Virus record (IMG/VR): IMGVR_UViG_3300012271_000010
Coordinates: 1-64,000 of that record
Length of the DNA stretch: 64,000 nucleotides
Strand: one strand, 5' to 3'
Source of the DNA: a virus
In this document: piece after piece, positions 1-64,000 of the stretch
How the letters are laid out: every line of letters begins with the position of its first letter
How positions within the stretch are numbered: position 1 is the first letter of the stretch
Program-made: the position numbers and the translations under genes
The notes under the pieces: model-generated
What the model saw: the letters and a program-made list of their open reading frames with translations, nothing else
What the model was told of the DNA's origin: nothing
Database searches by the model: none

Positions 1-34
1 ATTACTGATCTATTATATTATTGTAGGAGACCAA

Positions 35-316
35 ATGACCACACCAGATTACGAAGAAATTGCAAGACAAATTGGAGCAGTTGTACGATTAAAACAAGCT
101 GCTTACGGTGACTCATTCAACAAGTCATGTGAAGTACTAAAAGTTCTTTATCCTGATGGAGTTTCCCCAGATAATTTTAAAGACTTTCTAGCTGTTACTA
201 GAATCATCGATAAACTATTCAGGATAGCAACAGATAGAGACGCTCTAGGGGAGTCCCCCTTCCAAGATATTGCCGGTTATAGCATTTTAGGCGTAGCTCA
301 CTCAAAAGAGGAATAG
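35..316 (+). CDS. Small phage protein resembling nucleotide-modification-associated domain 1 (Nmad1/DUF1599-like)
   Basis: 93 aa; K-x-x-x-YGDSF near the N-terminus, DKLxR and DIAGY motifs; AGGAG RBS upstream. Confidence 0.55.
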   Translation: MTTPDYEEIARQIGAVVRLKQAAYGDSFNKSCEVLKVLYPDGVSPDNFKDFLAVTRIIDKLFRIATDRDALGESPFQDIAGYSILGVAHSKEE

Positions 317-694
317 ATGTCCTGGACTCCACGAAGAAAGAAAAGAGTTGGAGCAAACAAATACTATTCCGTTGTAAACTTGCTCCGCAGACAAAAAAAA
401 ATTTCCCCACAGTTCGAAGTGATGCTCAACTCCCTTTCGTTAGAGGAAGTGATTGCAATTAAATTAGAATTAGCTGCTCAAGCGTCTGGTTCTCCTCTGT
501 ACGGCGTGCCTATCTGGAAGAACCTAATAACAATCGTAAGAGATTCAGTAATTAAATACGCTTTGTCAGCAACTAGAACAAAGTCAGAAGCGGCTAGGTT
601 TCTTGGGATGGAATTCTCTGATTTTGCAAAAAGACAAAGGTTTTATCAGACAGAAAGTTATTTCAATAGTGAAGAAAAAGAAGAAGATCTCTAA
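317..694 (+). CDS. Protein with C-terminal Fis-like helix-turn-helix
   Basis: ALSATRTKSEAARFLGM matches the Fis/HTH_8 pattern AL...AA..LG. Confidence 0.55.
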   Translation: MSWTPRRKKRVGANKYYSVVNLLRRQKKISPQFEVMLNSLSLEEVIAIKLELAAQASGSPLYGVPIWKNLITIVRDSVIKYALSATRTKSEAARFLGMEFSDFAKRQRFYQTESYFNSEEKEEDL

Positions 695-710
695 AAGAGG
701 TCTTTTTTTT
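684..710 (+). terminator. Intrinsic terminator
   Basis: aagatctct/agaggtctt hairpin followed by a T run. Confidence 0.6.
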
Positions 711-926
711 GTCTGTTTTATATATCACGAATGTAGTTATGTTAGGCGAAAGGGATAAAAAGGATAAAACCACACCGTGAAAAAGAACCAAGAACAAATT
801 GATTTTAGTAGAACAGGAGATGCACGCTCGGCGCAAGCCATTGGCATGGTCTCACAAACTGCATCGAATCACATAACCCTTGTTTCTTTTGGCTAGAATG
901 CTCGCCACACACAACCGAAACGAAAC

Positions 927-952
927 AAGGACTCTTCAAAGAGTCCTTTTTT
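927..952 (+). terminator. Intrinsic terminator
   Basis: aaggactctt/aagagtcctt inverted repeat followed by a T run. Confidence 0.65.
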
Positions 953-984
953 ATTAGGTACTTAGAGGAACATCACACAAGGGC

Positions 985-1013
985 TTGACAAAAGAGAAGT
1001 GATCTGTTAGGAT
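985..1013 (+). promoter_or_regulatory. sigma70-type promoter driving the tRNA array
   Basis: TTGACA-17 nt-TAGGAT with extended TG, 21 nt upstream of tRNA-Thr. Confidence 0.65.
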
Positions 1014-1034
1014 AGCTCTCACGAAAAAAAGAAT

Positions 1035-1119
1035 GCCGGGTTCGTATAGTGGACAATTACACCTGTTTTGTAATCAGGCGGCTCGACCTACGAGAGTTCG
1101 AATCTCTCACTCGGCTCCA
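1035..1119 (+). tRNA. tRNA-Thr(TGT), extended variable region
   Basis: gccgggt/actcggc acceptor, cctg..ttTGTaa..cagg anticodon arm, GTTCGAATC T loop, CCA. Confidence 0.85.
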
Positions 1120-1126
1120 ATTTTTT

Positions 1127-1424
1127 GGGGAATCTATGGAATCGATAAAGCAAGGAGGATAATTTACACAAGGAAGCCAGCCAACGAATGCTTTGATCAG
1201 CGTTGGAAAAAATAACTGCAAACGATAACATCGAACAGTTCGCTCCTATTGCTCTAGCAGCGTAGAAAGCCGGGTGTCAACTACCTCGGAACAGAAAGTT
1301 GAGAAAAGTGAGTGCGAGAAGAAAGAAAGAAGGATTTCAATATCCTAAAAATTGAATAACCTTGTAAGAAAGTAAATTATAGAAATTGTTTTAGACACCG
1401 GTTCGAATCCGGTATTCTCCACCA
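1127..1424 (+). ncRNA. ssrA: tmRNA, one-piece; tag peptide (A)ANDNIEQFAPIALAA
   Basis: ggggaat/attctcc acceptor with G3.U70, GAC + T arm + ACCA end; ataact-GCA resume codon at 1218, tag ORF ends TAG at 1265. Confidence 0.93.
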
Positions 1425-1503
1425 GGGCATAGCCCACGGGGTCACCGTAAGGTGGCTGACTGATTGCCGGATAAATCAGGATAAATAAGCCGGTCCTTGT
1501 TGT

Positions 1504-1579
1504 GCAGGATTAACTGAGATGGTTTTAGTGCTACCCTTACATGGTAGAAACGGGGGTTCGAATCCCTCATCCTGTACCA
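1504..1579 (+). tRNA. tRNA-Val(TAC)
   Basis: gcaggat/atcctgt acceptor, ctacc-ctTACat-ggtag, T arm, CCA. Confidence 0.9.
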
Positions 1580-1661
1580 GAGTGGATATTCGGCGGGACT
1601 GACTATCGTCCGGTTTTTTGTTTAGTCAACAGAGAATCCGAAACCACGCGTTTTAAAAAGG

Positions 1662-1690
1662 TTGACAGACTGTGAAGAGTGAGTTAAGGT
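1662..1690 (+). promoter_or_regulatory. sigma70-type promoter
   Basis: TTGACA-17 nt-TAAGGT upstream of ORF 1710. Confidence 0.5.
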
Positions 1691-1709
1691 CTAACGAAGA
1701 AAGGTATCC

Positions 1710-1961
1710 ATGAAAAGATGGTTAGTGACAGGAACGAATGAAAATGGTTTTATCTGGGTACTTGAATTTGTTGGCGACGAAAAACCAAATCGCGGGAGGA
1801 TAAATCACGCGTTTGCTTCGGAATATCCAGAACAATGGGAATTCGAACCAGAGATTAGAAAAATAAAAATTCGTGAGTTTACCGACGCCCCACCACACGC
1901 CACTCTTGGTCTTTCGCTTAAAAAAGGATTTAATTTAAATGGAGAAGAAATAGAATATTAA
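1710..1961 (+). CDS. Hypothetical protein
   Basis: 83 aa ORF with RBS, behind a promoter. Confidence 0.55.
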   Translation: MKRWLVTGTNENGFIWVLEFVGDEKPNRGRINHAFASEYPEQWEFEPEIRKIKIREFTDAPPHATLGLSLKKGFNLNGEEIEY

Positions 1962-1966
1962 AATAC

Positions 1967-2042
1967 GGTTATGAGTTGCGGATGGCGAGCAGCTTCATTG
2001 TCAATGAAATGGTAGTCGGTTCGATTCCGACCATGACCGCCA
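1967..2042 (+). tRNA. tRNA-Asp(GTC)
   Basis: ggttatg/catgacc acceptor, G73, ttca-ttGTCaa-tgaa, T arm, CCA. Confidence 0.85.
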
Positions 2043-2265
2043 GTCGTCCTGTCAACTCTGATATATATCATATTTAGAAAATATGATTAAGAGATTTTGT
2101 AAAAAGACAGGACAGGTAAAGAAGGTTCGCGACAGTCTTAGTAAGACGAAACGAAAGTCAGGAAAAGACTGCCTTCTTTACCAGGGACACGATGTAACAA
2201 CCGCCAAGTGGTGTGTCCTGGGTAATGCTAGTAGTTACAGAAATATGAGTCTGTCCAAATTGGGG

Positions 2266-2342
2266 GCGCCGCACGCATGCAGCGGTAGGAGCTTTCGAAT
2301 ACTCCATGGTTAAGTTAGGTTCGAATCCTAACAGGCGCACCA
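2266..2342 (+). tRNA. Atypical tRNA, probably Arg(TCG), with enlarged anticodon loop
   Basis: gcgcc/ggcgc acceptor, ggag/ctcc stem around ctttcgaata, gttagg-ttcgaat-cctaac T arm, CCA; irregular D arm. Confidence 0.5.
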
Positions 2343-2416
2343 GAGGCAGAAATATAGGTTCGAATCCTGTTGTCAACATTGTGTTGACCTCGTCTAACTG
2401 GTCAGGACGCTGCCGT
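2343..2416 (+). ncRNA. Circularly permuted tRNA-like RNA (3' half precedes 5' half; YrlA-like topology)
   Basis: Order is ggcag, T arm (atagg-ttcgaat-cctgt), gtcaaca-ttg-tgttgac closed acceptor, D arm (gtct-aactggtca-ggac), ctgcc. Confidence 0.75.
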
Positions 2417-2447
2417 TTTTTAAACTTCTTAAAGAAAAGGAACATAA

Positions 2448-2786
2448 ATGCCTTGTAAATCAGATCATATGGAAGCAGCCTCGGATGAAACCGAATCCCG
2501 ACGACTAGCTAATTTGGTTATGTACTTGAACGATTCTCTGGACATCACTACAAGTGAAGACATTAAAGAAGCTGCACACAGTTATTACGGGAATGTTAAG
2601 ATACTAGATTCTCTAACCGCATATACGTGTGGTAAGATTAAGCGGATGGACGAAGAAACTCTAAACAGGGTAGTTTACGACGGCAGAAACCCCACCGCCC
2701 GTCAATTAGCAGATTGGTATGAGCAACATGAGGCGTTTGACCGCCGACGCTTGCGAGAAGAAAAGAGAAGAAAAGTTAGTAAATAA
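2448..2786 (+). CDS. Hypothetical protein
   Basis: 112 aa ORF, AAGGA RBS. Confidence 0.7.
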   Translation: MPCKSDHMEAASDETESRRLANLVMYLNDSLDITTSEDIKEAAHSYYGNVKILDSLTAYTCGKIKRMDEETLNRVVYDGRNPTARQLADWYEQHEAFDRRRLREEKRRKVSK

Positions 2787-2901
2787 TGGAGAACCTACAT
2801 CTACAGGTTGTTACGATTGCAGAGGCACTGGTTTAAATTGTGAGAATTGTAATTCTTTAAAATAAAAAAGGTAGTAAATAATGGAGATTGATTTTACATA
2901 T

Positions 2902-2977
2902 GGGGAGGTAGCTGATGTGGTCTTAGCATGAATTTGAAGAATTTGAGATGTTGGTTCGATCCCGACCCTCCCCACCA
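2902..2977 (+). tRNA. tRNA-Phe(GAA)
   Basis: ggggagg/cctcccc, tgaat-ttGAAga-atttg, T arm, CCA. Confidence 0.85.
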
Positions 2978-2989
2978 TTAAATCATTTT

Positions 2990-3071
2990 GGCTATAGTGA
3001 ACGATGGACGTTCAGTGTCCTCATAAGGCATCGAGAAATCACCGCTGGTTCAATTCCAGCTATAGCTACCA
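2990..3071 (+). tRNA. tRNA-Met/Ile2(CAT), elongator-like, long variable region
   Basis: ggctata/tatagct, gtgtc-ctCATaa-ggcat, T arm, CCA. Confidence 0.8.
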
Positions 3072-3075
3072 TTGT

Positions 3076-3164
3076 GGCGGGGCGGAGACTGTTGGATGTC
3101 TCGTAGATCTCATAAGTCTATTTCCTCATGGAAGACGCATGTTCGATTCATGCCCCCGCACCCA
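3076..3164 (+). tRNA. tRNA-Met(CAT), initiator-like 1:72 mismatch, long variable arm
   Basis: ggcgggg/ccccgca (G1.A72), tagat-ctCATaa-gtcta, ttcc-tcat-ggaa variable hairpin, CCA. Confidence 0.75.
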
Positions 3165-3209
3165 TTTTAGAAAAAGAAAATTATGATTTTTGTTGCTTCA
3201 CTTTTGCTC

Positions 3210-3238
3210 TTGACACTTCACATCGTTCCTGGTATAGT
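3210..3238 (+). promoter_or_regulatory. sigma70-type promoter
   Basis: TTGACA-17 nt-TATAGT with extended TG, upstream of tRNA-Glu. Confidence 0.55.
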
Positions 3239-3333
3239 TTTTGCCGGATATACGCTGACAAGAGAAGTCGAAAATCGTATGTTATTAATTCGCAGCGGAC
3301 CAATGTCTGCTTGGTATAAGGAATAAAAAGTTT

Positions 3334-3408
3334 GGTGCCATCTTCTAGCGGCTAAGAAATCGGTTTTTCACATCGACAACTGGAGTTCGATTCTCCATGG
3401 CACTACCA
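3334..3408 (+). tRNA. tRNA-Glu(TTC)
   Basis: ggtgcca/tggcact, tcggt-ttTTCac-atcga, CCA. Confidence 0.88.
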
Positions 3409-3499
3409 AAAAGAGAAAATTATGTTTAAATGTATTAAAGATTATCCAAGCGAGCTTCAACAAGTTTACAACACACCCTTTTGTGTTGTTCGAAACTGA

Positions 3500-3574
3500 T
3501 GGAGCATCGTCTAACCGGTAGGACCTTCGACTTTGACTCGAAAAATATAAGTTCGAACCTTATTGCTCCAGCCA
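3500..3574 (+). tRNA. tRNA-Gln(TTG)
   Basis: tggagca/tgctcca, G73, ttcga-ctTTGac-tcgaa, CCA. Confidence 0.9.
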
Positions 3575-3604
3575 CTTTAAAAGATATCACAAAAGAGAAA
3601 AATT

Positions 3605-3925
3605 ATGAATAAGAATGTTGTTAATTTAAGCGATTTTAAAAAGAAAATGGCTCTAAAAGAGAAAATTGAGTCAGAGACTGAAGAAAAGTCATTGGCAGTC
3701 TTGACAGACGAGCAAATCGATCGTATCATGTACGCAACAATCAACGATCGCGAAGAAGATGAAGATCCCTCAGAAGAAGAGATGATTGCGGTTTTAGAGT
3801 GGGCTCAAACTACTATGGTGAGAGTCACATTCTTGAACTTAATGCTCAAGGGAAAAGTTTCCATCAAATGGGACGAAGATAAGAATTTTCTGTTTTCAGC
3901 TACTGAGGAATCCGAAGAAGAATAA
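3605..3925 (+). CDS. Hypothetical acidic protein
   Basis: 106 aa ORF between tRNAs. Confidence 0.65.
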   Translation: MNKNVVNLSDFKKKMALKEKIESETEEKSLAVLTDEQIDRIMYATINDREEDEDPSEEEMIAVLEWAQTTMVRVTFLNLMLKGKVSIKWDEDKNFLFSATEESEEE

Positions 3926-3933
3926 TAACTTAT

Positions 3934-4020
3934 GGAGAGTTGGCAGAGTCCGGCTGATTGCGCTAGTCTTGAAAACTAGAGGGCAGAGATGTCCCGAGGG
4001 TTCGAATCCCTCACTCTCTT
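3934..4020 (+). tRNA. tRNA-Ser(TGA)
   Basis: ggagagt/actctct, ctagt-ctTGAaa-actag, long variable arm; no encoded CCA. Confidence 0.9.
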
Positions 4021-4077
4021 TCAATTATGGTGAACAGTAGTAGTGGCTAACTTAACATTTTAATAAAAGGACTACAA

Positions 4078-4350
4078 ATGCCACTATTCAGAACTTTGCT
4101 TAATGATATGGAAAAAACTTTTGAAAGAGTGAAAGAGGCTGAATTTTTTAAGAAATATGGATTATGTCTTATATGCAAAGAAAGATCTGCAAGAGTTCAA
4201 AATCCACAAGTCACTAAAGAAGATATGATTTGTTTAGAATGTGAGGATAAGAGAGTCAACAAATTAACAACTGCGAGCCCAACTGGAACTCCAGTCTCAT
4301 TTTTCTCAAATGTTGTTGTTTATGATTATGAGCCGCTAGAAGAAGAGTAG
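4078..4350 (+). CDS. Hypothetical protein with two CxxC motifs (zinc finger)
   Basis: CLIC...CLEC; AAGGA RBS. Confidence 0.6.
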   Translation: MPLFRTLLNDMEKTFERVKEAEFFKKYGLCLICKERSARVQNPQVTKEDMICLECEDKRVNKLTTASPTGTPVSFFSNVVVYDYEPLEEE

Positions 4351-4356
4351 TGTTAT

Positions 4357-4431
4357 GCGTCGTCGGTCTCAATGGTGGGACATCAGCCTTCCAAGCTGAA
4401 TATCAGAAGGGTTCGATCCCCTTACGGCGCT
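4357..4431 (+). tRNA. tRNA-Gly(TCC)
   Basis: gcgtcgt/acggcgc, U73, tcagc-ctTCCaa-gctga; no encoded CCA. Confidence 0.85.
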
Positions 4432-4439
4432 TTACTTTT

Positions 4440-4517
4440 GCTGGTATATTTCAGTTAGGTCAGAATACTTTCTTGGTAAGAAAGAGGTCATTGGTTCAAA
4501 TCCAATTATCAGCTCCA
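4440..4517 (+). tRNA. tRNA-Thr(GGT)
   Basis: gctggta/tatcagc, ctttc-ttGGTaa-gaaag, CCA. Confidence 0.9.
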
Positions 4518-4542
4518 ATTTAACTTTAAACTAGAGGTAAAA

Positions 4543-4773
4543 ATGCCAGCTGAAAACAACACAATGGCTCAGTACAACATGGTCAAAGAGGCTTTTCTTG
4601 ATGCTCTGGTTAAGGACAACTTGATGAAGCAAGAAGTCGCAGACAGACTAAAAGAAACTTATGCGGTTGTTGTAACCCGCCGCTCTTGGCTCGGAAGGTT
4701 TATGGATAAACACATTTATAGCAAAGAAGAAGCTGATGAATTTAAGATTGTTATAATGCGGATTGTCAAATGA
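4543..4773 (+). CDS. Hypothetical protein
   Basis: 76 aa, GAGGT RBS, ATGA overlap with the next gene. Confidence 0.65.
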   Translation: MPAENNTMAQYNMVKEAFLDALVKDNLMKQEVADRLKETYAVVVTRRSWLGRFMDKHIYSKEEADEFKIVIMRIVK

Positions 4774-5114
4774 AAATACTTGTCTGTGGTGGTCGCGATT
4801 ATGATAATCGAGCTTATGTGTTTCAAGTTTTAGAAATGATTCATGAGGAAAATCCCATTACATGTGTCGTTCATGGTGCAGCCACCGGCGCAGATAGTCT
4901 AGGACAAGCCTGGGCGCTTTCTAAGGAGATTTCTGAGATTCCTTATCCTGCTGAATGGGACAAATTCAAACGAGCAGCAGGACCGATTAGAAACGCAAAG
5001 ATGCTTAGAGAAAATGAAGATATTGAGTTAGTTGTTGCATTTCCTGGTGGAAGTGGAACAGGAAATATGAGAATAAAAGCTGAAAGGGCAGGAATAGAAG
5101 TTATCTGTCTTTAA
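4770..5114 (+). CDS. SLOG-superfamily (YspA/DUF2493-like) protein
   Basis: LVCGGRDY, HGAATGAD, AGPIRN and FPGGSGT motifs. Confidence 0.85.
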   Translation: MKILVCGGRDYDNRAYVFQVLEMIHEENPITCVVHGAATGADSLGQAWALSKEISEIPYPAEWDKFKRAAGPIRNAKMLRENEDIELVVAFPGGSGTGNMRIKAERAGIEVICL

Positions 5115-5144
5115 TTTAAACGAAGAAAACAAAAGGAGAACAAT

Positions 5145-5381
5145 ATGTTTTTGGATAAAGAAGAAAAAGTGACGCAGAAACCTGGTAAATCATGGAAGAG
5201 TATCGTTTACCGTTCAACTTACGCTGAAGCTGATAAGTTCCGTAATGAAAAGTTGAAGGAAAAAGATTTGGATGTGAAGGTTAAATTTATGCCTTCAATG
5301 GACAAATTTGCAGTTAAGACGCGAAAAAAAGCCATTGTTGAATCCGAGACTGAACTAGTTAAAGATAACAAAGAGGGTTAA
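5145..5381 (+). CDS. Hypothetical basic protein
   Basis: 78 aa, AGGAG RBS. Confidence 0.6.
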   Translation: MFLDKEEKVTQKPGKSWKSIVYRSTYAEADKFRNEKLKEKDLDVKVKFMPSMDKFAVKTRKKAIVESETELVKDNKEG

Positions 5382-5384
5382 TTT

Positions 5385-6314
5385 ATGTCGAAATCGTACA
5401 AACTTGTTCTATCTGGGTCTGGTACTCGTTACCCATGTTTTATTGGAGCGGTAAAACGTCTCCTGGAAGAAGGTCTTGAAATAGAAGAGGTTTGTGGGAC
5501 CAGCGGCGGTGGAATTATTGCCGCTGGTCTTGGATGGAAGTATGATAAAGAAAATCCTCTTGATTCTATTAAATTTTTAGAAGATATGGCATTATCTCTT
5601 TTACCATCTGATTTGTTAGACCCTCATTGGTTTGATTTTGCTCTATCTTTTCGATGGAAGAATCTTTTCCACGGATATAACTTCAGTCCTCTGAATTTGT
5701 TTAGAAAAAATAAAGACGTCCTTACTCTTGATCCGAAGAAAATGGTTTTGACGAGAAACACTAACGGAATGTTTAAGGGTAATAAAATTCTTAAAGTTTT
5801 AGAGAAATCGCTGCCAGAAGATCTTGAATTGAAAATTCCAGTTGTTATTACAACATTCAATAACAACTGGAGAGTGGTAGATTTTTGGAAAAGAGAGAAA
5901 GGTAACACTGGTGATTTAGCAAAATTAGTTAGAGCTACTCTTTCTCTACCGATAATTTTTGATCCTGTTATGATTGAAGGAGACTTACATTCTGACGGTG
6001 GAAATATTGCTAATTTCCCACTTGATGTTTTTGGACGAGATGCTAAAGTTATTGGGTTGACATTCGAAGGAATGAATCCAACACGAGTAGTAATTGATGA
6101 TAAACTTGATATTGCTGGAGCCAATCTAGACGGTATGATGAACGCGTCAATGGAAGAAGATATCCACGACGCCGGTCCAAACGCCCATGTTTGTCAGATA
6201 CGCACTAGACACACTGGTCTCAACCTTATGATGACTCCTGCCGACGTCGCAGAACAAATACTCGACGGATATGACAGTGTGTCCCGGTGGCTCAAAGAAA
6301 ATCCAGATCTGTAA
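5385..6314 (+). CDS. Patatin-like phospholipase
   Basis: LVLSGSGTR oxyanion loop, GTSGG nucleophile elbow, DGG catalytic Asp. Confidence 0.88.
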   Translation: MSKSYKLVLSGSGTRYPCFIGAVKRLLEEGLEIEEVCGTSGGGIIAAGLGWKYDKENPLDSIKFLEDMALSLLPSDLLDPHWFDFALSFRWKNLFHGYNFSPLNLFRKNKDVLTLDPKKMVLTRNTNGMFKGNKILKVLEKSLPEDLELKIPVVITTFNNNWRVVDFWKREKGNTGDLAKLVRATLSLPIIFDPVMIEGDLHSDGGNIANFPLDVFGRDAKVIGLTFEGMNPTRVVIDDKLDIAGANLDGMMNASMEEDIHDAGPNAHVCQIRTRHTGLNLMMTPADVAEQILDGYDSVSRWLKENPDL

Positions 6315-6331
6315 AAAACTCTTTCAGACAC

Positions 6332-6360
6332 TTGACATCTTAACTTCGATGGGTTACACT
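6332..6360 (+). promoter_or_regulatory. sigma70-type promoter
   Basis: TTGACA-17 nt-TACACT upstream of tRNA-Ile. Confidence 0.6.
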
Positions 6361-6377
6361 GGTTCCAGAACGTATTT

Positions 6378-6452
6378 GCTCCCGCAGCATGACGGTCATG
6401 CGCGCTTCTTATAAGGGTAAAAATGTGGGTTCAATTCCCACCGGGAGTACCA
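6378..6452 (+). tRNA. tRNA-Ile(TAT)
   Basis: gctcccg/cgggagt, gcatgac-ggtcatgc D arm, ctTATaa loop on a weak G.U-rich stem, CCA. Confidence 0.75.
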
Positions 6453-6485
6453 AAGAAAGTGAACCATAAAAGAAAGTTGTAAATT

Positions 6486-6734
6486 ATGAGTGCAGTGAAA
6501 GTAGATTCCAAAACAGATCGTAAATACTTTATTCAATATTGTAAGGATTCGAATTGGATTTTTAGTCAACTTGATTCGGTTCAAGGTGGATTTGACCGGA
6601 CCTCTGATGCAGAGGCGGTAATTGACGATGTAATGGTTTTCCATAATGATTTCTCAGGATTTAATTATAGAATCCTTCAACGAACAACAATTATTCTTGA
6701 TGAACCACGTCAAGACTATAATAGTGGTTGGTAA
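6486..6734 (+). CDS. Hypothetical protein
   Basis: 82 aa ORF between tRNAs. Confidence 0.55.
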   Translation: MSAVKVDSKTDRKYFIQYCKDSNWIFSQLDSVQGGFDRTSDAEAVIDDVMVFHNDFSGFNYRILQRTTIILDEPRQDYNSGW

Positions 6735-6744
6735 AATTTAATGA

Positions 6745-6824
6745 GCGCTTGTATACCCTCCCGCTACGAACGGGTCGAAAGGTTAACTGGATACATGTGA
6801 GTTCGACTCTCCCCAAGCGTACCA
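6745..6824 (+). tRNA. Non-canonical tRNA-Arg(ACG) with split/re-threaded D arm
   Basis: gcgcttg/caagcgt + ACCA, cccg-ctACGaa-cggg, T arm; only tatacc between acceptor and anticodon arm; ggttaactggata lies 3' of the anticodon arm. Confidence 0.7.
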
Positions 6825-6842
6825 CCTTATACTACAATTTGT

Positions 6843-6915
6843 GCCCCGAGCAATGGATATGCAGGCAGGTCTTCTAAACCAGCCTTTCTAAGTTCGATTC
6901 TTAGTCGGGGTGCCA
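6843..6915 (+). tRNA. tRNA-Arg(TCT)
   Basis: gccccga/tcggggt, ggt-ctTCTaa-acc, short D arm gca-atggata-tgc, CCA. Confidence 0.75.
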
Positions 6916-7082
6916 TGTTCGGTAGTGTAATGGATTTCCGTAAAAAGGGTGGACTAGGACCCTGATTTGGAAAATCAATACCTGTGTAATGAGGAGCACG
7001 CACTTTTCATTATGTAGCAAAAATTGACGCACGCGCTTCTCATGAGAACGTAGAGGAGGTTCGATTCCTTCCTGAACAGCCA
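6916..7082 (+). ncRNA. tRNA-like RNA (CAT anticodon) with ~95-nt structured insertion in the D loop
   Basis: tgttcgg/ctgaaca + GCCA; D stem gtgt(6925)/gcac(7029); cgctt-ctCATga-gaacg; ggagg-ttcgatt-ccttc T arm. Confidence 0.7.
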
Positions 7083-7387
7083 TTTCAAAAGGAAAAGATA
7101 ATGCCAAGTTTTTCTAGAGAATTTTTAGACGAGTCCCGCCGACGGTGCTTAAAAGAAAATGGAGGATTTGATGATGCATTCTTCCGATGTTTAGCAGAGA
7201 CCCAAGCTATTGTTGATGCTTTAGAAGAAGAGCTTGCCATTGAACGACCTGTTCTAGAAGCGGGTAAGGCTAACGCCAAGAATCGCAAGACAAAAGAAAA
7301 AGATGACTAGAAAAGAAGACTTTGATGGTATCATATGGTTGATAGCCTCTGTAGTACCATATGTTTTGTATATGATTTATCACTTTA

Positions 7388-7448
7388 GCTCTCTCTAGAG
7401 GAGCTAGATAAAGCCGATGAAACAGTTCGATTCTGTTAGAGAGCACCA
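7388..7448 (+). ncRNA. Mini tRNA-like RNA lacking a normal anticodon arm
   Basis: gctctct/agagagc + ACCA, aacag-ttcgatt-ctgtt T arm, only 26 nt in between. Confidence 0.7.
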
Positions 7449-7471
7449 CCACCAAAAAAAGGATTGATTTA

Positions 7472-7693
7472 ATGACTAAAAACGAAGTTCTAAAACTTAC
7501 TAAAGATTTCACTCATCGTTCACCTGGCATGCCCGGCGATAAATGGATTGAAATTTCTTTTAATGAGGAAGACAACACTTCAAAAGAACCAGAAAATATT
7601 GAAGAATATTTTAAAAAGTTGCTCGGTCCAAAAGCAAAATTTGAGGTTTATGAGATGCTCGACGACACTATAGTATGTGTTAACTATAGATAA
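7472..7693 (+). CDS. Hypothetical protein
   Basis: 73 aa ORF, AAGGA RBS. Confidence 0.55.
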   Translation: MTKNEVLKLTKDFTHRSPGMPGDKWIEISFNEEDNTSKEPENIEEYFKKLLGPKAKFEVYEMLDDTIVCVNYR

Positions 7694-7748
7694 ATTGGTC
7701 AGCATTGTTGCAGAGATCAAGCAGGTGTTGCTTGTAAAGGGGTAATAG

Positions 7749-8135
7749 ATGAGTTGTTTCTTTATTAGTGGGCATGGAGATCTAACTTTAGAAGAGTTTG
7801 AGGAACATTATCATCCAATGATAGAAAAAGCTTTATCAGAAGATGGTTGGTTTGTCATCGGCGATTACAAAGGAGCTGATACTATGGCAAATAAGTTTCT
7901 TTCAGATTATCTTTTTTTCAATAAAAGTATGTTTCCTTATACCGAAGTAATAGTTTATCATGTCGGCGACAAGCCAAGAAACAACCCAGGAAGATTTGAA
8001 ACTTTTCCTGGGTTTTCTTCAGATGAAGAACGCGACGCTACTATGACTAGGCATAGTTCAGTTGATATAGCCTGGGTGAGACCTGGTAGGGAGAATTCAG
8101 GCACCGCCAGAAACATTGCTCGCAGAAAGGCTTGA
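7749..8135 (+). CDS. Hypothetical protein, probable SLOG-like fold
   Basis: FISGH, IGDYKGAD, RDxxM and SGTxxN motifs. Confidence 0.6.
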   Translation: MSCFFISGHGDLTLEEFEEHYHPMIEKALSEDGWFVIGDYKGADTMANKFLSDYLFFNKSMFPYTEVIVYHVGDKPRNNPGRFETFPGFSSDEERDATMTRHSSVDIAWVRPGRENSGTARNIARRKA

Positions 8136-8160
8136 CACATATTTCCAAACCTGTTAGGAT
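8132..8160 (+). promoter_or_regulatory. sigma70-type promoter overlapping the upstream TGA stop
   Basis: TTGACA-17 nt-TAGGAT with extended TG. Confidence 0.6.
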
Positions 8161-8166
8161 ACTTAT

Positions 8167-8721
8167 ATGATTACAACAATGAGTTTTAAAGCCGGAACCG
8201 ACCCTTGCCCTACTGTATCTTGGGGAGGAAATTATTCCAACGAACAACTTCAAGATGGTATTGAAAAGCTGGTAAGTTTTTGTGCATCTAAGGGAGTGGA
8301 AGTTCGTTTTGGAACGAGAGAGAGATGCAGTCATGCGATCGGCTTAAAGCTAATCACGATGAACAGTAGACTTTCTTTAAAGAAATTGTACCATGTTTTG
8401 CTACACGAAAGCGGACATGTTGTGATTAATCAAGATATGATTTCTGAAGAAGACCATACTGAATATCTTCTTAATTATCCTGGAAATGTAAACAAAAATA
8501 CAGAAGCATACATTGCTGAGGGTGACAACGAACATAAGTTGACAAAGAAAGATCATCGACGCTATATGGTTAGTCTCATTCATGAAGAATGTGACGCATG
8601 GCGCAAAGGTTTGGATATTGCAGCGATGTTGGAGCTTCCTTTGAATTTGTATGATTTTTATTCTGATGCAACAACTGGAATTGAATCTTATATTCTAGCA
8701 GCTGCCCAATCGAGGTCTTAA
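8167..8721 (+). CDS. HExxH zinc-metallopeptidase-like protein
   Basis: LLHESGH plus downstream EExxAW. Confidence 0.65.
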   Translation: MITTMSFKAGTDPCPTVSWGGNYSNEQLQDGIEKLVSFCASKGVEVRFGTRERCSHAIGLKLITMNSRLSLKKLYHVLLHESGHVVINQDMISEEDHTEYLLNYPGNVNKNTEAYIAEGDNEHKLTKKDHRRYMVSLIHEECDAWRKGLDIAAMLELPLNLYDFYSDATTGIESYILAAAQSRS

Positions 8722-8979
8722 ATGTCATTTTTCTCTAAACGTCGTACTTCTCGTATGTTTACTTTTGGAAAAGTTGGAAGTAAAAGTGGGCTGATTTTTG
8801 TCTTAGCTAAAGATGGTGTTTGGGATATCACAAGTGAAAAAACCGGAGCCCATTCTGTAAGGTTTGGTATTACTACTCAGAAAAAAGAAGATTGTAGTTT
8901 TTATTCTTTTTTTATTGGTCCCTTGGCAATAATGCTGAACGTACCGAAAAAAGTGCTTGACAAAGAAGAAAAGAAGTAG
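8722..8979 (+). CDS. Hypothetical protein
   Basis: 85 aa ORF abutting the previous gene. Confidence 0.5.
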   Translation: MSFFSKRRTSRMFTFGKVGSKSGLIFVLAKDGVWDITSEKTGAHSVRFGITTQKKEDCSFYSFFIGPLAIMLNVPKKVLDKEEKK

Positions 8980-8985
8980 TAAGAT
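8957..8985 (+). promoter_or_regulatory. sigma70-type promoter
   Basis: TTGACA-17 nt-TAAGAT. Confidence 0.55.
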
Positions 8986-9155
8986 ACTAGTTAAGAAACA
9001 CTGGAAGAAATTCTGGTTTGAGGATTTATAATGTTTACATCAAAATTGTATAATAAATCGAATATTAACGGCTACAATAATTTGTGGGATAGCCATTTAT
9101 ATGCACTCAAACCAAGCTTGTTAGCCTAATTTCTCTAGAATCCATTAAAATTTAT

Positions 9156-9233
9156 TGTAGTTGAACCGACCGGGTGTCGGTGCCGAGCTGTTAACTCGGA
9201 ATAAGGTAGGTTCGAGTCCTACAACTACAGCCA
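9156..9233 (+). tRNA. tRNA-Asn(GTT)
   Basis: tgtagtt/aactaca, G73, ccgag-ctGTTaa-ctcgg, CCA. Confidence 0.88.
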
Positions 9234-9253
9234 TTTAAAAGAAAGAAGAGAAA

Positions 9254-9397
9254 ATGATTGATTTCATCTTGAGAAAGATTAGAAAGAGAATTGAGCCAAA
9301 AAATATGTGTGATTCTTGTACAAGGAAGTATACATGCCAGACCAAAAGTGGTAAGATGCTCTGTGAACGATGTTATAAAAGGGAATTAAATGTCTAA
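9254..9397 (+). CDS. Small Cys-rich zinc-finger protein (47 aa, below the ORF-track cutoff)
   Basis: MIDFILRKIRKRIEPKNMCDSCTRKYTCQTKSGKMLCERCYKRELNV, read manually. Confidence 0.45.
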   Translation: MIDFILRKIRKRIEPKNMCDSCTRKYTCQTKSGKMLCERCYKRELNV

Positions 9398-10583
9398 ATC
9401 GGAAACAAAGCGATGCGCTATATGTGGAAATACGAATTCTAGGAAAGGTAAGACGCAGTTTTGTTCAACCAAGTGTTATTTAGAGTCTAATAGAAGTGTA
9501 AAGAAATGTGAAGTTTGTAAAAAAGAATATTCTTATATATCTTTTTATGAAAAAAGGACGTGTTCTAGAAAATGCGGAGCTAAAATAAATGCTTCATGTT
9601 ATCAAAAAGACCCAAAAACATGGGTAACGACAAAATGCAATATTTGCAATAAAGATTTTGATGTACGAATCAAAAGGTTGAAGAGGACCAAGAACGTGTT
9701 ATGCAGCACTAAATGTTCTGCGGAATTTAGATCTATTAACTTTAATCATGATCGGATATTGAATCACTATTCTGGATTCTTTTCATCTCTTAAATCAGGA
9801 GGTGAAAAGAAAATTAGATTTGATTCCTCTTGGGAATTGAGAAGGTTTAAAGAATTAGAATTTGATCCAAAAGTCATTCTATGGGATAGATGTCAAGATA
9901 AAATACTTTGGTATGATTCTGACAATAAAAAGCATCATTATAATCCAGATATTTATATTGAGTACGAAGACGGTAAAAGAGTAGTGGAAGAAATTAAAGG
10001 ATTCATGAATGAAGAATCTAAATTAAAAATTGAAGCTGGCGAAGAGTTTTACGACAGAACAGAAATATTATTTCGGGTAATAGATAATAAGAATATCTTA
10101 TTTGATAAAAAACTTGAATATAAAACAGAAGAGTATGAAAATGATTATGGAATATTTAATCGACTTAAAATGGAATATATTTGGATGTCTCTAGCAATTA
10201 TGTTAGCAAGCAAATCTACTTGTTCTCGATTAAAAGTAGGTTCAGTTATAACCGATTCTGGCATGAATAGAGCACTTTGTGTTGGATATAATGGAGATGA
10301 AAAAGGGGGCAAAAACCAGTGTGAAAGTTTAAAACCAGGAAAATGTGGTTGTTTGCATGCTGAAACTAACGCGATAGCGAAATCCCGCGAATCACTAGAA
10401 AATTGTATCTTATTCGTAACAACAGCACCTTGCAAATCTTGCGTTAAGTTGATTATTAACTCAGGTATAAGAGAAGTAATATATAATGAAGTTTATAGGG
10501 ACACTAGTGGACTCAAATTGATGAAACAGCGTGGTCTTAAAGTAACACGTTTTAGCAAAATTGAAGATGATACCCTTCTTTAG
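9390..10583 (+). CDS. Fusion: CxxC zinc-repeat region + TnsA/gp4-like PD-(D/E)xK endonuclease + dCMP deaminase
   Basis: Repeated CxxC...CSxxC; SSWE...YNPDIYI...EEIKG; C-terminal STC-KVG, GYNG, HAETNAI, PCKSC deaminase motifs. Confidence 0.8.
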   Translation: MSKSETKRCAICGNTNSRKGKTQFCSTKCYLESNRSVKKCEVCKKEYSYISFYEKRTCSRKCGAKINASCYQKDPKTWVTTKCNICNKDFDVRIKRLKRTKNVLCSTKCSAEFRSINFNHDRILNHYSGFFSSLKSGGEKKIRFDSSWELRRFKELEFDPKVILWDRCQDKILWYDSDNKKHHYNPDIYIEYEDGKRVVEEIKGFMNEESKLKIEAGEEFYDRTEILFRVIDNKNILFDKKLEYKTEEYENDYGIFNRLKMEYIWMSLAIMLASKSTCSRLKVGSVITDSGMNRALCVGYNGDEKGGKNQCESLKPGKCGCLHAETNAIAKSRESLENCILFVTTAPCKSCVKLIINSGIREVIYNEVYRDTSGLKLMKQRGLKVTRFSKIEDDTLL

Positions 10584-10586
10584 GGC

Positions 10587-10614
10587 TTGACTTACTGAGA
10601 AAACGTGGTATAGT
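10587..10614 (+). promoter_or_regulatory. sigma70-type promoter
   Basis: TTGACT-16 nt-TATAGT with extended TG. Confidence 0.5.
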
Positions 10615-10640
10615 GGTTAGACAAGAAAACGGAGGCGGAG

Positions 10641-11279
10641 TTGAAGATAGTGGCAATTAGCGATACTCACAATCAACTTCGTAACATTAAGGTTCCCCAT
10701 GGTGATGTCCTGATCCATGCTGGCGATTTCACAATGAATGGAACCGCCAACGAAATTCGTGAGTTTAATCATGAGCTTAGTCTCTTATCTCACGCACATA
10801 AAATTGTGATTGCAGGCAATCACGATATAAATTTTGAAATGGAACCGGTTGAATCTAGAAAATTACTAACTAATGCAATTTATCTAGAAGATAGTGGAGT
10901 TGAAATCGGAGGAGTAAAGTTTTGGGGTTCACCCTGGCAGCCACAGTTTTATGATTGGGCTTTCAACCTTGAACGAGGTTTGCCTTTGAAAGAAAAGTGG
11001 CAACAGATTCCATCTGATACAGATGTTCTTATTACTCACGGACCTCCAAAGGAAATCCTTGACGAAGCACCCCGAAAGGGAATTTTGAATTATTTGAATG
11101 TTGGTTGTAAAGATTTGAGAGAAGAGGTTCTGTATAGAATCCAACCAAAATATCATGTCTTTGGACACATTCACAATGGATACGGTTATAAGTCTTTTGG
11201 AAACATTAATTTTATCAACGCATCTATTTTGAACGAGAGATACAAAATCGAAAATAAGCCTATTATTTTCAACATTTAA
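10641..11279 (+). CDS. Calcineurin-like metallophosphoesterase (MPPED-like)
   Basis: SDTH, HAGD, GNHD, THGPP and GHIH motifs; TTG start with GGAGG RBS. Confidence 0.9.
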   Translation: MKIVAISDTHNQLRNIKVPHGDVLIHAGDFTMNGTANEIREFNHELSLLSHAHKIVIAGNHDINFEMEPVESRKLLTNAIYLEDSGVEIGGVKFWGSPWQPQFYDWAFNLERGLPLKEKWQQIPSDTDVLITHGPPKEILDEAPRKGILNYLNVGCKDLREEVLYRIQPKYHVFGHIHNGYGYKSFGNINFINASILNERYKIENKPIIFNI

Positions 11280-11365
11280 AGGAAGAATTAAAATGAAAAA
11301 CTACGCAAAACGAAAACATAAACGATAGGGCTGGGATGTGCCCGTTGAAACATCCCACACCATGT

Positions 11366-11443
11366 GGGTTTGTAGTATAACGGATGTATTATACTCGGCT
11401 CTTAACCGATGAGATTTGGGTTCGAATCCCAACAGACCCACCA
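11366..11443 (+). tRNA. tRNA-Lys(CTT)
   Basis: gggtttg/cagaccc, tcgg-ctCTTaa-ccga, CCA. Confidence 0.88.
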
Positions 11444-11446
11444 CAT

Positions 11447-11522
11447 GGGTTGTTAGTTCAATTGCGTAGAACATGTGGCTTTTAACCATTCAATCCGAGT
11501 TCGAGTCTCGGACAACCCACCA
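11447..11522 (+). tRNA. tRNA-Lys(TTT)
   Basis: gggttgt/acaaccc, gtgg-ctTTTaa-ccat, CCA. Confidence 0.88.
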
Positions 11523-11553
11523 ATTTTGAGAAGAAAATAGATTTTTGAGTTTT

Positions 11554-11826
11554 TGTTCGTGCTGCCGTCGTTTGGATAGCTGGCAGCCACTTGCACCGAA
11601 AGAAGTCTCAGCTGAACCTGCGAATCGAAAGTGAAGCGGGGAGAAAGATGACTTGAGGTTTGAGGTTCGATAGGAGGGGCGTCGCTGCCCCAAAAATGTG
11701 CCTCGCGCGTGGTGAGTTCTTGATAGTAGGAAAAGGTGTACTGAGAATGCACTAAAGTACAAAATCATAGCCCTGTCAGTCTCAGACAGAGCGAAAAGAC
11801 TTAGGGTTCAATCCCCTACACGAACA
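11554..11826 (+). ncRNA. Unidentified 273-nt structured RNA with tRNA-like 8-bp acceptor and T arm
   Basis: tgttcgtg/cacgaaca ends, taggg-ttcaatc-cccta T arm, GC-rich multi-hairpin interior in an AT-rich genome. Confidence 0.65.
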
Positions 11827-11851
11827 TTTTTTATTTGGAGAAGAAAAAAAC

Positions 11852-12469
11852 ATGAGTGACAAATTACTTGGAAAAATGATCAAAGAGTTGACTGAAAACA
11901 ATATCAGTATAAAATTTGTAAACAAAAGTACTCTTGAAGATGATAGTCCAATGTTGGGGTTTTTCTGTGAATTGGATAAATTAATCGAAGTAGGAACTCT
12001 CGACGACGGCTGGTTTCAGACTTTCGCTCATGAATATTGTCACTTTAAACAGTGGAAAGATGGTCTCTTTGACGATATAACAACAATAGCTGCATATGCC
12101 ACATTAGATAATTGGGTGGACAGGAACAGAGAACTACCATCAGAAACAGTAAAGAAATTTATCCGTTGCATGCAGTTTATTGAATGGGACAATGAAAAAC
12201 GTACAATTGAATTTCTTGATAAAAACAAAATTGATTATGACAGAGAAGCTTATGTTAAGAAAGCTAACGTTTATGTTGCTTCTCATGAATTAACAAGACG
12301 TATTAGACGATGGCAAAGTAAACCATTGAGTACTGTTCCCGGAGTAAGTGATTTATTTTCAGGGGAAGAAATGATGCTAGAAAGAGATTTTGGGAATCTC
12401 CCAGAAGGTTTTGAAGCATTAGCAATTTCATCTTTTGAAGAAGTTATCGTTGAGGAAGAAGAGGATTAA
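11852..12469 (+). CDS. HExxH zinc-metallopeptidase-like protein
   Basis: FAHEYCH motif with a downstream E. Confidence 0.6.
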   Translation: MSDKLLGKMIKELTENNISIKFVNKSTLEDDSPMLGFFCELDKLIEVGTLDDGWFQTFAHEYCHFKQWKDGLFDDITTIAAYATLDNWVDRNRELPSETVKKFIRCMQFIEWDNEKRTIEFLDKNKIDYDREAYVKKANVYVASHELTRRIRRWQSKPLSTVPGVSDLFSGEEMMLERDFGNLPEGFEALAISSFEEVIVEEEED

Positions 12470-12514
12470 AATGGACTATTATTATTATAAGATTAGACAT
12501 ACCCATATCAACAT

Positions 12515-12603
12515 GGGAGACTTTCCTCGCGGTTGGCTGTAAACCAATTACCATAATAAGCGGGGTGGACGGTGAGAAGGTTCAATTCCTTAGTCTCCCA
12601 CCA
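12515..12603 (+). tRNA. Non-canonical tRNA-Tyr(GTA) with split/re-threaded D arm
   Basis: gggagac/gtctccc + ACCA, gttgg-ctGTAaa-ccaat; cctcgc (5' of anticodon arm) pairs with gcgggg (3' of it), followed by tggacggt and the T arm. Confidence 0.7.
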
Positions 12604-12624
12604 AATTAAACCGATTATGTGTAT

Positions 12625-12713
12625 GGTGGCTGTGCTGGAAATGGTAGACAGGCTGGGCTGTGAACCCGGTGTTTGATAAAGACGTGCGAGTTCGAAGCTC
12701 GTCAGTCACCCCA
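12625..12713 (+). tRNA. tRNA-His(GTG) with class-II-like long variable arm
   Basis: G-1/C73, gtggctg/cagtcac, ctggg-ctGTGaa-cccgg, tgttt..agacg variable hairpin, CCA. Confidence 0.85.
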
Positions 12714-12738
12714 ATTCAAAAAACACACTTAGGAAGAA

Positions 12739-12945
12739 ATGAAAGTAGGAACAAGAGTAAAAGTTATTTGTTCATGTTGTCAAAATGGAGCATGGACTCT
12801 TTTGGAACAAGAAGGAATAATTTACAAAGATTTTAATACTGCTTATTGCGAAGACCTCACGGTGACACAAAATCTCTACGGCATCAGATTCGACGACAAG
12901 ACCGAGGGATCCTTCTGGACAAAACAGATTGAGGTGTTATACTGA
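12739..12945 (+). CDS. Small SH3/KOW-like hypothetical protein
   Basis: MKVGTRVKV N-terminus typical of small phage beta-barrels. Confidence 0.5.
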   Translation: MKVGTRVKVICSCCQNGAWTLLEQEGIIYKDFNTAYCEDLTVTQNLYGIRFDDKTEGSFWTKQIEVLY

Positions 12946-13115
12946 TGTTCTACTGGCTCTCGACAACGAAGATGACTGTGATGGTGGAAACCGATGAAAA
13001 CGATATTCTCATTGAAGCAGCACCAATAGTAAGAAGATTCTTGGGACAGACGATAGAAGACCTTGCAATGTGGATGAACAGACAAGAAGGTTTTAAAATA
13101 GAGGAGTTAAATTGA

Positions 13116-13307
13116 ATGGAATACGAAAAAGGTGATCTGATGAAACATAATGATGGTTCATTGGGAATTATTACTAAAGTAAGCACCTACCGTTATCAAA
13201 TCTCTTGGTTTGAAGAACGTACGTTAACCAATCTCAGTTATACCTGGATTAATAAAAATATTTCAAAGAAATACCTTCCAGTGTGTATTAGTCGAACAAA
13301 GTTGTGA
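13116..13307 (+). CDS. Small SH3/KOW-like hypothetical protein
   Basis: KGDL...GII pattern; GAGGAG RBS. Confidence 0.5.
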   Translation: MEYEKGDLMKHNDGSLGIITKVSTYRYQISWFEERTLTNLSYTWINKNISKKYLPVCISRTKL

Positions 13308-13314
13308 AAGTTAT

Positions 13315-13401
13315 GGGGATGTGGTGGAACTGGTTTACACAGCAGGCTTAAAACTTGTAGCCCGCGAGGGCTTGTGGGTTCGAATCCCACCATCCCTACC
13401 A
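13315..13401 (+). tRNA. tRNA-Leu(TAA)
   Basis: ggggatg/catccct, gcagg-ctTAAaa-cttgt, agccc/gggct variable arm, CCA. Confidence 0.92.
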
Positions 13402-13405
13402 TTTT

Positions 13406-13483
13406 AGGTTAGTAGAGAATTGGTATATCGAGGGGATTCAAACTTCCCTGTCTATGTGGGTTCGAGTCCCACCTAACCTACCA
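13406..13483 (+). tRNA. tRNA-Leu(CAA), short variable region
   Basis: aggttag/ctaacct, gggga-ttCAAac-ttccc, CCA. Confidence 0.8.
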
Positions 13484-13498
13484 TTTTAAGAGGAATAA

Positions 13499-14035
13499 AT
13501 GAAGAGAACAATCTTGTGCTTGCTAGCACTACTTATAAATGCTAGTTGTTTCTATCTACCAGTTTCAATACCTGATGGTGGAGTTGGAACAATTAGTGAT
13601 GCAGGAACAGGACAAAGATTAGGAGATTTAGATGCAGGTGAGACAAATGATTCTGGAAACCCTCAAACAGACAGCGGTATCATCATCGATCTTGATGGCG
13701 GCGTTTTCGTGGACGCTGGTAATGAAGATGACGCTGGATTTATTGCAGGCGACGCAGGTTTGGTAGACTCTGGACCATTTGACTCTGGGATTTTTGATGG
13801 AGGTTTGTTTGATTCTGGAATCTTCGAGTTTGATGCTGGCTTTGTAGACGCTTCTGTGATTATTGACGCAGGAACAGAAATTGTAGATGCTTCTATTGAA
13901 ATTGATGCCGGAGAAGAATGCGAAGATACTCATGGACATCATGGATACGGTAGTTGGAATGAACCTGAGCCAAGTTGGAATGAACCAGAATCGGAATGTC
14001 CAGATGAATCGGAGCACGAATGGTGGGAGAATTGA
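13499..14035 (+). CDS. Acidic D-[AGS]-G repeat lipoprotein
   Basis: Signal peptide with lipobox-like NASC; many DAG/DSG/DGG triplets; C-terminal SWNEPE repeat. Confidence 0.7.
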   Translation: MKRTILCLLALLINASCFYLPVSIPDGGVGTISDAGTGQRLGDLDAGETNDSGNPQTDSGIIIDLDGGVFVDAGNEDDAGFIAGDAGLVDSGPFDSGIFDGGLFDSGIFEFDAGFVDASVIIDAGTEIVDASIEIDAGEECEDTHGHHGYGSWNEPEPSWNEPESECPDESEHEWWEN

Positions 14036-14315
14036 TTAAAAAAGGTCAACTTTTAAAAGTTATACGTTGTACGTTTGAAAGTACCGTCACCGCCGAAACG
14101 CGCGGCACCGAAACACCGGTGTTCCCCGCCCACTACCGCGTCGCCGACGACGTCGACGGTCTTAAATTTCTTGATATAGGAACACTGCTGATTGTGACCA
14201 GGGAACAAAGTGACACCAATATTGGGATCGAAGCTTACAACCCAAAAACAAATAGAACTATTTTTGTACCGATGAACGATGTTATTAAACTTTAGCTTAA
14301 AAAAAAGGTAGTTAT

Positions 14316-14389
14316 ATTCCAGAGCGTAGGTTGTGTCGACCGATCTCCAAAATCGTGTTGTGAGAGTTCGAATCTCTCCTGGTTTGCCA
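14316..14389 (+). tRNA. Degenerate tRNA-Trp(CCA)
   Basis: cgat-ctCCAaa-atcg, gagag-ttcgaat-ctctc, G73-CCA; acceptor and D arm imperfect, 5' end uncertain. Confidence 0.55.
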
Positions 14390-14392
14390 ATT

Positions 14393-14563
14393 ATGATAAT
14401 ATGTGTTTGCAATAATTTAAACGAGCAAGAAATCCAAACAGCAATTTCAGGCGGATGTAAAACAGCTTCAGAAGTTTGGGAATTTCATAAGTGCAGAGGA
14501 AGATGTACCAAGTGCGTTCCTGAAATCGAAGAAAGTATTGAAAATGAAAAAGATAGAACTTAA
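14393..14563 (+). CDS. Bfd-like [2Fe-2S] ferredoxin
   Basis: MIICVCNN...CTKC (CxC...CxxC); start set at ATG 14393 after the tRNA. Confidence 0.8.
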   Translation: MIICVCNNLNEQEIQTAISGGCKTASEVWEFHKCRGRCTKCVPEIEESIENEKDRT

Positions 14564-14744
14564 ACTAGGTGAACTGGTCACAGCTTGTGGAAACGGAGCC
14601 GCCGCCAGCCGAAAATTTGGAATTTTGATTAAAGTAGTGGATGAAGAAGACGGCGACACTTGGTATGACGCAAATGTCTATTGGGTAGGTAAATATCCTC
14701 GTTTTGAGAGGGTGTGTCTCTCTTATCTAAGAAAAATAACTTGA
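14538..14744 (+). CDS. Small SH3/KOW-like hypothetical protein
   Basis: LKLGELV...FGI pattern. Confidence 0.5.
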   Translation: MKMKKIELKLGELVTACGNGAAASRKFGILIKVVDEEDGDTWYDANVYWVGKYPRFERVCLSYLRKIT

Positions 14745-14769
14745 CACCGTCAAATTAAACTGTTAGAAC
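14741..14769 (+). promoter_or_regulatory. sigma70-type promoter (copy 1 of a related pair)
   Basis: ttgacaccgtcaaattaaactgttagaac. Confidence 0.55.
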
Positions 14770-14783
14770 CAACTTATTAAAGT

Positions 14784-15008
14784 ATGAAATCATTATTTAA
14801 AAAAGGAGATCTAGTAAAAATAAAAGAAAGTGTTGGCGGAAACGATACACTATTTAAAGGATTTGGCATAATAATAGATATAAAAAAATATCCTGACAGA
14901 AAAGGAACAATGTTGATAATGAATAGAATTTATTTCTTAAAAACAGGACAAGAAGATATTTTTGGTGACGATGAAATCGATAAAAAATACTTGACACCGG
15001 CGAAATAA
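14784..15008 (+). CDS. Small SH3/KOW-like hypothetical protein
   Basis: FKKGDLVKI...GIII pattern. Confidence 0.55.
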   Translation: MKSLFKKGDLVKIKESVGGNDTLFKGFGIIIDIKKYPDRKGTMLIMNRIYFLKTGQEDIFGDDEIDKKYLTPAK

Positions 15009-15019
15009 ACTGCTAGAGT
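14991..15019 (+). promoter_or_regulatory. sigma70-type promoter (copy 2 of a related pair)
   Basis: ttgacaccggcgaaataaactgctagagt. Confidence 0.55.
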
Positions 15020-15177
15020 CTATTTATAAAAAGGAGGAGAGATCATGTGTAAAGAAATGTTATTTGTTGAACAACTGGAAAGTGAACTTCTCCTTTTGCC
15101 CGTCTAGGGTCAAACAAATAGAAAAATTGAATAGTTCGAGTCTAGATTGGATAAACCTTTCTTTGTAAAATTTATGT

Positions 15178-15256
15178 GTGGGTAAGGGCGATTTTGGTAC
15201 GCCACTCCGTTTGGGGCGGAGAAATCTTGAGAGTTCGAACCTCTCTACCCGCACCA
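15178..15256 (+). tRNA. tRNA-Pro(TGG)
   Basis: gtgggta/tacccgc, ctccg-ttTGGgg-cggag, CCA. Confidence 0.82.
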
Positions 15257-15336
15257 TTGGCATCACTAAAGGGGCTGTGATTTAATAGAGGGGGCTAAAA
15301 CCCTGAAGCCTTGTTTTTTGTTAAAGGTGTAGTTAC

Positions 15337-15615
15337 ATGTCAAATGTTAAAATTGAAGAATATAGAAAATTACTTGAAAAGGTCTCAAGAATACGCTCTC
15401 AACAAGGAGAGGTGACATCGTTGATCGAGCAAACTCTCGCCGCAGGAGCCATTGGCACCGCTACAAGTATGAAATACCATTGTTCGGATTTGGAAGATAC
15501 AGAAGATTCATATCTCGAACAAATGGATAAAGTTTGGTACTCAATGTCCGAAGAAGAAATTGAAGTTATAAAAAATCTTTTATCTAAAGAGAGAGAAAAT
15601 GATAACGAATCTTAA
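15337..15615 (+). CDS. Hypothetical protein
   Basis: 92 aa ORF. Confidence 0.6.
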   Translation: MSNVKIEEYRKLLEKVSRIRSQQGEVTSLIEQTLAAGAIGTATSMKYHCSDLEDTEDSYLEQMDKVWYSMSEEEIEVIKNLLSKERENDNES

Positions 15616-15733
15616 TGTCCCACCAGAATTTTATCAATTGGCGCACCCACGACCCGCACTATGTTTGGAAACAAGGTGTTAGTTATGGAGGAAGTTCTTG
15701 CTGGATTCCAGCGATTAGATAAAAAATAAGTTT

Positions 15734-15807
15734 GGCTGTGTATTCCAACTGGCAGAGAAGATCGACTTAGAATCGATACAGTGTGGGTTCGACTCCCACC
15801 ACAGCTA
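15734..15807 (+). tRNA. tRNA-Leu(TAG), short variable region
   Basis: ggctgtg/cacagct, A73, atcga-ctTAGaa-tcgat; no encoded CCA. Confidence 0.85.
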
Positions 15808-16006
15808 GGAATGAAAAGTTAAAGTACCTGCATGCGGTTCATTCTGCACGACCCTTGATTTGGTCGACTAAATCTTTAACGATTAACCAGTATTTGTCTT
15901 TAGCTTTTTGATTCATTTTAATTATCGAGGAGTGAGTTGCACTGGATACGTCAACGGTTATTGGCAAACGGTCTCTTACGGCTGTTAAAAAACAAAGAAA
16001 TAAAAC

Positions 16007-16468
16007 ATGAATATTTTTGTTCTAGATTCAGATCCTGTTAAGGCGGCAGAATATCAATGTGATAAACATGTCGTTAAGATGATTTTAGAAACTGCACAAA
16101 TGCTGTGTACTGCAATACATGAGACTGGTGGAAATGCACATTATAAATCAACACATCGAAATCACCCTTGTACGATATGGGCTAGAAAAAGCAAAGGAAA
16201 CTTTGCATGGTTGAAAACCCACGGTTTAGCTTTGTGTAAAGAATATAATAAAAGATATGGGAAGGTTCACAAATCGCAAGCAGTGATAGAAGAATGTCTA
16301 GACCTAACTATTCCAGATGGATGTAAGACTAACTTTGCTCTTGCAATGCCTGACTATTGTAAGGTTGATAACGTGGTCGATTCTTATAGGAACTACTATT
16401 TAAAAGAGAAATCTAACATTGCAAAATGGAAACTAGGCAACAAGCCGGATTGGTTCTTAATCGAATAA
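16007..16468 (+). CDS. Pyrimidine-dimer DNA glycosylase (DenV)-like protein
   Basis: MNIFVLD...DKHVVKMILETAQML...HRNHPCTIW...RYGKVH...YRNYY. Confidence 0.75.
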   Translation: MNIFVLDSDPVKAAEYQCDKHVVKMILETAQMLCTAIHETGGNAHYKSTHRNHPCTIWARKSKGNFAWLKTHGLALCKEYNKRYGKVHKSQAVIEECLDLTIPDGCKTNFALAMPDYCKVDNVVDSYRNYYLKEKSNIAKWKLGNKPDWFLIE

Positions 16469-16472
16469 AATA

Positions 16473-16868
16473 TTGATTAAAACTTTGTCACATTTAATAA
16501 GCGAGCATCCACAGTTCAGTTTCGAACCAGGGATGCTCGTTTTATTTCACAATACTTTAGAAAAGACGATAAAGTTACGGATTAAGAGCCACGACCAGGC
16601 ACGACTTTGGAAGTTGGCAGATGAGCACCTACAACCTGTGCTCGATGATTACAGTACAGCTGGAGTCCTCTTACACATACTTCAGACGACGATCGGAGAA
16701 GGCTGTGAGATTGAACTGGAACGTAAAGTTTGGTTTTTCACTCCAACGTGGTCGATCAAAATAAAGAGATATTTTATAAAAGAAGAGGACAGTATACTAG
16801 GAAATGTTCTAGCGACTGTCCTCTTGAAGTTGTGGGATGAAAGAAAGTTAGAAAGAAGCAACTCCTAA
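16473..16868 (+). CDS. Hypothetical protein
   Basis: 131 aa ORF. Confidence 0.55.
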   Translation: MIKTLSHLISEHPQFSFEPGMLVLFHNTLEKTIKLRIKSHDQARLWKLADEHLQPVLDDYSTAGVLLHILQTTIGEGCEIELERKVWFFTPTWSIKIKRYFIKEEDSILGNVLATVLLKLWDERKLERSNS

Positions 16869-17534
16869 TAAGAATTTGTGAATTTCTTCTAATGGAACCA
16901 TCATACCGATGTTTTCTAAGTCTGGTGAAGCTCTTGAAGTAATTCCGATCACTTCCCAGTCTTTATTGAAAATAGGAGAACCTGAACTTCCTCCTTTGGT
17001 TGGTATAGTGTACAAATCAAATTCAAAATCAAGTGCTGGATGAAGAAATCTTCCTGAATAATATCCTTCAAATTGGAGAACCATGTTTTTACCATGAATT
17101 CCCAAAGGAGCAGATAAGTTGTAAGCTTTGTCGCCTGGTTTGACCATCTCTTTGGCAATGAAACTAAAGTCCCGCCCGATGCGGTTTCTAGATTCAAAAA
17201 CGCACAAATCCGTTACTTTTGGATCAGATACCTTTAATATGTCAATTTCGTAAACTTGTTGTTCTAAATCGATAGCGAAAGATTTACGGGTGTTGTCATC
17301 ACAAACATGTCCAGCTGATAAAATTAAAGTTTTCTCAGCAGAATGATGTATGATTACTCCTGAAGCAGATCCAATTTCAACTTCTTCTTTTTGGAAAACA
17401 AGCTTGACAAAAGAGTCCCGTGCTGCTATAATAGGAGTTATATTGCTGTTAGAGGTTTGTATAGAAGCACAAGACAGAGGGTTCATTAAGAACAAAAAAC
17501 CGAATGTTAGTGCAAAGAATTTTAAGACTTTCAT
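16848..17534 (-). CDS. Trypsin-like serine protease with signal/lipoprotein peptide
   Basis: SAGH, DLC and GGSSGSP catalytic triad motifs; MKVLKF...LSC N-terminus; only credible minus-strand gene. Confidence 0.85.
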   Translation of the reverse strand: MKVLKFFALTFGFLFLMNPLSCASIQTSNSNITPIIAARDSFVKLVFQKEEVEIGSASGVIIHHSAEKTLILSAGHVCDDNTRKSFAIDLEQQVYEIDILKVSDPKVTDLCVFESRNRIGRDFSFIAKEMVKPGDKAYNLSAPLGIHGKNMVLQFEGYYSGRFLHPALDFEFDLYTIPTKGGSSGSPIFNKDWEVIGITSRASPDLENIGMMVPLEEIHKFLLGVASF

Positions 17535-17598
17535 ATAAGTAACTATGGACCTACTGGTGCGAATCGCCAACGGTCCCATTTAATAATAAGGTAGGTAA

Positions 17599-18972
17599 AT
17601 GGCTAAAAAAAATATATATGTGCTAGACACGAACGTGTACTTGACAAACGCTAAAGCAATTTATGATTATGGAATTCATGATATTGTAGTCCCTATGAAA
17701 GTTCTTGAAGAAATCGACAAACATAAAAATAGACAAGACTCGGTTGGCTCGCAAGCGAGAAGCACGATTAGAACTTTAGATTCTTTGAGAGAACGCGGAA
17801 ATCTGAAAGCAGGTGTCCGAATTGCTAAAGGACGCGGTATTTGTCGTGTTGCAGAATCTGATACTTCACTTCTTCCTGTTGATTTGAGCCCTGACGTACC
17901 AGATAATATGATTCTTTCAACCGCTCTGTCGGTACAGAAAGAAGAAGATGCAGTCTCATTGAGGCTGTCAGCCTCAAATTTTGAAGCAACCGGCGCGAAG
18001 AAAACAAAAAAGAAAGTAATTCTTGTCACTCGTGATATCAATATGAGAGTTATTTGTGATGCTATTGGATTTCCAGTAGAAACTTATGAGCCAGAAAGTG
18101 CTGTCGAAGACAGTGATCTTCTATATTCAGGATATTCGGAAGTCCTAGTCGATGATGAATTTATTGATCGCTTTTATCAAGGCAGTGTCTCCGAATTACC
18201 AGAAGGTACTTTGAAACACGCTCCTCAACCAAATGAATTCTTGATGCTGGTCGCAAAAGGTAATGATAAAAAGACTGCTTTGGCTAGATACAAACACGGT
18301 GGTGATATTGTTCGGGTTGGCGATAGAAATGAACTGTTTGGTATTAGATCTCGTAACCGCGAACAATCTTTTGCTTTAGACCTTTTGGTTGATGATAATA
18401 TTAAAATAATTACTCTTGTTGGAAAAGCAGGATCTGGCAAGACACTTTGTGCGATTGCAGCTGGATTGAGTCAATCTCTTGAAAAAGATACTCCATATAA
18501 AAAACTTATTGTCTCTAGACCAATTCAGCCAATGGGAAAAGATATTGGATATTTGCCAGGTGATATCAACGAAAAGATGCTTCCTTGGTTAGCTCCAATC
18601 CAAGACAATTTACAATTTCTTCTCGGTGACGATAAAGAAATGTTAGCGGAGTACATTGAAAAAGGCAAAATTGAGCTTGAAGCTTTGACTTATATTCGTG
18701 GTCGCTCAATTTCTAACGCTTTCATCATCATTGATGAAGCTCAAAATTTGACCATTCACGAACTGAAGACAATTATCACCCGTGTCGGTGAAAATACGAA
18801 AATCGTCCTCACGGGTGATATCGAACAAATCGACAATGCGTTTGTCAACGATGTTACAAACGGACTTACGCATGCCGTCGAAAAATTCAAGTTTTCAGAC
18901 CTAGCTGGTCATGTAAGTTTGATCAAGGGCGAAAGGTCAAAAGTTGCCACACTTGCGGCTGCTTGCCTATAA
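17599..18972 (+). CDS. phoH: PIN-domain PhoH-family ATPase (PhoH2-like)
   Basis: VLDTNV PIN motif, TRDINMR; GKAGSGKT Walker A, GYLPG, RGRS, DEAQN, GDxxQ. Confidence 0.93.
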   Translation: MAKKNIYVLDTNVYLTNAKAIYDYGIHDIVVPMKVLEEIDKHKNRQDSVGSQARSTIRTLDSLRERGNLKAGVRIAKGRGICRVAESDTSLLPVDLSPDVPDNMILSTALSVQKEEDAVSLRLSASNFEATGAKKTKKKVILVTRDINMRVICDAIGFPVETYEPESAVEDSDLLYSGYSEVLVDDEFIDRFYQGSVSELPEGTLKHAPQPNEFLMLVAKGNDKKTALARYKHGGDIVRVGDRNELFGIRSRNREQSFALDLLVDDNIKIITLVGKAGSGKTLCAIAAGLSQSLEKDTPYKKLIVSRPIQPMGKDIGYLPGDINEKMLPWLAPIQDNLQFLLGDDKEMLAEYIEKGKIELEALTYIRGRSISNAFIIIDEAQNLTIHELKTIITRVGENTKIVLTGDIEQIDNAFVNDVTNGLTHAVEKFKFSDLAGHVSLIKGERSKVATLAAACL

Positions 18973-19000
18973 CAAAAACAACAAATAAAAAGGAAAAAAA

Positions 19001-19345
19001 ATGACTGATAAAGAAGAAGCACCAACCGAAAGTGTAAAATCTCTAGAACAACTCGAACAGGAAGCTCGTGAAGAAGTTCAAGCCGCTGTCGTACCAGATA
19101 ATCCACTAAGAACTTTGTTTGTAGAATATGTTGGAGATAACTACTCTCTAGAGGGTAGCAACGAAGTTACTATTGAGATGTGTATTCTGGCATTGGCGCA
19201 AGAGTTCCCAGAGTTTTTATCGCCCTTGTGTGAACAAAATTTTATGCTTGGATACAAACAAGCCGAAAATGATCTCATGAAGCTGCTTCAAGAACAAAGG
19301 ACTGAAGAAGTTCCTGAGCAGGCGGAAGAGTCTAATGACGACTGA
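19001..19345 (+). CDS. Hypothetical acidic protein
   Basis: 114 aa ORF. Confidence 0.7.
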   Translation: MTDKEEAPTESVKSLEQLEQEAREEVQAAVVPDNPLRTLFVEYVGDNYSLEGSNEVTIEMCILALAQEFPEFLSPLCEQNFMLGYKQAENDLMKLLQEQRTEEVPEQAEESNDD

Positions 19346-20009
19346 CGGGGTACATGATTACATTCGTCAAACAGCGAATGGATTGCAACAAGATCAATTG
19401 TTCAATAGGATTGTCGTCTATCGACAAAATCCACTCCCCCAGGATGTAGATTTAAAATCTGTTTTAAAAAAGATTGAAGAAAAAATCCCTCAATTTTTAT
19501 TTAACGATATTGATTCTATTTTTATTGGACAATTTTCTTTTTTAAAAGAAAAAGAAGTTAGTGCCATCTACGAAGATGGGGCAATATATCTCACGAATGA
19601 GCAAGAATCTGAAGATGATTTCTACTCAGATATAACACATGAACTTGCGCATGCCGTCGAAGAAACTTATCCATTAGAAATATATGGCGACCGAATAATT
19701 GAACAGGAATTCCTGGCAAAAAGAAGAAGTATGTCAGAGATTCTAAACGCTCATGGCTACAATAAATTCGGCGTCGAAAAGTATTTTCAGACAGAATATT
19801 CAATTGATTTCGATCTTTATCTTTATGAAGAAGTTGGGTATCCTATTTTGCATACTCTTTTAGAAGGGCTATTTGTTTCGCCCTACGGAGCAACTTCCTT
19901 AAGAGAATATTTTGCTAATTCCTTTGAAGAGTTTTATTCAGGAGATGTCTTTTATGTTAAATCTATCTCTCCAGCTGTGTATAAAAAGATAGTAGATATT
20001 CAATCTTGA
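19335..20009 (+). CDS. HExxH (gluzincin-like) protein
   Basis: HELAH plus EYFA motif. Confidence 0.65.
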   Translation: MTTDGVHDYIRQTANGLQQDQLFNRIVVYRQNPLPQDVDLKSVLKKIEEKIPQFLFNDIDSIFIGQFSFLKEKEVSAIYEDGAIYLTNEQESEDDFYSDITHELAHAVEETYPLEIYGDRIIEQEFLAKRRSMSEILNAHGYNKFGVEKYFQTEYSIDFDLYLYEEVGYPILHTLLEGLFVSPYGATSLREYFANSFEEFYSGDVFYVKSISPAVYKKIVDIQS

Positions 20010-20020
20010 GGAGTGAAGAA

Positions 20021-20368
20021 ATGGAAAATTGTAAAGTAAAAATTGATAAGGATAAAGGTCATGTTAGTGTTTATCTGAGTCTTCCTCTTTGGAAGCCAGG
20101 TTCTCCAAAGGTTCGTTATTATGAAAGTTGGGCAAGACAACAAGTTGAAGATAAGTTCCCAAATATTAAACTTGGGAAAACTATTATTCCTTGTGTAATG
20201 AAGAGTCAAGGACCGGTCACAGAAGGAACTTGGGTTTTTGAATTGATACAGAAGGCTCAAGTAAAGAAGATTTCCACGAAGAAGAAAACTAAAATAAAAG
20301 AGAAGGTAAATGTCGAAACCCTTGAAACAGATCAAAGAACCGTTACAGATAAAGACGAAACAATATGA
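20021..20368 (+). CDS. Hypothetical protein
   Basis: ORF with GAGGAG RBS before ATG 20021. Confidence 0.55.
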   Translation: MENCKVKIDKDKGHVSVYLSLPLWKPGSPKVRYYESWARQQVEDKFPNIKLGKTIIPCVMKSQGPVTEGTWVFELIQKAQVKKISTKKKTKIKEKVNVETLETDQRTVTDKDETI

Positions 20369-21203
20369 AGAAGAACAAGGATATTATCTCTCATGGTCTA
20401 GTACAAAAAACTGGGTTGATTGCGCTCATTATTTTAAACTAACAAAAATTGATAATGTTCCTGGTTTCGAGGGTAATCTGCATACAGCCTTCGGAAACGG
20501 CGTGCATTGGACTGTAGAGACTCAACTTAATCCACTTCGAATTGAAGAGCTGGACTTAAGTGATACTTTTACTGAGAAGTTTGAACTCGCTATATCAGAA
20601 TTACCTAATTCAGAAAAAGAAAAAATAGAGTTAGAGAGGGAAAAATTAGTTGCCAACCCTGATAAATCTAGTTTAGAAAAAGAGATGAGAGAACAAGGTC
20701 GTGAGCTGGTACATTTTTTGGTGCCCGCTCTCGACAAATTTTTTGGTCTTTGGGAACTCGTAGGTATTGAAGAAAGATTTTACGAAAAGTGTGATTTTTA
20801 TGAATTATCAAATTTTTTCTTCAAAGGGTATATTGACATTATTATAAAAACTTCTGATGGCAAGTATCACATTATAGACTGGAAAACTTGCAGTTGGGGA
20901 TGGAAAGCTGAAAAGAAAACTGAACCAATGACAACATATCAGTTGACTTTGTACAAATATTTCTTCTGTAAAAAGTATGAGATTAACCCAAAAGATGTAG
21001 AAACATATTTCGCCCTTTGCAAGAGAACGAATAAAACAGATAAGAGAGTCGAGATCTTCAAAGTGACCAGCGGAACCAAAAAAACTTCTAATGCGCTTAA
21101 CTTGTTGCGTAAGGCAGTATATAATGTTGATCATAGCTTTCATATGAAAAATCGTTTGAGTTGCCATCGCTGTCAATTTAGACACACGAAGCATTGCACC
21201 TAG
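20310..21203 (+). CDS. PD-(D/E)xK nuclease, Cas4/RecB/AddB-like
   Basis: GYID...IIDWKT, QLxLY; N-terminal Cys plus C-terminal CxxC...C. Confidence 0.85.
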   Translation: MSKPLKQIKEPLQIKTKQYEEEQGYYLSWSSTKNWVDCAHYFKLTKIDNVPGFEGNLHTAFGNGVHWTVETQLNPLRIEELDLSDTFTEKFELAISELPNSEKEKIELEREKLVANPDKSSLEKEMREQGRELVHFLVPALDKFFGLWELVGIEERFYEKCDFYELSNFFFKGYIDIIIKTSDGKYHIIDWKTCSWGWKAEKKTEPMTTYQLTLYKYFFCKKYEINPKDVETYFALCKRTNKTDKRVEIFKVTSGTKKTSNALNLLRKAVYNVDHSFHMKNRLSCHRCQFRHTKHCT

Positions 21204-21211
21204 GATAAAAC

Positions 21212-22498
21212 ATGACAGAAGAAAAAAAGATTAAAATCTTAACCATTAGTGACCATCCAATGTCTCCTTCTGGCGTTGGTACTCAAGCTAGATACATGAT
21301 TGAATATTTGCTTTCAACAGGCAAATATCAATTTGTTTCAATCGCTGGAGCTGTAAAACATCATGACTATCGTCCACAAAAAACTGAACAATGGAAAGAT
21401 GATTGGATTATTTTTCCAGTAGATGGTTATGGTAACCAGGATATGATTCGTTCTATTCTTTTAGCACAAAAACCTGACGTTCTTTGGTTTATGACTGATC
21501 CACGCTTTTATGGTTGGTTATGGGAAATCGAAGACGAAATTCGACCTTTTGTGCCAATGGTTTATTATCATGTGTGGGACAACTATCCTCTTCCGAAATT
21601 TAACAAATCTTATTATGACTCAAATGATGCAGTGATTACAATTTCAAAGTTGACTGATAATTGTGTTCGGGGTGTTTCCCCTGAAGTGAATTGTATTCAC
21701 CTTCCACACTCGGTCGACACCGAGGTCTTTAAGAAACAACCCTCTGAAGTGGTCGAAAATTTTAGGTTACAAGCATTTCCTCAAGAAAAAGATGGTTCAC
21801 CATTTATTTTTCTTTGGAATAGTAGAAATGCCCGTCGTAAGCAATCTGGTACACTGATTTTTTGGTTTAAGGAGTTCCTTGATTCCGTAGGAAGAGATAA
21901 AGCCCGTCTTATCATGCACACTGATCCTAAAGACGTTCATGGTCAAGACCTGGAAGCTATTATTCGAGAATTAGGTCTCACTAACAGCGAAGTGATGTTC
22001 TCGCGAAATAAATTACCTCCTGGAGAACTAGCAAATCTTTACAACATCGCCGATTGCACAATGAGCATATCAGATGCTGAAGGTTTTGGTCTTTCAACAT
22101 TAGAATCTATTTCTTGCGAAACTCCTATCATCGTGAATATGACTGGCGGACTACAAGAACAAGTTACAGATGGAGAAAATTGGTTTGGCATTGGAATTGA
22201 GCCTGCTTCAAAATCGATTATTGGTTCTCAGGAAGTTCCATATATTTACGAAGATCGAATGGCAAAACAAGATTGTATCGCAGCGATGACTAAAATGTAC
22301 GAAATGAGTAAAGAAGAAAGAGAAACTCTCGGTACTGCCGGTAGAAATCATGTTTTGAAAAATTACAACTTTAGAGACATGATTGAGGGTTGGGATAAAA
22401 TTTTCACCGACTTACACAATGAAAGTGGTTCATGGGATACTCGTAAAAACTACAAACGATGGACTCTAGAAGAAATGAACGTGGGAGAAACACAATGA
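21212..22498 (+). CDS. GT-B (GT4-like) glycosyltransferase
   Basis: SDHP..SGVG, RNARRK, EGFGLSTLES. Confidence 0.88.
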   Translation: MTEEKKIKILTISDHPMSPSGVGTQARYMIEYLLSTGKYQFVSIAGAVKHHDYRPQKTEQWKDDWIIFPVDGYGNQDMIRSILLAQKPDVLWFMTDPRFYGWLWEIEDEIRPFVPMVYYHVWDNYPLPKFNKSYYDSNDAVITISKLTDNCVRGVSPEVNCIHLPHSVDTEVFKKQPSEVVENFRLQAFPQEKDGSPFIFLWNSRNARRKQSGTLIFWFKEFLDSVGRDKARLIMHTDPKDVHGQDLEAIIRELGLTNSEVMFSRNKLPPGELANLYNIADCTMSISDAEGFGLSTLESISCETPIIVNMTGGLQEQVTDGENWFGIGIEPASKSIIGSQEVPYIYEDRMAKQDCIAAMTKMYEMSKEERETLGTAGRNHVLKNYNFRDMIEGWDKIFTDLHNESGSWDTRKNYKRWTLEEMNVGETQ

Positions 22499-23745
22499 AA
22501 AGGGTTTTGGTAAGAGGACCAGCTTTGTCAACGTCTGGTTACGGAGAACAATGTCGTTTTGCTTTGAGGGCACTTCTAGCTCACGAAGAGCGCTTTGAAG
22601 TATTTCTTCAGAACATTAACTGGGGACGAACTGGTTGGATTGCGATGGACGATAAAGAAAGAGTTATGATTGACCAAATGATGGGTAAAACAAGTATCTT
22701 TCTTCAACAGGGTGGAAAATTTGATATTTCACTTCAAGTTACTATTCCAAATGAGTGGGACAATAGTTTGGCACCTTATAACGTTGGATACACAGCAGGT
22801 ATCGAGTCTACCAAGATTGCTCCTCAATGGATCGAACCTAGTAACCGCATGGATAAAATTATAGTTGTTTCAAATCATGCGAAACAAGGATTTGATAATA
22901 CATCTTATTCATCTAAAAATGATATGAATGAAATTCGAGAGTTCAAAGTAGAAACTCCGATTGAAGTAGTCAATTATCCAGTTCGAGACATTGAACCCGA
23001 AACATTAGATTTAGAACTTTCCTCAGATTTTAATTTTTTGTCTGTTTGTCAGTGGGGACCAAGGAAGAATTTAGAAGCTACTATTTTTAGTTTTATAGAA
23101 GAATTTTTAAATGAAGATGTTGGTCTTGTTTTGAAAACAAACATTATGAAAAATAATGTTACTGACAAAGCAGCTTGTCATCAACGTCTCGAAGGTTTTC
23201 TTAAAAATTTTCCAAATAGAAAATGTAAGATCTATCTTGTTCACGGAAACTTAACTTCAAGTGAGATGGCTGGTCTTTATACACATCCTAAAATTAAAGC
23301 TCTTGTTTCGACTACCCATGGTGAAGGTTTTGGGTTGCCGCTGTTCGAAGCTGCATATTCTGGTCTGCCGATTATTGCTCCTAATTGGAGTGGACATGTA
23401 GACTTTTTATATGCTCCAACAAAAGATAAAAAGACTGGCAAATTTAAAAATCGTCCCCATTTCTTGAAGTTAGAATACGTTCTAAAACAAATACAACCAT
23501 CAGCTGTTTGGGAAGGTGTTTTACAGGCAGACTCTAAGTGGTGTTTCGTCAAGAATACAAATGTTAAAAAAGTGATGCGAGAAGCTTTCAATAACATCGA
23601 AATTCGTGAACTTGTCGCTAGAAAATTGAAAAAACACGTTCTTGAAAAATTCAATAAAGAAGACATCTACATGCAGTTCGCTGATGCTGTACATGAATCA
23701 GATAACGCGTGGGAAAATGATCTCGACGCAATCTCTGAAATTTAA
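22495..23745 (+). CDS. GT-B (GT4-like) glycosyltransferase
   Basis: SGYG, PRKN, GEGFGLPLFEA. Confidence 0.88.
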   Translation: MKRVLVRGPALSTSGYGEQCRFALRALLAHEERFEVFLQNINWGRTGWIAMDDKERVMIDQMMGKTSIFLQQGGKFDISLQVTIPNEWDNSLAPYNVGYTAGIESTKIAPQWIEPSNRMDKIIVVSNHAKQGFDNTSYSSKNDMNEIREFKVETPIEVVNYPVRDIEPETLDLELSSDFNFLSVCQWGPRKNLEATIFSFIEEFLNEDVGLVLKTNIMKNNVTDKAACHQRLEGFLKNFPNRKCKIYLVHGNLTSSEMAGLYTHPKIKALVSTTHGEGFGLPLFEAAYSGLPIIAPNWSGHVDFLYAPTKDKKTGKFKNRPHFLKLEYVLKQIQPSAVWEGVLQADSKWCFVKNTNVKKVMREAFNNIEIRELVARKLKKHVLEKFNKEDIYMQFADAVHESDNAWENDLDAISEI

Positions 23746-23758
23746 ATTAGGAATTTAA

Positions 23759-25522
23759 ATGAAAATAGGATTTATTGCTGATTACTTTAGAAATGAAATT
23801 TTAGGCGGCGCAGAAGCGAATAACGCTGTCCTGATCGACCATTTAGAAAGCAAAGGTCACGACGTTGAAAAAATTAAGAGTAGTTCTGCTATTCTTGATA
23901 AAGATACCTTTTATATTGTCGCCAATTTTATTGGTTTAAGTGAGGAGAACAAGCTTTTCCTTCAACATAACTGCGATTACATAATCAGTGAGCACGATCA
24001 TAAATACGTGAAGAATCGCGACCCATCACGTTTTAAAAATTTCAAGGCGCCTCAAGACCAAATCATTAACGCTGACTTTTACAGAAATGCAAAAGCGGTG
24101 ATAGTGCTTAGTGAGATCTGTAAGGAGGTGATTTACAAAAATCTCAAGGTATCCAACGTCTATAATATTGGTTGTAGTTTTTGGAATGAGGACCGTCTTG
24201 ATCTTTTAGAAGAATTGTCAACGACTGAAAAAATACATGATTCAGTAGTGTTGAACACTAATAATCCTACAAAAGGCATGCATGCTGCAATGGGTTATTG
24301 TAAGAAAGCTGGCATTTCTCCAGAACTTATTTCTTCAAAAGATGAATTAGAATTTCTCAAAATGTTAGCATCCGGCAAACGTCTGGTCTTCATACCACAA
24401 GTTCTTGAAACCTTTTGTCGTACTGCTGCTGAAGCAAAGATGCTCAACTGTAAATTGATTACGAAGCCCAAAATGTTGGGATTTTCAAGTGAAAGTTGTT
24501 TTCAACTTTCTGGCATAGAATTGATAAACGATATTCGCCTTAGAATCAAAAACGCATTAAAACTATTTGAAGATCTTTTGAATGGTAAGTCACCAACTAA
24601 GACAATAAAGAAAGCTGCATTCATAGGTAAGTTTCGAAGATTGTATGATGAAGAGGGTAAAGCTCGTTCTCTAGAAGAGGAAGGTGTCGAGGTTAAACGC
24701 TTTGATGAAACAACTTTTAATAAATATTCTCCAAACGATCTCACAACTCTTCTTGAATATAAACCTGATGTAGTATTTTTTACTAAGTTGCGCGTACCTC
24801 GTGCTCAAGAACTTATAGATGAATGTAAACGACGTGGGATAAAGACAGTTTGTTGGATGCCAGATTTATATTTTGGTCTCCAACGCGAACAAGAAGTCTT
24901 AAATAAAACTCCAATGTTTAGAGCGGATTATGTTTTTTCGCCTGATGGCGGAAACCAAAAGAAATTTGAAGAGTGCGGCGTCAAACATCATTTGATGAGA
25001 CAAGCAATTTTTAAAGATTCTTGTGAATTAAGAAAAGAAGAGAAGAAATATGATGTCCTGTTCGTAGGTACTTTAGGTCCAGAGCATGGTTCTCCAAGAG
25101 CAAAGCTTTTGAAGTTTCTAGAAATAGAATACGGTAACAGATTTTATTGGGCTGGTCGCACTGGACCACATGAGATAAGAAATGATTCGTTAACTAAACT
25201 GATTTCAGAATCGAAAATAGTGATTGGTGATTGCGTATACTCGAAGAATTATTGGTCAAACAGGATCTATGAAACGCTCGGTCGCGGAGGTTTTCTAATC
25301 CATCCTAATATTCCAGGTCTTGAAGATGAGTTTGAACACGGCAAGCACCTGTTGACATTCGAATATGGAAACTTGACTGAATTGAAAAGTACAATTGAGG
25401 AAGCTCTGCACGACGATTTTAGTAGAGAAATCATTAGAGAAAATGGAATGAAACACGTTAAGAAAAACCACACTCTTAGAAATAGAGCACATCAAGTGTT
25501 AGAGGTTTTAAACAATGAGTAG
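23759..25522 (+). CDS. Two-domain glycosyltransferase (GT-B fused to a CgeB/Glyco_trans_1_2-like domain)
   Basis: GGAE...ETFCRTAAEA; second domain DVLFVG...SNRIYETLGRGGFL. Confidence 0.75.
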   Translation: MKIGFIADYFRNEILGGAEANNAVLIDHLESKGHDVEKIKSSSAILDKDTFYIVANFIGLSEENKLFLQHNCDYIISEHDHKYVKNRDPSRFKNFKAPQDQIINADFYRNAKAVIVLSEICKEVIYKNLKVSNVYNIGCSFWNEDRLDLLEELSTTEKIHDSVVLNTNNPTKGMHAAMGYCKKAGISPELISSKDELEFLKMLASGKRLVFIPQVLETFCRTAAEAKMLNCKLITKPKMLGFSSESCFQLSGIELINDIRLRIKNALKLFEDLLNGKSPTKTIKKAAFIGKFRRLYDEEGKARSLEEEGVEVKRFDETTFNKYSPNDLTTLLEYKPDVVFFTKLRVPRAQELIDECKRRGIKTVCWMPDLYFGLQREQEVLNKTPMFRADYVFSPDGGNQKKFEECGVKHHLMRQAIFKDSCELRKEEKKYDVLFVGTLGPEHGSPRAKLLKFLEIEYGNRFYWAGRTGPHEIRNDSLTKLISESKIVIGDCVYSKNYWSNRIYETLGRGGFLIHPNIPGLEDEFEHGKHLLTFEYGNLTELKSTIEEALHDDFSREIIRENGMKHVKKNHTLRNRAHQVLEVLNNE

Positions 25523-26021
25523 ACCAGTTGATAAGTTAGATTTTTGGAAAGGTCGTATTGCGGATTCTAAAAATAGTGACATTCACCATAGTGTTTATCG
25601 CTGTAACGGACAGTTATGGAGTATGTTAGAAGACCATCATGTCAGGATAATGAGAGAACACATTAAACCAACCGATAAGGTACTTGATGCCGCATGTGGT
25701 TATGGAAGAATGTCTCAATATTTTAAAAAAGAGAATTATGTTGGCGTTGATTTTTCTCCTGATTTTATCGAAATTGCTAAGCAAGACTATCCTAATAATA
25801 GTTTTATTGTCGGCGATTTAAAGAATCTTCCTTTTGAAGACGAAGAATTCGATTGGTCTTTTGGAGTTTCGATTAAAGACATGATTGTCAGAGAAATTGG
25901 TGAAGCTGATTGGAGTTTGATGGAGAAAGAACTTCGCAGAGTTTCAAAGAAAATTATCCTTTTAGAATATTCAGATGGCAAAGGAAGTCACTTGACCGAC
26001 AATTACAAGGTGATTAAATGA
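25515..26021 (+). CDS. Class I SAM-dependent methyltransferase
   Basis: VLDAACGYG, GVDFS, LPF..FD. Confidence 0.88.
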   Translation: MSRPVDKLDFWKGRIADSKNSDIHHSVYRCNGQLWSMLEDHHVRIMREHIKPTDKVLDAACGYGRMSQYFKKENYVGVDFSPDFIEIAKQDYPNNSFIVGDLKNLPFEDEEFDWSFGVSIKDMIVREIGEADWSLMEKELRRVSKKIILLEYSDGKGSHLTDNYKVIK

Positions 26022-26091
26022 AAATCTGTATCGAACATCATCAGAGGTCTCCACTTCCCAGGAAAAGAATCTCCTTATTTTATAGGGAAAG

Positions 26092-26760
26092 ATGGAGAAA
26101 AGAATTACATTCATTACCAGAGAGGAAGCGATGAGGATTGAACTTGACAATTACATTAAGGTTCTAAAAGAAAAAACTACCATCGAACCAAAAGTTTTGT
26201 TCGAAGCTGGCTCTAAAACTGGCGACGACGCTGAGTTCTTAGCAAAACAACTCGGCGTGCCTGATAGTGGAGTGTATGTGTGCGAACCACATTCTGAATT
26301 TTATAAAAAAATATTAGAGAAGTATCCACAACATACTGTAATGAACATAGCTCTCTTCAATGAAGAAGGAGAATTAGAATTCAACGAAGCGAACAATCTC
26401 GACGATGGTCGTTCTTCACTGATGGGAAGAGATATCTATCAAAAAGATTTTTCAATTATAAAAGTAAAAGCAAAAAGAATGGATAATTTGATGGAAGAAC
26501 TTGGACTTGAAACTGTGGACGTTTTTAAGTTAGATGTTGAAGGTGCTTCATATGAGGTCCTTGAAAGTTTCGGTGAACGCATTGATGATCTTAAGTCCAT
26601 TCAGATTGAAGCCGAATATGACGAGGTATGGGAAAATCAAAAGACGTGGGGAGCTATTGTCGATTTTATGATGACAAACGATTTTGTCCTTCTTTGGGAA
26701 CACAATATCATTAACATCCAGATAGATTCAGTGTGGGTGAAGAAAGAGTTTATAAAATGA
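26092..26760 (+). CDS. FkbM-family methyltransferase
   Basis: FEAGS..G, EP, KLDVEG motifs. Confidence 0.82.
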   Translation: MEKRITFITREEAMRIELDNYIKVLKEKTTIEPKVLFEAGSKTGDDAEFLAKQLGVPDSGVYVCEPHSEFYKKILEKYPQHTVMNIALFNEEGELEFNEANNLDDGRSSLMGRDIYQKDFSIIKVKAKRMDNLMEELGLETVDVFKLDVEGASYEVLESFGERIDDLKSIQIEAEYDEVWENQKTWGAIVDFMMTNDFVLLWEHNIINIQIDSVWVKKEFIK

Positions 26761-27761
26761 GAGTTGGTTCCATAGTTCTATCCTCTTATCAAGGTTTGGG
26801 GATTTTAGCAAAATCATTTTATGACAATGGGATAATCCAAGAAACGTTAGTAAAACGATCTGGTAGATTTAAGAATCATCCAGAATGGTTTGATAATAAA
26901 GTTCTGGTTGGTAATCCAAACAGTGATTTCGAAGAGAAATTTGAAAAAAAAGATCTACCAGAAGTGGTAGATTTCTTATCTAAAATCGATGTATTGTTGT
27001 TGTTTGAGATTCCTTTCGTAAAACAGCTGATAACTTTGGCTAAACAAATGGGTGTTAAAGTAGCACTGATGCCAATGTACGAATGTACACCTTATCCTTT
27101 AGAAGCTGATTTGTATATCTGTCCATCAGTCCTGGACGAAGATTATTATAAGAAAATGTATCCCAAAGGGAATGTAACTCAGATAAACGTACCAGTTCAA
27201 GTTGATTTTAAACTTAGAGAAAGGGCACACATCTTCGTTCATAATGCAGGTAATGGCGGAACATTCGGTAGGAATGGAACTAAAGAGATCTTAGAAGCGA
27301 TGAAATACGTTAAGTCTCCTATCAAACTGATCTTAAGGACTCAAAAAAATGGTTATACTTCTGATGATCCTCGAATAGAGATTGTTACAAGCACAGTGTC
27401 GTATGATGAGTTGTGGTCAAAAGGAGATGTGTTTTTGTTTCCTGAAAAGTTTAATGGTCTCTCTTTACCGCTTCAAGAAGCGCACGGTTGCGGCATGCTG
27501 GTTATGACGGGCAACCGAAGACCAAACAACGTTTGGTTGCCGCAGGAGCCTTTAATCCCTGTAGACAGAGAGCACGAAACTAAAATAGTTAATGTAAAAT
27601 TTCAAATGTCTGAGTTCGATCCTCGTAAAATAGCTGAAAAGATTGACCACTGGTATGGTAAAGATATAACAGAGTTTTCAATGAGAGGAAAAGCTTGGGC
27701 TGAAGTGAACTCATGGGAAACGTTAAGACCAGTATATCTGGATTCATTAAGGAGAATTTAA
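26757..27761 (+). CDS. Glycosyltransferase (GT-B-like)
   Basis: DVFLFPEKFNGLSLPLQEA donor-binding motif. Confidence 0.7.
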   Translation: MRVGSIVLSSYQGLGILAKSFYDNGIIQETLVKRSGRFKNHPEWFDNKVLVGNPNSDFEEKFEKKDLPEVVDFLSKIDVLLLFEIPFVKQLITLAKQMGVKVALMPMYECTPYPLEADLYICPSVLDEDYYKKMYPKGNVTQINVPVQVDFKLRERAHIFVHNAGNGGTFGRNGTKEILEAMKYVKSPIKLILRTQKNGYTSDDPRIEIVTSTVSYDELWSKGDVFLFPEKFNGLSLPLQEAHGCGMLVMTGNRRPNNVWLPQEPLIPVDREHETKIVNVKFQMSEFDPRKIAEKIDHWYGKDITEFSMRGKAWAEVNSWETLRPVYLDSLRRI

Positions 27762-27762
27762 T

Positions 27763-28725
27763 ATGTCAAGAAACGACGAAATTAGAAATGCTAAAGTTTG
27801 TGTAATTGGGGGCGCCGGTTTTCTTGGTTCTCATCTGGTGAATCATTTGGTTGACGACAGAAATTGTGAAGTTTTGGTCCTTGACAATTTGATTACAGGT
27901 TTAAAAAAATACATCAATTCAAAAGCAACTTTCAAATGGCATGACATTCGCGATGATGGTAATACTTTGTCGAATATTCTTCTTGAACATGAGATTGAGT
28001 GGGTTTTCAATTATGCAGCCGAACCATATATTCCAGAGTGCTTTGAACGACCAATGCATTTTTTTGATATCAATGCTACCTCTGTTCTCAGAGTCTTGAA
28101 TGCTTGCGACGTAGCAAAAGTAAAAGGTCTTTTGCAAGTTTCCTCAGCTGAAATCTATGGAGATATGAAAGGTAAAATTAAAGAAACCGACTCTGTGGTC
28201 CCACACTCAACTTATGGCGTGTCTAAAGTTGCTGCTGACGGTCTGGTGCAAGTTCGCTGGCGCGAAGCAAAAGTCCCCTCTATTGCTATGAGACAGTTTA
28301 ATTGTGTTGGAGAAAGAGAAACACATGAATATGTTATTCCTGAGATTATTCAACAGTTGGCTAAGTCATCTACGGTAAACCTGGGAAACAACTCTTTTAG
28401 AGACTTTCAATATGCTGGTGACGCTGTAAGGATGGCAGTAGAACTTCTTGAAAAAGGAGAATTCGGTGAAGTCTATAATATGGGAAGTGAAGGCGGTATT
28501 CAAATTTACGACTTAGCTAATCTCATCGGAGAAATCATTGGTCATGAGGAAGTGACGATTAAGACAGAGTCATCCCGCCAACGCCCTTGGGAAATCTGGC
28601 ACCTACAGTCTGACAACACTAAATTGTATTCAGTAATTGAATCACGTCCTACGGTTACTTTGCGAGAATCCTTGGAAAAGACTGTAAAATTTTACTTTGA
28701 TAACGGGCATTCCTGGGATTATTAA
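27763..28725 (+). CDS. NAD-dependent NDP-sugar epimerase/dehydratase
   Basis: GGAGFLG, SSAEIYG, YGVSK. Confidence 0.9.
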   Translation: MSRNDEIRNAKVCVIGGAGFLGSHLVNHLVDDRNCEVLVLDNLITGLKKYINSKATFKWHDIRDDGNTLSNILLEHEIEWVFNYAAEPYIPECFERPMHFFDINATSVLRVLNACDVAKVKGLLQVSSAEIYGDMKGKIKETDSVVPHSTYGVSKVAADGLVQVRWREAKVPSIAMRQFNCVGERETHEYVIPEIIQQLAKSSTVNLGNNSFRDFQYAGDAVRMAVELLEKGEFGEVYNMGSEGGIQIYDLANLIGEIIGHEEVTIKTESSRQRPWEIWHLQSDNTKLYSVIESRPTVTLRESLEKTVKFYFDNGHSWDY

Positions 28726-28726
28726 A

Positions 28727-29710
28727 ATGTTAGCTCCTTATCTTGAATTAGAGAAAAAATATGCAGAATATATCGGCACCAGCGGCTGTGTGACTACTAA
28801 CACTGGGACTTCCGCTCTACATACAGCTCTAGAAGCTTTAGAGCTTAATCCAGGAGATGAAGTCATTGTACCTGAATTTACAATGATAGCTTCAGCTTGG
28901 GCTGTTGTATACGCTGGTCTTAAACCAGTTTTTGTTGATTGTCAACATAATCTTTTGATTGACCCTAATAAAATCGAAGAGAAAATAACACCTAGAACTA
29001 AAGTTATTATGGTTACCCATGTCTATGGTCGTGTTTGTGAAATGAAGAGAATTCATGGAATAGCTAAAAAATATGGTTTAAGGTTGATTGAAGATGCTTG
29101 CGAAGCTCAAGGGGCGAGATATGAAAATGAAAAGAAGGTTGGAAGTCTAGACATTGGTTGCTTTTCATTTTATAGAAATAAAATTATTTGTGCTGAAGAG
29201 GGCGGCGCGATTACTTCAAATGATGAAGATTTCCTAAAGAAGTGTTCTGATTTGAAGAGCATGTCTTTTGGTTCAGAACACAATTATCTCCATGGAAAGA
29301 TCGGATTTAATTATAGAATGACAGATTCCCAAGCAGTTTTGGCATTGAAATCTCTTGAAAATGTTGAAGAAAATCTAAAAGCTAGAAAGCTAGTTGAAAG
29401 CTGGTACAATAAACATCTTCCTTATAAATTTCAAAATTCTCTTTGGTTAGAAAGAAGTGTAGTTTGGGTTTATGACATTAGAGTCGACTCTCAAATCAAA
29501 GATGACCTCGTCGCGTTTTTAAATAGCAAGGGAATAACTGCTCGGCACAGCTTTAAGCCAATGTCTATGCAACCAACATTCAATTATAATTATAAAAATT
29601 TAGTTTCATATCGAGCTTCGAAAGAAGTTTGTTATTTGCCTGTCATACCCGAAATGGATGAACCGGAAGTGGTTAAAATTTGTAATTTAGTTAAGGAATT
29701 CTTTAAATGA
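28727..29710 (+). CDS. DegT/DnrJ/EryC1/StrS NDP-sugar aminotransferase (perosamine synthase-like)
   Basis: GTSALH, EDACEA, FSFYRNKII..EGG, GFNYRM. Confidence 0.9.
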   Translation: MLAPYLELEKKYAEYIGTSGCVTTNTGTSALHTALEALELNPGDEVIVPEFTMIASAWAVVYAGLKPVFVDCQHNLLIDPNKIEEKITPRTKVIMVTHVYGRVCEMKRIHGIAKKYGLRLIEDACEAQGARYENEKKVGSLDIGCFSFYRNKIICAEEGGAITSNDEDFLKKCSDLKSMSFGSEHNYLHGKIGFNYRMTDSQAVLALKSLENVEENLKARKLVESWYNKHLPYKFQNSLWLERSVVWVYDIRVDSQIKDDLVAFLNSKGITARHSFKPMSMQPTFNYNYKNLVSYRASKEVCYLPVIPEMDEPEVVKICNLVKEFFK

Positions 29711-30543
29711 AAAAAACAATTGGGATTATTGGATACGGGTTTGTCGGTAGAGCGGTATCTCAACTTTCGGAAGTATACGAGGTCAACATTTATGATCCGT
29801 TCGTAGAACAGTATAGTTCACTAGAAAATAAGAATGCATCTTATCTTAGTGATTACGTGGTGGTGTGCGTACCAACTCCAACAAATTCAGATGGTTCGTT
29901 GGAGTTGGGATTGGTAGATAGTTGTGTTTCTGAATGGTCGACAAAAAATAGAAATAGTCTAGACCTTAAAAATAAAGAGTCTATTTTGATTATTAAATCT
30001 ACTATCGAACCAGGTACTATTAAAAAGCTTTCGAGAAAACATAACACAAAAAAGATAGTCCATAATCCAGAATTTTTGACTCAACGTACTGCAATGGAAG
30101 ATTTTAGAAATCCTGTAGAAGTGATAGTCGGCGGCGAAGATCCTAAAGTAGTTGATAGTGTCTTGAATTTGTATAGAGGTTATTATGTTTCTGGAGATAG
30201 AGAACCAAAATATTATGGGACAAGTTCCAAAATGGCTGAACTAGTAAAAATAACTAGAAATTCTTTTTATGCTGTTAAGGTTTCTTATTTCAATGAAATA
30301 AAAGAGTTGTGCACAAAAATCGATGTAGATTACAAACAGTTCAGAGAAATTTTTACTTTGGGCGGAGACCATCCTTGGATCTCAAAACAACATACACAAG
30401 TACCTGGTCCAGATGGTAAGGTTGGTTTTGGCGGTGCTTGCCTTCCGAAGGATTCACAAGGACTAGTAGAATTATCAGAAACACTTGGAGTGTCGATGAC
30501 GACTCTTAAAGGTGCGATTAAATCAAATAAAAGGAGAAGATAA
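29707..30543 (+). CDS. UDP-glucose/GDP-mannose dehydrogenase family (lacks C-terminal domain)
   Basis: GYGFVG, CVPTP, KST, NPEFL, GFGGACLPKD. Confidence 0.88.
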   Translation: MKKTIGIIGYGFVGRAVSQLSEVYEVNIYDPFVEQYSSLENKNASYLSDYVVVCVPTPTNSDGSLELGLVDSCVSEWSTKNRNSLDLKNKESILIIKSTIEPGTIKKLSRKHNTKKIVHNPEFLTQRTAMEDFRNPVEVIVGGEDPKVVDSVLNLYRGYYVSGDREPKYYGTSSKMAELVKITRNSFYAVKVSYFNEIKELCTKIDVDYKQFREIFTLGGDHPWISKQHTQVPGPDGKVGFGGACLPKDSQGLVELSETLGVSMTTLKGAIKSNKRRR

Positions 30544-30755
30544 TGAAATTAAGTAATCAAATGGTTGGAGCGGTCATGATGGCACTTCAAAATAGTCTGA
30601 TGAACCAAACCGATATTCAACCGGAATTCGAAGGTTGGGAAGTATTCTTAAAGGATGGAGAACTTTTTGTTGAAAATCCTCCACAAGTTAATTTTGAAGA
30701 AGATCTTGATGAGACTGATGACATCTTAGATTTTCTCACAGAACCAACTGAGTAA
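30543..30755 (+). CDS. Hypothetical protein
   Basis: 70 aa ORF coupled to the previous gene. Confidence 0.6.
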   Translation: MKLSNQMVGAVMMALQNSLMNQTDIQPEFEGWEVFLKDGELFVENPPQVNFEEDLDETDDILDFLTEPTE

Positions 30756-30762
30756 AATAAAA

Positions 30763-31029
30763 ATGCCTCGATATGAATACAAGTGTAAAGACTGTGAAAA
30801 TACTGTTATACTAAGCCACAGTAGAAAGGATGTCGTTGCAGTTAAGATCTGTCCTAATTGTGACAGCTCTTCTGAACTTGAAAGAATCTATTCTTTTTCG
30901 ATAAGCAAGGATGCAGTTCAAAAAGAAAACAAACCAGGTAGTTTAGTAAAATCACACATCGAAGAAGCTAAAGAAGAATTGAAAGAAGAAAAGAAAAAAT
31001 TAGTTGAGAAGGATTTTAAAGTATGTTAA
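30763..31029 (+). CDS. FmdB-like zinc-ribbon protein
   Basis: MPRYEYKCKDC...CPNC. Confidence 0.8.
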   Translation: MPRYEYKCKDCENTVILSHSRKDVVAVKICPNCDSSSELERIYSFSISKDAVQKENKPGSLVKSHIEEAKEELKEEKKKLVEKDFKVC

Positions 31030-31376
31030 GTTTTACCGTTGTTTTATTATTGTCGTTAGCACTTAATGTTATTACGATCTGGTATATTATAAAACTTCTC
31101 AAAAAATATGTACCTATTTCTGAGGATCTTATCGACTTGTTCGAAAAATTGGAAGAATATCATTTTCATGTTAAGACGGTATCGGAAATGCAATCTTTTT
31201 ATGGAGATGAAATTCTTTTGAATCTTTTACGACATTCTAAAACAGTAGTTCACGAAGTAGGGGAGTTTAAGAAAGCTTATTCTCTATTGGATGAACCTGA
31301 CGAAGTTCTAGAACTTGAAGAAGGAGAAGAAGTAGATGACGACCCCGAGAATAAAGACGACGCCCGCGAAGCGTAA
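31023..31376 (+). CDS. Membrane-anchored hypothetical protein
   Basis: N-terminal hydrophobic helix, acidic tail. Confidence 0.6.
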   Translation: MLSFTVVLLLSLALNVITIWYIIKLLKKYVPISEDLIDLFEKLEEYHFHVKTVSEMQSFYGDEILLNLLRHSKTVVHEVGEFKKAYSLLDEPDEVLELEEGEEVDDDPENKDDAREA

Positions 31377-32055
31377 GCGCCGCTCAAAAGGAAGATTATA
31401 CTTTACGCAAGAGCATCAAGATGCAATTGTAGCTTTTGCAAAATCAGATAATCATGAAGAAAGAGAAAAACTTTATCGTGACTTGATAGGACCAACTTTC
31501 AATGAGTTGGTTGATAAGATAGTTTTTACTTATAAATTTAATAGCTTACCGAATATCGAAGTTTTAAAACACGAATGTAAGGTAGATCTGACTACTATTT
31601 TAGGAAAGTTTGATCCTGACAAAGGATCAAAAGCTTTTTCATATTTTAGTGTTATAACTAAGAATTGGTTTATTCATAAAACAAAAAAGACGGCAAAACA
31701 ACGCGAGCGCGAAGTATACCTCGAAGATGTGAAGCGTGAATCTGATTTTATCACCTTATCAGAAGAAAACCAATATCACAATAAGAGAGAATACAAAGAA
31801 TTTTGGTTAAGTCTTCGTGAAGAGATCGTTAACTGGGAGAAGATGGAACTTAAAGAGAACGAACAAAAAGTTCTCAAAGCTATAAATATTTTATTTGACA
31901 ATGCGGAAGATATTCCTATTTTTAACAAAAAAGCTGTGTATCTCTATTTAAGAGAGATAACAGGTCTCAACACAAAACAGATTGTAAACAATCTTAATAA
32001 ACTTAGATCTAAATATGAACTTTTTAGAAAGAAGTGGGATGAAGGAGAGATATGA
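31336..32055 (+). CDS. Phage sigma-factor-like protein (possible late sigma)
   Basis: KFDPDKGSKAFSYF matches the sigma region 2 motif. Confidence 0.65.
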   Translation: MTTPRIKTTPAKRKRRSKGRLYFTQEHQDAIVAFAKSDNHEEREKLYRDLIGPTFNELVDKIVFTYKFNSLPNIEVLKHECKVDLTTILGKFDPDKGSKAFSYFSVITKNWFIHKTKKTAKQREREVYLEDVKRESDFITLSEENQYHNKREYKEFWLSLREEIVNWEKMELKENEQKVLKAINILFDNAEDIPIFNKKAVYLYLREITGLNTKQIVNNLNKLRSKYELFRKKWDEGEI

Positions 32056-32390
32056 GTAAGCTTAAAGAAATTTTAGAAAAGACTCTTACTTCAATCGACA
32101 GCGATAGAACTGACGCTAAACAAATGTTTGATGATATCGCTTCTCATATCGGCAAATCAGCGGATAAATATGCCACTCTAGGTCTGACAGCTGCTAAGTT
32201 TTTAGAAACACTTCAGAAATCAAATGAGCAGAGAGTTAAGCTTCTTAGTATTTTTTCTAGTCGTCTTGAAGATGAAGATGATTTTGGAGAAGTCTCTAAG
32301 GAAGAAGCTGATGCAATTTATGAACAGTTTGAAGAAGAAGAAAACGAAGTAGTGGTTGAACCGATTGAGGAAATTAAGGATGGGTCGTAA
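32052..32390 (+). CDS. Hypothetical helical protein
   Basis: 112 aa ORF, ATGA-coupled. Confidence 0.65.
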   Translation: MSKLKEILEKTLTSIDSDRTDAKQMFDDIASHIGKSADKYATLGLTAAKFLETLQKSNEQRVKLLSIFSSRLEDEDDFGEVSKEEADAIYEQFEEEENEVVVEPIEEIKDGS

Positions 32391-33702
32391 GAATTTTAAA
32401 TATGGAGATTTAAATCCTGCTAATCATCCTCAAGATGGTAGAACACTCGATCCAGAATCATTTACTGGTGCTGGCAATTTAACAGAAGCTGCTCGCCGTG
32501 TCAACACTCCAAATTTTATTGAAAAACTTGGTTTTCCTTTAAAAGGAATTGTGATTCGTGTCGAAACGAATCATAAAGGAAAACCAGAAGCTTCAAGCAA
32601 TTCTAACGAAGGTTGGGGCGCTTGGTCATATAGTTCTACCCTTCCGCAACCTCAATTATGGCGTTGTCGAGTAAGAATTCCTGAGTTGCACGCCCACCTC
32701 CCGATTCCGTTTGATTTTGGACCCGAGGGGCTAAATTCTATTATGGCTTTATATCCAGTTTTTCAAGCTAAAGATGAAGCGACGGCACCACCGATTGTCG
32801 GAGAAATTTGTTATGTAGATTTCGGTGACAGAGAAAGATTCGAAGATCCAATCTTTTTAGGAATGATTAAAAGTGGTGGAACCCCAGTTGAAGGCGGTAC
32901 ATCTTCTGAGAATTCTAACCCTGTTCCTTCTTTAGTCATTAACGAAAATCCTGGTCCTTTAAGCGTCCAAGCGCCGCCAGGAGATTCCATTGGATCTTCT
33001 TTTGAAATAGAGCCAGAGCTTGACGCTCAAAGTCAAGTTCCTGTAGTCGTTCCGCCCAAAGAAACTTTCAAGTGTACAGATACCAAAAATCCTTCTAACA
33101 ATCCTCCAAGTTGTGGACCCCTTGTTTCTACGTCTCCTGGTGAATACGAAACTGCTGAGCGCGGACGTTCAACTGGCAAAAAAGAAATGGCAACATGGAA
33201 CAATCGTTCTCGTAAAGACGTATTGGTTTTAGCTGCTTCTAAACATACTCTAGAGTTGATGGAAGCAGCTTTTATAAAAGATACTGGAATTAAAGATATT
33301 GATATAAAGCGTTTTATCGTTTCAGGTTTTAGAAATTTAGAACATCAAGAATGCCAAAGAAAAAAATATGAAGAATGTCTTAAAGAATGGAAGCGAAAAG
33401 GAGGTAAGCGTCCTACTAGAAGAAACCCACCCGATAAAGGAGCCCTTTTAGATGAGCAACCATCCGCAGTTGCTAAATCAGGTTTTTCAAAACATAACTC
33501 TGGTCTGGCAGTGGATTTTGATCACGACGGTAAGGGAAAAGGTAAAAAATCTAGATCAATAGCTTTGTGGATTTGGTTGCAAAAGAATTCTAGAAAATTT
33601 GGCTGGGTCAATCCAGCTTGGGCTCGGAACAACCCAGCTGAGCCATGGCATTTCGAGTTTAATGAAAGTCTTGCGAAGAAAAATGGTATGCTTCCGCAGT
33701 GA
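32380..33702 (+). CDS. gp5/VgrG-OB-like baseplate hub protein with C-terminal M15 (D-Ala-D-Ala) peptidase
   Basis: RCRVRIP...P.VGE..YVDF...PIFLG; SGFR, SKHNSGLAVD, EPWHFE. Confidence 0.75.
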   Translation: MGRKNFKYGDLNPANHPQDGRTLDPESFTGAGNLTEAARRVNTPNFIEKLGFPLKGIVIRVETNHKGKPEASSNSNEGWGAWSYSSTLPQPQLWRCRVRIPELHAHLPIPFDFGPEGLNSIMALYPVFQAKDEATAPPIVGEICYVDFGDRERFEDPIFLGMIKSGGTPVEGGTSSENSNPVPSLVINENPGPLSVQAPPGDSIGSSFEIEPELDAQSQVPVVVPPKETFKCTDTKNPSNNPPSCGPLVSTSPGEYETAERGRSTGKKEMATWNNRSRKDVLVLAASKHTLELMEAAFIKDTGIKDIDIKRFIVSGFRNLEHQECQRKKYEECLKEWKRKGGKRPTRRNPPDKGALLDEQPSAVAKSGFSKHNSGLAVDFDHDGKGKGKKSRSIALWIWLQKNSRKFGWVNPAWARNNPAEPWHFEFNESLAKKNGMLPQ

Positions 33703-33710
33703 GATAAAAA

Positions 33711-34643
33711 ATGAGTCAAAAAGCAGTAGATCACTCAGGCGAGACTAGAGAGCAAGGAATACAAAGAAGATCTTTGTCCAAGTCAACATCTATCCACACA
33801 AAAGGGATAGCTGGTGGAGTCTTGCCTGAACCGATTCCGAAATTTAATAGAACAAAGAGTGAGAAAATTATTGAAGGTTCAAACAATACCTTTATTGTTT
33901 TGGGTCGCGATAGACCAGCAAGCAGACTCAGTGGTTTCGGAGGAACAGGAGACACGCAAGCAGGCGCAATTGATTTGGTTGTTGGCAGACTTGGACCACT
34001 AGTTCAAGCTAACGTTTGGGCAGATAATGATTTCTTAAGAGACTCAGCTCGAATTTATATTAGTCAAAAATCGAATGTTGATGATAATTTTAGATTATCA
34101 GATGGAACAGTGGGGAATGCTAAAGGTTCCTCCGCTATTGCTTTAAAAGCTGATGACATCAGAATTATCGCTAGAGAAGGGATCAAATTAATTACTGGTA
34201 CTGACAGAGAAAACTCCAGAGGCGGCAGCGTCGACGCCATTGCTGGAATTGATTTGATTGCAGGGAACGATGGGTCTGTAGCCAAAAACGCTGGTGAAAC
34301 AGGTTTACAACCTATAGTTAAAGCGAAGAATACAGAAGAAGCTTTGGACAAAATGTTGAAACTTATTTCAAGTCTTGGTGGTATTGTATCTGCTTTTTTA
34401 CAGTCACAAATGACTTATAACTCAATTCTAGGAACTCATTTCCATGTGTCACCTTTTTACGGTATTCCAACGACCCCTTCATCTCTCGCTTCATCAGGAG
34501 CTAGCACAGCTGCTACTAATATGATGAACGATTGTATTTCAGGTCTGCAAAAACACAAGTCTAACATTTCTAGTGTTAGGAATACTTATCTCAAAACCCA
34601 CGGTAAAAAATATATCGGAAGCCGTTACAACAATACCAACTAA
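33711..34643 (+). CDS. Putative baseplate spike / gp5 C-terminal-like protein
   Basis: IVLGRDRP, beta-rich repeats, HxH (HFH) near the C-terminus; baseplate context. Confidence 0.5.
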   Translation: MSQKAVDHSGETREQGIQRRSLSKSTSIHTKGIAGGVLPEPIPKFNRTKSEKIIEGSNNTFIVLGRDRPASRLSGFGGTGDTQAGAIDLVVGRLGPLVQANVWADNDFLRDSARIYISQKSNVDDNFRLSDGTVGNAKGSSAIALKADDIRIIAREGIKLITGTDRENSRGGSVDAIAGIDLIAGNDGSVAKNAGETGLQPIVKAKNTEEALDKMLKLISSLGGIVSAFLQSQMTYNSILGTHFHVSPFYGIPTTPSSLASSGASTAATNMMNDCISGLQKHKSNISSVRNTYLKTHGKKYIGSRYNNTN

Positions 34644-34644
34644 C

Positions 34645-37600
34645 ATGCCAATATCTCAAAAATTTGTTATAGATCTTCGAAGACTGCGAAACGATACTAG
34701 TAAGGTCTCATCCTTGTTGACTAAGCTCGGAAAAGATATGAATTTTGCTGGTTTTTATACACCAGGATTTGATTTCGCTATCCAAGCTAATGCAATTTTG
34801 TTGTTTCCTGAATCATTGCGTGCTCTTATAAACTTCAACGTAAAAGAGATGAATAACCACGATGCATTTAATAATGAATGGAAAGGTTATACTTCCTATG
34901 ATTTTGTTGAGTTAGCTGTTGATTTATCTTACAACGTTATTACTTCGATTCGACTTCTAGGAGACACCAAGAAGAAGACTATCGAACAAATTCGTTTTGC
35001 TTTGTTCGATATTGATAATGAATTATTCACTCCAACAACTATAAATACTGTTTCGAATATCAAAGAAATTTCTGATGGCATCACGGAATTTTTTGGTGCT
35101 GATAACACGTCTCTTTCCTGTAATGTAAACAGTTCTTCCTCAAGAGTTCCGTTGTTGCAAAATCGTATTAATTCGAATATTGAGTGGTCTAACTATATCA
35201 AAGAATATGTTATTCCAAAGCCTAAAATCCTCTCTTTAGAAGTAAACGTAAATCTCCAGTGTGGTGGAGAGGTTTTTGCTTCCTTCCTTAGTGAATTTGA
35301 AACAAAATCATTTAAAACTGATGAAGAGAAGATTGCAGAAGAACAAATTTGGGAAAGTGTTGAGTTTAAAAAACAAATTTCTGAAATGCAAAGCAGATGT
35401 GTTGAAGTGATAAACACCTCAGCAGATATTTTGGAGGATCCGACCGCTCTAGTCAATAAGATTCAGACGTTAGGTGACGCATATTCACAATTTTTTGATA
35501 AAATTTCTTTGGAATGTTTGATCAAATCTGCCATGAAGTGTATTGCTCCGCCTTTAACATGTAAAGAAATACTTGCTGGTTTTGAACTTAAAGATATTGA
35601 AAGTAAGATTGAGTTAGCTTTCCCGAACGTACCTAGAATTGCTTCTCTTGTTAAGAAAGCAGCTACAAATGCGAGAACATCTTTTTCAGACGAATTTGAA
35701 GCAGCAAGTGCGTTTTTAGACGAGATTGAAGAGGTCATCGATTTGGAAGTAATCTGTGATGTAGCTAAATTTAATTTAGCATTTCAAATACCGACAATTG
35801 AACTTCCAGAACTTCCTATAATTGATTTATTTGCTTCTGTAGAAATAGCTATTGAAGACGCTATTTTATCCGCATTGACTGTTTCAATTTTAGAAATGTT
35901 GTTGAAAATCCTTGAAGATTTACAGTCTTGTAATAATTTGGACTCTTTCATCGCAGGGGCAATTAACGGACAAATTCCTACACCATCTGGGTTAAACAAT
36001 GATCTGAACAAGATGTTTGGTTTACTTGTTGATAGTGATCCTTTGGGAACATCTCGCGATATAGTTTCATCTCTTGGCTCTAAATGGCAGAACTTTGTGA
36101 AACAGGCAGAACCATTATTAAATGAACAAGTAAAATTAGAGAATCAAACGAATCCTGAGGTACTTGGAGAGGCTGCTCAACTCCGTAATCAGATAGACTC
36201 TTATGGTGGATTGGAGAGCTTACTGGAAGCTGTAGAGGGCAACATAGGAGTTGCTGCTGCTAGAGCTGTCTTTGTTGCGTTCTTTCAAGGACAAATTAAT
36301 TTTTCTCAACTATTAGTATTCCAAGGTACCGACGGTGCTACTGCTCTTCGAGCTTTTTTTAACGAAATTGGTTTGTTTGAAATAGACGAAGAAGAAAAAA
36401 GTTTCGTCTTAAGAATGTCAGATGAACAATCGATTGTAGTTTTCAATGCCATTGGAAGAGCATCTAGAGCAAATATTGATACGAGTGGCGCTGCTTTAGT
36501 CGACGCCATCGGCGGTTTATTAAATGATGTTGTAGCCGTTCTTTCTCCCGCTGATACTTTGAATCTTTTAGCAGGAACTCCTTCCCTCAAAGTGGTAGAA
36601 GTTATTATAGAATTGATCAAAGTTAGTAGGGAAGAGATTCATTTTATAAATAAACCAGATCAAATTATCCAACTTTTTAAAACTCTTGGGGATGCAACTG
36701 GAACATCAGCTATGAAAAATGGTGTTGTTTTAGCTTCTAATGTTAGAAGAAACAGAGATATTCCAAGAAAATTTTGTCCTGAAGACGATGAAGCGCTTAG
36801 GTTGCAAGAACAGATTCTCATTAGAAGTTTCCCACCTGAAGAGGTCCGAACTATAATTGATGAAATTATTGAAAAGCGTAGAATTCGTTACAACGAGTTA
36901 GGTGATATTTTAGTTCGTCTTGGCGACGATGACTTTTCTCCTACCGAGATACTGGAACCAATTCTTTGTGGTTTTAATCCAGATGGTTCACGTCCAGCTA
37001 TAGTTGACGACGCTTTGAACACAACAATTAACACGATTTTTGAATCAACTAAAATGGCTTTCGACAGAGAGATTCCAAGATATCCAGATGCCTTATCCTC
37101 TGAGGAAAAAATAACAAGAATTGTCCCAAGAACAATCAGAAGACGCGGTGATCGACCAGTGTTTGGCTCCGACGACGGAAATTTGTTTGGAACTTTTACA
37201 ACTTTTCTTGAAGGTCTTGGCTTAGACAATCCTTTTGATAGTGAAGGCAACTCAGAAAGAATCATAAATCCCGAATGGTCAAAAATTGTCTCACAAGGGC
37301 TCGTTCCCCCAGAAGGTGATGGCTCGGCACGAGATAACAGGTTAGGACCATTCACAGAAGGTCCTCCTGCACCAATTCAGGATGTTGTTAAGAGAGTGGG
37401 TGTTAATTTCAAAAGAGCGTTTAAATTCGAAGACGCGGTTACTATTAAACAGTCGAATGAAAATTCTTTTGAAGTACAGATAAAAGGAAGTCTCCCTGTG
37501 CAATCCCCTGTACAGCAGTTTTCTCCTGTTCCTGCTACGCCGCCAAGTTGGGTAATTTCATACAAAGAACAAGACCAAATTTTAAGTTTGTCTCTTGCTG

Positions 37601-40488
37601 CTCAAGGTTTTTTCTATTCTTCTAGACTTGGGCGAGTTGAGTTCTCTGATAATTTTCATTTTTCCGAAGACTTTAGTAGAGATCTTTCCCCGGAAATTCT
37701 GGAAAGAACAGCAGAATTGAACAGATCAGTAGATGGTGTTAACTCTAAGCCAGAAATATTTTCAAGTCTCTTGAAAGAGAAACTTACTCCGGCTATTGAA
37801 GCTCAAAACGTAAATCTTTTCGAAGCATCCGCCGAGTTGTTTTTTAAAGATAGATACGAAGAGTTTGTTAAAAGTTTTCTTACTAATGCTGGAAAGAAGA
37901 TAGCGAATAATAGATTATTAAAGAAGATTCCGAATCAAAGCTTAGATCATCTTGGTCCTGGAACTTCTGAATTCAATTCCAAAGAACAAACAGAAACCTT
38001 AATTTTAAACTTGATTAATTTTTCTGCAACTCCAACAGACGGACAAAAAAGATGTAAAGCTGATCCTCACTTGCTCGATTTAGAATTTATCAAATCAATC
38101 GTTAAAAGTGAATATGATAAAGATTGTGAAACAGAGAGCAATAATGATGGAGTTAGTCGCTCTAAAGGACCTATGAACTCATCAGGTTTTGTTGGCGTTG
38201 TACTTACCGTCGTCAGATTATATGTTATTGAATACGTTCTTCGTGGGTTGTTTGTATTTGATGAATATGGTTATAAAACAGAATTCGCCGAAGACCAATT
38301 GTTGATTGATTATGTCTCATTTAGGATAAAGAAGGATCTTGAGAGACAAGGTGAATTAGCTCAAGGTACAAGATATTACGACGCTTTCGAAAGAGAGGTT
38401 GTAGTTGCTTACAAAAAACTTCTTAAAAATGAAGATTTCGGAATTGAAGAAGAAGAACTTCCTCTTGCTGGTCCTGATGGCGTCCCCGCCGAACTTAAGA
38501 TTCTCGTGAGAGAACAATTGAAATCTGTTCTTGAGAAGATTGGAGAGATCGTAGGAGTGAATTCTGATTCACTTGAAGATAATCTTATTAAAGACTTGTT
38601 GTCGAATGTTCCAAATCTAGATACTTTTTCTTTATTTGGAAATGGCACAGTAGAAAATTCTGATTATACCTCTTTAGATTCAAGAATGTCTTCTTTATTC
38701 CAACCAGAAAGAAAAGAAAGTATTCCTTTTCCACCAGTTCCGCCCCAAGTAGCTGCTATAACCGATTCTGAAGGAAAATACGCTATTGAACGTTATATTC
38801 GTGTTCCTTTGTCCTCGAACGAAAGTTTAAGAACAGAACAGCAACGAACTGGACTCAAAGACGTAGTAAACTTTAAAAACTTTGAAGAATTCTTAAGTAA
38901 CAATGAACAATTCAATAATAAAAGAATGGAAGAACTTTTTGAGGAGCCTTTTAAATATGGTTATAGATTAGTGTTTATTTCACCAGTTTCTGCTGAAGCA
39001 GCCACTGTTCCTGAGATAAACAATAGCCAAAAAAGTTTTAAATTAAACGGACCAATCAGGATGAACTTGAGAGATTCTGTTTTAAAATCAGAAAAAGCAT
39101 TTCATGTTCTAGAGAAAGAAAAAACAAACTCAGATGAACCAGTAGGAAAGTTGAATGAGTTCTTGTCTAATTTTGGTCTTGATATCGATGTAGGCTCCAC
39201 TGTTCCTTCACCAATTGGTGAACCATTAATACCTGAACTTCCAGTCTACAAACAATTTAATACAGTTCCTATTGCTCAAGTAGAAATTTCTATAGATAAC
39301 TTTTCGAATATTCAAGCAGCACGAGGTAATATTTTAAATGTTTTTAAATCTGATTATGAGTCACGTTTGTTGGAAGAGTTATCTAATTCTGTCGATGTTC
39401 GTACTCTATTTGAATATTGTTTTTTCTCAAAAAGACTTATCACTTTCATGTTAATTCAAAGCTCTATGGTTTTGAATAGTGAAGATATGAAATTTTTATT
39501 TGAAGGAACAAAAATTGAGCTTAAAAAACTGTTTGATATCTTGAGAAATATGGGAGACTATACTAGCAAGAGTGATGAACAATTCTTAGATGGTGTTCCT
39601 GGTAATGCTGGAGCATATAAAGCAGAATTCGACCAAATTGGTAGCCCATCAGGTCCAAAGAGTCCAGATGCATTTTATTTATCATCTATTACTCCAATTT
39701 TGATTCTTCGCGGACTCGCTGAACTGATAGACCCAAATATAGCTATAACAGCAAAGATTGTGGCTGCCGGTAACGCTGGTTATTTATTGCCAAAGTTTGT
39801 GCGTTTGCCAAATGGAAAGATTAAACTTTCTGGAACTGAAGATAATCCAGGTCCACCAGTAATCCAATTTACTCCTGTTGGAATTATAAACCCCAATACA
39901 GGATTCGAGTGTATCGTAAGAGCGTCTGATGACCTCCCTTCTTGGGCAGATGAAGAAACTTTGGTAGAATGGAAATCTCCTATTCTTCCTAGTTTTCCAG
40001 GACTCCCAGAGTTAACTTTGCCCCCACCAGGTGGACTTTTAACTATCCCGCGTGGTCCAAATCGTGAGATCTTTGGTTTAGACCGTAGTTTTAACACAGA
40101 AAATCCTAATTCTGTTGTTTTGAGTGTACCAGAATTCCCAGGAGAGTCTATAAACCTTCCTTATGGTTTAGTATCTTTGGCTTTATTGCCAATGCAGTTG
40201 TTTTTCCCGCTTATAGGAAACTTTGCTGGTCCTCCATATAACATTAATATACCACTGGGAATTGAGTTCTTAAAACTCGAACCATTGATTTATCAATTAC
40301 CAAATTACAAATTTTCTGTTGAAGACACCGATGTGGCAACAGAACTTTTGGCTTCAGAAGGAATTGATTTGGGAGCAGCCAAAAGAATTAAATGTAAAGA
40401 TAACACTGAGGCAACCTCAGCACCATCAGATATTACAGAGTCTGATCCAACAAACCCTAATTTGCCAAAAACTAGCGATAGTTGTTAA
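34645..40488 (+). CDS. Very large putative virion structural protein (~1950 aa)
   Basis: Uninterrupted ORF within the baseplate module; no recognisable motif. Confidence 0.6.
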   Translation: MPISQKFVIDLRRLRNDTSKVSSLLTKLGKDMNFAGFYTPGFDFAIQANAILLFPESLRALINFNVKEMNNHDAFNNEWKGYTSYDFVELAVDLSYNVITSIRLLGDTKKKTIEQIRFALFDIDNELFTPTTINTVSNIKEISDGITEFFGADNTSLSCNVNSSSSRVPLLQNRINSNIEWSNYIKEYVIPKPKILSLEVNVNLQCGGEVFASFLSEFETKSFKTDEEKIAEEQIWESVEFKKQISEMQSRCVEVINTSADILEDPTALVNKIQTLGDAYSQFFDKISLECLIKSAMKCIAPPLTCKEILAGFELKDIESKIELAFPNVPRIASLVKKAATNARTSFSDEFEAASAFLDEIEEVIDLEVICDVAKFNLAFQIPTIELPELPIIDLFASVEIAIEDAILSALTVSILEMLLKILEDLQSCNNLDSFIAGAINGQIPTPSGLNNDLNKMFGLLVDSDPLGTSRDIVSSLGSKWQNFVKQAEPLLNEQVKLENQTNPEVLGEAAQLRNQIDSYGGLESLLEAVEGNIGVAAARAVFVAFFQGQINFSQLLVFQGTDGATALRAFFNEIGLFEIDEEEKSFVLRMSDEQSIVVFNAIGRASRANIDTSGAALVDAIGGLLNDVVAVLSPADTLNLLAGTPSLKVVEVIIELIKVSREEIHFINKPDQIIQLFKTLGDATGTSAMKNGVVLASNVRRNRDIPRKFCPEDDEALRLQEQILIRSFPPEEVRTIIDEIIEKRRIRYNELGDILVRLGDDDFSPTEILEPILCGFNPDGSRPAIVDDALNTTINTIFESTKMAFDREIPRYPDALSSEEKITRIVPRTIRRRGDRPVFGSDDGNLFGTFTTFLEGLGLDNPFDSEGNSERIINPEWSKIVSQGLVPPEGDGSARDNRLGPFTEGPPAPIQDVVKRVGVNFKRAFKFEDAVTIKQSNENSFEVQIKGSLPVQSPVQQFSPVPATPPSWVISYKEQDQILSLSLAAQGFFYSSRLGRVEFSDNFHFSEDFSRDLSPEILERTAELNRSVDGVNSKPEIFSSLLKEKLTPAIEAQNVNLFEASAELFFKDRYEEFVKSFLTNAGKKIANNRLLKKIPNQSLDHLGPGTSEFNSKEQTETLILNLINFSATPTDGQKRCKADPHLLDLEFIKSIVKSEYDKDCETESNNDGVSRSKGPMNSSGFVGVVLTVVRLYVIEYVLRGLFVFDEYGYKTEFAEDQLLIDYVSFRIKKDLERQGELAQGTRYYDAFEREVVVAYKKLLKNEDFGIEEEELPLAGPDGVPAELKILVREQLKSVLEKIGEIVGVNSDSLEDNLIKDLLSNVPNLDTFSLFGNGTVENSDYTSLDSRMSSLFQPERKESIPFPPVPPQVAAITDSEGKYAIERYIRVPLSSNESLRTEQQRTGLKDVVNFKNFEEFLSNNEQFNNKRMEELFEEPFKYGYRLVFISPVSAEAATVPEINNSQKSFKLNGPIRMNLRDSVLKSEKAFHVLEKEKTNSDEPVGKLNEFLSNFGLDIDVGSTVPSPIGEPLIPELPVYKQFNTVPIAQVEISIDNFSNIQAARGNILNVFKSDYESRLLEELSNSVDVRTLFEYCFFSKRLITFMLIQSSMVLNSEDMKFLFEGTKIELKKLFDILRNMGDYTSKSDEQFLDGVPGNAGAYKAEFDQIGSPSGPKSPDAFYLSSITPILILRGLAELIDPNIAITAKIVAAGNAGYLLPKFVRLPNGKIKLSGTEDNPGPPVIQFTPVGIINPNTGFECIVRASDDLPSWADEETLVEWKSPILPSFPGLPELTLPPPGGLLTIPRGPNREIFGLDRSFNTENPNSVVLSVPEFPGESINLPYGLVSLALLPMQLFFPLIGNFAGPPYNINIPLGIEFLKLEPLIYQLPNYKFSVEDTDVATELLASEGIDLGAAKRIKCKDNTEATSAPSDITESDPTNPNLPKTSDSC

Positions 40489-40515
40489 GCATGATAATTA
40501 CTTAGGAGGGAAATC

Positions 40516-40890
40516 ATGGCTTCATTTACACCAAAGCTTCCATTGAGTTTCGGAGATTCGCCTGACTATCAAAACATAGTTGCGATTAAAGAATTGGTAA
40601 AACAAAATTTAAAGAACTTATGCTTAACTATCCCAGGAGAAAGGTTGATGGATAGCGATTTCGGCGTAGGTCTGAAAACTTTCTTATTTGAACAAAACTT
40701 GGAAACTACATATGGTGACATATCAGCTAAAATAGAAGAACAAGTAAATATCTACATGCCATTTGTTGAAGTTGATGATATTATAGTTATCCCAGATGAA
40801 GATAATGAAAATCTAATACGCGTACAGGTGCAATATTATGTTACTCCAACATCTCAAAGTGATATCCTAAAATTATCAATAAATAGATAA
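40516..40890 (+). CDS. Baseplate wedge subunit, gp25/GPW-like
   Basis: QNLKNL.LT.PGER.M...FG. Confidence 0.88.
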   Translation: MASFTPKLPLSFGDSPDYQNIVAIKELVKQNLKNLCLTIPGERLMDSDFGVGLKTFLFEQNLETTYGDISAKIEEQVNIYMPFVEVDDIIVIPDEDNENLIRVQVQYYVTPTSQSDILKLSINR

Positions 40891-40947
40891 CTACTTATAA
40901 GGTGAAAAATGTATTGGTCTGACCAATAAAATCAAGGAGTCTTTACT

Positions 40948-42744
40948 ATGCCTAAAAAAAACGTGCCAATCTCTTATTTTTCCAGAGATTTTGAATCAAT
41001 CAAAAAGTCTTTAGTTGAACATGCGAAAAGATATTATTCTGATTCATTTACAGACTTTAACGAGGCTGGATTTGGTTCGCTTTTTCTAGATACTGCTGCA
41101 TATACTGGGGATATTCTCTCCTTTTACTTAGATTATCAGGCAAATGAATCTTTTTTAGAAACAGCAAACGAGTATGATAATGTTTTGCGTCATGCTAAGC
41201 CATTGGGTTACAGATTACAAGAAAACCCTTCATCACATGGAGTTTTGACTTTTTTTGTTCTTGTGCAAGCAAATGAAGTGGGTCTTGGTCCAGACTCTCG
41301 ATACATTCCTATTTTAAAAAAGAACAGTATATTTTCTGCCAAAAATGGTAATAACTTTACTTTAGTAGAAGATGTGTTTTTTGGCGACCCGGATAATGAA
41401 ATTGTAGTTGCTAGAGTCGACGACATTACTGGTCTGCCAACTTCTTATGCGATTCGCGCTTTTGGAAGAGCGGTCTCTGGACGTTTGGAAGAAACCTTCA
41501 TTACTGTTGGAGATTTTGAAAGATTTCTTACTGTTTCTCTTGATATAGGAAATGTTGCAGAAATTATCTTAGTTGAAGATGCAGAAGGTCACGAGTATTA
41601 TGAAGTTGATTTTTTATCGCAGGATGTAGTTTACAAATCAGTACTAAATCGTTCGTCAGACTCGCAAAACGCCCCTGACTTGTTAAAACCTTTTACGGTC
41701 CCCCGTCGCTTTATTGTTGATAGAAAAGAAGGAAAAGTATTTCTTCAATTTGGTTCTGGCAACGATGATTCGGATAGAACTTCAGAAAGAATTGTTGATC
41801 CTTCTCGTGTAATTTTAGATGTACATGGTCGGACAAGTATACCAGATACTTCTTTCGATCCTACTAATTTAATTAAAACAGATAAGTTTGGAATCTCTCC
41901 AGCTAATACAACTTTAAGAGTTGTTGTTCGAGCGAATACCGTTGATAACGTAAATGCATCCTCTGATTCTGTTGTCGAAACAGTAAATGCTAATTTTGAT
42001 TTTAATGATTTACCCACTTTAGATAGAGGATTGGTAAACTCAGTAAAAGCTTCGATTGAAGTGACTAATGAAGAGCCACTTATAGGAGATGTTACTCTCC
42101 CCGACGCCCAAGAATTAAAACTTCGTGTATACAACTCTTTTGCTTCTCAAAATAGAGCAGTAACTTTGCAAGATTATATAGCTTTGGTATATAATATGCC
42201 ATCTGAATTTGGTTCTGTCAAAAGAGTAAATGTTGTTAGAGATCCAGATTCTTTTAAAAGAAACTTGAATCTTTATACGATTTCCGAAAATCAGAATGGA
42301 ACATTGACTCCGACTTCCACTACTATAAAACAAAATTTGAAAGTTTGGCTAAATAAAAACAGAATGATTAACGATACAATTGATATTCTAGATGCTAAAA
42401 TAGTAAATTTAGGAATCAGTTACTCAGTAGTTGGTGATCTGGAAAGAGATAAATATGATATTTTAGCAGATGCGAACTTTGCTGTGTCTAATCTTTTTAA
42501 TAGTGTAAAAGATATTGGAGAGTCTCTATTTATCACGGATGTTTATGACACTTTAAAGAGAGTTTCTGGTGTAGTCGACGTTATAAGAGTGAAAGTGTCT
42601 CAAAAAGTGGGAGGGGTTTACTCAGATATACGTTTTAATATAAACGAGCAAACATCAGCCGATGGACGTTATATTGTAGCTCCTGCTAATGTAATTTTTG
42701 AAGTTAAATATCCGATTGATGATATTAAAGGAGAAGTTAAGTAA
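40948..42744 (+). CDS. Baseplate wedge subunit, T4 gp6-like
   Basis: DFESIK, LSFYLD...NE.FL.TA, LQFGSG, QNRAVT..DY. Confidence 0.85.
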   Translation: MPKKNVPISYFSRDFESIKKSLVEHAKRYYSDSFTDFNEAGFGSLFLDTAAYTGDILSFYLDYQANESFLETANEYDNVLRHAKPLGYRLQENPSSHGVLTFFVLVQANEVGLGPDSRYIPILKKNSIFSAKNGNNFTLVEDVFFGDPDNEIVVARVDDITGLPTSYAIRAFGRAVSGRLEETFITVGDFERFLTVSLDIGNVAEIILVEDAEGHEYYEVDFLSQDVVYKSVLNRSSDSQNAPDLLKPFTVPRRFIVDRKEGKVFLQFGSGNDDSDRTSERIVDPSRVILDVHGRTSIPDTSFDPTNLIKTDKFGISPANTTLRVVVRANTVDNVNASSDSVVETVNANFDFNDLPTLDRGLVNSVKASIEVTNEEPLIGDVTLPDAQELKLRVYNSFASQNRAVTLQDYIALVYNMPSEFGSVKRVNVVRDPDSFKRNLNLYTISENQNGTLTPTSTTIKQNLKVWLNKNRMINDTIDILDAKIVNLGISYSVVGDLERDKYDILADANFAVSNLFNSVKDIGESLFITDVYDTLKRVSGVVDVIRVKVSQKVGGVYSDIRFNINEQTSADGRYIVAPANVIFEVKYPIDDIKGEVK

Positions 42745-45308
42745 TGGGAATAAAACGTTACGTCGCCACAAAAGACTCAACAATTACGGATGCCTATAAA
42801 GACAATCTTACTGACCGAGCCACTAATTCTAATATGGGCGCCAGCGATATCTTAGAAGTTTTTTCTATCTTTGGACAAGCAACTTCGACGGCTGTTGTAA
42901 CTGGAACTGATCTCTATACGCTAGAAAACATTTTTACTTCAAGCGTTTCTCAGGCTAGTGATGCGTTTGGACAAGGTCTTAGTAGATATGAAGATATTAT
43001 GGCAATTGGATCACCCGCATGGTCAGGGTCTTACACCGCCGAGGGCAAAGTAACTGTATTTAGAAGCTCAAGTATTGGTTGGTCTGAAGAGGCAACTTTG
43101 TTAAGTTCTAATCCTGAAGTTTCATCGAATTTTGGTTTGGCGGTGGAAGCCTATGAAAATTTTATTTTAATTGCGAAACCACACTTTTCAAATACTACAG
43201 ATCCATCAGGAAGTGTTGAACTATTTCATAGCAATAGTTCAGGTTGGACGAGTGTTCAAATTTTTAGCGGTTCAAATTTATTTTCTGGGGCTTCTCAGTT
43301 TGGTTATAAAATGGACCTGGACTATCGAAATAATAAATTAATTGTTTCAGCTTATTTATCTTCTAAAGCTTTCATTTTTTCAAGCGGAAGTTCTGGTTGG
43401 GTTGAAGAAACCGTTTTAACTGGTCCAGCAGCACAAGCCTTCGGTAATGATGTGGCTATAGAAGAAGATTATGCTGTCGTTGGTTCTTCCTACCGTTTTG
43501 ATGTTAGTTCTATTACTGGATCGGCTTATATTTTTAAAAGTGGTAGCTCTGGTTGGGTTGAAGAAGCTATCTTGACATCGTCCGAATCAGCATTAGATGA
43601 TTATTTCGGGTTTGGAGCAATTTCAATTTCATCTAACAAAGTTCTTGTTGGCGCCCAGCTCGGTGACGGCTTTAATGGGTCTGCTTATCTGTTTCAAAGC
43701 AGTAGTTCAGGTTGGTCTGAAAGCCAAGTTTTCAAAGATCCGCTCGCGACATTCGCCGAGGTTTTTGGGGTTTCTGTTAGAATAACGGGTTCTTTTGCAG
43801 TGATTGGTCGCGCTGGTGGCGGAACCAATACACCTGGATTCAGAATCTATGAAGCAGAAACCGGAGATTATATTGAAACTCAGTTTATAACTTCTTCTGT
43901 ATTATCTTATTCTAGTCTCATAGATGTTTACAGGGATAGTATCTTAGTAGCAACTGCTGATTCTACAAACGGAAGATTTATGGAGTTGTATTCTTATGAC
44001 CCAATTGTATCAAGTTTCGCTGATGCCATTGAATCTTCAAGACTCTTAGTGGAATTCCCAGTCACAGATATAATAAACGATAGAGCAGCAGGAAATTTAC
44101 CTGCAAGTGGAAGTGTTAGTTTTTACCTTAACCTAAGTAATGCTCCTCACGGAGAGAACACACCTAAAGACTTTGATCTTGTGGTTGCGCCAATCTCTCA
44201 ATCTTGGACAGAAGGTTTCGGACAAGATATGGAGTCTTACGAAGATTTAGGTCCAGTTAACTGGAATACTGCTTCAACAGGAAACGTCTGGAATAATTCA
44301 GGAGGTGATTATTTGTCTTCTCCAGTTTACACTTCTAGTTTTTCTATTGGTGATGAAGATTTGAATGTCGATATTACAGAGTTGGTCGAATCGTGGATTA
44401 GTGGTACAGTTTCGAATAATGGTTTAGGAGTCAGACTTGCTCCGACTTATGAGAACAGCACAACAACTTCTTTCTTTACTAAAAGATTCTTTGGCAGGAG
44501 AACAGAACACTTCTTTAAAACTCCATGGATTGAAGCCCGCTACAACAATGCAATTAAAGACAATCGAAATAGTTTCTATGCAAGCAGTTCTTTAGTCCCA
44601 GCATCAGAAAATCTAATGACGCTGTTTTTATACAATAAAACTAGAAAAGGTCTTAAAAACATTCCATCTATCGGAACAGGACCAATTTATATGAGTTTGT
44701 TCTCAGGAACTCTTGGACCCAGTGGAGCCGAACTTCTTCTCCATACAGGAGAATTAGCTATTACAGGCGGCGCCACTGATACTGGAATTTATACTGCTTC
44801 AGTCGCAATAGACACTCAATTTACTCAAGTGTGGGATGTTTGGCATAATAATCTTACTGGAAGTTCTAGGATCGAATACTTTACGGGAAGTGTGATTATT
44901 GCTTCTCAATATGCGGCATCTGATGATTTTGAAATTAGTGATTATGTTTTAAACATTACGAATTTAAAGCCGGAATACTCAAAATCAGAAGAAGCAAGAT
45001 TCAGATTATTTACAAGATTGAAAGATTGGAACCCTACGATATATACTATTTCAATAGCAAACATAGAAAATGAAATTATCGAAGAGGCTTATTACAGAAT
45101 TTTTAGGGTTATTGACGATTTTGATGTTGTTCCTTATAACACCGGTAGTGATAATGCTACACTCTTAAGTTATGATAAAGTAGGAAATTATTTAGATTTT
45201 GATATGTCTATTTTAGAATCAGATTATCAATATGGAATTCAATTTACTTTTAAATTGGAAGATAAGTACTACGAACAACCAGAAACTTTTCACTTTCGGG
45301 TTAGATAG
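42744..45308 (+). CDS. Structural protein with FG-GAP propeller repeats inserted into a DNRLRE-like beta-sandwich
   Basis: Repeated FG..V/L...GSA/V.F.S.SSGW.E; W.EG.G, GGDY, DITELV.SW...NNG motifs. Confidence 0.65.
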   Translation: MGIKRYVATKDSTITDAYKDNLTDRATNSNMGASDILEVFSIFGQATSTAVVTGTDLYTLENIFTSSVSQASDAFGQGLSRYEDIMAIGSPAWSGSYTAEGKVTVFRSSSIGWSEEATLLSSNPEVSSNFGLAVEAYENFILIAKPHFSNTTDPSGSVELFHSNSSGWTSVQIFSGSNLFSGASQFGYKMDLDYRNNKLIVSAYLSSKAFIFSSGSSGWVEETVLTGPAAQAFGNDVAIEEDYAVVGSSYRFDVSSITGSAYIFKSGSSGWVEEAILTSSESALDDYFGFGAISISSNKVLVGAQLGDGFNGSAYLFQSSSSGWSESQVFKDPLATFAEVFGVSVRITGSFAVIGRAGGGTNTPGFRIYEAETGDYIETQFITSSVLSYSSLIDVYRDSILVATADSTNGRFMELYSYDPIVSSFADAIESSRLLVEFPVTDIINDRAAGNLPASGSVSFYLNLSNAPHGENTPKDFDLVVAPISQSWTEGFGQDMESYEDLGPVNWNTASTGNVWNNSGGDYLSSPVYTSSFSIGDEDLNVDITELVESWISGTVSNNGLGVRLAPTYENSTTTSFFTKRFFGRRTEHFFKTPWIEARYNNAIKDNRNSFYASSSLVPASENLMTLFLYNKTRKGLKNIPSIGTGPIYMSLFSGTLGPSGAELLLHTGELAITGGATDTGIYTASVAIDTQFTQVWDVWHNNLTGSSRIEYFTGSVIIASQYAASDDFEISDYVLNITNLKPEYSKSEEARFRLFTRLKDWNPTIYTISIANIENEIIEEAYYRIFRVIDDFDVVPYNTGSDNATLLSYDKVGNYLDFDMSILESDYQYGIQFTFKLEDKYYEQPETFHFRVR

Positions 45309-45317
45309 GGAACAACA

Positions 45318-48300
45318 ATGCTTAAAAATCTATTTGGCAAAAAGTCTCAAAAATTATTAGTTACCGCAACGACCAATAGGGACTTGAAAAACGAAACAGA
45401 ATCAGAAGATTTTGTTAAAGCGAATATCATTGATAAGGAACGCTTTGTTCCTACTGTTGATTTTTCAGATCCAAATAATTTTGCTAGATTTGCTTCCGCT
45501 TCTAAATATTATGTCGATGCAATCAATATGATCCAACGGTCATATCCCTACGATGGTTCTTTAGCTGAAAAGTTGAACTTTCACAATGACTCAGTTGATT
45601 TTCATAACTATCTTTTTGAAAATGAATATCCCCGTACTAATGGATACATTAAGATCGGCGAGAGTTACGGAAGTGTCACTACTGCTTCTCATGGTTACGA
45701 TACTCCTTCTGCTTTAGAATACATTTCTTTTAAAGGTGGTCCAAACGCAGCGGTCAGTGCTTCGTCTAAAACTTTAAAAACTCTCTTCAAAGAAGCAAAT
45801 ATTTACGATGTTGAAGACGATAGAACCTCAAATCTAGAAATGAATGCTAGCGGTGGCACCTCAGTAGAGTTTTGGCTCAAAAAAACAAACTTCTCAGGTT
45901 CTCAGAAACAAGTTGTTTTTGATCTTTGGAATAGCAGTTCTTTTGGCACTGATGAATACGGTCGTTTTCGAATCGAGGTGTCAGGAAATCAATTTTTTGT
46001 AGAATATAGTTCTGGTTCGGCAGGAGTATTTAATACTCCTTTAGGACAAAATTTAAATATTACTGGATCAGATTGGAAACATTATGGCTTCTCTATTGAA
46101 AACACAGGAAGTTCTCTTTCTATGCGTTTTTATGTTACAGGAACTCTTAATGACTCTTCGATAACTGGTTCTTCAACAGGTTTAGTTGCTGGTCCGATGC
46201 TTGGGTTTATAGGTGCGTTGCAAACGCCAGTCTCTGGTACTTCTGGTTCCCTAGGAGATGCTAAATTATCCGGTTCTCTTGATGAATTTAGATATTGGAG
46301 AACTAAAAGAACAGACAAAAAGATAAAAAGATATTGGTTTCGACAAGTTGGTGGTGGAACAAACACCGATGAAGCAAATACCGATTTGGGAATTTATTAC
46401 AAATTCAATGAAGGAATCGTTGTAACTGGAGCTATCTTTCAGGCAGATAAAACGGTGTTAGATTATAGTGGTCGTGTATCAAATGGTACGTGGGTTGGCT
46501 ACACTGCAACTTCAAGAGATACTGGTTCTGCTATGGTAGAGTCAGGCGCTTCCGCATTTGAATTTAAAGATCCAATTCTTAATTCAAGCCACCCAAGGCT
46601 TATTTCTTTACGAAACGCTAAGATTCTAACTGGTAGTCTTCACGATCAGGAAAACAGTTCTTACGTCTTTAACTCATTTCCTTCATGGATAACCGAGGAA
46701 GACGAAGTCTCTGGTGAACCTCTTAAAGACCTGGTTCAAATCACTGGTGAATTTTTCGATGACATGTATTTGAAAATTGAAGCCTTGCCTTCAATTAAAG
46801 ACGCGGTTTATCGTTCTGGCAAACCACTTCCTTTTGCTTCTAGACTGTTAGAATCCTTTGGTTTTACAGCTCCAGAAATCTTTACAAAATCATCTATCTT
46901 TGAAGAAATTCTTTCAACTGATAACGAAAGAGAATTCGAAGAAAAACTTCATAATGTTAAAAACCAAATTTATCAAAATATTTATAACAATTTGATTTAT
47001 ATCTATCGTTCTAAGGGAACTGAAAAGTCAATTAGAAATTTAATTAGATGTTTTGGTGTCGACGATGAATTGATCAAAATTAACATGTATGCTGCTGACG
47101 GAGTAGACTATAAACTGGAAGATAGCTACCGTTACACAAGCGTTAAGAAAAATTATGTGGACTTTAATGATACTGATAGATTCGATTCTAATGTGTATCA
47201 AATGACTGCCAGCGGCAATTCTAATAGTCTTTCATACATTTCAGGAAATGTTGCTTCTGGTCTTGTAGGAACTACATTTGAATGTGAAACTATATTCCCG
47301 AAGAAGTTCGAAAAATCTAGTGAATTATTCTTTAGAACAGATTTTGTTTCTTGCTCATTGTTTGGAATGCATGAAGCCGACACGTCTTCGGGCTCCAACA
47401 CTACGTTCTTTGGTTCTGACAGAGCTGAATTGAGTGTCTTTGCGATTCGTCCTGAAGAAGAATCAAAAGATGCCTATTTTATGTTAACTTCTTCTTACCT
47501 CGGTTTAGAGTTGACTAGCAGTACTTACAGAGATGTGTACGATAATGAGAAATGGAATTTTGGTGTACGTTTCCACCACGAAAAATATCCTTTATCTGAT
47601 GGAGTGACAGGAAGTTCTACCGGCAATTATAATATTGAATTTTTCGGTGTTAACGCAGTTTTAGATGTTTTGCAGAATGAGTTTCTCTTAACTTCTAGTG
47701 TGACTGCTTCTTTAGCCGAAGGACATTTTACAGCTGCAAAGAGAATTTACGTCGGCGCACACAGAAATAACATGACAGGTTCGGTCTTGACTGGATTAGG
47801 CACAAATAACGAACATTTTTCAGATGCAAAGATTTCAGGTGTAAGATATTGGCTTACTAACGTTAGTGATGTTATTCTTCGCGAACACGCTAAAGATCCA
47901 ACTAACTTTGGTCCTGAACACCCTTATAGAAATATTGATGCTTACTTAACTTCTGAGTTGAATGGAATATTGGTTCCTCAAATTGAGACACTTGCACTTC
48001 ATTGGGACTTTGACACAGTAACAGGGTCGGACAATGGAAGTGGCATTGGTCCTTCAAACACTTCTGACGCCAAATTTTTGGTAGAAGACTCATCTTCTGG
48101 ATCAGTAGATTTACAAACACGATGGAGTTTTATTGGAAATATTTCCAAAGCTCAACACCCTGGTCGCGGAGACTTCTTTTTGAGAAATAACAATCAAGTC
48201 GTTCAGCGAGAATACGTTTTTGCTGCTAGAAAAAGATTGCCTGAAACTCTCAATAGCGATGATCTGATTGAAATTCGAAGTCAAGATGACGAAAATTTCA

Positions 48301-49040
48301 CAAGAGATAAGCGTCCAGTAAACCATTATTTTGCTATTGAAAAAAGCATGTATCAGACTTTGTCTGAAGAAATGATTAAGTTTTTTGGTACTATCACTGA
48401 CTTTAACAACTTGATTGGAGACCCGATTAATCGTTATAGACAAAGATATAATGATTTGGACAAACTAAGAACTTTATTTTTTGAGAGAATTGAAAATACA
48501 CCTGATTTAGAAAAGTATGTAGATTTTTATAAGTGGATTGACAATTCGATCACTCAAATGACTTTACAGCTCATTCCAGCGTCAGCTAATTTTTCAACTT
48601 CTTTAAGCACAGTAATTGAAAGTCATGTTCTGGAAAGAAATAAATATTGGAACAAATATCCTACTTTAGAATTGAAACAAGAGCCTCCTGAAGCTGCTGC
48701 GCAATCTATAGGAAAGCATAAATATAATTGGAAATTTGGTCATGCTCCTGTGGGACTACAGCAAAGTGATAATTGTTTGTGGTGGAGAGAAAGAGCGGAG
48801 AGAGACAATAAAACAGGTATAGATTTAAATTCTTTACGAGCAAATCTCTTAATAGCAACACTAAGCACTCTTAACAGAAGGTTCACGCAAGTGTATGATC
48901 TAAAAAGTAGCGTGACTGTGATAGATAAAGATCCGAAAAGTGTAGAAGTTGCGAAACAAGTAACAAGTTTCGGATCGGGTGGATACTTAGTAGTTGAGGC
49001 TACCGATTTCGAGACGCCAAACTGTGACGATGACTCCTAG
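45318..49040 (+). CDS. Large baseplate/tail protein with LamG-like domains
   Basis: VEFW, WKH, GSLDEFRYW, YYKFNE; SKGTEKSI..LIRCFG wedge-like motif. Confidence 0.65.
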   Translation: MLKNLFGKKSQKLLVTATTNRDLKNETESEDFVKANIIDKERFVPTVDFSDPNNFARFASASKYYVDAINMIQRSYPYDGSLAEKLNFHNDSVDFHNYLFENEYPRTNGYIKIGESYGSVTTASHGYDTPSALEYISFKGGPNAAVSASSKTLKTLFKEANIYDVEDDRTSNLEMNASGGTSVEFWLKKTNFSGSQKQVVFDLWNSSSFGTDEYGRFRIEVSGNQFFVEYSSGSAGVFNTPLGQNLNITGSDWKHYGFSIENTGSSLSMRFYVTGTLNDSSITGSSTGLVAGPMLGFIGALQTPVSGTSGSLGDAKLSGSLDEFRYWRTKRTDKKIKRYWFRQVGGGTNTDEANTDLGIYYKFNEGIVVTGAIFQADKTVLDYSGRVSNGTWVGYTATSRDTGSAMVESGASAFEFKDPILNSSHPRLISLRNAKILTGSLHDQENSSYVFNSFPSWITEEDEVSGEPLKDLVQITGEFFDDMYLKIEALPSIKDAVYRSGKPLPFASRLLESFGFTAPEIFTKSSIFEEILSTDNEREFEEKLHNVKNQIYQNIYNNLIYIYRSKGTEKSIRNLIRCFGVDDELIKINMYAADGVDYKLEDSYRYTSVKKNYVDFNDTDRFDSNVYQMTASGNSNSLSYISGNVASGLVGTTFECETIFPKKFEKSSELFFRTDFVSCSLFGMHEADTSSGSNTTFFGSDRAELSVFAIRPEEESKDAYFMLTSSYLGLELTSSTYRDVYDNEKWNFGVRFHHEKYPLSDGVTGSSTGNYNIEFFGVNAVLDVLQNEFLLTSSVTASLAEGHFTAAKRIYVGAHRNNMTGSVLTGLGTNNEHFSDAKISGVRYWLTNVSDVILREHAKDPTNFGPEHPYRNIDAYLTSELNGILVPQIETLALHWDFDTVTGSDNGSGIGPSNTSDAKFLVEDSSSGSVDLQTRWSFIGNISKAQHPGRGDFFLRNNNQVVQREYVFAARKRLPETLNSDDLIEIRSQDDENFTRDKRPVNHYFAIEKSMYQTLSEEMIKFFGTITDFNNLIGDPINRYRQRYNDLDKLRTLFFERIENTPDLEKYVDFYKWIDNSITQMTLQLIPASANFSTSLSTVIESHVLERNKYWNKYPTLELKQEPPEAAAQSIGKHKYNWKFGHAPVGLQQSDNCLWWRERAERDNKTGIDLNSLRANLLIATLSTLNRRFTQVYDLKSSVTVIDKDPKSVEVAKQVTSFGSGGYLVVEATDFETPNCDDDS

Positions 49041-49047
49041 GTAAAAT

Positions 49048-52000
49048 ATGTCAGAAATTTTTAAAACAAAGAAAAAACTTCCTTTTAGTATTGTTAGTTC
49101 ATCTGTAAAAACAGGTTATAACTCTGAGATTTCTTCTAGTTTTAGACCGAATATTGATATTGCTAACCTGCATGGCGATAATTATTCTTCTTATGAAGAC
49201 GCTCCAGCTCAAGGACCTTTTACAGAGGCACACGTAGGAGGCAATAAACATCGTCATGCTCCTCTAAACGCCGGTGACGATGACGCTTCAAACCGCGCAG
49301 AAGCGTTTTTAATAAACCTTGATACTCCTGGTGAGCTGAGAGTTTATGGTCCAGAAACAGTAGACACAGCTTACCCAAGAGCTTCAATGCTACGAGGAAA
49401 CGCAGCAAAGAGCCCTCTAAACCTTTCGAACATACAGAGTACTACAGGTTCTGCATTATTAGGAAATTACAAAAATGAATATGAAGTTCTACAGACTTCT
49501 GGTAGAACAGTCAATAATAGATTCATAAAGAACGACGGAGAAATCGCCGTTCTCAATCCGATCACATTTTTTGTAACTGGTGCTGCTGAATATACGCTTC
49601 CAAGTCGCGAAAACACTGAGACAAACAAGTTTATTTTTGTTGAAAGATTTAATGCACCAGGAGGATTTGATGTTTCTTCTCGCGGCATGCTCGATAGAGC
49701 AGCTGAAGAGATGGCATCAAACAATGCCCTCCCTTTCAGAAATTTAAAAGTACGTCTTTCTCTTAGAAATTCTTTATCTGAACACACTGTTCCAGCAACA
49801 GGATTGTCAGGTTCCTTACATAAAGTAAATAGAAATACTCTTAGGCGCCCGAGCAAAAGCGACGATGGAACTTTTACTCCCTTGTACGACAATGGATATG
49901 TCAATCACCCAATTCCACAATCTGATTTACAATATAGTTGGATAACTTCTTCAGCTATTACGACTATGAACGAACTGTTAGGTTATCAACATAGTGGTTC
50001 ACATTTAAATAAAGCTGGTGCCTTCACCGACATAAGTTTTTCTGTTTCTGGCTCAGTCATTGATGATGATACTCTCACTGATCATTTGAATATAAGAGGA
50101 TTCAACAAGAATTTTCATTATATTAATAAATTTGATAAAACTTTAGAAAAAGACCGTTCTTTTTTTGTGTTTGATGGTCAGACTCAAACTTTTCCTGGGG
50201 CAGGTCAGCATACCAACGCTATAGATTTGGGGAACACTTCGTTGTGGAACCACTCTATTGGAACTTTAGGAAGTAAGAAATTTACTCTCTCTATCTGGTT
50301 TAACTTAACGTCTTTCTCAGGTTCGGTAACTACTCCAAGATTGTTTGATTTTTCCAATGAAATGTATCTTGCTTTGGAAAGTGGTTCAAATAACAGAATT
50401 GATGTTGCGTTCATGCAAGACACAACTGGGGTTCATGTTTCTTATTTTACTAATAGTGGTTCTGCTCCAAATATCGATTTTGGAACTTGGCATCATGCTG
50501 TTTTGACATTCGATGGAACTCAAATAACCTCTTCAACTCCTCCTATACTCTACCTTGATGGAGCTAAAGTTCTATTACAAAATGATGATTCTCCGACTGG
50601 AGATATGAGTAGCTTTGCTTCTTTCGCTAATTGTTTTGTCGGAAATAGAAGAAGCGTAAGTTCAGCGGACCTCCCTTTTAGCGGTTCATTATCGGAAATT
50701 AGTATCTGGAATGATGTTCTCACTGAAGAAGAGCAAGGTTTACTTTATTTAGCAACTAAGCCACCGAATAATATTGGTGCACCACTTAATTATCGCGAAC
50801 ACAAGATCGATCAACAATACCCTTCGATGAGACGCAAATTGGTTTCTTGGTGGTCAGGTTCTGGTCGTCACCAAAGAAACAATGTTATTAGCGCTAACGG
50901 CGGCGGAAGTCCTAAGACTGGTATTTTTATTGAAGATGTCGCTCGAATTAACAATTACCACGCCGCAATGGGCTCCGGTGTAACAAAACAAAAGGTTGGT
51001 ATAACTTCACTATCTTTTAATAATGGTCCATATCAACATCCAATTTGGAAACAAATTCGTACTGGAGAAACACCAGTCGCTAGATTTCTAAGACACGCTA
51101 ATATTATCACAGTGCAAGATGAACCAATTTTGAAAGAAATCGTTTCAAACGGTAAACGAAGAGTTATAAAACCTAAGCGCTCTTCTACTTCTACTAGTTT
51201 TGTTGAGCCACCGGTTTCTTCAAAATATAAACCAATTAAGCACAATTTGATGTTAAAGGGTACAGTAAATCCATTACTTGGACACGAAATAACTCATACT
51301 TATGCAAACAATTTATCAATGTTTGCTAACAAGTCACTTAATCAACGTTTGAAAATTGATCGTTTAGATAAACAGATGTACGATCGTTTAGTTGAGTTTT
51401 ATTTAGATTCTGATCTACCAGAGGAAGATAACCCAATTGCAAGATTTTTAAACCTTATTTATAAGGAAACTATCTTTCCTAAAGAAGAAAATACCTTTCT
51501 AGGTAAAACAAGAAGTCGACAAAAATACATTCTTGATCTTTCTGGGTTTTCATCAGAAGGTTATGATAAAACGTTTGGTTCACAGAGAGTTTTCTGGAGA
51601 GATCATTTTTCAGATAGACAAAGAACTGTCAATAAAGCGATTAATAGTCAAGGATTTATAATTTCTTCCTCATTAGGTGGAACTTCTGCGTATCCTATTG
51701 ATCTCCACTCGGCTTATCTCACTTCTTCAGCTCTGGCATCTTCTTCAGTCCAAATAAACACTGGAATCGCCTTAACCTCTCAAGAAGTAATTAAAGTATG
51801 GAATTCACCATCAGGATCTGGTGAATTGAATGCTTATGCCTTTTTAGAAAACAATAGAGAGGCATTTGTTTCTTCTATCCCAGCCATGTTCTATTCCGAT
51901 ACTTTAGTTGATTTAGATTTTCTTTCTAATTTTCATCATTACACACAAAGTTTTGGTTCTTTGATGAATACCACAGGGACTTTTCCTTTAACGCCACCGC

Positions 52001-54687
52001 GCGCCAAATACTTATGTTGGCTCGGCGGATACACAAAAGAATTTACTGATGAACCAGCATTTTTTGATAGTTTCAACAGTCATACTAAAGACAGTGGGAT
52101 TATAAACAGAGTAAATGAGCAAGCCGGGAAAAATTCATGGTTCGATTCTTATGAAGATTACTCACAAGACATTCGTTTGATGGGACAAGATATGTCTTTG
52201 ATTCCTGAATTCCGTATGTCAGAACATATGGAGTTTTATGTTGAAACGAACGGAGGAAACTTCAGAAAAAAGAACAATAAATTCCTTTCTATCGACGGAG
52301 GAAAAGTGCGAAATAGCGCTTTGACTGAAAATACAGAATTGGATTTGAACTTCTCAAATGATTATGTTGTTTCGGATAAGATTAGATTTATCGATGGAAT
52401 CAAAGAAGAACATGGAAATATAGCTAAAGTAGCGAACATTTCACTTAAATGTAAAGGCATCAAAAAACTACTTCCTTATAACGGATTTTATCCTATTACT
52501 AGAACTTTGCAACTTGCAAACTTATTCTCTCAATCATATGGTTCTTCTTTTGTTGGAGGTTATGACAAACTAGAGGTATCATCAAGTGCCGCCGTTAATT
52601 TTTTATTCGTTGACACAAATGAATTTATTGAAAATGAAAATAGTAGAATGAAAGCAGCTCTTGCTCCGTTCTTTGCTCCTGGAATTATGTACAATACTAT
52701 TAAGTCGGGTATTGCTGTAGACTTTCCTGTCTATACAGGATCGCTCTCGACCCCGACAGGTGCATTTCAAGTTTACACTTTTCCTCGTAAATACGAATGG
52801 GGAATAGTTCCGAATTATAGATTTCCTTTTGAAGCGATTATTACTCCTAGTGCTTATTTGCCAAGATCTTCTTCAACTGACAGCAGTAAAGTGCAATATC
52901 AAAAAGCGGATTTCTTTTTTCATACGGGTAATGTTGTTAGTCGAGAGTTCTTCAAATGGACCGGCATCATAAATCCTTTATATGATTTAGCCTCATCTAA
53001 CTTTTTCGCCGAAACAGTGAAATTCTTCTTAAAAGATGAGAAGCTAACAACATTTAGCTCAGCAAAAGAAACTGAATGGGGTCAAACTATTTTCAATAGT
53101 TCTAAAACCTATTATATGGATGTGGTGATTGAAAAAACATCAGATTTAGTAATGATGGAAGCATATAATACTTCTTCTCATTATACTGTAAATCCTGAAC
53201 CACAATTTGGAACGTTTGAAGGTCTTGGTACAAAGAATGGTAGATATTTTGGATTTCCGATGTCAACTCAAGGGAATCCTTCTGTTGCTGAGGCTTATGA
53301 TGATCCTTGTTATGCTGCTTATACACCACCTTATTTCGAAGGCGCTTCATTTGCGAGAATTTCCTTTTCTCCTACTAGTACTAGAGCTTTTTCGCTAGAA
53401 GAGATTTTTGCAAGTTCATCGATATCATATACCCAAGGAGGTTTTGAGAATATGTCTCAAACTTCAACAGCGTATTCTTCTTCAATGCGTGTTTCTTCAT
53501 CGGTCAATATTTTTGGGGTGTCAAATATTCCAAAGGTGACATACGATGAACAAGGAAATATAATTCAGATTGTGGAAGACCAAAACAAGAGATGGGTTAT
53601 TTCTTCTAGAACGGAAACACCAGTATTAGATTTTTCTTCACAACCATTTGAACAAGATTTACTTTATTCTGCATCGGCTGGTGACGCCCGTCTTGCAGCC
53701 ACCGGTTCACATGACAATCAGGCTCATGACCCAAATCAGAGTGGATATGGTCGAGGAATGTGGAGTGGTTACGGCACCACGCCCGCTGGAAGCAAAGGAA
53801 TTTTCCTTAGACTGAGAGAGAGTTTTCCCGAACAAAGTGAAAACCCTTCTTCGACAACAGCTTCATTATTGCAAGTTATGAAATTTAGCGAAAACTCTTC
53901 ACTTGAACAAAAGATTGGTGAATTGGCTGACGTAAAAGAAATTTCGGAAGCGATCATCGCAATTCCATATGTTAAAACTCCTACTAAGAATACTGTCGAG
54001 ATCCTTGGCAAAAACTTTATTAAAATTGATCGTAACATATTCGATTCTCAAAGAGAGAGAATTAAAAAAGGGCAGACCGCTGTTGGAATAGGAGTTCTTT
54101 CTAGTAAAGAGGACATCGCCGAAACTTCGATTTCTAAAATGATTTCAACCATGAATAAACATGTTATGCCGCCACATTATGACTTCTTACAATTTAATGA
54201 TATTGAACCATTTGTGGCTTACACTTTTGAATTTAGGCATAATTTAGACAAGCAGGATTTGGCAGATATCTGGCAAGGGGTGATGCCTAAGATAGCTATT
54301 GTTCCAGAAAAAGATGAGATCGAATTTTCACATCCATCTAACAAATTTGAGTTTTTTCACGGAGAAGAAATGCCGGATGGTTTACGTTGGATGGTATTTA
54401 AGGTTAAGAAGAAGTCTGAAAAGAATTACTTTGCAGTAACAGCAGATTCTTCTGATGATTCTAGATACAGTTTTGACTTCGAAGTTGGTAGAAAAGCTCC
54501 TGAATATAGCTACAATTGGCCATATGATTATTTTTCTCTTGTAGAACTGGCTAATTTAGAAGTTGAAATTGAATATGAAAACAACAATGAAATTGAAAAA
54601 ATCAGACAAGGAAATATAAGAGGACTGGATACTCAGCGCCCCGCTTCCAGTCAACGTGGTTCCTCAAATAAAGGCAAGAAAGTATAA
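49048..54687 (+). CDS. Large structural protein with internal LamG domain
   Basis: FTLSIWF, WHHAVLTFDG, LYLDG, FSGSLSEISIWN.VLT. Confidence 0.65.
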   Translation: MSEIFKTKKKLPFSIVSSSVKTGYNSEISSSFRPNIDIANLHGDNYSSYEDAPAQGPFTEAHVGGNKHRHAPLNAGDDDASNRAEAFLINLDTPGELRVYGPETVDTAYPRASMLRGNAAKSPLNLSNIQSTTGSALLGNYKNEYEVLQTSGRTVNNRFIKNDGEIAVLNPITFFVTGAAEYTLPSRENTETNKFIFVERFNAPGGFDVSSRGMLDRAAEEMASNNALPFRNLKVRLSLRNSLSEHTVPATGLSGSLHKVNRNTLRRPSKSDDGTFTPLYDNGYVNHPIPQSDLQYSWITSSAITTMNELLGYQHSGSHLNKAGAFTDISFSVSGSVIDDDTLTDHLNIRGFNKNFHYINKFDKTLEKDRSFFVFDGQTQTFPGAGQHTNAIDLGNTSLWNHSIGTLGSKKFTLSIWFNLTSFSGSVTTPRLFDFSNEMYLALESGSNNRIDVAFMQDTTGVHVSYFTNSGSAPNIDFGTWHHAVLTFDGTQITSSTPPILYLDGAKVLLQNDDSPTGDMSSFASFANCFVGNRRSVSSADLPFSGSLSEISIWNDVLTEEEQGLLYLATKPPNNIGAPLNYREHKIDQQYPSMRRKLVSWWSGSGRHQRNNVISANGGGSPKTGIFIEDVARINNYHAAMGSGVTKQKVGITSLSFNNGPYQHPIWKQIRTGETPVARFLRHANIITVQDEPILKEIVSNGKRRVIKPKRSSTSTSFVEPPVSSKYKPIKHNLMLKGTVNPLLGHEITHTYANNLSMFANKSLNQRLKIDRLDKQMYDRLVEFYLDSDLPEEDNPIARFLNLIYKETIFPKEENTFLGKTRSRQKYILDLSGFSSEGYDKTFGSQRVFWRDHFSDRQRTVNKAINSQGFIISSSLGGTSAYPIDLHSAYLTSSALASSSVQINTGIALTSQEVIKVWNSPSGSGELNAYAFLENNREAFVSSIPAMFYSDTLVDLDFLSNFHHYTQSFGSLMNTTGTFPLTPPRAKYLCWLGGYTKEFTDEPAFFDSFNSHTKDSGIINRVNEQAGKNSWFDSYEDYSQDIRLMGQDMSLIPEFRMSEHMEFYVETNGGNFRKKNNKFLSIDGGKVRNSALTENTELDLNFSNDYVVSDKIRFIDGIKEEHGNIAKVANISLKCKGIKKLLPYNGFYPITRTLQLANLFSQSYGSSFVGGYDKLEVSSSAAVNFLFVDTNEFIENENSRMKAALAPFFAPGIMYNTIKSGIAVDFPVYTGSLSTPTGAFQVYTFPRKYEWGIVPNYRFPFEAIITPSAYLPRSSSTDSSKVQYQKADFFFHTGNVVSREFFKWTGIINPLYDLASSNFFAETVKFFLKDEKLTTFSSAKETEWGQTIFNSSKTYYMDVVIEKTSDLVMMEAYNTSSHYTVNPEPQFGTFEGLGTKNGRYFGFPMSTQGNPSVAEAYDDPCYAAYTPPYFEGASFARISFSPTSTRAFSLEEIFASSSISYTQGGFENMSQTSTAYSSSMRVSSSVNIFGVSNIPKVTYDEQGNIIQIVEDQNKRWVISSRTETPVLDFSSQPFEQDLLYSASAGDARLAATGSHDNQAHDPNQSGYGRGMWSGYGTTPAGSKGIFLRLRESFPEQSENPSSTTASLLQVMKFSENSSLEQKIGELADVKEISEAIIAIPYVKTPTKNTVEILGKNFIKIDRNIFDSQRERIKKGQTAVGIGVLSSKEDIAETSISKMISTMNKHVMPPHYDFLQFNDIEPFVAYTFEFRHNLDKQDLADIWQGVMPKIAIVPEKDEIEFSHPSNKFEFFHGEEMPDGLRWMVFKVKKKSEKNYFAVTADSSDDSRYSFDFEVGRKAPEYSYNWPYDYFSLVELANLEVEIEYENNNEIEKIRQGNIRGLDTQRPASSQRGSSNKGKKV

Positions 54688-55766
54688 TGACTTTTCTTAA
54701 TAAAAAAGAACAGGTTTTAGATATTGAACTCACTCAGCACGGCAAACGCTTATTGTCTCGTGGTAAGCTGAAGCCAGTCTACTATGCTTTTTTTGATGAC
54801 AATGTCATTTACGATTCTAAATATGGTGGATTCGAAGAAAATAGAAACGACGCCGGACAAAGAATCAAAGACGACACACCAACTACTGAAGTCCAATATG
54901 TTTTCAGTGGTATTGAAACTGATATTAAAAAAGCAGTAGCTCAAAAGAGGACTAATATAAGTGCAGGTCTTGACGAAGGTGTCTTGATCCAAGGTACACC
55001 AGAAAAGCACTATGCCATTTCAGCCCCAATGGGCAATTCTGGTCAAGGTGATATTTTTTCTCCTTCTTGGGGGGTAAGTGTTTTTCAAGGAGAAATCAGT
55101 GGAACAATCGAAGTTGTAACTGGTTCCCAACCGAACACTAAGATTCCTCAAATAAATTTAGAAAACGTAGTATTCAAAACCACTCCTATAACACCTATTA
55201 AAGATAGCCCCGAGGCTCAACAGAATCAACCCTTCGGCGATTTCGGTGACGCCGCCACCGCTACTGTGTCTGATTTAAACTTTGCCTCAAGTCGATTTGA
55301 GGACGGTTCTTTTATACAAATAGAAGAAGACTTTATACTTCTTGAAGTTTCTGAGGAAAACGTCGATAATTTAAGTAAGAATTTCGATATTGAAGTTTTT
55401 ATTCAAGAGGTTGACGACATTACAGGGCAGGATGTTTTTATTCCTTTATACTTTGATGTTAAAAAACCCTTAGTTATAAACGATATACTTGTGGACCAAG
55501 ACGACGACTTACCACTAGAAAACCGAGCATTAGATCCTACTTATGTTGATCACTTTTTTCATGTCTATGTAGATGACGAGATTAGTAAAGATGTTCTTTG
55601 CAGAAAAGTTCCTTTATCTGTTCTAGAAGCAAGTTTCCCGGCTGATTTCATAGATTGTGATAAATTTATTGAACCACGTTTAGTTAATAACACTTTAGTA
55701 ATTGATGCTGGTGGATTGTACGATAGTGATGTAACTGAAGCTGATATTGATCCAGATTGTGATTAG
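54687..55766 (+). CDS. Putative baseplate structural protein
   Basis: DIELT..G...L..G....YYAFFDD..IY N-terminus, similar to 62370. Confidence 0.55.
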   Translation: MTFLNKKEQVLDIELTQHGKRLLSRGKLKPVYYAFFDDNVIYDSKYGGFEENRNDAGQRIKDDTPTTEVQYVFSGIETDIKKAVAQKRTNISAGLDEGVLIQGTPEKHYAISAPMGNSGQGDIFSPSWGVSVFQGEISGTIEVVTGSQPNTKIPQINLENVVFKTTPITPIKDSPEAQQNQPFGDFGDAATATVSDLNFASSRFEDGSFIQIEEDFILLEVSEENVDNLSKNFDIEVFIQEVDDITGQDVFIPLYFDVKKPLVINDILVDQDDDLPLENRALDPTYVDHFFHVYVDDEISKDVLCRKVPLSVLEASFPADFIDCDKFIEPRLVNNTLVIDAGGLYDSDVTEADIDPDCD

Positions 55767-55781
55767 GGAAGGAAAGTTTAG

Positions 55782-58700
55782 ATGGTAACAGTAAATCAAG
55801 AAGATCTATTGGGGGAACTTATTCCTGATGTTTATATTAGGAAGATTACTCTTGAAACATCAGGAACTCCAAATACCGATTCCAATCCGCACATTGATCA
55901 TAAGAGGGAATCTCTTCCTTCAAAAATGCAAAAAGATTCAGATTCACTGATTGTAACGTTAGAACTTTTGATGAAAGAGAAGTTAGACAATGATCTCATC
56001 GGAACCTGGTTTGCCAATCAGGATTTGAACAAATATTTAGAAATAAAAGTATTCCAAAGCACAGATCCTAAAGTTACAGCAATTTTATCAGCTGGAACTG
56101 ACCTGTTGGAACTCGTTGAACCAAATAAGCACGTTCCAGTTACAGACTTGAAGGTTAAATTAGCAGCTACTGTTTTTGAAGTTAGTAATTTTGAAAATGT
56201 TTTCGAAAGACTGAACAACGAAACAGTTTTTAAAAAATTCAAAGCAAGTAAAGCTGGTACTGGTGTTGAGCCGAAAATTAGCCAATATAAACAAATCGTT
56301 GACGATGAAGGAAATAGAGTTTTCAACATAACTTACCAACAAAGGTTTGAATTAAACGACTCAAACCCAGAACATTTAGCTTATTTTGCTGTTACTTCAC
56401 TTGATTTAGAAAAACTTGCTAAAGAATTCGAGATAGATTTCGATTCCATCGGTCTTGAGTCGACTAACGGCAAGATTGCTTCTGATATCGTTATTGATGA
56501 TTTTAAAGTAGTGAATAAGAGTTTCACATTTTTAGATCCGCAAGGCAAGATTTGGACAGGATCAGTTCACCAACGTGATGGGGTATTTCGTTCTAATAGC
56601 ACTGAAACTTCAAACTCTTTTGATTTAGAACAAGTTTTTGTTTCAAATTCAAAAATACAAGACTTTAGAGATGTGAAAGAAATTGAACGTTTGACTTTAA
56701 ATCTTGATAAGTTAGAACGTATTTTCGCCAAGAATAATCTTACTAAAGTTTTGTCGAACGATATCATTGGTCCAACTAATGAATCAAATTATTTTTCCAA
56801 CATGTTGTTGTCTCGCGATAAGGACGGCGACGCTAAATTCTTTTTTTCTATCGATTTCAATAAGCTGATAGAAGAAAATGCTATTTTAGGAAATCTGTTT
56901 GCTTCTTCTAATATGAAAATGAAGAGAGAGATAATTAAAAATGCACACATTCGTTCTTTAAGAATACTGAGAAGAAGAATTGTAAAAAGTAAAGATGTAA
57001 ATTCTCTTGGAACTCCTGATTTGGTTAGAGTTTTTGATAAAGAAGAACCTTTGGAGTTAATCGCAATTTCGAGTGAGAAAAGATGGAAGAGTTTTAACCC
57101 TTCTAAGTTAGAAATGGGTTCAATTAAAGAAATTGATTTGACAACTAGAACTAACTCTGAATTAGTTCGCCATTTCACAGGTATGGATTTGTCCATGTCA
57201 GAGGTGACTGATGGGTTGTATCAATACATCATTGAATTGGAAATAGACGACGCCACAGTTACTTTTTTGAAAGATAAAGTGAAAGAACTTTCATTAGCTA
57301 AAAACGTCTTATCTTTATATCTGGGAGAGGCAAGTCAACCTTCTATGTCAAAATATCTAGAAGAAGTAAGAAATCCTCATATTGTTCACCCTTCAGAGTT
57401 TTCTGGAACAAAGGGAACGATTGCAGGTGCATTTGATATTCCTTCAAACCGGTTCACACAAAACTTTATCAATGAGCAACGTAGAAAATATGCAGGTCGC
57501 ATGACGTCGTCACCTTGGATCTCCTCAGTTGTCACCTACGTTAGTATTTTAGATTTATTGACTGACGCATTTGAAAGTGAATCTTCTCGTCAAAAATTCA
57601 TAAATTCTTTATATTCATATGTTTCTCCAAATACTGGAAATCCAACAGGAATTTCCTCAGTAATAAAATTGATTGATAAATTGATTTCTTCTCTGTCTGG
57701 AATAGCGGGTGTTTCTAACGAAACAACTCCTCGCCCTTTTGATGGCACCACGAAGTCAACTCTACAGAGTCCCATTTTAAACCCAGGAAGAGGAAACAAG
57801 AGGACTTTTAAAGTTTCCAAAGCATTCAATGAAGTTTTTGATAGTAATATCGTAAAAGGAGCTGGACTGGATTATCTCTCTTCTGGAGAAGATGAGACTG
57901 AAAATGATGATGGTCTTCGTACAATTAAAAACGAGAATTATAAACTTAGAGTTGATTTAGAAACTCTCAAATATTATAAAGATCCAGAACCAAATATAGA
58001 TTTGTCTTTCGGAGGTGAACAATTCACAGAAGGTGACAATATCAAAGCAACAAACTTTTCATTTTTGTCTCCTTCTAGAGTTGATTTTTCAAGAAAATCT
58101 TTCATCTTGTCTGAGGGCGGACGTAAAAACTCTTCTGTTAAAACGGCAAAAGATAAAAAACAAAGAGCCATTAAACACATCGATGATATAGAAGCAAGAA
58201 AGGAAGATGTTGCTACAGATATTCTCACCTCTATTTTACTTCAGTCATCGACTGGCTCTCCTATTGATTATAGTTCAAATGAAGTTAAAAGCGAAGTGAA
58301 ACTAAATCAAAGAAAAATACGTCATAAATTCGAAAATTATATCTCAAAACAAGTCTCTACAACAATCAAAACTGCAAGAACAAAAACAGTTAAGGATGTA
58401 AACGATGACACAATTTCTTTGAAATCGATCCGCAAGGTTGAACCATTAGAAACAAAAAATACTTTAGAAGAAGAAAATGAAGATTTTTCTAAGAGTCAAG
58501 ATGTAACAATGCAAGATGAAAGCTTTCCTTTGAATCAATTTTATATTGCGATTTCTAAACCGATGATTCAAAAATCAACACCTCTCTTAGATAAGCTTAG
58601 TTTAAGAGAACTCAGTGTTGTCTCAACTTCAGGTAGACCAGATGCTGTAAAAACTATACATGGTCTAAATAAAGTGATCACAGAGAATCAGTTAAAATCT

Positions 58701-59573
58701 CTACCTAATCAGTTAAAAGCTGTTTTCCTTCAAACCTCTACCCAGAATGTGCTTAGAGCCTCAAAGATGAATTCGATTAGTATTTCAAATTCTTCAGATA
58801 AGAGAAAATATTCCGCCTCCGCTATATTAGATTTTGAAATGCTTAGAAAAATAGAGTATTTTACTGGATATGGAAAGAATCAAGAAGAAGAGCTTTTGAT
58901 AAAAGAGAGGAACTGGAAGCCACTTACTGATGAAGCAAATAACCTTCTTGTCGGCAACAATATACTATGTCGTTCAATTCCTTATGAAGAAACTTCACTT
59001 GGAATTATCCCTAATAAAGGATTATCTACTATTGTTTATGATGAGTATTTCATTCTTCAGCCTAAATTCAGAGAGATTTTTGAATCTTTTGGAGAAATAG
59101 AGATCAATGTAGCTGTTCCCAAAGAAACGTTTGAGTTAGGTGTTCAAGGAACTACGGTTGCAGCACCAGTATCAATTGTAAATGAAATTCTTGCAACTGA
59201 TGAAAAGACAAATAGGTTTGAAGGAGAATTTACTTCGAACAACATAATGATTCAAACTTTATTTTCTGATGCAGCAGAAGAAGCATCCTCTAATATACGC
59301 GAAAGCTCTTCGGCAGTAGACGCATTGAGAAACAGAGCTGGAGACGGTTTTATAGAGGCATTAGGACTTTCAGAAGACCAAGCTCTTATAATGTTAAATT
59401 CTATTCCTTCTAACCTATCTACGGAGACGGAAGTTGTTCAATTTATAGGACAAACATTAGAAGAAGCAAATCTTGTTGATAGTGAAAACGCTTTAAACCT
59501 AAACGTCGATACGGTAGATTCAAGAACTATAAGAACATCAATTTCAGATTTGATCAAAAAGAGTAGAAGATAA
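55782..59573 (+). CDS. Large hypothetical (probable virion) protein
   Basis: 1263 aa ORF in the structural operon. Confidence 0.6.
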   Translation: MVTVNQEDLLGELIPDVYIRKITLETSGTPNTDSNPHIDHKRESLPSKMQKDSDSLIVTLELLMKEKLDNDLIGTWFANQDLNKYLEIKVFQSTDPKVTAILSAGTDLLELVEPNKHVPVTDLKVKLAATVFEVSNFENVFERLNNETVFKKFKASKAGTGVEPKISQYKQIVDDEGNRVFNITYQQRFELNDSNPEHLAYFAVTSLDLEKLAKEFEIDFDSIGLESTNGKIASDIVIDDFKVVNKSFTFLDPQGKIWTGSVHQRDGVFRSNSTETSNSFDLEQVFVSNSKIQDFRDVKEIERLTLNLDKLERIFAKNNLTKVLSNDIIGPTNESNYFSNMLLSRDKDGDAKFFFSIDFNKLIEENAILGNLFASSNMKMKREIIKNAHIRSLRILRRRIVKSKDVNSLGTPDLVRVFDKEEPLELIAISSEKRWKSFNPSKLEMGSIKEIDLTTRTNSELVRHFTGMDLSMSEVTDGLYQYIIELEIDDATVTFLKDKVKELSLAKNVLSLYLGEASQPSMSKYLEEVRNPHIVHPSEFSGTKGTIAGAFDIPSNRFTQNFINEQRRKYAGRMTSSPWISSVVTYVSILDLLTDAFESESSRQKFINSLYSYVSPNTGNPTGISSVIKLIDKLISSLSGIAGVSNETTPRPFDGTTKSTLQSPILNPGRGNKRTFKVSKAFNEVFDSNIVKGAGLDYLSSGEDETENDDGLRTIKNENYKLRVDLETLKYYKDPEPNIDLSFGGEQFTEGDNIKATNFSFLSPSRVDFSRKSFILSEGGRKNSSVKTAKDKKQRAIKHIDDIEARKEDVATDILTSILLQSSTGSPIDYSSNEVKSEVKLNQRKIRHKFENYISKQVSTTIKTARTKTVKDVNDDTISLKSIRKVEPLETKNTLEEENEDFSKSQDVTMQDESFPLNQFYIAISKPMIQKSTPLLDKLSLRELSVVSTSGRPDAVKTIHGLNKVITENQLKSLPNQLKAVFLQTSTQNVLRASKMNSISISNSSDKRKYSASAILDFEMLRKIEYFTGYGKNQEEELLIKERNWKPLTDEANNLLVGNNILCRSIPYEETSLGIIPNKGLSTIVYDEYFILQPKFREIFESFGEIEINVAVPKETFELGVQGTTVAAPVSIVNEILATDEKTNRFEGEFTSNNIMIQTLFSDAAEEASSNIRESSSAVDALRNRAGDGFIEALGLSEDQALIMLNSIPSNLSTETEVVQFIGQTLEEANLVDSENALNLNVDTVDSRTIRTSISDLIKKSRR

Positions 59574-62290
59574 TGGCATTTAAGATTACAAAAGATATAA
59601 TTGATACGGTTTTGAAGAAAGATTCTAAAGAAGAAAAGAGAAATATCAATAACCCGAAAAAGAAAAACTTAAATCCTCCTGTGAAGATTAATAGTAAGAA
59701 ATCTGTTAAAAAAATAGTCCCTGTCTTTGCTGTTGGAAATTTGATTCCTTTAAATCAGGAATTTAAAGCCTTATTGCAAACGGCAGAAGCGATTCCAGAA
59801 GATAAATCTGTCCCTAAAGAACCAAAGAAAGAAGATACTGTTCCCAGTACGGAAGTTTTATCAACTGGTAAGAGGCACTTTTCGATAGATAGCAATGCTT
59901 TTGGTTCTAGAACAAAAGATTTTTTAGCTTCTCCCATTGAAGAAAAGAAATCTTTTTCAACGGATTCTGTTCGCGGAAATTCTGCCAAATATTGGTCAAT
60001 TGATTCTAAAGATAAGAATTTCGTCTTTGTAGAAGATGAGCTTGGCTCCTCATCGCGAAGTACAACACCATATGAACTGGATTTTTATACTCCCTATAAT
60101 TCAAAAGAAGATAGCGATTTTGGTCGTACAGAACAATGGGTTTCTATGAAAAGTAATATGAAACTTTTCGAGAATTCAAATAAGAAATTTTCTAAAGATT
60201 TTTGGAATTCGTATATCGCAGGAGGGGAATATAAGGGTACCTCTAAAAGAAGTAAGGGAGAACCTATTTTCTATGATCCTGTCGTTAAAATGAATCAAAT
60301 ATTCTCTGATCATTCTTATGAAATGCCTCTTCCATTTACTAATAAAGAGATTGAAGATTTTCAAGTTCCAAGAGGTTCTCTAGTTTCTAAAATTGATCAT
60401 GAATACAATTTTTATATTGAGGAATATGAAAATACAATTTCTAGAAAGAAAGAGGTATTAGATAATACGTTACCAAATATGTATGTCTTTATGTCTGAAC
60501 TTAAAAATGAAAAACCTAATCCTGAATTTAAAAACTTCATTACTCTTGATGATACCTTGGTAACTGATGAACAATTATCTCGAAATGGTACAAGTCGTAA
60601 CAAGTTTGATATCAAGACACATCCAATTGGACAGTATTACGATATTTATGCGAGACAGTACACCAATGCTGTAGAGAAGGGCGCTGTAGAGCGTCTGAAC
60701 AAGAAGTTTTCGAACATTGTTGTGCCTTTGGAAGAAATTGGATTGTTTAACTCTTTCAACGAAAGTAGTGAGATGTTTCCTATGCTTGTAGATATCACTA
60801 TTGGTACCGACAAGACTACTACTTTCGCTCAAATCCTAAAAGATTCAAAATTAACCAATTCATTTATTACTAGGCTTGTTAATCGACATATTAATTCTAA
60901 ATCTTCCACATTGAGTACTGAAGTTTCAATGGAAACTATTGTACAACGAGATGATGGAACCACAAAGAGAAAAGTATCAAAGTTTGAATCAGTGAATAAA
61001 AGGACGTGGGATTTAGCAGAACTGGTAGAAGGTCTCCGCCAAGACGAAGAAAAATTAAATAGCAGTTCAGCGATTTTTCTAGGAAATTACGACCAAGAAG
61101 CTGAAGCGAACAGCGGTCCGCAGTTTAAATTCTTCAAATCATTAATGTTTTCGATTTTTCAAGGAAAGTTTCAAAGTTTAATTAAACAAAAAACCAGAAC
61201 AATTAAAGAAGTCATGTCTGGAACCCCAGCTTATTCTGAAACTGTCTTGTATAGAATTTCTAAACATGAAGGAAATTCTAATAGTCAACCAATTCAAAAT
61301 TTTTGGCTTCCAAATTCGAACGAAATCGATGTTTTAAGATTTCTTGATACTCAGGTGAAATACTCTAAAAGATATTTTTATAAAGTTTGGGCTTATCAAC
61401 TTGTAATCGGGAGTAAGTACTGGTATACGGATTTAGATGTTCAAAGTTACGATCATCACGCATCTTTCAAGACCCATATGGAGCCATCAGTAATGTTGGT
61501 TGAAACTTTGTATTCTGACGCCACTGTGAGAGTAATGGATAAACCTCCAGTACCTCCAGATGTGGACATTATTCCTTACAAAGGAGTTGACAATGAAATT
61601 CTCTTCTACTTGAAGGGTAACGTTGGCGATTTTGAAGCCGAACCGGTCTTAATTCAATCTACAGATCAGGCTATTTTCAACAATATACGAGATTCGCAAA
61701 AGAAAGATATAGATGAAAAGATTCTCTTTGGATCTGATGATCATCCTTCTACGTTCCAGATATTTAGAATTGAAAATAAACCTAGATCGTATTCTGACTT
61801 CACAAACAATATTCGAGCAAGAGTAAATATCGATATATCATTAGAATCTAAACAAAAAGCTACATCAGCTTCTTTTGTAGACTCTGTTTCTCCAAACACT
61901 AAATACTATTATATTATAAGAACAATAGATATACACGGTCATGTATCAAATCCATCTCCAATTTACGAAGTGGAAATTATTAACGAAAATGGTCTAATTT
62001 TTCCTTTGATAAAGTGTGTTGATTTTGATAAAGAAAACAATGAGACAAACAAACCAGCACGAAGATTTATACAAATCGTTCCAAATATACTTCAGACACT
62101 AATTAATGAAGAGAAGTCAGGATATGAAGAAGCGGAAACCGCTGAAGACATTAAGAGAAAATTACATCTTGGTGTGACATCAGATGCTGTTTGGGACAAA
62201 AGGTTTAAAATAAGATTGACTTCTAAATCTACTGGTAAGAAAATTGAGCTGAATTTGGGATTTGAACACAAACACTCAGAGAAAGCTTAA
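59573..62290 (+). CDS. Large hypothetical protein with C-terminal FN3-like repeats
   Basis: F.DTQVKY.K.Y.Y.V.A and F.DSV.PNTKYYY.IR...HG..S motifs. Confidence 0.6.
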   Translation: MAFKITKDIIDTVLKKDSKEEKRNINNPKKKNLNPPVKINSKKSVKKIVPVFAVGNLIPLNQEFKALLQTAEAIPEDKSVPKEPKKEDTVPSTEVLSTGKRHFSIDSNAFGSRTKDFLASPIEEKKSFSTDSVRGNSAKYWSIDSKDKNFVFVEDELGSSSRSTTPYELDFYTPYNSKEDSDFGRTEQWVSMKSNMKLFENSNKKFSKDFWNSYIAGGEYKGTSKRSKGEPIFYDPVVKMNQIFSDHSYEMPLPFTNKEIEDFQVPRGSLVSKIDHEYNFYIEEYENTISRKKEVLDNTLPNMYVFMSELKNEKPNPEFKNFITLDDTLVTDEQLSRNGTSRNKFDIKTHPIGQYYDIYARQYTNAVEKGAVERLNKKFSNIVVPLEEIGLFNSFNESSEMFPMLVDITIGTDKTTTFAQILKDSKLTNSFITRLVNRHINSKSSTLSTEVSMETIVQRDDGTTKRKVSKFESVNKRTWDLAELVEGLRQDEEKLNSSSAIFLGNYDQEAEANSGPQFKFFKSLMFSIFQGKFQSLIKQKTRTIKEVMSGTPAYSETVLYRISKHEGNSNSQPIQNFWLPNSNEIDVLRFLDTQVKYSKRYFYKVWAYQLVIGSKYWYTDLDVQSYDHHASFKTHMEPSVMLVETLYSDATVRVMDKPPVPPDVDIIPYKGVDNEILFYLKGNVGDFEAEPVLIQSTDQAIFNNIRDSQKKDIDEKILFGSDDHPSTFQIFRIENKPRSYSDFTNNIRARVNIDISLESKQKATSASFVDSVSPNTKYYYIIRTIDIHGHVSNPSPIYEVEIINENGLIFPLIKCVDFDKENNETNKPARRFIQIVPNILQTLINEEKSGYEEAETAEDIKRKLHLGVTSDAVWDKRFKIRLTSKSTGKKIELNLGFEHKHSEKA

Positions 62291-62369
62291 ATTACTAGTT
62301 GAAAGAAGGTAGAATAACTAGTTAGAAAGATGCAGTAGAATAAACTATTGCGAAGGAGAACAAAAAGAT

Positions 62370-63278
62370 ATGGGCTTTCTCGATAACTCCGGCGATATTA
62401 TCCTCGACGCAGTACTAACCGACACAGGACGATTCCGACTTGCAAAGGGCGACGGTTCGTTCCGAGTCGCCAAGTTTGCGGTTGGCGATGATGAAATCGA
62501 TTATTCTAAATATAATAAGAATCATCCTAGTGGATCAGCTTTCTTTGATTTGGACGTCTTGCAGACTCCTATCTTCGAGGCTTTCACAGATAACACCGCT
62601 AATTTAAAGTCTAAATTGATTTCTATTCCGAGAACAAATCTTTTGTTTCTTCCTGTTATCAAAGTAAATGATCTTTTTGAAAAGACATCTTTGCATGCTT
62701 CTGGCGCGTTCTTTGTCGCAGTTGATAAAGATACGGAGGATGCGATCAGCGTCGTTTCAAACCAGCTTGTGGATGGGATTATGTTAGGGGAGTCATTAAA
62801 CGGTGGCACTTACATTCGCGTCGATCAAGGATTGAATACGACAGAGATAACACCCTCAGTTACTATCGACTCAGACTTGGTTGAGACCCAATTTATCGTA
62901 GAAATGGACAATAGGCTTGGGAAATTAGCAAGTCGTGTTAACGGTCGGTCTGCTAAAGTATCTTTTATTGACGACGACAATGTGGCTAGCTACTTTCTTT
63001 CTCTAGGAACAGATTTAGACTATGTCTTAGAAAATACTGAAAGAGATACAAAACCTACGCAGGTTATATCTGGTCCACGCGGCACAATTTTACAATTTAT
63101 GATTCGTTCCTCTTTGGAGCTTAACACAAGTGATTACTTGTTTGATCAGTTAGGGGGAACAACTACTATTGCTCCGAATGCTACAGCAATTCAAACTATC
63201 GACACAGTTATCAGAATTACAGGCGCAACAACTGGATATCGCTTGGATTTACCAGTTCGTTATGTTAAACTGGTCTAA
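62370..63278 (+). CDS. Putative virion structural (baseplate/tail) protein
   Basis: MGFLDNSGDIILDAVLTDTGR..LA.G...KFA.GDDEIDY. Confidence 0.6.
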   Translation: MGFLDNSGDIILDAVLTDTGRFRLAKGDGSFRVAKFAVGDDEIDYSKYNKNHPSGSAFFDLDVLQTPIFEAFTDNTANLKSKLISIPRTNLLFLPVIKVNDLFEKTSLHASGAFFVAVDKDTEDAISVVSNQLVDGIMLGESLNGGTYIRVDQGLNTTEITPSVTIDSDLVETQFIVEMDNRLGKLASRVNGRSAKVSFIDDDNVASYFLSLGTDLDYVLENTERDTKPTQVISGPRGTILQFMIRSSLELNTSDYLFDQLGGTTTIAPNATAIQTIDTVIRITGATTGYRLDLPVRYVKLV

Positions 63279-63290
63279 TAGGAGTTAATA

Positions 63291-64000
63291 ATGTCAACTG
63301 TATTTAAAACTTTCCTGAACAATGATGTAACGACAACCAGGTCGTTGCTTCATGAAGCTATCCCAATTACTGGCTCTATTGTATCGGGAACATATTCTGA
63401 TCTTAATATCAAGGATTACTCGCACGGTATATTTCAGTCTGTTTTTGATTATCCGTATCTTAGTTCTTCTGCAAATCATATTTTTGATTTAACGACTGGA
63501 TACTCTCCTTTGTCGTCGCTTTCTTCATCTGCAAATATTCAAAATGCTAAGAAGATTAATTTATATAATCAGATGGCACAGATTCTTGTAGGTCATGATA
63601 TCACCGGTGGCATTCTTCAATTTGATAACGATGGTGACTTACTCGCTGGTGGGAACAAGATTAAAGAAGCTGTCTTTATAAACTTCGCAAGACTTTTAAA
63701 TAAGGACGAGATTAAGAAAGGTTCGTTCTTTTTACAACTGGGAACAGGAAGTACTTATGCAAGTCCTTTCGTGAATGTTCTGACACTGCAAGATACTAAT
63801 GCTCAAAACGAGTTTAGAATAAACTCTCCAGCCGGTGAATACGCGCCTCTCTATACCGCTTCTTCCGGCATTATAACAGATACAGGTGTCGGATTGGTTT
63901 TTTATCAAGCTGGAATTGCAGTTGTTACAGCCTCAGTTTTTGCTGGTATAGAATTTAGTGCAAGTCTTGGATCAGATCAATTAGTAGACACTGCTTTAAC
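63291..64000 (+). CDS. Structural protein, 3'-truncated by the window edge
   Basis: AGGAG RBS; MSTVFKTFLNNDVTTTRSLLHEAIPITGS..., appears open to the window end. Confidence 0.6.
   Translation, partial: MSTVFKTFLNNDVTTTRSLLHEAIPITGSIVSGTYSDLNIKDYSHGIFQSVFDYPYLSSSANHIFDLTTGYSPLSSLSSSANIQNAKKINLYNQMAQILVGHDITGGILQFDNDGDLLAGGNKIKEAVFINFARLLNKDEIKKGSFFLQLGTGSTYASPFVNVLTLQDTNAQNEFRINSPAGEYAPLYTASSGIITDTGVGLVFYQAGIAVVTASVFAGIEFSASLGSDQLVDTAL

Follow-up and report, generated by a model that had tools for sequence, protein, structure and literature searches.

The window analysed here is a stretch of 64,000 nt (genome G+C 36.9%) from virus record IMGVR_UViG_3300012271_000010, which CheckV estimates to be about 40% complete. 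Between positions 1035 and 15808, ARAGORN recognizes 20 tRNA genes and one tmRNA, every one of them on the plus strand (Table 1). Rfam finds 15 tRNAs at gathering score, together with the tmRNA named in the initial annotation, and 17 tRNAs (at least 29 bits) with laxer filters; at both settings an RF00005 match is absent for the ARAGORN genes at 2990-3071, 3076-3164 and 15178-15256. A scan of both strands for T-arms (TTCRANNC flanked by at least four of five stem pairs) gives 33 motifs, 30 of which lie on the plus strand within the array (1097-15788), while the other ~48 kb has a single plus-strand match and two are on the minus strand. Nine of the 30 fall outside ARAGORN genes and are designated elements A to I. 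The earlier suggestion of a repertoire of tRNA mimics beyond the standard tRNAs is borne out by these nine, the folds of which include at least five non-canonical architectures, as had been proposed.

Table 1. Features in and directly ahead of the tRNA array (positions in the window).
Feature	Position	Strand	Evidence and remarks
Promoter-like site TTGACA-17-TAGGAT, repeat family D6	985..1013	+	Consensus match; ahead of tRNA-Thr
tRNA-Thr(UGU)	1035..1119	+	ARAGORN, Rfam; 85 nt, unusually long for Thr; opens the array
tmRNA, one-piece, tag ANDNIEQFAPIALAA	1127..1424	+	ARAGORN; RF00023, 79.5 bits
tRNAs Val, Asp, Phe, Met (two), Glu, Gln, Ser, Gly, Thr(GGU)	1504..4517	+	ARAGORN
A, degenerate tRNA-like	2262..2342	+	T-arm scan; partial alignment to Ile(GAU)
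B, permuted YrlA-like tRNA mimic (putative)	2345..2415	+	MFE fold, compact-architecture scan
tRNA-Ile(UAU)	6378..6452	+	ARAGORN; promoter-like site 6332-6360 ahead
C, tRNA-Arg(ACG), non-canonical	6745..6824	+	T-arm scan, alignment to relatives, inspection
D, tRNA-Arg(UCU), non-canonical	6843..6915	+	ARAGORN at ps80 = Arg(tct)
E, tRNA-framed RNA, 167 nt	6916..7082	+	T-arm scan, fold
F, mini tRNA-like element, 61 nt	7388..7448	+	T-arm scan; comparison with G001
tRNA-Asn(GUU)	9156..9233	+	ARAGORN
MPPED2-like metallophosphoesterase (MPE)	10641..11279	+	Match to MPPED2, E 6.4e-56
tRNA-Lys(CUU), tRNA-Lys(UUU)	11366..11522	+	ARAGORN; immediately upstream of G
G, tRNA-framed structured RNA, 272 nt	11555..11826	+	Covariation across four homologues
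205-aa protein, HExxH motif FAHEYCH	11852..12469	+	Downstream of G in 4/4 contigs
H, tRNA-Tyr(GUA)-like	12515..12603	+	Alignment to relatives, inspection
tRNA-His, Leu(UAA), Leu(CAA)	12626..13483	+	ARAGORN, Rfam
I, tRNA-Trp(CCA)	14316..14389	+	Rfam 20.2 bits; lowered-threshold ARAGORN
tRNA-Pro(UGG), tRNA-Leu(UAG)	15178..15808	+	ARAGORN; final genes of the array

ARAGORN supplies 19 different anticodons. UCU (D) and CCA (I) are recovered at a lowered threshold, and ACG (C) and GUA (H) by alignment to relatives and inspection (the assignments of C, H and A are by inspection), so that the total is about 23, close to the ~25 mostly non-redundant anticodons first estimated. Neither a tRNA-Ala nor a tRNA-Cys was detected. 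The two tRNA-Met genes are 82 and 89 nt long, and the tRNA-His (88 nt) has a long variable arm. Small ORFs are interspersed among the genes of the island, including the tRNAs of 1504..4517. Promoter-like sites (TTGACA-17-TAnnnT, matches scoring at least 10/12) occur on the plus strand at 985, 3210, 3701, 6332, 8132, 8957, 10587 and 14991, and two repeat families, D6 (979, 8126, 8951) and D5 (14732, 14982), span such sites. The shared sigma70-type promoters previously proposed are thus present as repeated TTGACA-type sequences, but these are consensus matches only, and the whole scan gives 59 sites against 42 ± 7.3 in shuffles.

The odd elements were compared with three related contigs (G001, G002 and L015), all syntenic with the window. 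Judged from sequence, C, D and I are conserved non-canonical tRNAs (Arg-ACG, Arg-UCU and Trp-CCA), and compensatory changes are seen in all three. C is built of a 7-pair acceptor, an 8-nt linker replacing the D-arm, an anticodon hairpin with the loop CTACGAA, a 22-nt region with a D-loop-like GGTTAACTGGATAC, a T-arm and ACCA. It is kept in G002 (85% over 62 nt), and 4 of its 19 pairs are compensatory; neither ARAGORN, even at the lowered threshold, nor Rfam calls it, and its single-sequence fold has a z of +0.45. D has a 3-pair D-stem joined to the acceptor with no intervening nucleotides, an extended anticodon stem, a variable region of 2-3 nt and the 3' end GCCA. This odd shape is maintained in the G001 orthologue, with 8/20 pairs compensatory. 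D is the sole carrier of UCU, the anticodon for AGA, which is the commonest Arg codon of the phage (52%). Element I, with two U-U oppositions in its acceptor stem, is the orthologue of a called tRNA-Trp in G002.

A, F and H, on the other hand, look from their alignments like degenerate or variable tRNA copies. In A, which ends in ACCA, the acceptor has 5 pairs and the 'anticodon' loop 10 nt; A occupies the site of the relatives' tRNA-Ile(GAU), although it can be aligned with this only over the T-arm and 3' acceptor; Rfam gives no match to it, a 191-nt search included. F lacks an anticodon arm, although its 7-pair acceptor, T-arm and ACCA are present, and equals an Arg(CCU)-like gene of G001 minus 12 nt, the anticodon loop among them; its acceptor position 3 changes compensatorily from T-A to C-G. 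H is missing about 12 nt of the D-arm relative to the Tyr genes of relatives, and scores 25.7 bits against the tRNA-Sec model (cut-off 47).

Contigs from four runs of near-identical strains show how quickly the content of the array changes. The region of A (2247-2337) is swapped for 77 other letters in three of the four, the second tRNA-Met is deleted in one, tRNA-Asn is replaced or absent in three, and three ORF segments are deleted in two to three. The C-D-E segment and G are retained, with two and four differing letters, respectively.

The largest of the odd elements, G, has the outer frame of a tRNA: a 7-pair acceptor-like stem (GTTCGTG/CACGAAC) with A73, a D-like hairpin and a T-like hairpin. 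Two large domains stand where a tRNA has its anticodon and variable arms and would replace these, making a five-way junction. The 3' end has no CCA and is followed by a T-run (11827-11832). G is present in all four close relatives, in copies ~65-80% alike (n = 4, all of one narrow clade), with no conserved ORF among the homologues. Of the cells of its 69 pairs, 96.0% are paired (86.2 ± 1.2 in shuffles), and 24 pairs show double changes (9.6 ± 2.3 shuffled; 0/500 shuffles as high). These shuffle tests are inflated by the kinship of the copies; the slid-partner controls, which are independent of kinship, give only 1-6 double-change pairs. The single-sequence fold has a modest z of -0.68. G may bind protein or act as a catalytic RNA, with a maturation like that of tRNAs.

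Element B appears to be a tRNA body whose parts are permuted and whose acceptor helix is closed. A closing stem (GGCAG/CTGCC) is followed by a 4-nt 'variable' stretch, the T-arm, a closed 7-pair acceptor-like helix (GTCAACA-TTG-TGTTGAC), CT and a D-arm with GG; a G and a T-run (2416-2421) come next. In the MFE fold, closing stem, T-arm, closed helix and D hairpin form both here (modest z of -1.3 to -1.6) and in the syntenic copy in G001, in which 4 of 10 alignable pairs, in T-arm and helix, are compensatory. Of 128 T-arms, a scan finds this compact architecture at 2, whereas shuffling yields 0.047 per round (300 rounds: 286 with no hit, 14 with one). The G001 copy is the only compact counterpart, G002 having a plain hairpin at this position; two other elements resemble B but have inserts of 65-75 nt, and are not separable from chance in a permissive scan of five sources (8 hits; shuffled mean 3.28, maximum 7). 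The 5' part of B and the 3' half of tRNA-Val are 78% alike (repeat family D8). The tRNA-like domain of bacterial YrlA has the same permuted order of T-arm, closed acceptor helix and D-arm, and is given as V, T, closed acceptor stem-loop, D in PMC4201824. Lying directly behind a tRNA and ending in a T-run, B may end a transcription unit and present a tRNA elbow without an anticodon or free 3' end.

E has a predicted U1-A72 acceptor (TGTTCGG/CTGAACA), G73, CCA and a T-arm, with ~95 nt of extra hairpins after the 5' strand of the D-stem and possibly a CAU anticodon hairpin (fold z = -1.90). ARAGORN -i reads it as Met(cat) with a 95-nt insert. It has no homologue in the relatives and might be a lineage-specific member of the same theme of tRNA-derived structured RNAs.

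The initial annotation suggested that the array may be a coordinated platform for counter-defence or translation takeover, with a processing or binding partner common to B, E and G through their TGTT/AACA start, and with the MPE and a PIN-PhoH protein acting on RNA ends. This we consider unlikely. The TGTT/AACA pairs do occur at 2382, 6916 and 11554 (B, E, G) and in 0/20 ARAGORN tRNAs (Asn begins TGTA), and E and G additionally share TGTTCG...GAACA. However, in G the T and A of the motif are position -1 and the discriminator (73), outside the G1-C72 seven-pair stem; its homologues begin (T)GCTCGTG, (A)GCTCGTG and (T)GTCCGTG, the syntenic copy of B has TATCAC/GTGATA, and E is unique. Since the start is not conserved in relatives, it gives no support to a common partner. 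A point for such a platform is that the MPE and HExxH protein flank G in all four G-bearing contigs (gene order deaminase-MPE-G-HExxH protein) and are also found in the more distant array L022. Relatives of the HExxH protein occur in other phage tRNA arrays. As an RNA-end enzyme, the MPE is weakened as a candidate by its match to MPPED2, an enzyme of the cyclic-nucleotide phosphodiesterase type, and PIN-PhoH is generic (3816 phage records, widespread in large phages, and also in relatives without a big array). A tRNA-repair theme would be fitted by G002, where RtcB is encoded within the array and an RNA ligase just ahead of it, but neither is found in 72 kb of sequence of this phage. Phage tRNAs that counter tRNA-cleaving defences are known (PMC10264068, PMC11555353); any defence role of the present elements is putative.

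It is improbable that every one of the nine odd elements is a decaying tRNA pseudogene without a function of its own. None of them reaches the Rfam tRNA gathering score, E is unique, and the arrays of this population gain and lose genes; the decay foreseen as an alternative does describe the strain-variable A and the shortened F (anticodon loop) and H (D-arm). It does not extend to G, D, C and B, the helices of which are kept by compensatory changes, and for B both position and architecture are conserved in G001. In addition, ~190 nt of G are conserved with no tRNA likeness whatever, and the only UCU anticodon is on D.

Circularly permuted tRNA genes are known in the red alga Cyanidioschyzon, and B-type elements could likewise be joined at their ends by an RtcB-like ligase and the acceptor then opened, with RNase P and 3' trimming giving a functional or repair-mimicking tRNA. 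The way the parts are ordered, and junctions of 0-1 nt between T-stem and helix, 2 nt ahead of the D-arm and 0-1 nt behind it, fit a tRNA whose permutation point lies in the anticodon loop; in the G001 copy, ACCA stands in the helix loop precisely at the expected 3' end; RtcB sits in the G002 array; and the YrlA of M. smegmatis, whose closed stem has 7 pairs, is cleaved by RNase P and given CCA according to PMC4201824. Such a fate is nevertheless very improbable: the ends of B encode no anticodon loop (the flanks GA...G+T-run and CA...ACCATTTT give no consistent 7-nt loop), the loop in the window is 3 nt with no CCA, RtcB is found only in G002, where the syntenic site has no compact B, and no paper titled on permuted tRNAs in phages is among the matches listed. 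Least credible is that G is a known RNA in disguise (a tRNA with a self-splicing intron, a second tmRNA or a minimal RNase P RNA), for in spite of its tRNA-like ends, a size (272 nt) attainable by small group I introns and tmRNAs, and three in-frame stops (TGA TAG TAG) in the window copy, Rfam searches at E up to 10 match no family even when confined to 301 or 306 nt, the flanks form no anticodon stem around the insert, G3-U70 is absent (pairs U-A, U-A, U-G, C-G), the triple stop is not conserved in homologues, and a canonical tmRNA is already at hand.

The reading we favour, at somewhat better than even confidence, is that of an expanded tRNA island of an uncultured large tailed phage, holding a mixed and fast-turning-over set of tRNA-derived genes rather than one 'mimic system'. 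A first kind would be working tRNAs, several with non-standard cloverleaves (C, D and I included), which, if expressed and charged, would supply anticodons for the A/U-ending codons of the phage. B, G and E would be tRNA-derived structured RNAs in which decoding is impossible, and as the acceptor/T-arm frame is kept, they probably use host tRNA-processing enzymes. A, F and H would be degenerate or variable products of the same turnover. A few of the odd elements look like conserved, previously undescribed structured RNAs and the others like unusual or decaying tRNA copies, and the array would represent a dynamic tRNA island of a phage in which at least one RNA class is new.

The array's ARAGORN calls, 20 tRNA genes and one tmRNA, all fall within 1035-15808 and share the + strand. 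Rfam counts 15 tRNAs at its gathering score and 17 under laxer filters, and RF00005 never matches three of the ARAGORN genes, those for Met (82 nt), Met (89 nt) and Pro. A scan for T-arms, defined as TTCRANNC plus at least 4 of 5 stem pairs, gave 30 + strand matches within the array, one more on the + strand in the other ~48 kb, and two on the − strand. Nine of the T-arms in the array fall outside ARAGORN genes, and the elements that carry them (A to I) are listed in the table. The view of the initial annotation, that the array combines a tRNA set with further tRNA-shaped RNAs, is borne out by the 20 tRNAs, the tmRNA and these nine extra elements.

Locations of the tmRNA, the nine T-arm elements outside ARAGORN genes, the X RNAs of two related contigs (loci L001 of G001 and L002 of G002) and the hairpin at the array end
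Feature	Location	Strand	Detection and remarks
tmRNA	1127-1424	+	ARAGORN and Rfam (RF00023, 79.5 bits); tag ANDNIEQFAPIALAA
A	2262-2342	+	T-arm scan
B	2345-2415	+	T-arm scan
C	6745-6824	+	T-arm scan
D	6843-6915	+	T-arm scan
E	6916-7082	+	T-arm scan
F	7388-7448	+	T-arm scan
G	11555-11826	+	T-arm scan
H	12515-12603	+	T-arm scan
I	14316-14389	+	T-arm scan
X	L001:2170-2278; L002:3700-3811		
Array-end hairpin and T-run	window 16501-16545; L001:~18713-18760; L002:~15193-15240		

None of the nine reaches the RF00005 gathering threshold (29 bits). The Rfam score of I is 20.2 bits, H reaches 25.7 bits with the tRNA-Sec model (cut-off 47), and A to G give no match at E up to 10. Seven acceptor pairs, a T-arm and CCA are present in C, D, E, F, H and I; A has five pairs plus CCA, G has seven acceptor pairs and a T-like hairpin without CCA, and in B the helix is closed. 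A 7-nt anticodon loop on a 5-pair stem, together with a D-arm, is found in D and I at a lowered ARAGORN threshold; B and G are without this combination, the loop of A measures 10 nt in the predicted fold, and F is missing the anticodon arm. The mitochondrial mode of ARAGORN recognises none of C, H, A, B and F. Since nearly all of the elements keep the acceptor/T-arm frame, the units are probably excised by host tRNA-processing enzymes. Their transcription would start from sigma-70-type promoters. Ahead of gene groups lie strong + strand consensus matches (TTGACA-17-TAnnnT), putative promoters, at 985, 3210, 3701, 6332, 8132, 8957, 10587 and 14991, some of them within repeat families.

A further small RNA may be encoded upstream of the first promoter, in a stretch of ~250 nt without a convincing ORF (700-950) whose last part is a strong hairpin resembling a terminator (927-948). 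In all three phages a conserved GC-rich hairpin with a T-run (GCGAGCATCC...GGATGCTCG TTTT) marks where the array stops. A weak HDV-ribozyme-like match at 2184-2250 was regarded as a chance one (21.9 bits vs a cut-off of 44, E 2.5). Pfam is blank for 18 of the 20 small array ORFs tested, and PHROGs for 8 of 10.

The coding set of the window is that of a phage, with baseplate wedge, tape-measure-like and glycosyltransferase genes, PIN-PhoH and a denV-like glycosylase, and it also encodes a dCMP deaminase, a patatin and a SLOG-domain protein. The viral record comprises 72,110 bases, with an estimated completeness of 40%. With the 205-aa protein encoded downstream of G (11852-12469) as search anchor, four contigs were recovered: G001 and G002, both from IMG/VR and with syntenic arrays, L015, a 4.5-kb metagenome contig, and L014, a 100% identical contig. 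A farther clade, with PIN-PhoH at 54–58% identity, has few tRNAs in its records, and its complete 184-kb member G006 carries a compact cluster of 10 standard tRNAs without G, so the large, ORF-interspersed array with its odd RNAs is a narrow-clade feature. When 1000-16000 was compared by megablast with 50,697 phage records, the sole match was a 78-nt tRNA-Leu stretch, in three Streptomyces phage records. Among 20 loci of relatives (12 metagenome and 8 viral, own contig excluded), nine hold tRNA genes (L001, L002, L015, L017, L021, L022, L023, L028 and L030).

The array is polymorphic in the population, and the island is a hotspot of gene gain and loss. In the contigs of near-identical strains from three of four sequencing runs, 2247-2337 (element A) is swapped for 77 other letters, with the downstream element B kept. 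The second tRNA-Met (3075-3150) is deleted in one run and tRNA-Asn (9155-9229) is replaced or absent in three; the ORF at 7101-7310 (segment 7093-7297) is deleted in two runs, and part of the ORF at 8722-8979 (8736-8912) in three. A further deletion seen in three runs, 14795-15145, is flanked by both copies of a promoter-bearing repeat.

One account of the odd elements is that they are decaying tRNA genes, patchy and non-covarying. This fits A, F and H, which are variable or degenerate, and is opposed by the compensatory pairs of G, D, C and B. Element A occupies the tRNA-Ile(GAU) site of G001 and G002, and can be aligned to it only in the T-arm and 3' acceptor. F is the Arg(CCU)-like gene of G001 minus 12 nt, including the anticodon loop, and retains a perfect acceptor, the T-arm and ACCA. 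H aligns to the Tyr(GUA) genes of the relatives, with ~12 nt of the D-arm missing.

The 167 nt of element E comprise an acceptor with U1-A72, G73 and CCA, a T-arm and, in addition, ~95 nt of hairpins. The strain contigs retain E, with two differing letters over 5908-7092, and the relatives examined contain no homologue. At a similar place in G001 and G002 lies a tRNA-framed RNA of ~110 nt, X, with a 7-pair acceptor (GGGGGCG), a normal D-arm, no CCA, and a branched ~50-nt domain where the anticodon arm would be; between the two contigs 9 of its 32 pairs are compensatory. Homology of E and X is not claimed, as they have only ATAGTGTAA in common.

Four copies of G are available (window, G001, G002 and L015), of 272–277 nt and alignable end to end. 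Their consensus fold (RNAalifold) contains 69 pairs in 15 helices, laid out as a seven-pair G1-C72 acceptor-like stem, a D-like hairpin, a ~125-nt domain, a ~95-nt domain and a T-like hairpin; a five-way junction is predicted, the two domains standing where a tRNA has its anticodon and variable arms. In the alignment 96.0% of the cells are paired, vs 86.2 ± 1.2 in shuffles, and 24 pairs are changed on both sides, vs 9.6 ± 2.3, a value as high being found in 0 of 500 shuffles. Sliding the partners by 1–3 columns, as a control, left just 1–6 double-changed pairs. No conserved reading frame was found on either strand, and no Rfam family matches G, also when the search is confined to about 300 nt. 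A T-run directly follows every copy, and none of the four encodes a full CCA, the ends before the T-run being A, ACC, GC and AC. G would be a folded RNA with a function of its own, either binding or catalytic.

In viral contigs, two DNA patterns derived from G matched G001 and G002 only, and the single genome-contig match (L033) is a chance one, in a coding region with no tRNAs. Neither an nhmmer profile nor a covariance model (R1), the latter applied to 21 sources (292,657 bases), returned anything beyond the four distinct copies, and R1 gave no credible match in five farther relatives including the complete 184-kb genome (best E 0.28, 7.7 bits). The gene order deaminase, MPPED2-like phosphoesterase, G and 205-aa protein is kept in all four contigs, and in three of them (window, G001 and G002) G is separated from the phosphoesterase by tRNA-Lys genes. 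Because the contigs are closely related, this shared order argues only weakly for a functional connection.

The tRNA gene cluster of phage T4 encodes the small stable RNAs C and D (‘species 1 and 2’), non-tRNAs of unknown function that are matured together with neighbouring tRNAs. By description G resembles them as a non-tRNA gene among phage tRNA genes, and differs in being larger and in having a complete acceptor/T frame. Like tmRNA, G is long and its two ends pair as an acceptor stem beside a T-arm-like hairpin, but it lacks an RF00023 match, G3-U70, a conserved tag frame and an encoded CCA, and a standard tmRNA is already present elsewhere in the array. A group I intron within a tRNA is unlikely, as G and E have no Rfam intron match and the insert of G is not framed by an anticodon stem.

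The initial annotation had noted that B, E and G (at 2382, 6916 and 11554) begin their acceptor-like helix with TGTT/AACA. These starts are present as claimed, and E and G have TGTTCG...GAACA in common. As a conserved recognition element the motif finds no support in the relatives, where the homologues of G read T+GCTCGTG, A+GCTCGTG and T+GTCCGTG, the syntenic copy of B has another helix, and E is without a homologue. In G the T of the motif is position −1 and its A is the discriminator. Recent sequence exchange inside this genome may instead account for the shared start.

The minimum free energy fold of B opens with a 5-pair closing stem (GGCAG/CTGCC), after which come 4 nt, the T-arm and a 7-pair helix that is itself closed (GTCAACA-TTG-TGTTGAC); 2 nt further on is a D-arm, whose loop contains GG, and the closing stem is then completed and followed by G and TTTTTT. 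Its 5' part is 78% identical to a segment of the array's own tRNA-Val gene, from the anticodon stem through the T-arm. A counterpart in G001 lies at the same place, directly after the tRNA at position A, and has a different sequence with the same fold, a helix loop of AACCATA and the 3' end ACCA; compensatory changes affect 4 of 10 aligned pairs. A strict scan for this compact architecture in five sources picked out 2 of 128 T-arms, namely B and the G001 copy; in 300 rounds of shuffling, 286 had no match, 14 had one and none had two. Candidate B-like elements with helix-loop inserts of 65–75 nt, fitted by eye, occur at L001:18537-18660, also with a T-run and situated at the array end, and at L002:14925-15057. 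They are not counted as established because a permissive long-insert scan of the five sources, with 8 matches where shuffled sequences gave 3.28 on average and at most 7, cannot separate them from chance.

Chen et al. 2014 (PMC4201824) give the order of the tRNA-like domain of YrlA, a bacterial Y RNA, as V, T, closed acceptor-like stem-loop and D; they describe a YrlA of M. smegmatis with a seven-pair closed stem that RNase P cleaves and to which CCA is added, and mention YrlA RNAs in phage genomes, for which their supplementary tables could bear on B. The same authors caution that dimeric tRNAs can imitate the YrlA pattern. B has V, T, closed acceptor-like stem-loop and D in this order, all within the closing helix, and its closed stem also has seven pairs, like that of the M. 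smegmatis RNA. GG in the D-loop and TTCGAAT in the T-loop add to the likeness. B differs in that its closing helix has just 5 pairs, without a Ro-binding module, and in its position directly behind a tRNA with a T-run at its end. No Y-RNA-type Rfam covariance model matches B, and TROVE/Ro60 (PF05731) was found in 0 of 3 genome fragments (window's phage, G001 and G002; 21–40% complete). Circularly permuted tRNA genes occur in Cyanidioschyzon merolae; they are broken at the anticodon arm, and the 3' half stands in front of the 5' half. B has the junction lengths of a tRNA permuted there, and in B too the 3' half comes first, with acceptor and anticodon-stem strands that can pair. However, B encodes no anticodon loop, its flanks do not form a consistent one when the ends are joined, and the setting is a bacterial one, in a phage. 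B would close its transcription unit and expose a tRNA elbow that can be neither charged nor read.

The Arg-anticodon elements of the window are all non-canonical, given the builds of C and D. In D there is no nucleotide between the acceptor and a 3-pair D-stem, and the anticodon stem is extended, with UCU in the loop; ARAGORN reads it as Arg(tct) at a lowered threshold. Its orthologue in G001 has the same shape, and 8 of 20 pairs differ in a compensatory way. Across 31 large ORFs, 52% of the Arg codons are AGA, and no second carrier of the UCU anticodon was found besides D. Element C consists of a 7-pair acceptor, an 8-nt linker instead of the D-arm, a hairpin with the loop CTACGAA (anticodon ACG), a 22-nt region with the D-loop-like GGTTAACTGGATAC, and the T-arm. 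The gene is shared with G002 (4 of 19 pairs compensatory), and G001 has a standard Arg(ACG) at its position. By inspection, G002 also holds a tandem pair with the Arg anticodons UCU and UCG (L002:4296-4468) and a C-like build of acceptor, 7-nt linker (TAACCGA), anticodon arm, 22-nt variable region and T-arm; CCGA of the linker could pair with TCGG of the variable region. I is the orthologue of the ARAGORN-accepted tRNA-Trp(CCA) of G002, with two U-U oppositions in the acceptor stem of the window copy. The standard tRNAs and these conserved odd ones would together serve the A/U-rich codon usage of the phage.

Mukai et al. (PMC5389517) report that tRNAs of phage tRNA clusters can be functional although their stem lengths are non-standard and their variable arms long; among them are the 8/4 and 9/3 tRNAs of bacteria and their phages. 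Variable arms that are unusually long for their identities are seen in the array in tRNA-Thr (85 nt, 1035-1119), both tRNA-Met (82 and 89 nt, 2990-3071 and 3076-3164) and tRNA-His (88 nt, 12626-12713), and the tRNA-His gene may be related to the phage 8/4 tRNA-His of that study. C and D differ from the 8/4 and 9/3 types, C by having no D-arm and a D-loop-like sequence after the anticodon arm, D by having no 8–9 linker and an extended anticodon stem.

The metallophosphoesterase encoded nearby (10641-11279) had initially been put forward as a candidate RNA-end enzyme; its close match to MPPED2 (E 6.4e-56) suggests cyclic-nucleotide phosphodiesterase chemistry instead. MPPED2 is an enzyme of the cyclic-nucleotide phosphodiesterase type, and on this likeness a role in cyclic-nucleotide signalling is at least as likely as RNA-end healing. 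A homologue with 36% identity is present in a distant array (L022), and PIN-PhoH has matches in 3816 phage records, at identities of at most 38%. A 397-aa protein encoded at 9390-10583 combines N-terminal repeats rich in Cys with a dCMP deaminase domain and a weak match to a TnsA-like endonuclease (E 0.0011). The 205-aa protein contains the HExxH motif FAHEYCH and belongs to no Pfam or PHROG family; its Atlas clusters are all phage, with a weak Peptidase_M78 lead, and a profile search of PDB sequences gave nothing convincing (best E 0.017). Its family recurs within otherwise unrelated phage tRNA arrays (L021, L022, L023, L028 and L030). The array of G002 contains an RtcB RNA ligase (E 1.6e-128; L002:5291-6376 = G002:26592-27677), and just upstream of it is an RNA-ligase-family protein (G002:16384-16980; PF09414, E 1.7e-15); searches of G001, of the complete G006 and of the sequenced part of the window's phage found neither type. 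Phage tRNAs are described as a counter-defence against anticodon nucleases in two reports (PMC10264068, PMC11555353). The array resembles such sets in being large and mostly non-redundant, with Lys, Tyr, Asn and Arg tRNAs, and the idea of non-decoding mimics as decoys is not known to form part of those reports.

Sequence comparison shows the array to be a cluster of co-oriented tRNA-derived genes in which some non-standard members are under structural selection and others are decaying. tRNA arrays, phage tmRNAs, phage counter-defence tRNAs and YrlA-type mimicry are already known. G appears to be new, having neither an Rfam family nor a description in the literature searched, on an alignment four sequences deep; the Ro-less YrlA-like module as final element of a tRNA transcription unit and the Arg tRNA build without a D-arm likewise appear new. 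Neither a G-like RNA nor a B-like element is described in the literature searched on T4 stable RNAs and phage tRNA-like arrays. That the clade has made the tRNA scaffold into a non-decoding RNA toolkit is an unlikely reading. Under it, G would be the founder of a new class of ornate, ‘tRNA-framed’ RNAs. RNase P and 3' trimming would mature it, and its role would be that of a ribozyme, or else of a decoy or sponge that binds a tRNA-directed factor of the host with high affinity. B-type modules would either mimic tRNA in the manner of YrlA but independently of Ro, or be permuted tRNAs joinable by a phage RtcB; with their tRNA body lacking the anticodon loop, they would look to defence or repair enzymes like a tRNA that a nuclease has cleaved.

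Phage tRNA arrays are usually taken as lists of anticodons, and here a third of the T-arm-bearing genes are missed by standard finders. The alignments show that some of these genes are kept by selection, namely the 272-nt RNA, the Ro-less YrlA-like mimic, and Arg tRNAs without a normal D-arm. If expressed, they would widen the known viral reuse of the tRNA fold and provide concrete candidates for RNA decoys against tRNA-targeting immunity, and automatic tRNA counts for such phages would be too low both for coding capacity (Arg, Trp, Tyr) and for non-coding content.

Follow-up and report, generated by a model that had tools for sequence, protein, structure and literature searches.

The tRNA cluster of this phage contains a 167-nt tRNA(CAU)-type gene (positions 6916-7082, + strand) in which the acceptor stem, D stem, anticodon arm, T arm, and encoded GCCA are all present, and the D loop carries an insert of ~94 nt. 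We recognized 27 nt of this insert (6984-7010) as a diverged, direct self-copy of the gene's own D arm through anticodon, a feature that is new here. Judged by its sequence, the gene has the appearance of an accidental local duplication, not of a new kind of intron or a carrier of RNA cargo. A long structured D-loop insert in a bacterial-type tRNA gene is unusual; to our knowledge, the interruptions of tRNA genes known from bacteria and their phages are all introns of the anticodon loop, belonging to group I or, rarely, to group II. The explanation that we favor, with about even confidence, is that local duplication or repair split the D loop of a phage tRNA(CAU)-type gene and that the insert has been retained under relaxed constraint.

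The tRNA frame of the gene is canonical in most of its parts. The 5' strand of the acceptor stem (TGTTCGG, 6916-6922) forms seven of seven pairs, including one G-U, with CTGAACA at 7072-7078, and U8 and A9 (6923-6924) lie between it and the D stem. The D-stem strands GTGT (6925-6928) and GCAC (7029-7032, followed by G26 at 7033) pair at all four positions and enclose a D loop of 100 nt (6929-7028), as compared to ~7 to 11 nt in the canonical tRNA model. This loop opens with AATGGA (6929-6934), which we read against the standard tRNA scheme as A14, A15, U16, G18, G19, and A20; the insert begins 1 nt past G19 and stops 1 nt ahead of the D-stem 3' strand. The anticodon arm (CGCTT/CTCATGA/GAACG, 7034-7050) carries U33, the anticodon CAU, and G37; its stem forms four of five pairs, and TTCTCATGAGAA within the arm is a 12-nt palindrome. 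A 4-nt variable loop (TAGA, 7051-7054) leads to the T arm (GGAGG TTCGATT CCTTC, 7055-7071), whose stem has 5 bp and whose 7-nt loop fits the form TTCRANY, and the 3' acceptor strand is followed by the discriminator G7079 and the encoded CCA (7080-7082). An earlier note on this DNA had described a complete cloverleaf with a GCCA end, D-stem strands separated by an insert after G18G19, and an imperfect anticodon arm with CAT and G37. Each of these elements was found in its place, and the imperfection is a C-A mismatch at 7036/7048.

Standard tools overlook the gene as it stands. ARAGORN called neither a tRNA (with the intron option on or off) nor a tmRNA in the intact 6916-7082, and Rfam gave no RF00005 match at the gathering score or at E ≤ 10, nor any other family overlapping this stretch at E ≤ 10. 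Upon in silico deletion of the insert, ARAGORN called tRNA-Met(CAT) from 6916 to 7082 in 81 of 221 constructs. The silence of both tools on the intact stretch would fit a reading in which there is no gene at all, only a 3' tRNA fragment placed by chance beside unrelated upstream sequence. As a chance test, we used a regular expression for the 5' half, consisting of an acceptor 5' strand complementary to 7072-7078, 2 nt, and a D-stem strand complementary to 7029-7032. On both strands of the window (the whole 64-kb stretch of DNA analyzed), its sole match was at 6916, while random sequence gave 7 matches per 5 Mb, or ~0.0006 per 450 nt; a stricter pattern with U8, A14, and GG gave 0 matches. The two halves of the gene are thus linked statistically. 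The start of the gene immediately 3' of a preceding CCA and the ARAGORN call that appears after removal of the insert also argue against chance juxtaposition, a reading that is for practical purposes refuted by the pattern statistics and that we credit with almost no probability.

By folding, the exon-only cloverleaf is weak, with an energy of -12.6 kcal/mol, which lies 7.7 kcal/mol above the minimum free energy (MFE). Among 20 cluster tRNAs called by ARAGORN, only 2 show so large a gap. With the insert included, the cloverleaf lies 7 to 9 kcal/mol above the MFE with a D-stem pair probability of ~0.014, and in an alternative fold the D-stem 5' strand pairs with the insert linker.

RNA folding of the insert yielded two closed hairpins, SL1 and SL2, with AAUGG left unpaired. 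SL1 (6935-6973, +) is built from an outer stem TTTCCG/TGGAAA, an inner stem AGGGT/ACCCT, and an 8-nt loop GGACTAGG; its fold (6933-6978) has an energy of -14.4 kcal/mol (z -2.7), equaled by 2 of 200 shuffles. SL2 (6975-7027, +) has a closing stem TCAAT/ATTGA and a 14-pair stem TGTGTAATGAGGAG/CTTTTCATTATGTA with five G-U pairs and the loop CACGCA, and folds at -12.4 kcal/mol (z -2.0; 13 of 200 shuffles equal it; z -0.4 on the reverse strand). Both hairpins claimed for the insert before, the agggt/accct unit and the 14-bp hairpin, were thus recovered. The whole insert reaches -26.3 kcal/mol on the + strand (z -2.9, equaled by 1 of 200 shuffles) and -18.9 kcal/mol on the - strand (z -1.6), and SL1 and SL2 are each more stable on the + strand. 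Values of -2 to -3 are modest as fold z-scores. No promoter or terminator was found within the insert. It holds two mini-ORFs (6930-6965, 11 codons; 6990-7028, 12 codons), and we considered a tmRNA-like tag; the mini-ORFs lack a tag-like end and an anticodon arm is present, and they were taken as chance.

The copy inside the insert reads GTGT AATGAGGA GCAC G CACTT TTCAT on the + strand and corresponds to tRNA positions 10-36, that is, the D arm, position 26, the 5' strand of the anticodon stem, and the anticodon. As direct repeats, 6925-6932 and 6984-6991 are identical (8/8), and 6996-7010 resembles 7029-7043 (87%). The local alignment scores 37, with 23 of 25 aligned columns identical and a 2-nt gap; 2000 dinucleotide shuffles gave a mean score of 15.5 and a maximum of 29, so that none reached 37. 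The internal copy has decayed beyond the anticodon, and the exon features of the gene itself are intact. Because the self-copy makes up most of the 14-pair hairpin of SL2, the supposed cargo is largely the gene's own duplicated sequence, and because the insert holds a diverged self-copy, it probably arose by local duplication or repair, not as a mobile intron or foreign cargo. The remaining sequence of the insert, SL1 included, matched nothing in the exons of the gene, in this record (G000), in the related phage record G001, in the loci L008, L009, and L011, or in 50,697 phage records. A repeat or mobile element was also considered and rejected, the insert being single-copy in G000, G001, L008, L009, and L011.

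The gene lies in a run consisting of tRNA-Ile(UAU), ORF82, element 1, element 2, and the tRNA(CAU) gene itself. The nearest promoter-like site upstream of this run is a sigma-70-like sequence (TTGACA, 17 nt, TACACT; 6332-6360, +), a consensus match only (10 of 12 positions); the region contains 4 such sites, where 3.5 are expected. Element 2, the preceding tRNA-like gene (6843-6915, +), has a short D region, the anticodon loop CTTCTAA (anticodon UCU), the T arm CTAAG TTCGATT CTTAG, the acceptor stem GCCCCGA/TCGGGGT, and GCCA; neither ARAGORN nor Rfam calls it, and its encoded CCA ends at 6915, abutting base 1 of the tRNA(CAU) gene. In the neighboring tRNA-like element 1, nine pairs show compensatory change across five phage contigs. 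Thus, odd tRNA-likes in the cluster are not necessarily dead, and by this pattern of change those such as element 1 appear clearly functional. The cluster is rich in tRNAs overlooked by standard finders. Because at least one of these is conserved with compensatory changes across phages, tRNA counts for such phages are too low, and in this respect the context of the cluster may outweigh the single gene. According to ARAGORN, the phage also has two other CAU tRNAs in addition to tRNA-Ile(UAU), and several cluster tRNAs bear extra hairpins in the variable region. A tmRNA, the sole tmRNA match, lies in the same cluster 5.8 kb upstream (1127-1424; ARAGORN and Rfam RF00023). Together, the tmRNA, the sigma-70-like promoters, and a VanY peptidase point to a bacterial host.

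Contigs from the salt-lake runs X2, X5, and X17 carry the whole gene and insert with at most one difference over their spans, which suggests that the insert is fixed in this population. A contig from run X12 (a single contig, depth 3.6) has a 9-nt tandem duplication, CTCATGAGA, behind 7038 inside the anticodon loop. The contigs of the four runs are all from near-identical strains; they yielded no covariation and show selection neither way. Of the 24 sequencing runs listed, none is on record as RNA. More distant homologues were sought with several approaches. Pattern searches with the T arm plus acceptor and with the anticodon arm, as exact and degenerate DNA, returned 0 stretches each, as did a search for an uninterrupted D-arm-to-anticodon motif in viral contigs and in genome contigs. 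Blastn of 6916-7082 against the 50,697 phage records gave no match at E ≤ 1, and with 6300-7600 as the query, element 1 alone matched, in two Microbacterium phage records. Searches anchored on proteins (the patatin gene, ORF82, and the HNH/dCMP-deaminase ORF) identified one true relative record, G001; L013 was distant (39% identity) and had no tRNA matches.

With 6740-7082 as the DNA query, G001 gave no match, but the search was insensitive, for the element 1 that G001 does contain also went undetected. The third CAU tRNA of G001 (20133-20207) shares U1-A72, G2-C71, G37, and a 4-nt variable loop with the gene and has the D stem GTGT/GCAT. It was considered as an insert-less orthologue; with 48 of 73 positions identical to the exons and rank 6 among the 83 tRNAs compared, we make no claim of orthology. 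The initiator-like tRNA of G001 (19993-20087) carries an extra hairpin of ~16 nt at the same D-loop site, and ARAGORN called it as tRNA-Met in 112 of its 192 deletion constructs and in none of the intact controls. This smaller hairpin in a tRNA of a related phage suggests that the site tolerates insertions. The titles and abstracts covered by a literature search mentioned no D-loop insert in a phage tRNA, which is not proof of absence.

The intron question was addressed in the sequence of the insert and in the gene content of the phages. The earlier note had held that the insert is not a group I or group II intron, and this agrees with the lack of any Rfam match over the insert at E ≤ 10, including RF00028, under conditions in which a positive control, the tRNA-borne group I intron of locus L011, scored 58.8 bits against RF00028; the insert also lies in the D loop and not in the anticodon loop. 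Its further suggestion of a noncanonical intron found no support. Such an intervening sequence would require an endonuclease or self-cleavage to remove 94 nt and an RtcB-type ligase to join the halves into a ~73-nt tRNA(CAU). A strict (3-4-3) bulge-helix-bulge, defined as a central helix paired at four of four positions and both flanking helices at two of two, occurred in 0 of 672 registers around the junctions, and four relaxed matches gave no tRNA. No PF01974 splicing endonuclease was detected in G000 (72 kb, ~40% complete) or G001, and no RtcB or PF09414 ligase in G000. G001 encodes RtcB (423 bits) within its tRNA cluster; ~1.5 kb upstream of it lies a tRNA-like gene whose anticodon loop holds an insert of 34 nt and which could not decode unless that insert were removed. 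The stretch of the present record corresponding to the RtcB region shares only one of five ORFs with G001 and lacks RtcB. The RtcB and the interrupted tRNA-like gene of G001, the clean tRNA that ARAGORN recognizes upon deletion of the insert, and the ~40% completeness of the record, because of which an excision system could sit in the missing part, speak for removal. It is opposed, apart from the splicing signal and enzymes missing from this record, by the absence of any ribozyme or intron family from Rfam, by the self-copy, which is not a mobile element, and by the bacterial host, as we know of no tRNA splicing other than group I in bacteria. Moreover, phage RtcB is usually explained by tRNA repair. 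Removal of the insert is therefore quite unlikely in our estimate, and its specific form, a true intervening sequence of a bacterial virus processed by an unrecognized endonuclease or self-cleavage together with an RtcB-type ligase as in the related phage, seems very unlikely. If true, it would mean protein-dependent, non-group-I tRNA splicing in a bacterial system at a noncanonical D-loop position, and splicing would also account for the G001 tRNA-like gene with the 34-nt insert.

Two further explanations keep the insert in the RNA and give it a use. According to one, the 167-nt RNA would be charged and used in translation as a functional expanded tRNA, with the hairpins resembling an expansion segment in the D-loop pocket. 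The fully canonical exon features (T loop, 7/7 acceptor and 4/4 D-stem pairs, U33, and CCA), the closure of the insert into two hairpins with AAUGG free, the ~16-nt hairpin at the same site in G001, the extra variable-region hairpins of other cluster tRNAs, and the sameness of the gene in three other runs are consistent with this; still, a self-copy origin favors accident over design. In addition, both RNase P and the ribosome make contact with the tRNA elbow beside G19-C56, so that 94 nt there may clash with them. The weak cloverleaf with its alternative fold, the unusual combination of G37 with CAU and a C-A mismatch, the X12 variant that breaks the anticodon loop, and conservation confined to near-identical strains and seen in no homologue also make an expanded tRNA in translation unlikely. 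According to the other explanation, which the earlier note had offered, a tRNA frame would stabilize or process a cargo, with the hairpins, above all SL1, having a role of their own as RNA, for example as a decoy or a binding site for a protein. SL1 is indeed unique in sequence with a significant fold, the structure is strand-specific with many G-U pairs, and RNAC of phage T4, a stable RNA with a T arm in the T4 tRNA cluster, provides a precedent. Against this, half of the supposed cargo is the tRNA's own duplicated sequence, SL1 has no second copy or relative in any of the records and loci compared, and the fold scores are modest. The scaffold proposal is left unsupported by the 27-nt self-copy and the lack of relatives of the insert, and we consider it very improbable.

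In the duplication scenario that we prefer, a local duplication or repair event would have split the D loop just after G18-G19-A20 with ~94 nt, consisting of a unique 49-nt piece (SL1) and a second, now decayed D-arm-to-anticodon copy that, together with the next bases, folds as SL2. The gene would be transcribed along with the other members of the + strand tRNA cluster, cut by RNase P between 6915 and 6916 at the end of the CCA of element 2, and end in its own encoded CCA at 7082. Most likely, going by the sequence features, the insert is not removed but retained in a 167-nt tRNA-like RNA under relaxed constraint, in which an acceptor/T-arm minihelix and an anticodon arm would be joined by two extra hairpins emerging from the D-loop variable pocket. 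Because the variable part of the D loop is solvent-exposed in tRNA structure, such an accident need not ruin the fold. The gene would then be a paralogue under relaxed constraint, a poor decoder at best, and its insert would have no function of its own. Relaxed constraint is indicated by the two other CAU tRNAs and the tRNA-Ile(UAU) already in the phage, by the C-A mismatch in the anticodon stem and G37 beside the CAU anticodon, by the weak exon-only cloverleaf and the low D-stem pair probability with the insert, and by the anticodon-loop duplication in the X12 contig. On the other side, the exons are canonical while the internal copy has decayed, and selection could still act on them; similarly, the folding preference for the + strand could reflect selection on RNA structure, which would argue against a functionless insert.

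The self-copy illustrates concretely how local duplication can rearrange a tRNA gene with every canonical element kept. Should the RNA be produced and adopt a tRNA fold, it would also show the capacity of the D-loop variable pocket for extra RNA, which is relevant to tRNA engineering.

Among known systems, the gene resembles RNAC and RNAD of phage T4 (species 1 and 2 RNA). Like them, it lies in a phage tRNA cluster and is longer than a tRNA (167 as compared to 119-139 nt), and its ends form an acceptor-like stem beside a T arm; RNAC ends with the T-arm hairpin CCGGG UUCGAAU CCCGG and has paired 5' and 3' ends and long internal hairpins. In the literature, RNAC is a stable RNA to which no role has been assigned (PMC3014915, PMC9697503). 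In contrast to both T4 RNAs, the tRNA(CAU) gene has a complete D stem, a CAU anticodon in a loop of 7 nt, and its CCA encoded, and it has no sequence similarity to them (blastn, 50,697 phage records, E ≤ 1). D-arm introns and disrupted tRNA genes dependent on a bulge-helix-bulge have been described in archaea and red algae (PMC9602550, PMC3978253), and these, like our gene, have an intervening sequence within the D region but are otherwise complete as tRNA genes. The gene differs from them in lacking a strict bulge-helix-bulge and, in G000 and G001, a splicing endonuclease, and its insert copies exon sequence; the virus has bacterial hallmarks (tmRNA, VanY, and sigma-70-like promoters). Group I introns likewise interrupt tRNA genes in phage tRNA clusters, with two examples at L011 4081-4373 and L008 242-525. 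Such introns occupy the anticodon loop, have ~200 nt, and contain a group I core, whereas the present insert is a 94-nt D-loop sequence that gives no RF00028 match at E ≤ 10. With tmRNA, the gene has in common a tRNA-like acceptor/T-arm domain and a large internal domain. However, tmRNA has no anticodon arm and contains pseudoknots and a tag reading frame with a resume codon; the tRNA(CAU) gene keeps its anticodon arm, its mini-ORFs are unlike the tag, and it matches neither the ARAGORN tmRNA model nor RF00023. Last, engineered tRNA scaffolds for recombinant RNA place extra structured RNA in a tRNA frame in place of the anticodon arm; the present gene retains that arm, and its additional RNA, largely a copy of the gene's own sequence, occupies the D loop.

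At 6916-7082 (plus strand), the sequence reads as a tRNA(CAU) gene interrupted in its D loop. The acceptor stem, formed by TGTTCGG (6916-6922) and CTGAACA (7072-7078), is followed by U8, A9, and the D stem, in which GTGT (6925-6928) pairs with GCAC (7029-7032). The D loop begins with AATGGA, and G26 is present, as are an anticodon arm (CGCTT/CTCATGA/GAACG, 7034-7050) with one C-A mismatch and G37, a 4-nt variable loop, a T arm (GGAGG TTCGATT CCTTC), and GCCA at 7079-7082. Base 1 directly follows the encoded CCA of the tRNA-like element at 6843-6915. All tRNA elements and the D-loop interruption that the earlier note had described were found. The intact gene was not called by ARAGORN, with or without the intron option, and had no Rfam match even at E ≤ 10. 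Upon in silico deletion of the insert, 81 of 221 constructs gave an ARAGORN call of tRNA-Met(CAT) spanning 6916-7082. We then defined a 5′-half pattern as an acceptor strand complementary to 7072-7078, two bases, and a D-stem strand complementary to 7029-7032. On both strands of the 64-kb window its sole occurrence was at 6916; random sequence of cluster composition contained 7 per 5 Mb (~0.0006 per 450 nt), and none in 5 Mb when U8, A14, and GG were added. The two halves are linked, and a chance juxtaposition that forms no gene is hardly credible.

The insert starts one base past G18-G19 and ends one base short of the D-stem 3′ strand. This site is presumably the variable pocket near position 20 in standard tRNA numbering, which faces the solvent in established tRNA structures. 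Folded alone (6932-7028), the insert formed the two hairpins claimed before, which almost exactly fill the D loop. SL1 (6935-6973, plus strand) has an outer stem TTTCCG/TGGAAA, an inner stem AGGGT/ACCCT, and the loop GGACTAGG, and SL2 (6975-7027, plus strand) has a closing stem TCAAT/ATTGA and then a 14-pair stem with five G-U pairs. The plus-strand fold reached -26.3 kcal/mol (z -2.9; 1 of 200 shuffles as good), and the minus-strand fold was weaker (-18.9 kcal/mol, z -1.6). Folded singly, the hairpins gave z -2.7 (SL1) and -2.0 (SL2).

A repeat search revealed that GTGTAATG is directly repeated at 6925-6932 and 6984-6991, and that GCACGCACTTTTCAT (6996-7010) is 87% identical to GCACGCGCTTCTCAT (7029-7043). 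Using local alignment of the insert with the insert-deleted tRNA, and 2000 dinucleotide shuffles as the null, we found that 6984-7010 aligns with the contiguous D arm, position 26, the 5′ strand of the anticodon stem, and the anticodon (23 of 25 aligned columns identical, plus a gap of 2 nt). The score of 37 was reached by none of the 2000 shuffles (mean 15.5, maximum 29). The D arm of the internal copy is unbroken (GTGT AATGAGGA GCAC) and therefore displays the form of the gene before splitting. The 14-pair stem of SL2 is mostly the decayed copy paired with itself and the next six bases. The rest of the insert (6935-6983 and 7011-7028) has no similarity to the exons, and the whole insert is single-copy in two phage records and three further loci, with no match among 50,697 phage records at E ≤ 1. 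The insert therefore stems from a local duplication or repair event and is neither a mobile intron nor foreign cargo. The locus is genuine: a gene derived from tRNA(CAU) whose 94-nt D-loop insert originated by duplication.

The source record comprises 72,110 bases (estimated 40% complete), the window being its first 64 kb. Its tRNA cluster (1,000-16,000, plus strand) contains 20 tRNAs and a tmRNA according to ARAGORN, of which Rfam confirmed 15 tRNAs and the tmRNA at the gathering score. That tmRNA (1127-1424, plus strand) carries the tag ANDNIEQFAPIALAA, and the tmRNA of the related phage record G001 carries ANDNVEQFAPIALAA. It is the only one in the cluster, and ARAGORN and Rfam exclude a tmRNA at 6916-7082. 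The cluster also holds an ORF (9390-10583, plus strand) in which the N-terminal part of an HNH/TnsA-like endonuclease is fused to a dCMP deaminase domain. Because of the tmRNA, sigma-70-like promoters, and a VanY D-Ala-D-Ala carboxypeptidase domain, the virus looks bacterial. Among the matches listed, near-identical DNA occurred in 24 metagenome runs from lakes or salt lakes, and no run is on record as RNA.

Other tRNA-like genes of the cluster are also odd. A conserved, noncanonical tRNA-Arg(ACG)-like element (6745-6824, plus strand), missed by ARAGORN, has homologues in four phage contigs (L002 7105-7184; L008 7213-7292, minus strand; L009 3678-3757; L011 6067-6146, minus strand), which score below the Rfam gathering threshold (25.3-27.3 bits), and also matches two Microbacterium phage records by blastn. 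Its acceptor and anticodon stems are separated by just 8 nt, and 21 nt follow its anticodon arm. An invariant TATACC can form pairs with GGT...ATA, with TAAYTGG as the bulge, which looks like a transfer of the D loop and the 3′ strand of the D stem to the variable region. In the alignment of all five contigs, 99.1% of cells were paired, and nine pairs in the acceptor, anticodon, and T stems had changed on both sides, while the core was invariant. Five further elements have a T arm, acceptor stem, and NCCA, and no ARAGORN or Rfam call: an Arg(UCU)-like element with a shortened D region (6843-6915), a 61-nt mini element with acceptor, T arm, and one small hairpin (7388-7448), a Tyr(GUA)-like element with a replaced D arm and 26 nt following the anticodon arm (12515-12603), a Trp(CCA)-like element with a weak acceptor stem (14316-14389), and, overlapping a small ORF, a possible Arg(UCG)-like element (~2266-2342), all on the plus strand. 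Counting these and the called tRNAs, nearly every amino acid would be covered, the exceptions being Ala and Cys. Long variable regions were drawn by ARAGORN for tRNA-Thr(UGU) (1035-1119), two tRNA-Met(CAU) (2990-3071 and 3076-3164), and tRNA-His(GUG) (12626-12713), all on the plus strand, with a stem-loop formed in 3076-3164 and tRNA-His; to our knowledge, class-II-like variable arms are not expected for these tRNAs in bacteria.

Over five related or context records, the Rfam tRNA model gave 91 matches, only one of which exceeded 95 nt, a 108-nt G001 gene with an anticodon-loop insert. No second gene with a long D-loop insert was found among ~110 tRNA or tRNA-like genes examined. The architecture, a form of the interrupted or rearranged tRNA gene, is rare. 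The third CAU tRNA of G001 (20133-20207) has U1-A72, G2-C71, the D stem, G37, and the 4-nt variable loop in common with the split gene; since its identity to the exons is 48/73 (rank 6 of 83), we do not claim orthology. An initiator-like tRNA(CAU) of G001 (19993-20087, equal to L002 2255-2349) has a 28-nt D loop with the hairpin GGGTG CTAAAA CACCC just past GG. ARAGORN did not call it intact and called tRNA-Met in 112 of 192 in silico deletions. Its counterpart in the window (3076-3164), initiator-like with a G1-A72 mismatch, has a normal D loop and instead an extra variable-arm hairpin.

The earlier note had considered a noncanonical intron, and splicing of the insert appears improbable. No remover was identified in the 72-kb source record by Rfam, bulge-helix-bulge, endonuclease, or ligase searches. 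No Rfam family of any kind overlapped the insert at E ≤ 10, while the same library detected a group I intron in an L011 tRNA (Intron_gpI, 58.8 bits); this excludes a group I tRNA intron, as the note had stated. That tRNA gene (L011 4081-4373, minus strand) and another (L008 242-525, minus strand) are split at the anticodon loop by introns of ~200 nt. Exhaustive testing of 672 registers about the two junctions gave no bulge-helix-bulge in which the central helix was complete and both flanking helices were present. The splicing-endonuclease family PF01974 was absent from the source record and G001, and RtcB and the PF09414 RNA ligase family were absent from the source record (~40% complete), so that the intron proposal gained no support. 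We keep splicing at low odds because of this incompleteness and because the G001 tRNA cluster encodes RtcB (L016; 26592-27677, 423 bits) and, ~1.5 kb upstream of it, a tRNA-like gene (G001 ~25002-25111, equal to L002 7264-7373) that lacks an encoded CCA and holds a 34-nt insert of two hairpins in its anticodon loop. For this tRNA-like gene ARAGORN with introns reported tRNA-Leu(tag) and an intron of 34 nt, and the Rfam tRNA model gave 34.8 bits. Directly after the gene comes another short tRNA-like element, whose T loop is odd (~25116-25200). The window stretch equivalent to the RtcB region has only one ORF in common with G001 and lacks RtcB.

Evidence on function of the split gene points both ways. 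That it yields a still-functional, expanded tRNA is a prediction we consider unlikely, although it has several points in its favor. The exons retain every canonical feature, whereas the internal copy is degraded past the anticodon, and contigs from three other metagenome runs span the gene and insert with at most one difference (X2 6300-7092, X5 6439-7092, X17 6727-7092); a fourth, X12, includes it from 6953 onward. The G001 initiator-like tRNA has a ~16-nt hairpin at the same D-loop site, and compensatory changes in the Arg(ACG)-like element indicate that odd tRNAs of the cluster can be under selection. On the other hand, ARAGORN found two other CAU tRNAs and a tRNA-Ile(UAU) in the same phage, and G37 beside a CAU anticodon and the C-A anticodon-stem mismatch are unusual. 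Folded from the exons alone, the cloverleaf is weak, at -12.6 kcal/mol and 7.7 above the MFE; among the 20 called tRNAs this gap had a median of 3.7 and was at least 7.7 in two. With the insert included, the cloverleaf with hairpins lies 7-9 kcal/mol above the MFE and the D-stem pair probability is ~0.014, the D-stem 5′ strand pairing with the insert linker instead. Moreover, X12 carries a 9-nt tandem duplication (CTCATGAGA) within the anticodon loop (one contig, depth 3.6). The four strains are too alike to reveal selection on the insert, and the listed differences all lie downstream of the gene, at 7345-7403, beside a 205-nt indel. This stretch (7093-7297), which contains most of a 69-codon ORF (7101-7310), is absent from the contigs of all four runs; they pass from 7092 directly to 7298, with 7 nt of shared sequence at the joint. 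The scaffold with cargo suggested earlier was not borne out as far as foreign cargo is concerned, the insert being partly the gene's own sequence, and a scaffold with functional cargo is quite doubtful. Because the insert contains a self-copy, an accident is its simplest reading. Its retention in a predicted 167-nt tRNA-like RNA under relaxed constraint is our best-rated reading, to which we give about an even chance.

D-arm tRNA introns occur in archaea and a red alga (PMC9602550 and PMC3978253). They need a bulge-helix-bulge motif and its endonuclease. The split gene differs from these in having no strict motif, and the source record in having no PF01974 endonuclease. Closest in kind are RNAC and RNAD, annotated small stable RNAs within the T4 tRNA cluster, whose roles are unknown as far as the accounts in PMC3014915 and PMC9697503 go. 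The split gene had no sequence similarity to either (blastn, 50,697 phage records, E ≤ 1). RNAC folds into a T-arm hairpin with paired ends; unlike RNAC and RNAD, the split gene keeps the D stem, the anticodon loop, and the CCA.

What the first reader, a model, noticed from the sequence alone, without database searches (positions are those of the whole stretch)
12515..12603. Second, sequence-unrelated re-threaded tRNA (Tyr-GTA) with the same topology
Seen: after the acceptor come ttt-cctcgc and then the anticodon arm directly. An A-rich linker follows, then gcgggg (6 bp with cctcgc) and a GG-containing tggacggtga loop entering the T arm. This is the same architecture as 6745-6824 in a different isoacceptor, and it is the only Tyr tRNA in the window. 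Two independent instances suggest a real structural class that standard tRNA finders would miss or call pseudo. Inference: it may evade host tRNA-targeting defence nucleases or modification enzymes.
Basis: partly seen in the sequence, partly recalled or inferred. Interest (0 to 1): 0.85.

Follow-up and report, generated by a model that had tools for sequence, protein, structure and literature searches.

The report
Pseudoknotted phage tyrosine tRNA, no D-hairpin
This 89-base phage gene is very probably a working tyrosine tRNA that is not a cloverleaf: it has no D hairpin and builds that helix by pairing with a strand inside its variable arm, a conserved design that gene finders miss.

Summary
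Window 12515-12603(+) has an 8-bp acceptor, UU, strand X (CCTCGC), the anticodon arm (GUA), Y (UACC), an A/U linker, X' (GCGGGG), UGGAC, Y' (GGUG), a 4-bp T stem and ACCA. ARAGORN and Rfam's tRNA model miss it.

It belongs to a large family. In 91 distinct viral genes and 80 genes from bacterial genomes, X/X' and Y/Y' both covary (96-98% and 90-92% of cells paired; 0 of 500 shuffles reach this). The 'rival' tacc/ggtg stem is therefore part of the fold, and the core is a pseudoknot.

The two nearest relatives carry an ordinary tRNA-Tyr at the same array slot. In two complete phage genomes it was the only Tyr-type match to a loose Tyr pattern. The cultured phage crAss001 holds an unannotated copy. 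Planctomycete chromosomes carry it inside accessory tRNA arrays, beside a normal housekeeping tRNA-Tyr.

The sister gene at 6745-6824 (Arg-ACG) belongs to a second covarying family with the same re-threading but no Y/Y'.

Expression, charging and any role in evading nucleases are untested.

I found no description in the papers I could search. This scan has already reported both designs on other DNA.

The parts
12515..12522 (+). Acceptor stem, 5' strand (8 nt, GGGAGACT)
   Evidence: Pairs with 12592-12599. All 8 pairs of this helix show double changes in the family; 98.9% of cells paired, 99.1% in the bacterial set.
12523..12524 (+). Two-base spacer UU (place of nucleotides 8-9)
   Evidence: TT in 64 of 78 viral and 33 of 69 genome-set parses.
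12525..12530 (+). Strand X (CCTCGC), 5' strand of the helix that replaces the D stem
   Evidence: Pairs with X' at 12560-12565. The helix is 95.9% paired with 5 of 7 pairs showing double changes in 91 viral genes, and 97.7% paired with 4 of 6 in the bacterial set.
12532..12548 (+). Anticodon arm: 5-bp stem GTTGG/CCAAT and loop CTGTAAA, anticodon GTA (Tyr) at 12539-12541
   Evidence: Sequence. The stem is 99.6% paired with 5 of 5 pairs showing double changes.
12549..12552 (+). Strand Y (TACC), 5' strand of the variable-arm-like stem
   Evidence: Pairs with Y' at 12571-12574. The helix is 91.8% paired with 3 of 4 pairs showing double changes, and 90.5% paired with 3 of 5.
12553..12559 (+). A/U-rich linker (ATAATAA)
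   Evidence: In the family the linker is 5-10 nt. It is 92% A+U in the viral genes and 77% in the bacterial set.
12560..12565 (+). Strand X' (GCGGGG), inside the loop closed by Y/Y'
   Evidence: X < Y < X' < Y' gives crossing helices, that is a pseudoknot.
12566..12570 (+). GG loop (TGGAC), candidate equivalent of D-loop G18 G19
   Evidence: TGG follows X' in 77 of 78 viral and 67 of 69 genome parses. However, TGG was part of the search patterns, so this conservation is not independent. The role is inferred.
12571..12574 (+). Strand Y' (GGTG)
12577..12591 (+). T arm: 4-bp stem AAGG/CCTT and loop TTCAATT
   Evidence: Sequence. Stem 84.9% paired in the viral set; its outermost pair is unpaired in 42 of 91. 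97.2% paired in the bacterial set.
12592..12603 (+). Acceptor 3' strand AGTCTCCC, discriminator A (12600) and encoded CCA (12601-12603)
   Evidence: Discriminator A in 78 of 78 viral and 68 of 69 genome parses. CCA is encoded in 54 of 78 and 15 of 69.
6745..6824 (+). Sister gene: re-threaded tRNA-Arg(ACG), class I version. Acceptor 6745-6751/6814-6820; X ACC 6755-6757 (+T 6759) pairs with X' (A)GGT 6780-6783; an Arg-type D-loop sequence TAACTGGATA follows X'.
   Evidence: 27 distinct family members. X/X' has 4 of 4 pairs with double changes; 97.0% of all cells paired against 70.4% in shuffles. A homologue sits in the relative's contig.

Best explanation
This is a genuine elongator tRNA-Tyr(GUA) gene of a widespread non-cloverleaf class.

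Structure. The RNA has normal ends (8-bp acceptor, A73, CCA), a normal anticodon arm and a normal T loop, but no D hairpin. Six bases right after the acceptor (X) pair with six bases (X') that lie inside the loop of a short variable-arm stem (Y/Y'). X runs straight into the 5' strand of the anticodon stem. X/X' can therefore stack on the anticodon stem where the D stem normally sits. X' runs up to the elbow and is followed at once by UGG, placed to touch the T loop as G18 G19 do. In effect the chain is threaded differently through a tRNA-like core: the 5' D-stem strand and GG loop are moved to the 3' side of the anticodon arm.

What is shown: both helices, the family and its genomic settings.

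What is inferred: the L-shape, charging by host TyrRS (A73, G34, U35 and a variable-arm stem are kept), and use on the ribosome as the Tyr member of an accessory, phage-type tRNA set.

Why this design is used is not known. The most plausible reason is that rebuilding the D and variable region removes what tRNA-Tyr-directed defence nucleases recognise or cut. I hold that with low confidence.
For: (1) Anatomy at the stated coordinates.

(2) Family. They yielded 90 distinct genes plus the window's.

(3) Covariation on a structure-blind MAFFT alignment of 91 genes. 95.3% of cells are paired against 72.0% in shuffles (0 of 500 reach it) and 40-57% when partners are slid. X/X' is 95.9% paired with 5 of 7 pairs showing double changes. 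Y/Y' is 91.8% paired with 3 of 4.

(4) Replication in a bacterial-genome set of 79 genes plus the window's: 96.9% against 79.1%; X/X' 97.7% (4 of 6); Y/Y' 90.5% (3 of 5).

(5) Positional orthology. In the two nearest relatives (neighbouring ORF 46-48% identical) the slot ORF-Tyr-His-...-Leu-Leu, with a conserved upstream flank, holds an ordinary class II tRNA-Tyr.

(6) It sits in tRNA arrays. 100 loci with such a gene hold 1154 ARAGORN tRNAs, and only 12 of the 100 also hold a separate ordinary tRNA-Tyr. In two complete phage genomes with terminal repeats it is the only Tyr-type match. In crAss001 it fills an unannotated gap in an array whose 23 listed tRNAs include no Tyr.

(7) Identity elements. 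Discriminator A in 78 of 78 viral and 68 of 69 genome parses. Four sister genes in planctomycete arrays with anticodon GCA (Cys) all have U at the discriminator, as CysRS identity requires by established knowledge.

(8) The gene is letter-identical in contigs of two other lake metagenome runs, while the flank differs.
Against: There is no evidence of transcription, processing, charging or decoding. No RNA run holds the stretch.

For this single sequence the thermodynamic optimum is a non-tRNA fold at -30.1 kcal/mol that lacks the anticodon hairpin. The nested tRNA-like fold with X/X' scores -25.2, and the fold with Y/Y' instead scores -20.7. The z-score of the fold is only -2.0.

That X/X' and Y/Y' form at the same time is not shown; covariation would also fit two alternating states.

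UGG conservation was imposed by my search patterns.

Complete planctomycete genomes keep a normal housekeeping tRNA-Tyr as well, and 12 of 100 viral loci also hold a canonical Tyr. So the gene is nowhere proven to be indispensable.

The gene sets were gathered with patterns that fix the anticodon loop and T loop, and with an acceptor filter. Those parts are therefore not independent evidence.
Confidence: 0.75

Rival explanations
1. A tRNA-like decoy or regulator. The RNA is made and folds as described but is not used in translation. It might soak up a tRNA-Tyr-directed nuclease, a modification enzyme or TyrRS, or act as a sensor.
For: Planctomycete genomes keep a canonical tRNA-Tyr beside it. 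No charging or expression data exist (one search lists no RNA holder). Other odd tRNA-like genes are flagged in this window by first-reader notes (unchecked).
Against: It occupies the Tyr slot of arrays that otherwise lack Tyr. A73, GUA, an intact 7-nt anticodon loop with U33 and a purine at 37, and an encoded CCA are all kept. The Cys-anticodon derivatives switch the discriminator to U in 4 of 4, which makes sense only if synthetases read them.
Confidence: 0.12
2. A two-state RNA. X/X' and Y/Y' are both selected but form alternately, for example as a folding intermediate or switch, rather than as one pseudoknot.
For: Both helices covary, and covariation cannot tell simultaneous from alternating pairing. 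The loop between X' and Y' is short, 3-6 nt.
Against: The two helices use different bases, so nothing forces a choice. The linker (5-10 nt) and the GG loop (3-6 nt) vary only within narrow limits, as expected for a fixed three-dimensional arrangement. This is an inference, not a test.
Confidence: 0.08
3. A decayed tRNA-Tyr pseudogene or a chance look-alike.
For: Gene finders reject it. The minimum-energy fold is not tRNA-like.
Against: About 170 distinct genes keep five helices through compensatory changes. Shuffled windows give 0-2 descriptor hits. The sequence is identical in contigs of two other lake metagenome runs.
Confidence: 0.02
4. The transcript is rearranged into a normal cloverleaf, by cutting and rejoining as in the permuted tRNA genes of algae.
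For: None from my calls. It is considered only because permuted tRNA genes are known (recalled).
Against: The termini are already normal (acceptor 5' and 3' strands at the two ends, CCA encoded). The change is a transposition of an internal segment, which circularisation and one cut cannot undo. Bacteria and phages are not known to have such a pathway (established knowledge).
Confidence: 0.02

Closest known systems
Canonical bacterial and phage class II tRNA-Tyr(GUA), Rfam RF00005 cloverleaf (for example the genes at the same slot in relatives L002 3655-3746 and L003 3674-3762)
   Same: Anticodon loop CUGUAAA, A73, G1-C72, T loop, a stem at the variable-arm position, place in the array.
   Different: No D hairpin. 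The D-type helix is made with a strand from the variable-arm loop (a pseudoknot). 8/4 instead of 7/5. Fails the Rfam gathering score and ARAGORN.
(8/4) allo-tRNAs, 8/4 tRNA-Ser and tRNA-His of phages, and tRNA-Sec (Mukai et al. 2017, PMC5389517; abstract and passages read)
   Same: A 12-bp acceptor/T branch split 8/4, a long (6-7 bp) D-type helix, occurrence in phage tRNA clusters. tRNA-Sec is the best weak Rfam match.
   Different: Those tRNAs keep an ordinary D hairpin with a tetraloop and an ordinary variable-arm hairpin. None is described with Tyr identity or a pseudoknot. The tRNA-Sec score here is 25.7, below the 47-bit gathering score.
D-arm-lacking mitochondrial tRNAs of nematodes and others (review PMC7609411, passages read)
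   Same: No D hairpin, yet functional in translation.
   Different: Those replace the arm by a short flexible connector and are shortened. Here the helix is rebuilt from a distant strand and the RNA is full length (89 nt). ARAGORN's mitochondrial mode does not call it.
Re-threaded phage tRNA-Arg(ACG) family (window 6745-6824 and 26 other distinct genes)
   Same: One D-stem strand lies before the anticodon arm. The other strand and the GG loop lie after it. Missed by ARAGORN. Found in phage tRNA clusters.
   Different: Class I version: 7/5, helix of 3-4 bp, a full Arg-type D-loop sequence, no Y/Y' stem and so no pseudoknot. No sequence similarity to the Tyr family. It did not co-occur with the Tyr type in the other loci I hold.
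Candidate structured RNA 'DNAVirus_1423' of Fremin and Bhatt 2023 (PMC10690425, passages read)
   Same: A covarying RNA motif from IMG/VR that only sometimes overlaps an ARAGORN tRNA-Tyr call. ARAGORN overlapped 2 of the genes I collected in 100 loci.
   Different: I could not see its figure or supplementary table, so identity is unproven. The text I read describes neither a missing D hairpin nor a pseudoknot.
Aminoacylatable viral tRNA-like structures with pseudoknots (plant-virus TLS; recalled, plus the listing of bioRxiv 10.1101/2020.09.18.302638)
   Same: Show that synthetases, including TyrRS, can charge RNAs that are not cloverleaves.
   Different: Those are 3' ends of RNA virus genomes with no decoding role. 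This is a free-standing gene with an anticodon arm in a tRNA array.

Membership tests
Canonical tRNA (Rfam RF00005) / class II tRNA-Tyr | Reaches the family's curated score with the cloverleaf model | tested here: not met
   No RF00005 match at the gathering score. At the E-value threshold only tRNA-Sec, 25.7 bits. 0 of 15 family genes were hit in 14 sources that gave 89 ordinary tRNA hits.
Canonical tRNA (Rfam RF00005) / class II tRNA-Tyr | D hairpin between nucleotide 9 and the anticodon stem | tested here: not met
   Only 9 bases (TT CCTCGC G) lie between the acceptor and the anticodon stem. ARAGORN finds no gene in five modes.
Canonical tRNA (Rfam RF00005) / class II tRNA-Tyr | Anticodon arm (5 bp, 7-nt loop, U33, purine 37), T loop TTCRANN, acceptor helix, A73 and GUA | tested here: met
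   Sequence; helices covary; discriminator A in 78 of 78 and 68 of 69.
Canonical tRNA (Rfam RF00005) / class II tRNA-Tyr | Charged with tyrosine and used by the ribosome | not testable with these tools
   No RNA run holds the stretch. No biochemical data.
Pseudoknotted D-hairpin-less tRNA-Tyr class (defined here by descriptor) | Acc8-NN-X(6-7)-anticodon arm-Y(4-5)-A/U linker-X'-UGG(N)-Y'-short T stem, with X/X' and Y/Y' complementary | tested here: met
   The window's gene passes the strict descriptor. All 91 strict hits in 2.2 Mb carry GTA.
(8/4) allo-tRNA / tRNA-Sec-like tRNAs | 8/4 (or 9/3) split of the 12-bp acceptor/T branch | tested here: met
   The eighth acceptor pair covaries and the outermost 7/5 T-stem pair is often unpaired.
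(8/4) allo-tRNA / tRNA-Sec-like tRNAs | Long D stem closed by a tetraloop, and an ordinary long variable-arm hairpin | tested here: not met
   No D hairpin. X' lies within the Y/Y' loop. tRNA-Sec model 25.7 bits, below the 47-bit cut-off.
D-arm-lacking mitochondrial-type tRNA | D arm replaced by a short unpaired connector; truncated size | tested here: not met
   89 nt, with a covarying replacement helix. ARAGORN -mt does not call it.
Permuted tRNA genes (algal type) | 3' half encoded upstream of the 5' half, with the mature ends internal to the gene | tested here: not met
   The acceptor 5' and 3' strands are at the two ends and CCA is at the 3' end.

The most novel reading that the evidence does not exclude
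Re-threaded tRNAs are fully active elongator tRNAs that reach the L-shape with a different backbone path. There is a class I form (Arg) and a pseudoknotted class II form (Tyr, with Cys and Arg-UCU derivatives). Phages and mobile bacterial tRNA arrays have selected them because the rebuilt D and variable region escapes tRNA-directed immune nucleases such as the Septu and retron-Eco7 PtuAB enzymes, which cut the variable arm of tRNA-Tyr. That would make them natural immune-proof spare tRNAs and ready-made orthogonal tRNA scaffolds.
Probability: 0.3. Interest if true: 0.92.

Novelty: new variant of a known kind. Interest (0 to 1): 0.8.

Why it matters
The cloverleaf is treated as universal outside mitochondria. 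A conserved, full-length tRNA whose core is a pseudoknot would show that the L-shape can be reached by another chain topology. Here it is found in hundreds of phage tRNA clusters, in the cultured gut phage crAss001 and in tRNA arrays on planctomycete chromosomes.

It also means that tRNA counts for phages and arrays are systematically short of Tyr. A published survey lists Tyr and Cys among the rarest array isotypes (PMC4758250, passage read).

It gives a concrete, testable candidate for how spare tRNAs might resist tRNA-Tyr-cutting defence systems.

It also offers a natural scaffold for engineering orthogonal tRNAs.

Tried and rejected
**Gene finders.**
- ARAGORN by default and with -i, -ps, -ps80 -i and -mt gave no call for either odd gene. 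The -ps80 -i run gave only a spurious 'Ser with a 122-nt intron' spanning the region.
- Rfam at the gathering score gave nothing.

**Single-sequence folding.** It does not recover the anticodon hairpin. I set it aside in favour of comparative evidence.

**Cultured phages.** blastn of the window's gene and of a consensus-like member against 50,697 phage records gave no match. The crAss001 copy was found only with a pattern.

**RNA evidence.**
- No RNA holder is listed.
- The laid runs were DNA contigs only and show nothing about expression.

**Ideas rejected.**
- That planctomycetes use this gene as their only tRNA-Tyr. Four genomes each also have a canonical Tyr in a Thr-Tyr-Gly-Thr cluster or on its own.
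- That ORF 9390-10583 is a TadA-type tRNA deaminase serving the Arg(ACG) gene. Its best matches are dCMP-deaminase/ComEB-type, all below their cut-offs.

**Co-occurrence of the Arg type and the Tyr type elsewhere.** 0 of 34, 0 of 99 and 0 of 76 loci, limited by the flanks I hold.

**Other isoacceptors with the pseudoknot.** Strict scan: none in 2.2 Mb. Relaxed scans: one Arg-TCT in L183 and Cys-GCA in L249, L259, L278 and L303.

**Rows I dropped.**
- L090, a chance pattern match, from the alignment.
- L013/L017: they show X/X' and Y/Y' but their acceptor failed my filter of 7 pairs out of 8.
- 14 of 90 genome loci gave no descriptor parse. 5 of 90 had no 8-bp acceptor parse.
- A relaxed-scan hit 'GGA' in L321 that looks like chance.
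- Hits at 2990, 3934 and 4350 in the window, which are alternative parses of ARAGORN tRNAs.
- 8 of 34 Arg-pattern loci: 7 had no acceptor parse and 1 was a duplicate sequence.

**Other checks.**
- The promoter scan gave no + strand site just upstream of the gene.
- I built no covariance model and made no 3-D model.
- tRNAscan-SE was not available.
- Supplementary files of papers were closed. The tables and figures of PMC10690425 may show whether its motif DNAVirus_1423 is this family.

**Literature searches for a prior description.** Searches turned up none in the library held.
Full report
**What is in the sequence.** Window 12515-12603 (+) reads GGGAGACT TT CCTCGC G GTTGG CTGTAAA CCAAT TACC ATAATAA GCGGGG TGGAC GGTG AG AAGG TTCAATT CCTT AGTCTCCC A CCA. 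The acceptor, anticodon arm (GTA, Tyr), T arm and ACCA are ordinary. Only nine bases separate the acceptor from the anticodon stem, so there is no D hairpin.
- ARAGORN genes in the window but not this one.
- It also fails with introns allowed, with lowered thresholds and in mitochondrial mode.
- Rfam's tRNA model does not reach its gathering score.
- With permissive settings the only match is tRNA-Sec at 25.7 bits (cut-off 47), and it skips the D region.

The window is the first 64 kb of a 72,110-base IMG/VR virus record estimated to be 40% complete. A loose Tyr pattern finds no other Tyr-type gene in that record.

**It belongs to a large family.**
- A scan of viral contigs for the Tyr anticodon loop plus the T loop gave nine stretches. 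Five of them (three distinct sequences) showed the same layout with different X and X' letters.
- After requiring only an 8-bp acceptor (at least 7 of 8 pairs), I had 90 distinct genes plus the window's. One chance match (L090) and the window's own copy (L001) were dropped.
- A structure-blind MAFFT alignment (A1) was scored against the structure I proposed.

| Measure (91 genes) | Result |
|---|---|
| Cells paired, whole structure | 95.3% |
| Same, in shuffles | 72.0% (0 of 500 reach the observed value) |
| Same, with partners slid | 40-57% |
| Acceptor, 8 pairs | 98.9% paired, 8 of 8 with double changes |
| X/X' | 95.9% paired, 5 of 7 with double changes |
| Anticodon stem | 99.6% paired, 5 of 5 |
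| Y/Y' | 91.8% paired, 3 of 4 |
| 4-bp T stem | 84.9% paired |

The selection patterns fixed the anticodon loop, UGG and the T loop, and the filter fixed the acceptor. They imposed nothing on X/X' or Y/Y'.

**The 'rival' stem is part of the fold.** It is helix Y/Y'. Examples across the family are UGCC/GGCA, UGUC/GACG, UGGC/GCCG and UGCAC/GUGCG. The order along the chain is X, Y, X', Y', so the two helices cross and the core is a pseudoknot. Y follows the anticodon stem directly and Y' precedes the T stem by one or two bases. That is exactly where the long variable arm of a class II tRNA is attached. X' and the UGG lie in its loop.

The acceptor/T branch is 8/4. The eighth acceptor pair covaries, and the pair that would be the fifth T-stem pair in a 7/5 reading (in the window, G12576 opposite A12592) is a mismatch here.

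**Replication in bacteria.** The same pattern scanned over one genome per prokaryotic species gave 90 stretches. By their titles, 64 of the 80 rows shown are Planctomycetota. They include the complete chromosomes of Lacipirellula limnantheis I41 and Schlesneria sp. T3-172.
- 76 of 90 parse with my descriptor.
- 79 distinct genes plus the window's were aligned (A3).
- Scoring gave 96.9% paired against 79.1% in shuffles (0 of 500), X/X' 97.7% (4 of 6 with double changes) and Y/Y' 90.5% (3 of 5).

These genes mostly lack an encoded CCA (15 of 69 have one), against 54 of 78 viral genes.

I first thought planctomycetes might use this as their only tRNA-Tyr. They do not. Each of four genomes also has a canonical tRNA-Tyr. 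In three of them it lies in a Thr-Tyr-Gly-Thr cluster. In three of the four genomes the knotted gene lies inside a dense array of 22-26 tRNAs. Of the 90 genome loci, 53 hold ten or more tRNAs within the DNA fetched, at most 8 kb. So the design belongs to accessory tRNA arrays in phages and bacteria alike.

**Evidence that it stands in for tRNA-Tyr.**
- The two nearest relatives I could find have a neighbouring ORF 46-48% identical. They keep the order ORF, Tyr, His, then two Leu, and a conserved stretch just upstream of the Tyr gene. Their Tyr gene is an ordinary class II cloverleaf.
- In 100 viral loci with a knotted gene there are 1154 ARAGORN tRNAs. Only 12 of those loci also hold a separate canonical Tyr, and ARAGORN overlaps only 2 of the knotted genes.
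- In two complete phage genomes with terminal repeats, the knotted gene is the only match to a loose Tyr pattern that is not a Thr tRNA or a non-tRNA site.
A pattern search of MH675552.1 finds one match. It lies in the 170-base unannotated gap between tRNA-Lys t16 and tRNA-Phe t17. It reads as a knotted Tyr gene with X ACATCA / X' TGATGT and Y CTCC / Y' GGAG, here 7/5. The 23 tRNAs listed in that part of the record include no Tyr. The paper reports 25 tRNAs found with ARAGORN (PMC6235969, passages).
- The discriminator is A in 78 of 78 viral and 68 of 69 genome parses.
- Four planctomycete loci carry a sister gene next to the Tyr gene with anticodon GCA, and all four have U at the discriminator. 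From established knowledge, U73 is the CysRS identity base.
- Rfam reaches its gathering score on 0 of 15 such genes in 14 sources that yield 89 ordinary tRNA hits.

**The sister gene in this window.** 6745-6824 (Arg, ACG) does not fit the Tyr descriptor. It has no Y/Y' and its anticodon stem has four pairs plus U.U. It is nevertheless real.
- The contig of relative L003 carries a homologue with compensatory changes in the acceptor and anticodon stems.
- A pattern scan found 34 stretches, of which 26 gave distinct genes with an acceptor.
- In the alignment (A2) a short helix covaries between three bases before the anticodon arm and three after it: ACC/GGU, GCC/GGC, GGC/GCC, AAC/GUU, CAC/GUG, CGC/GCG, CCC/GGG, CUC/GAG, ACU/AGU and ACA/UGU.
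- All 4 of its pairs show double changes, and 97.0% of all cells are paired against 70.4% in shuffles. Eight rows sit in another register, which lowers that helix to 85%.
- The 3' strand is followed by UAAYUGGAUA. From recall, this is the usual tRNA-Arg D loop.

So the Arg gene is a class I tRNA in which the 5' D-stem strand plus the D loop have been moved behind the anticodon arm. The Tyr gene is the class II version of the same move, with the moved segment sitting in the variable-arm loop. In the window these are the only two D-hairpin-less candidates that are not alternative parses of ordinary tRNAs.

**How it most likely works (inferred).**
- X runs into the 5' strand of the anticodon stem with zero or one base between. 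X/X' can therefore stack on the anticodon stem in the place of the D stem.
- X then occupies the path of nucleotides 22-25 and X' that of 10-13, and X' leads at the elbow end into UGG.
- In a normal tRNA, positions 8-9, 21-22 and 44-46 are spatial neighbours in the core (recalled tertiary pairs 8-14-21, 10-25-45 and 13-22-46). Re-joining 9 to 22, 45 to 10 and 21 to 46 need not disturb the fold.
- For Tyr the helix is 6-7 bp, the GG loop only 3-6 nt and the branch 8/4. This recalls tRNA-Sec and allo-tRNAs.
- The A/U-rich linker of 5-10 nt (92% A+U in phages) would run back along X/X'.

None of this geometry is tested.

**Why phages would want it.** Published work shows that Septu and retron-Eco7 stop phages by cutting tRNA-Tyr in the stem of its variable arm. 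It also reports that T5's own tRNA-Tyr resists because of a distinctive variable loop (PMC13096335, passages; PMC11555353, passages). A tRNA-Tyr whose variable arm and D arm are fused into a knot is a reasonable way to escape such enzymes. I tested nothing that bears on this, and planctomycete arrays may have other reasons.

**Results against my reading.**
- No RNA run holds the stretch.
- The DNA contigs of two other lake runs carry the gene unchanged, with a 6-base insertion and one substitution only in the flank. That is weak support for constraint and says nothing about expression.
- The minimum-energy fold of the single sequence (-30.1 kcal/mol) is not tRNA-like. It beats the nested tRNA-like fold with X/X' (-25.2).
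- Simultaneous formation of the two helices is not shown.

**Novelty.** Five full-text searches found no description of a D-hairpin-less, pseudoknotted tRNA-Tyr. Neither did passages of the review of non-canonical tRNAs (PMC7609411) or of the allo-tRNA paper (PMC5389517).

The nearest mention is a candidate structured RNA from IMG/VR that 'only sometimes' overlaps ARAGORN tRNA-Tyr calls (PMC10690425). I could not see its figure or tables.

A survey of tRNA arrays lists Tyr and Cys among the rarest isotypes (PMC4758250). That would follow if such genes go undetected.

Within this scan the design is not new. Eight earlier notes on other genomes describe the knotted Tyr gene and eight describe the re-threaded Arg gene. 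I treated them as leads and re-derived the evidence here.

- The syntenic replacement of a canonical Tyr in the nearest relatives.
- The finding that the bacterial copies are mainly in tRNA arrays of Planctomycetota, beside a normal housekeeping gene.
- The U73 Cys derivatives.
- The link between the class I and class II forms within one phage.

Noticed in passing
window 6745-6824 (+): Re-threaded tRNA-Arg(ACG). The D-stem strand ACC lies before the anticodon arm. GGT plus an Arg-type D loop (TAACTGGATA) lies after it. ARAGORN misses it. 26 further distinct genes in viral contigs covary.
   Followed up: yes
L249 1057-1142 (-), L259 1202-1287 (-), L278 995-1080 (+), L303 4788-4873 (+): Knotted tRNA of the same design with anticodon GCA (Cys) and U at the discriminator. 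It lies 300-400 bases from the knotted Tyr gene in planctomycete tRNA arrays and looks like a duplicate of the Tyr gene that changed identity.
   Followed up: partly
L183 6967-7052 (-), a complete 176-kb phage genome: One knotted gene with anticodon TCT (Arg) and one mismatch in Y/Y'. The same genome also has a knotted Tyr gene and canonical Arg(acg).
   Followed up: no
MH675552.1 about 4141-4226 (L240 1481-1566): Cultured Bacteroides phage crAss001 has an unannotated knotted tRNA-Tyr in the gap between tRNA-Lys t16 and tRNA-Phe t17. The 23 tRNAs listed in that part of the record include neither Tyr nor Cys.
   Followed up: yes
window 12626-12713, 1035-1119, 3076-3164: Several ARAGORN tRNAs are unusually long for their type: His 88 nt with a hairpin in the variable region (also in relatives L002 and L003), Thr(tgt) 85 nt and Met 89 nt. 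Long Thr, Cys and Pro tRNAs also occur in other phage arrays.
   Followed up: no
window 13406-13483, 15733-15808; L335, L337, L341: tRNA-Leu genes of only 73-78 nt, too short for the usual long variable arm of Leu. They occur here and in the planctomycete arrays.
   Followed up: no
window 1127-1424 (+): The phage encodes a tmRNA (Rfam 79.5 bits; ARAGORN tag peptide ANDNIEQFAPIALAA) at the head of the tRNA cluster.
   Followed up: no
L169 1335-1425 (-): A viral contig that holds two knotted Tyr genes (L169, L171) also has a match to Rfam tRNA-Sec just at its gathering score (47.3 against 47).
   Followed up: no
window 12497 and 12449: Contigs of other lake metagenome runs carry a 6-base insertion (CATACC) behind 12497. 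One run has G>C at 12449. Both lie in the flank upstream of the tRNA, while the tRNA itself is unchanged in the two contigs that span it (X2, X9).
   Followed up: no
window 2343-2420, 6916-7082, 7388-7448, 11554-11826: First-reader notes on this window flag four more odd tRNA-like RNAs: a permuted one, one with a D-loop insert, a mini-tRNA and a 273-nt RNA with tRNA-like ends. I did not examine them.
   Followed up: no
window 5385-6314, 9390-10583, 17599-18972: Genes among and beside the tRNAs: a patatin-like phospholipase, a 397-aa protein with a C-terminal dCMP-deaminase-type domain, and a PIN+PhoH protein.
   Followed up: partly
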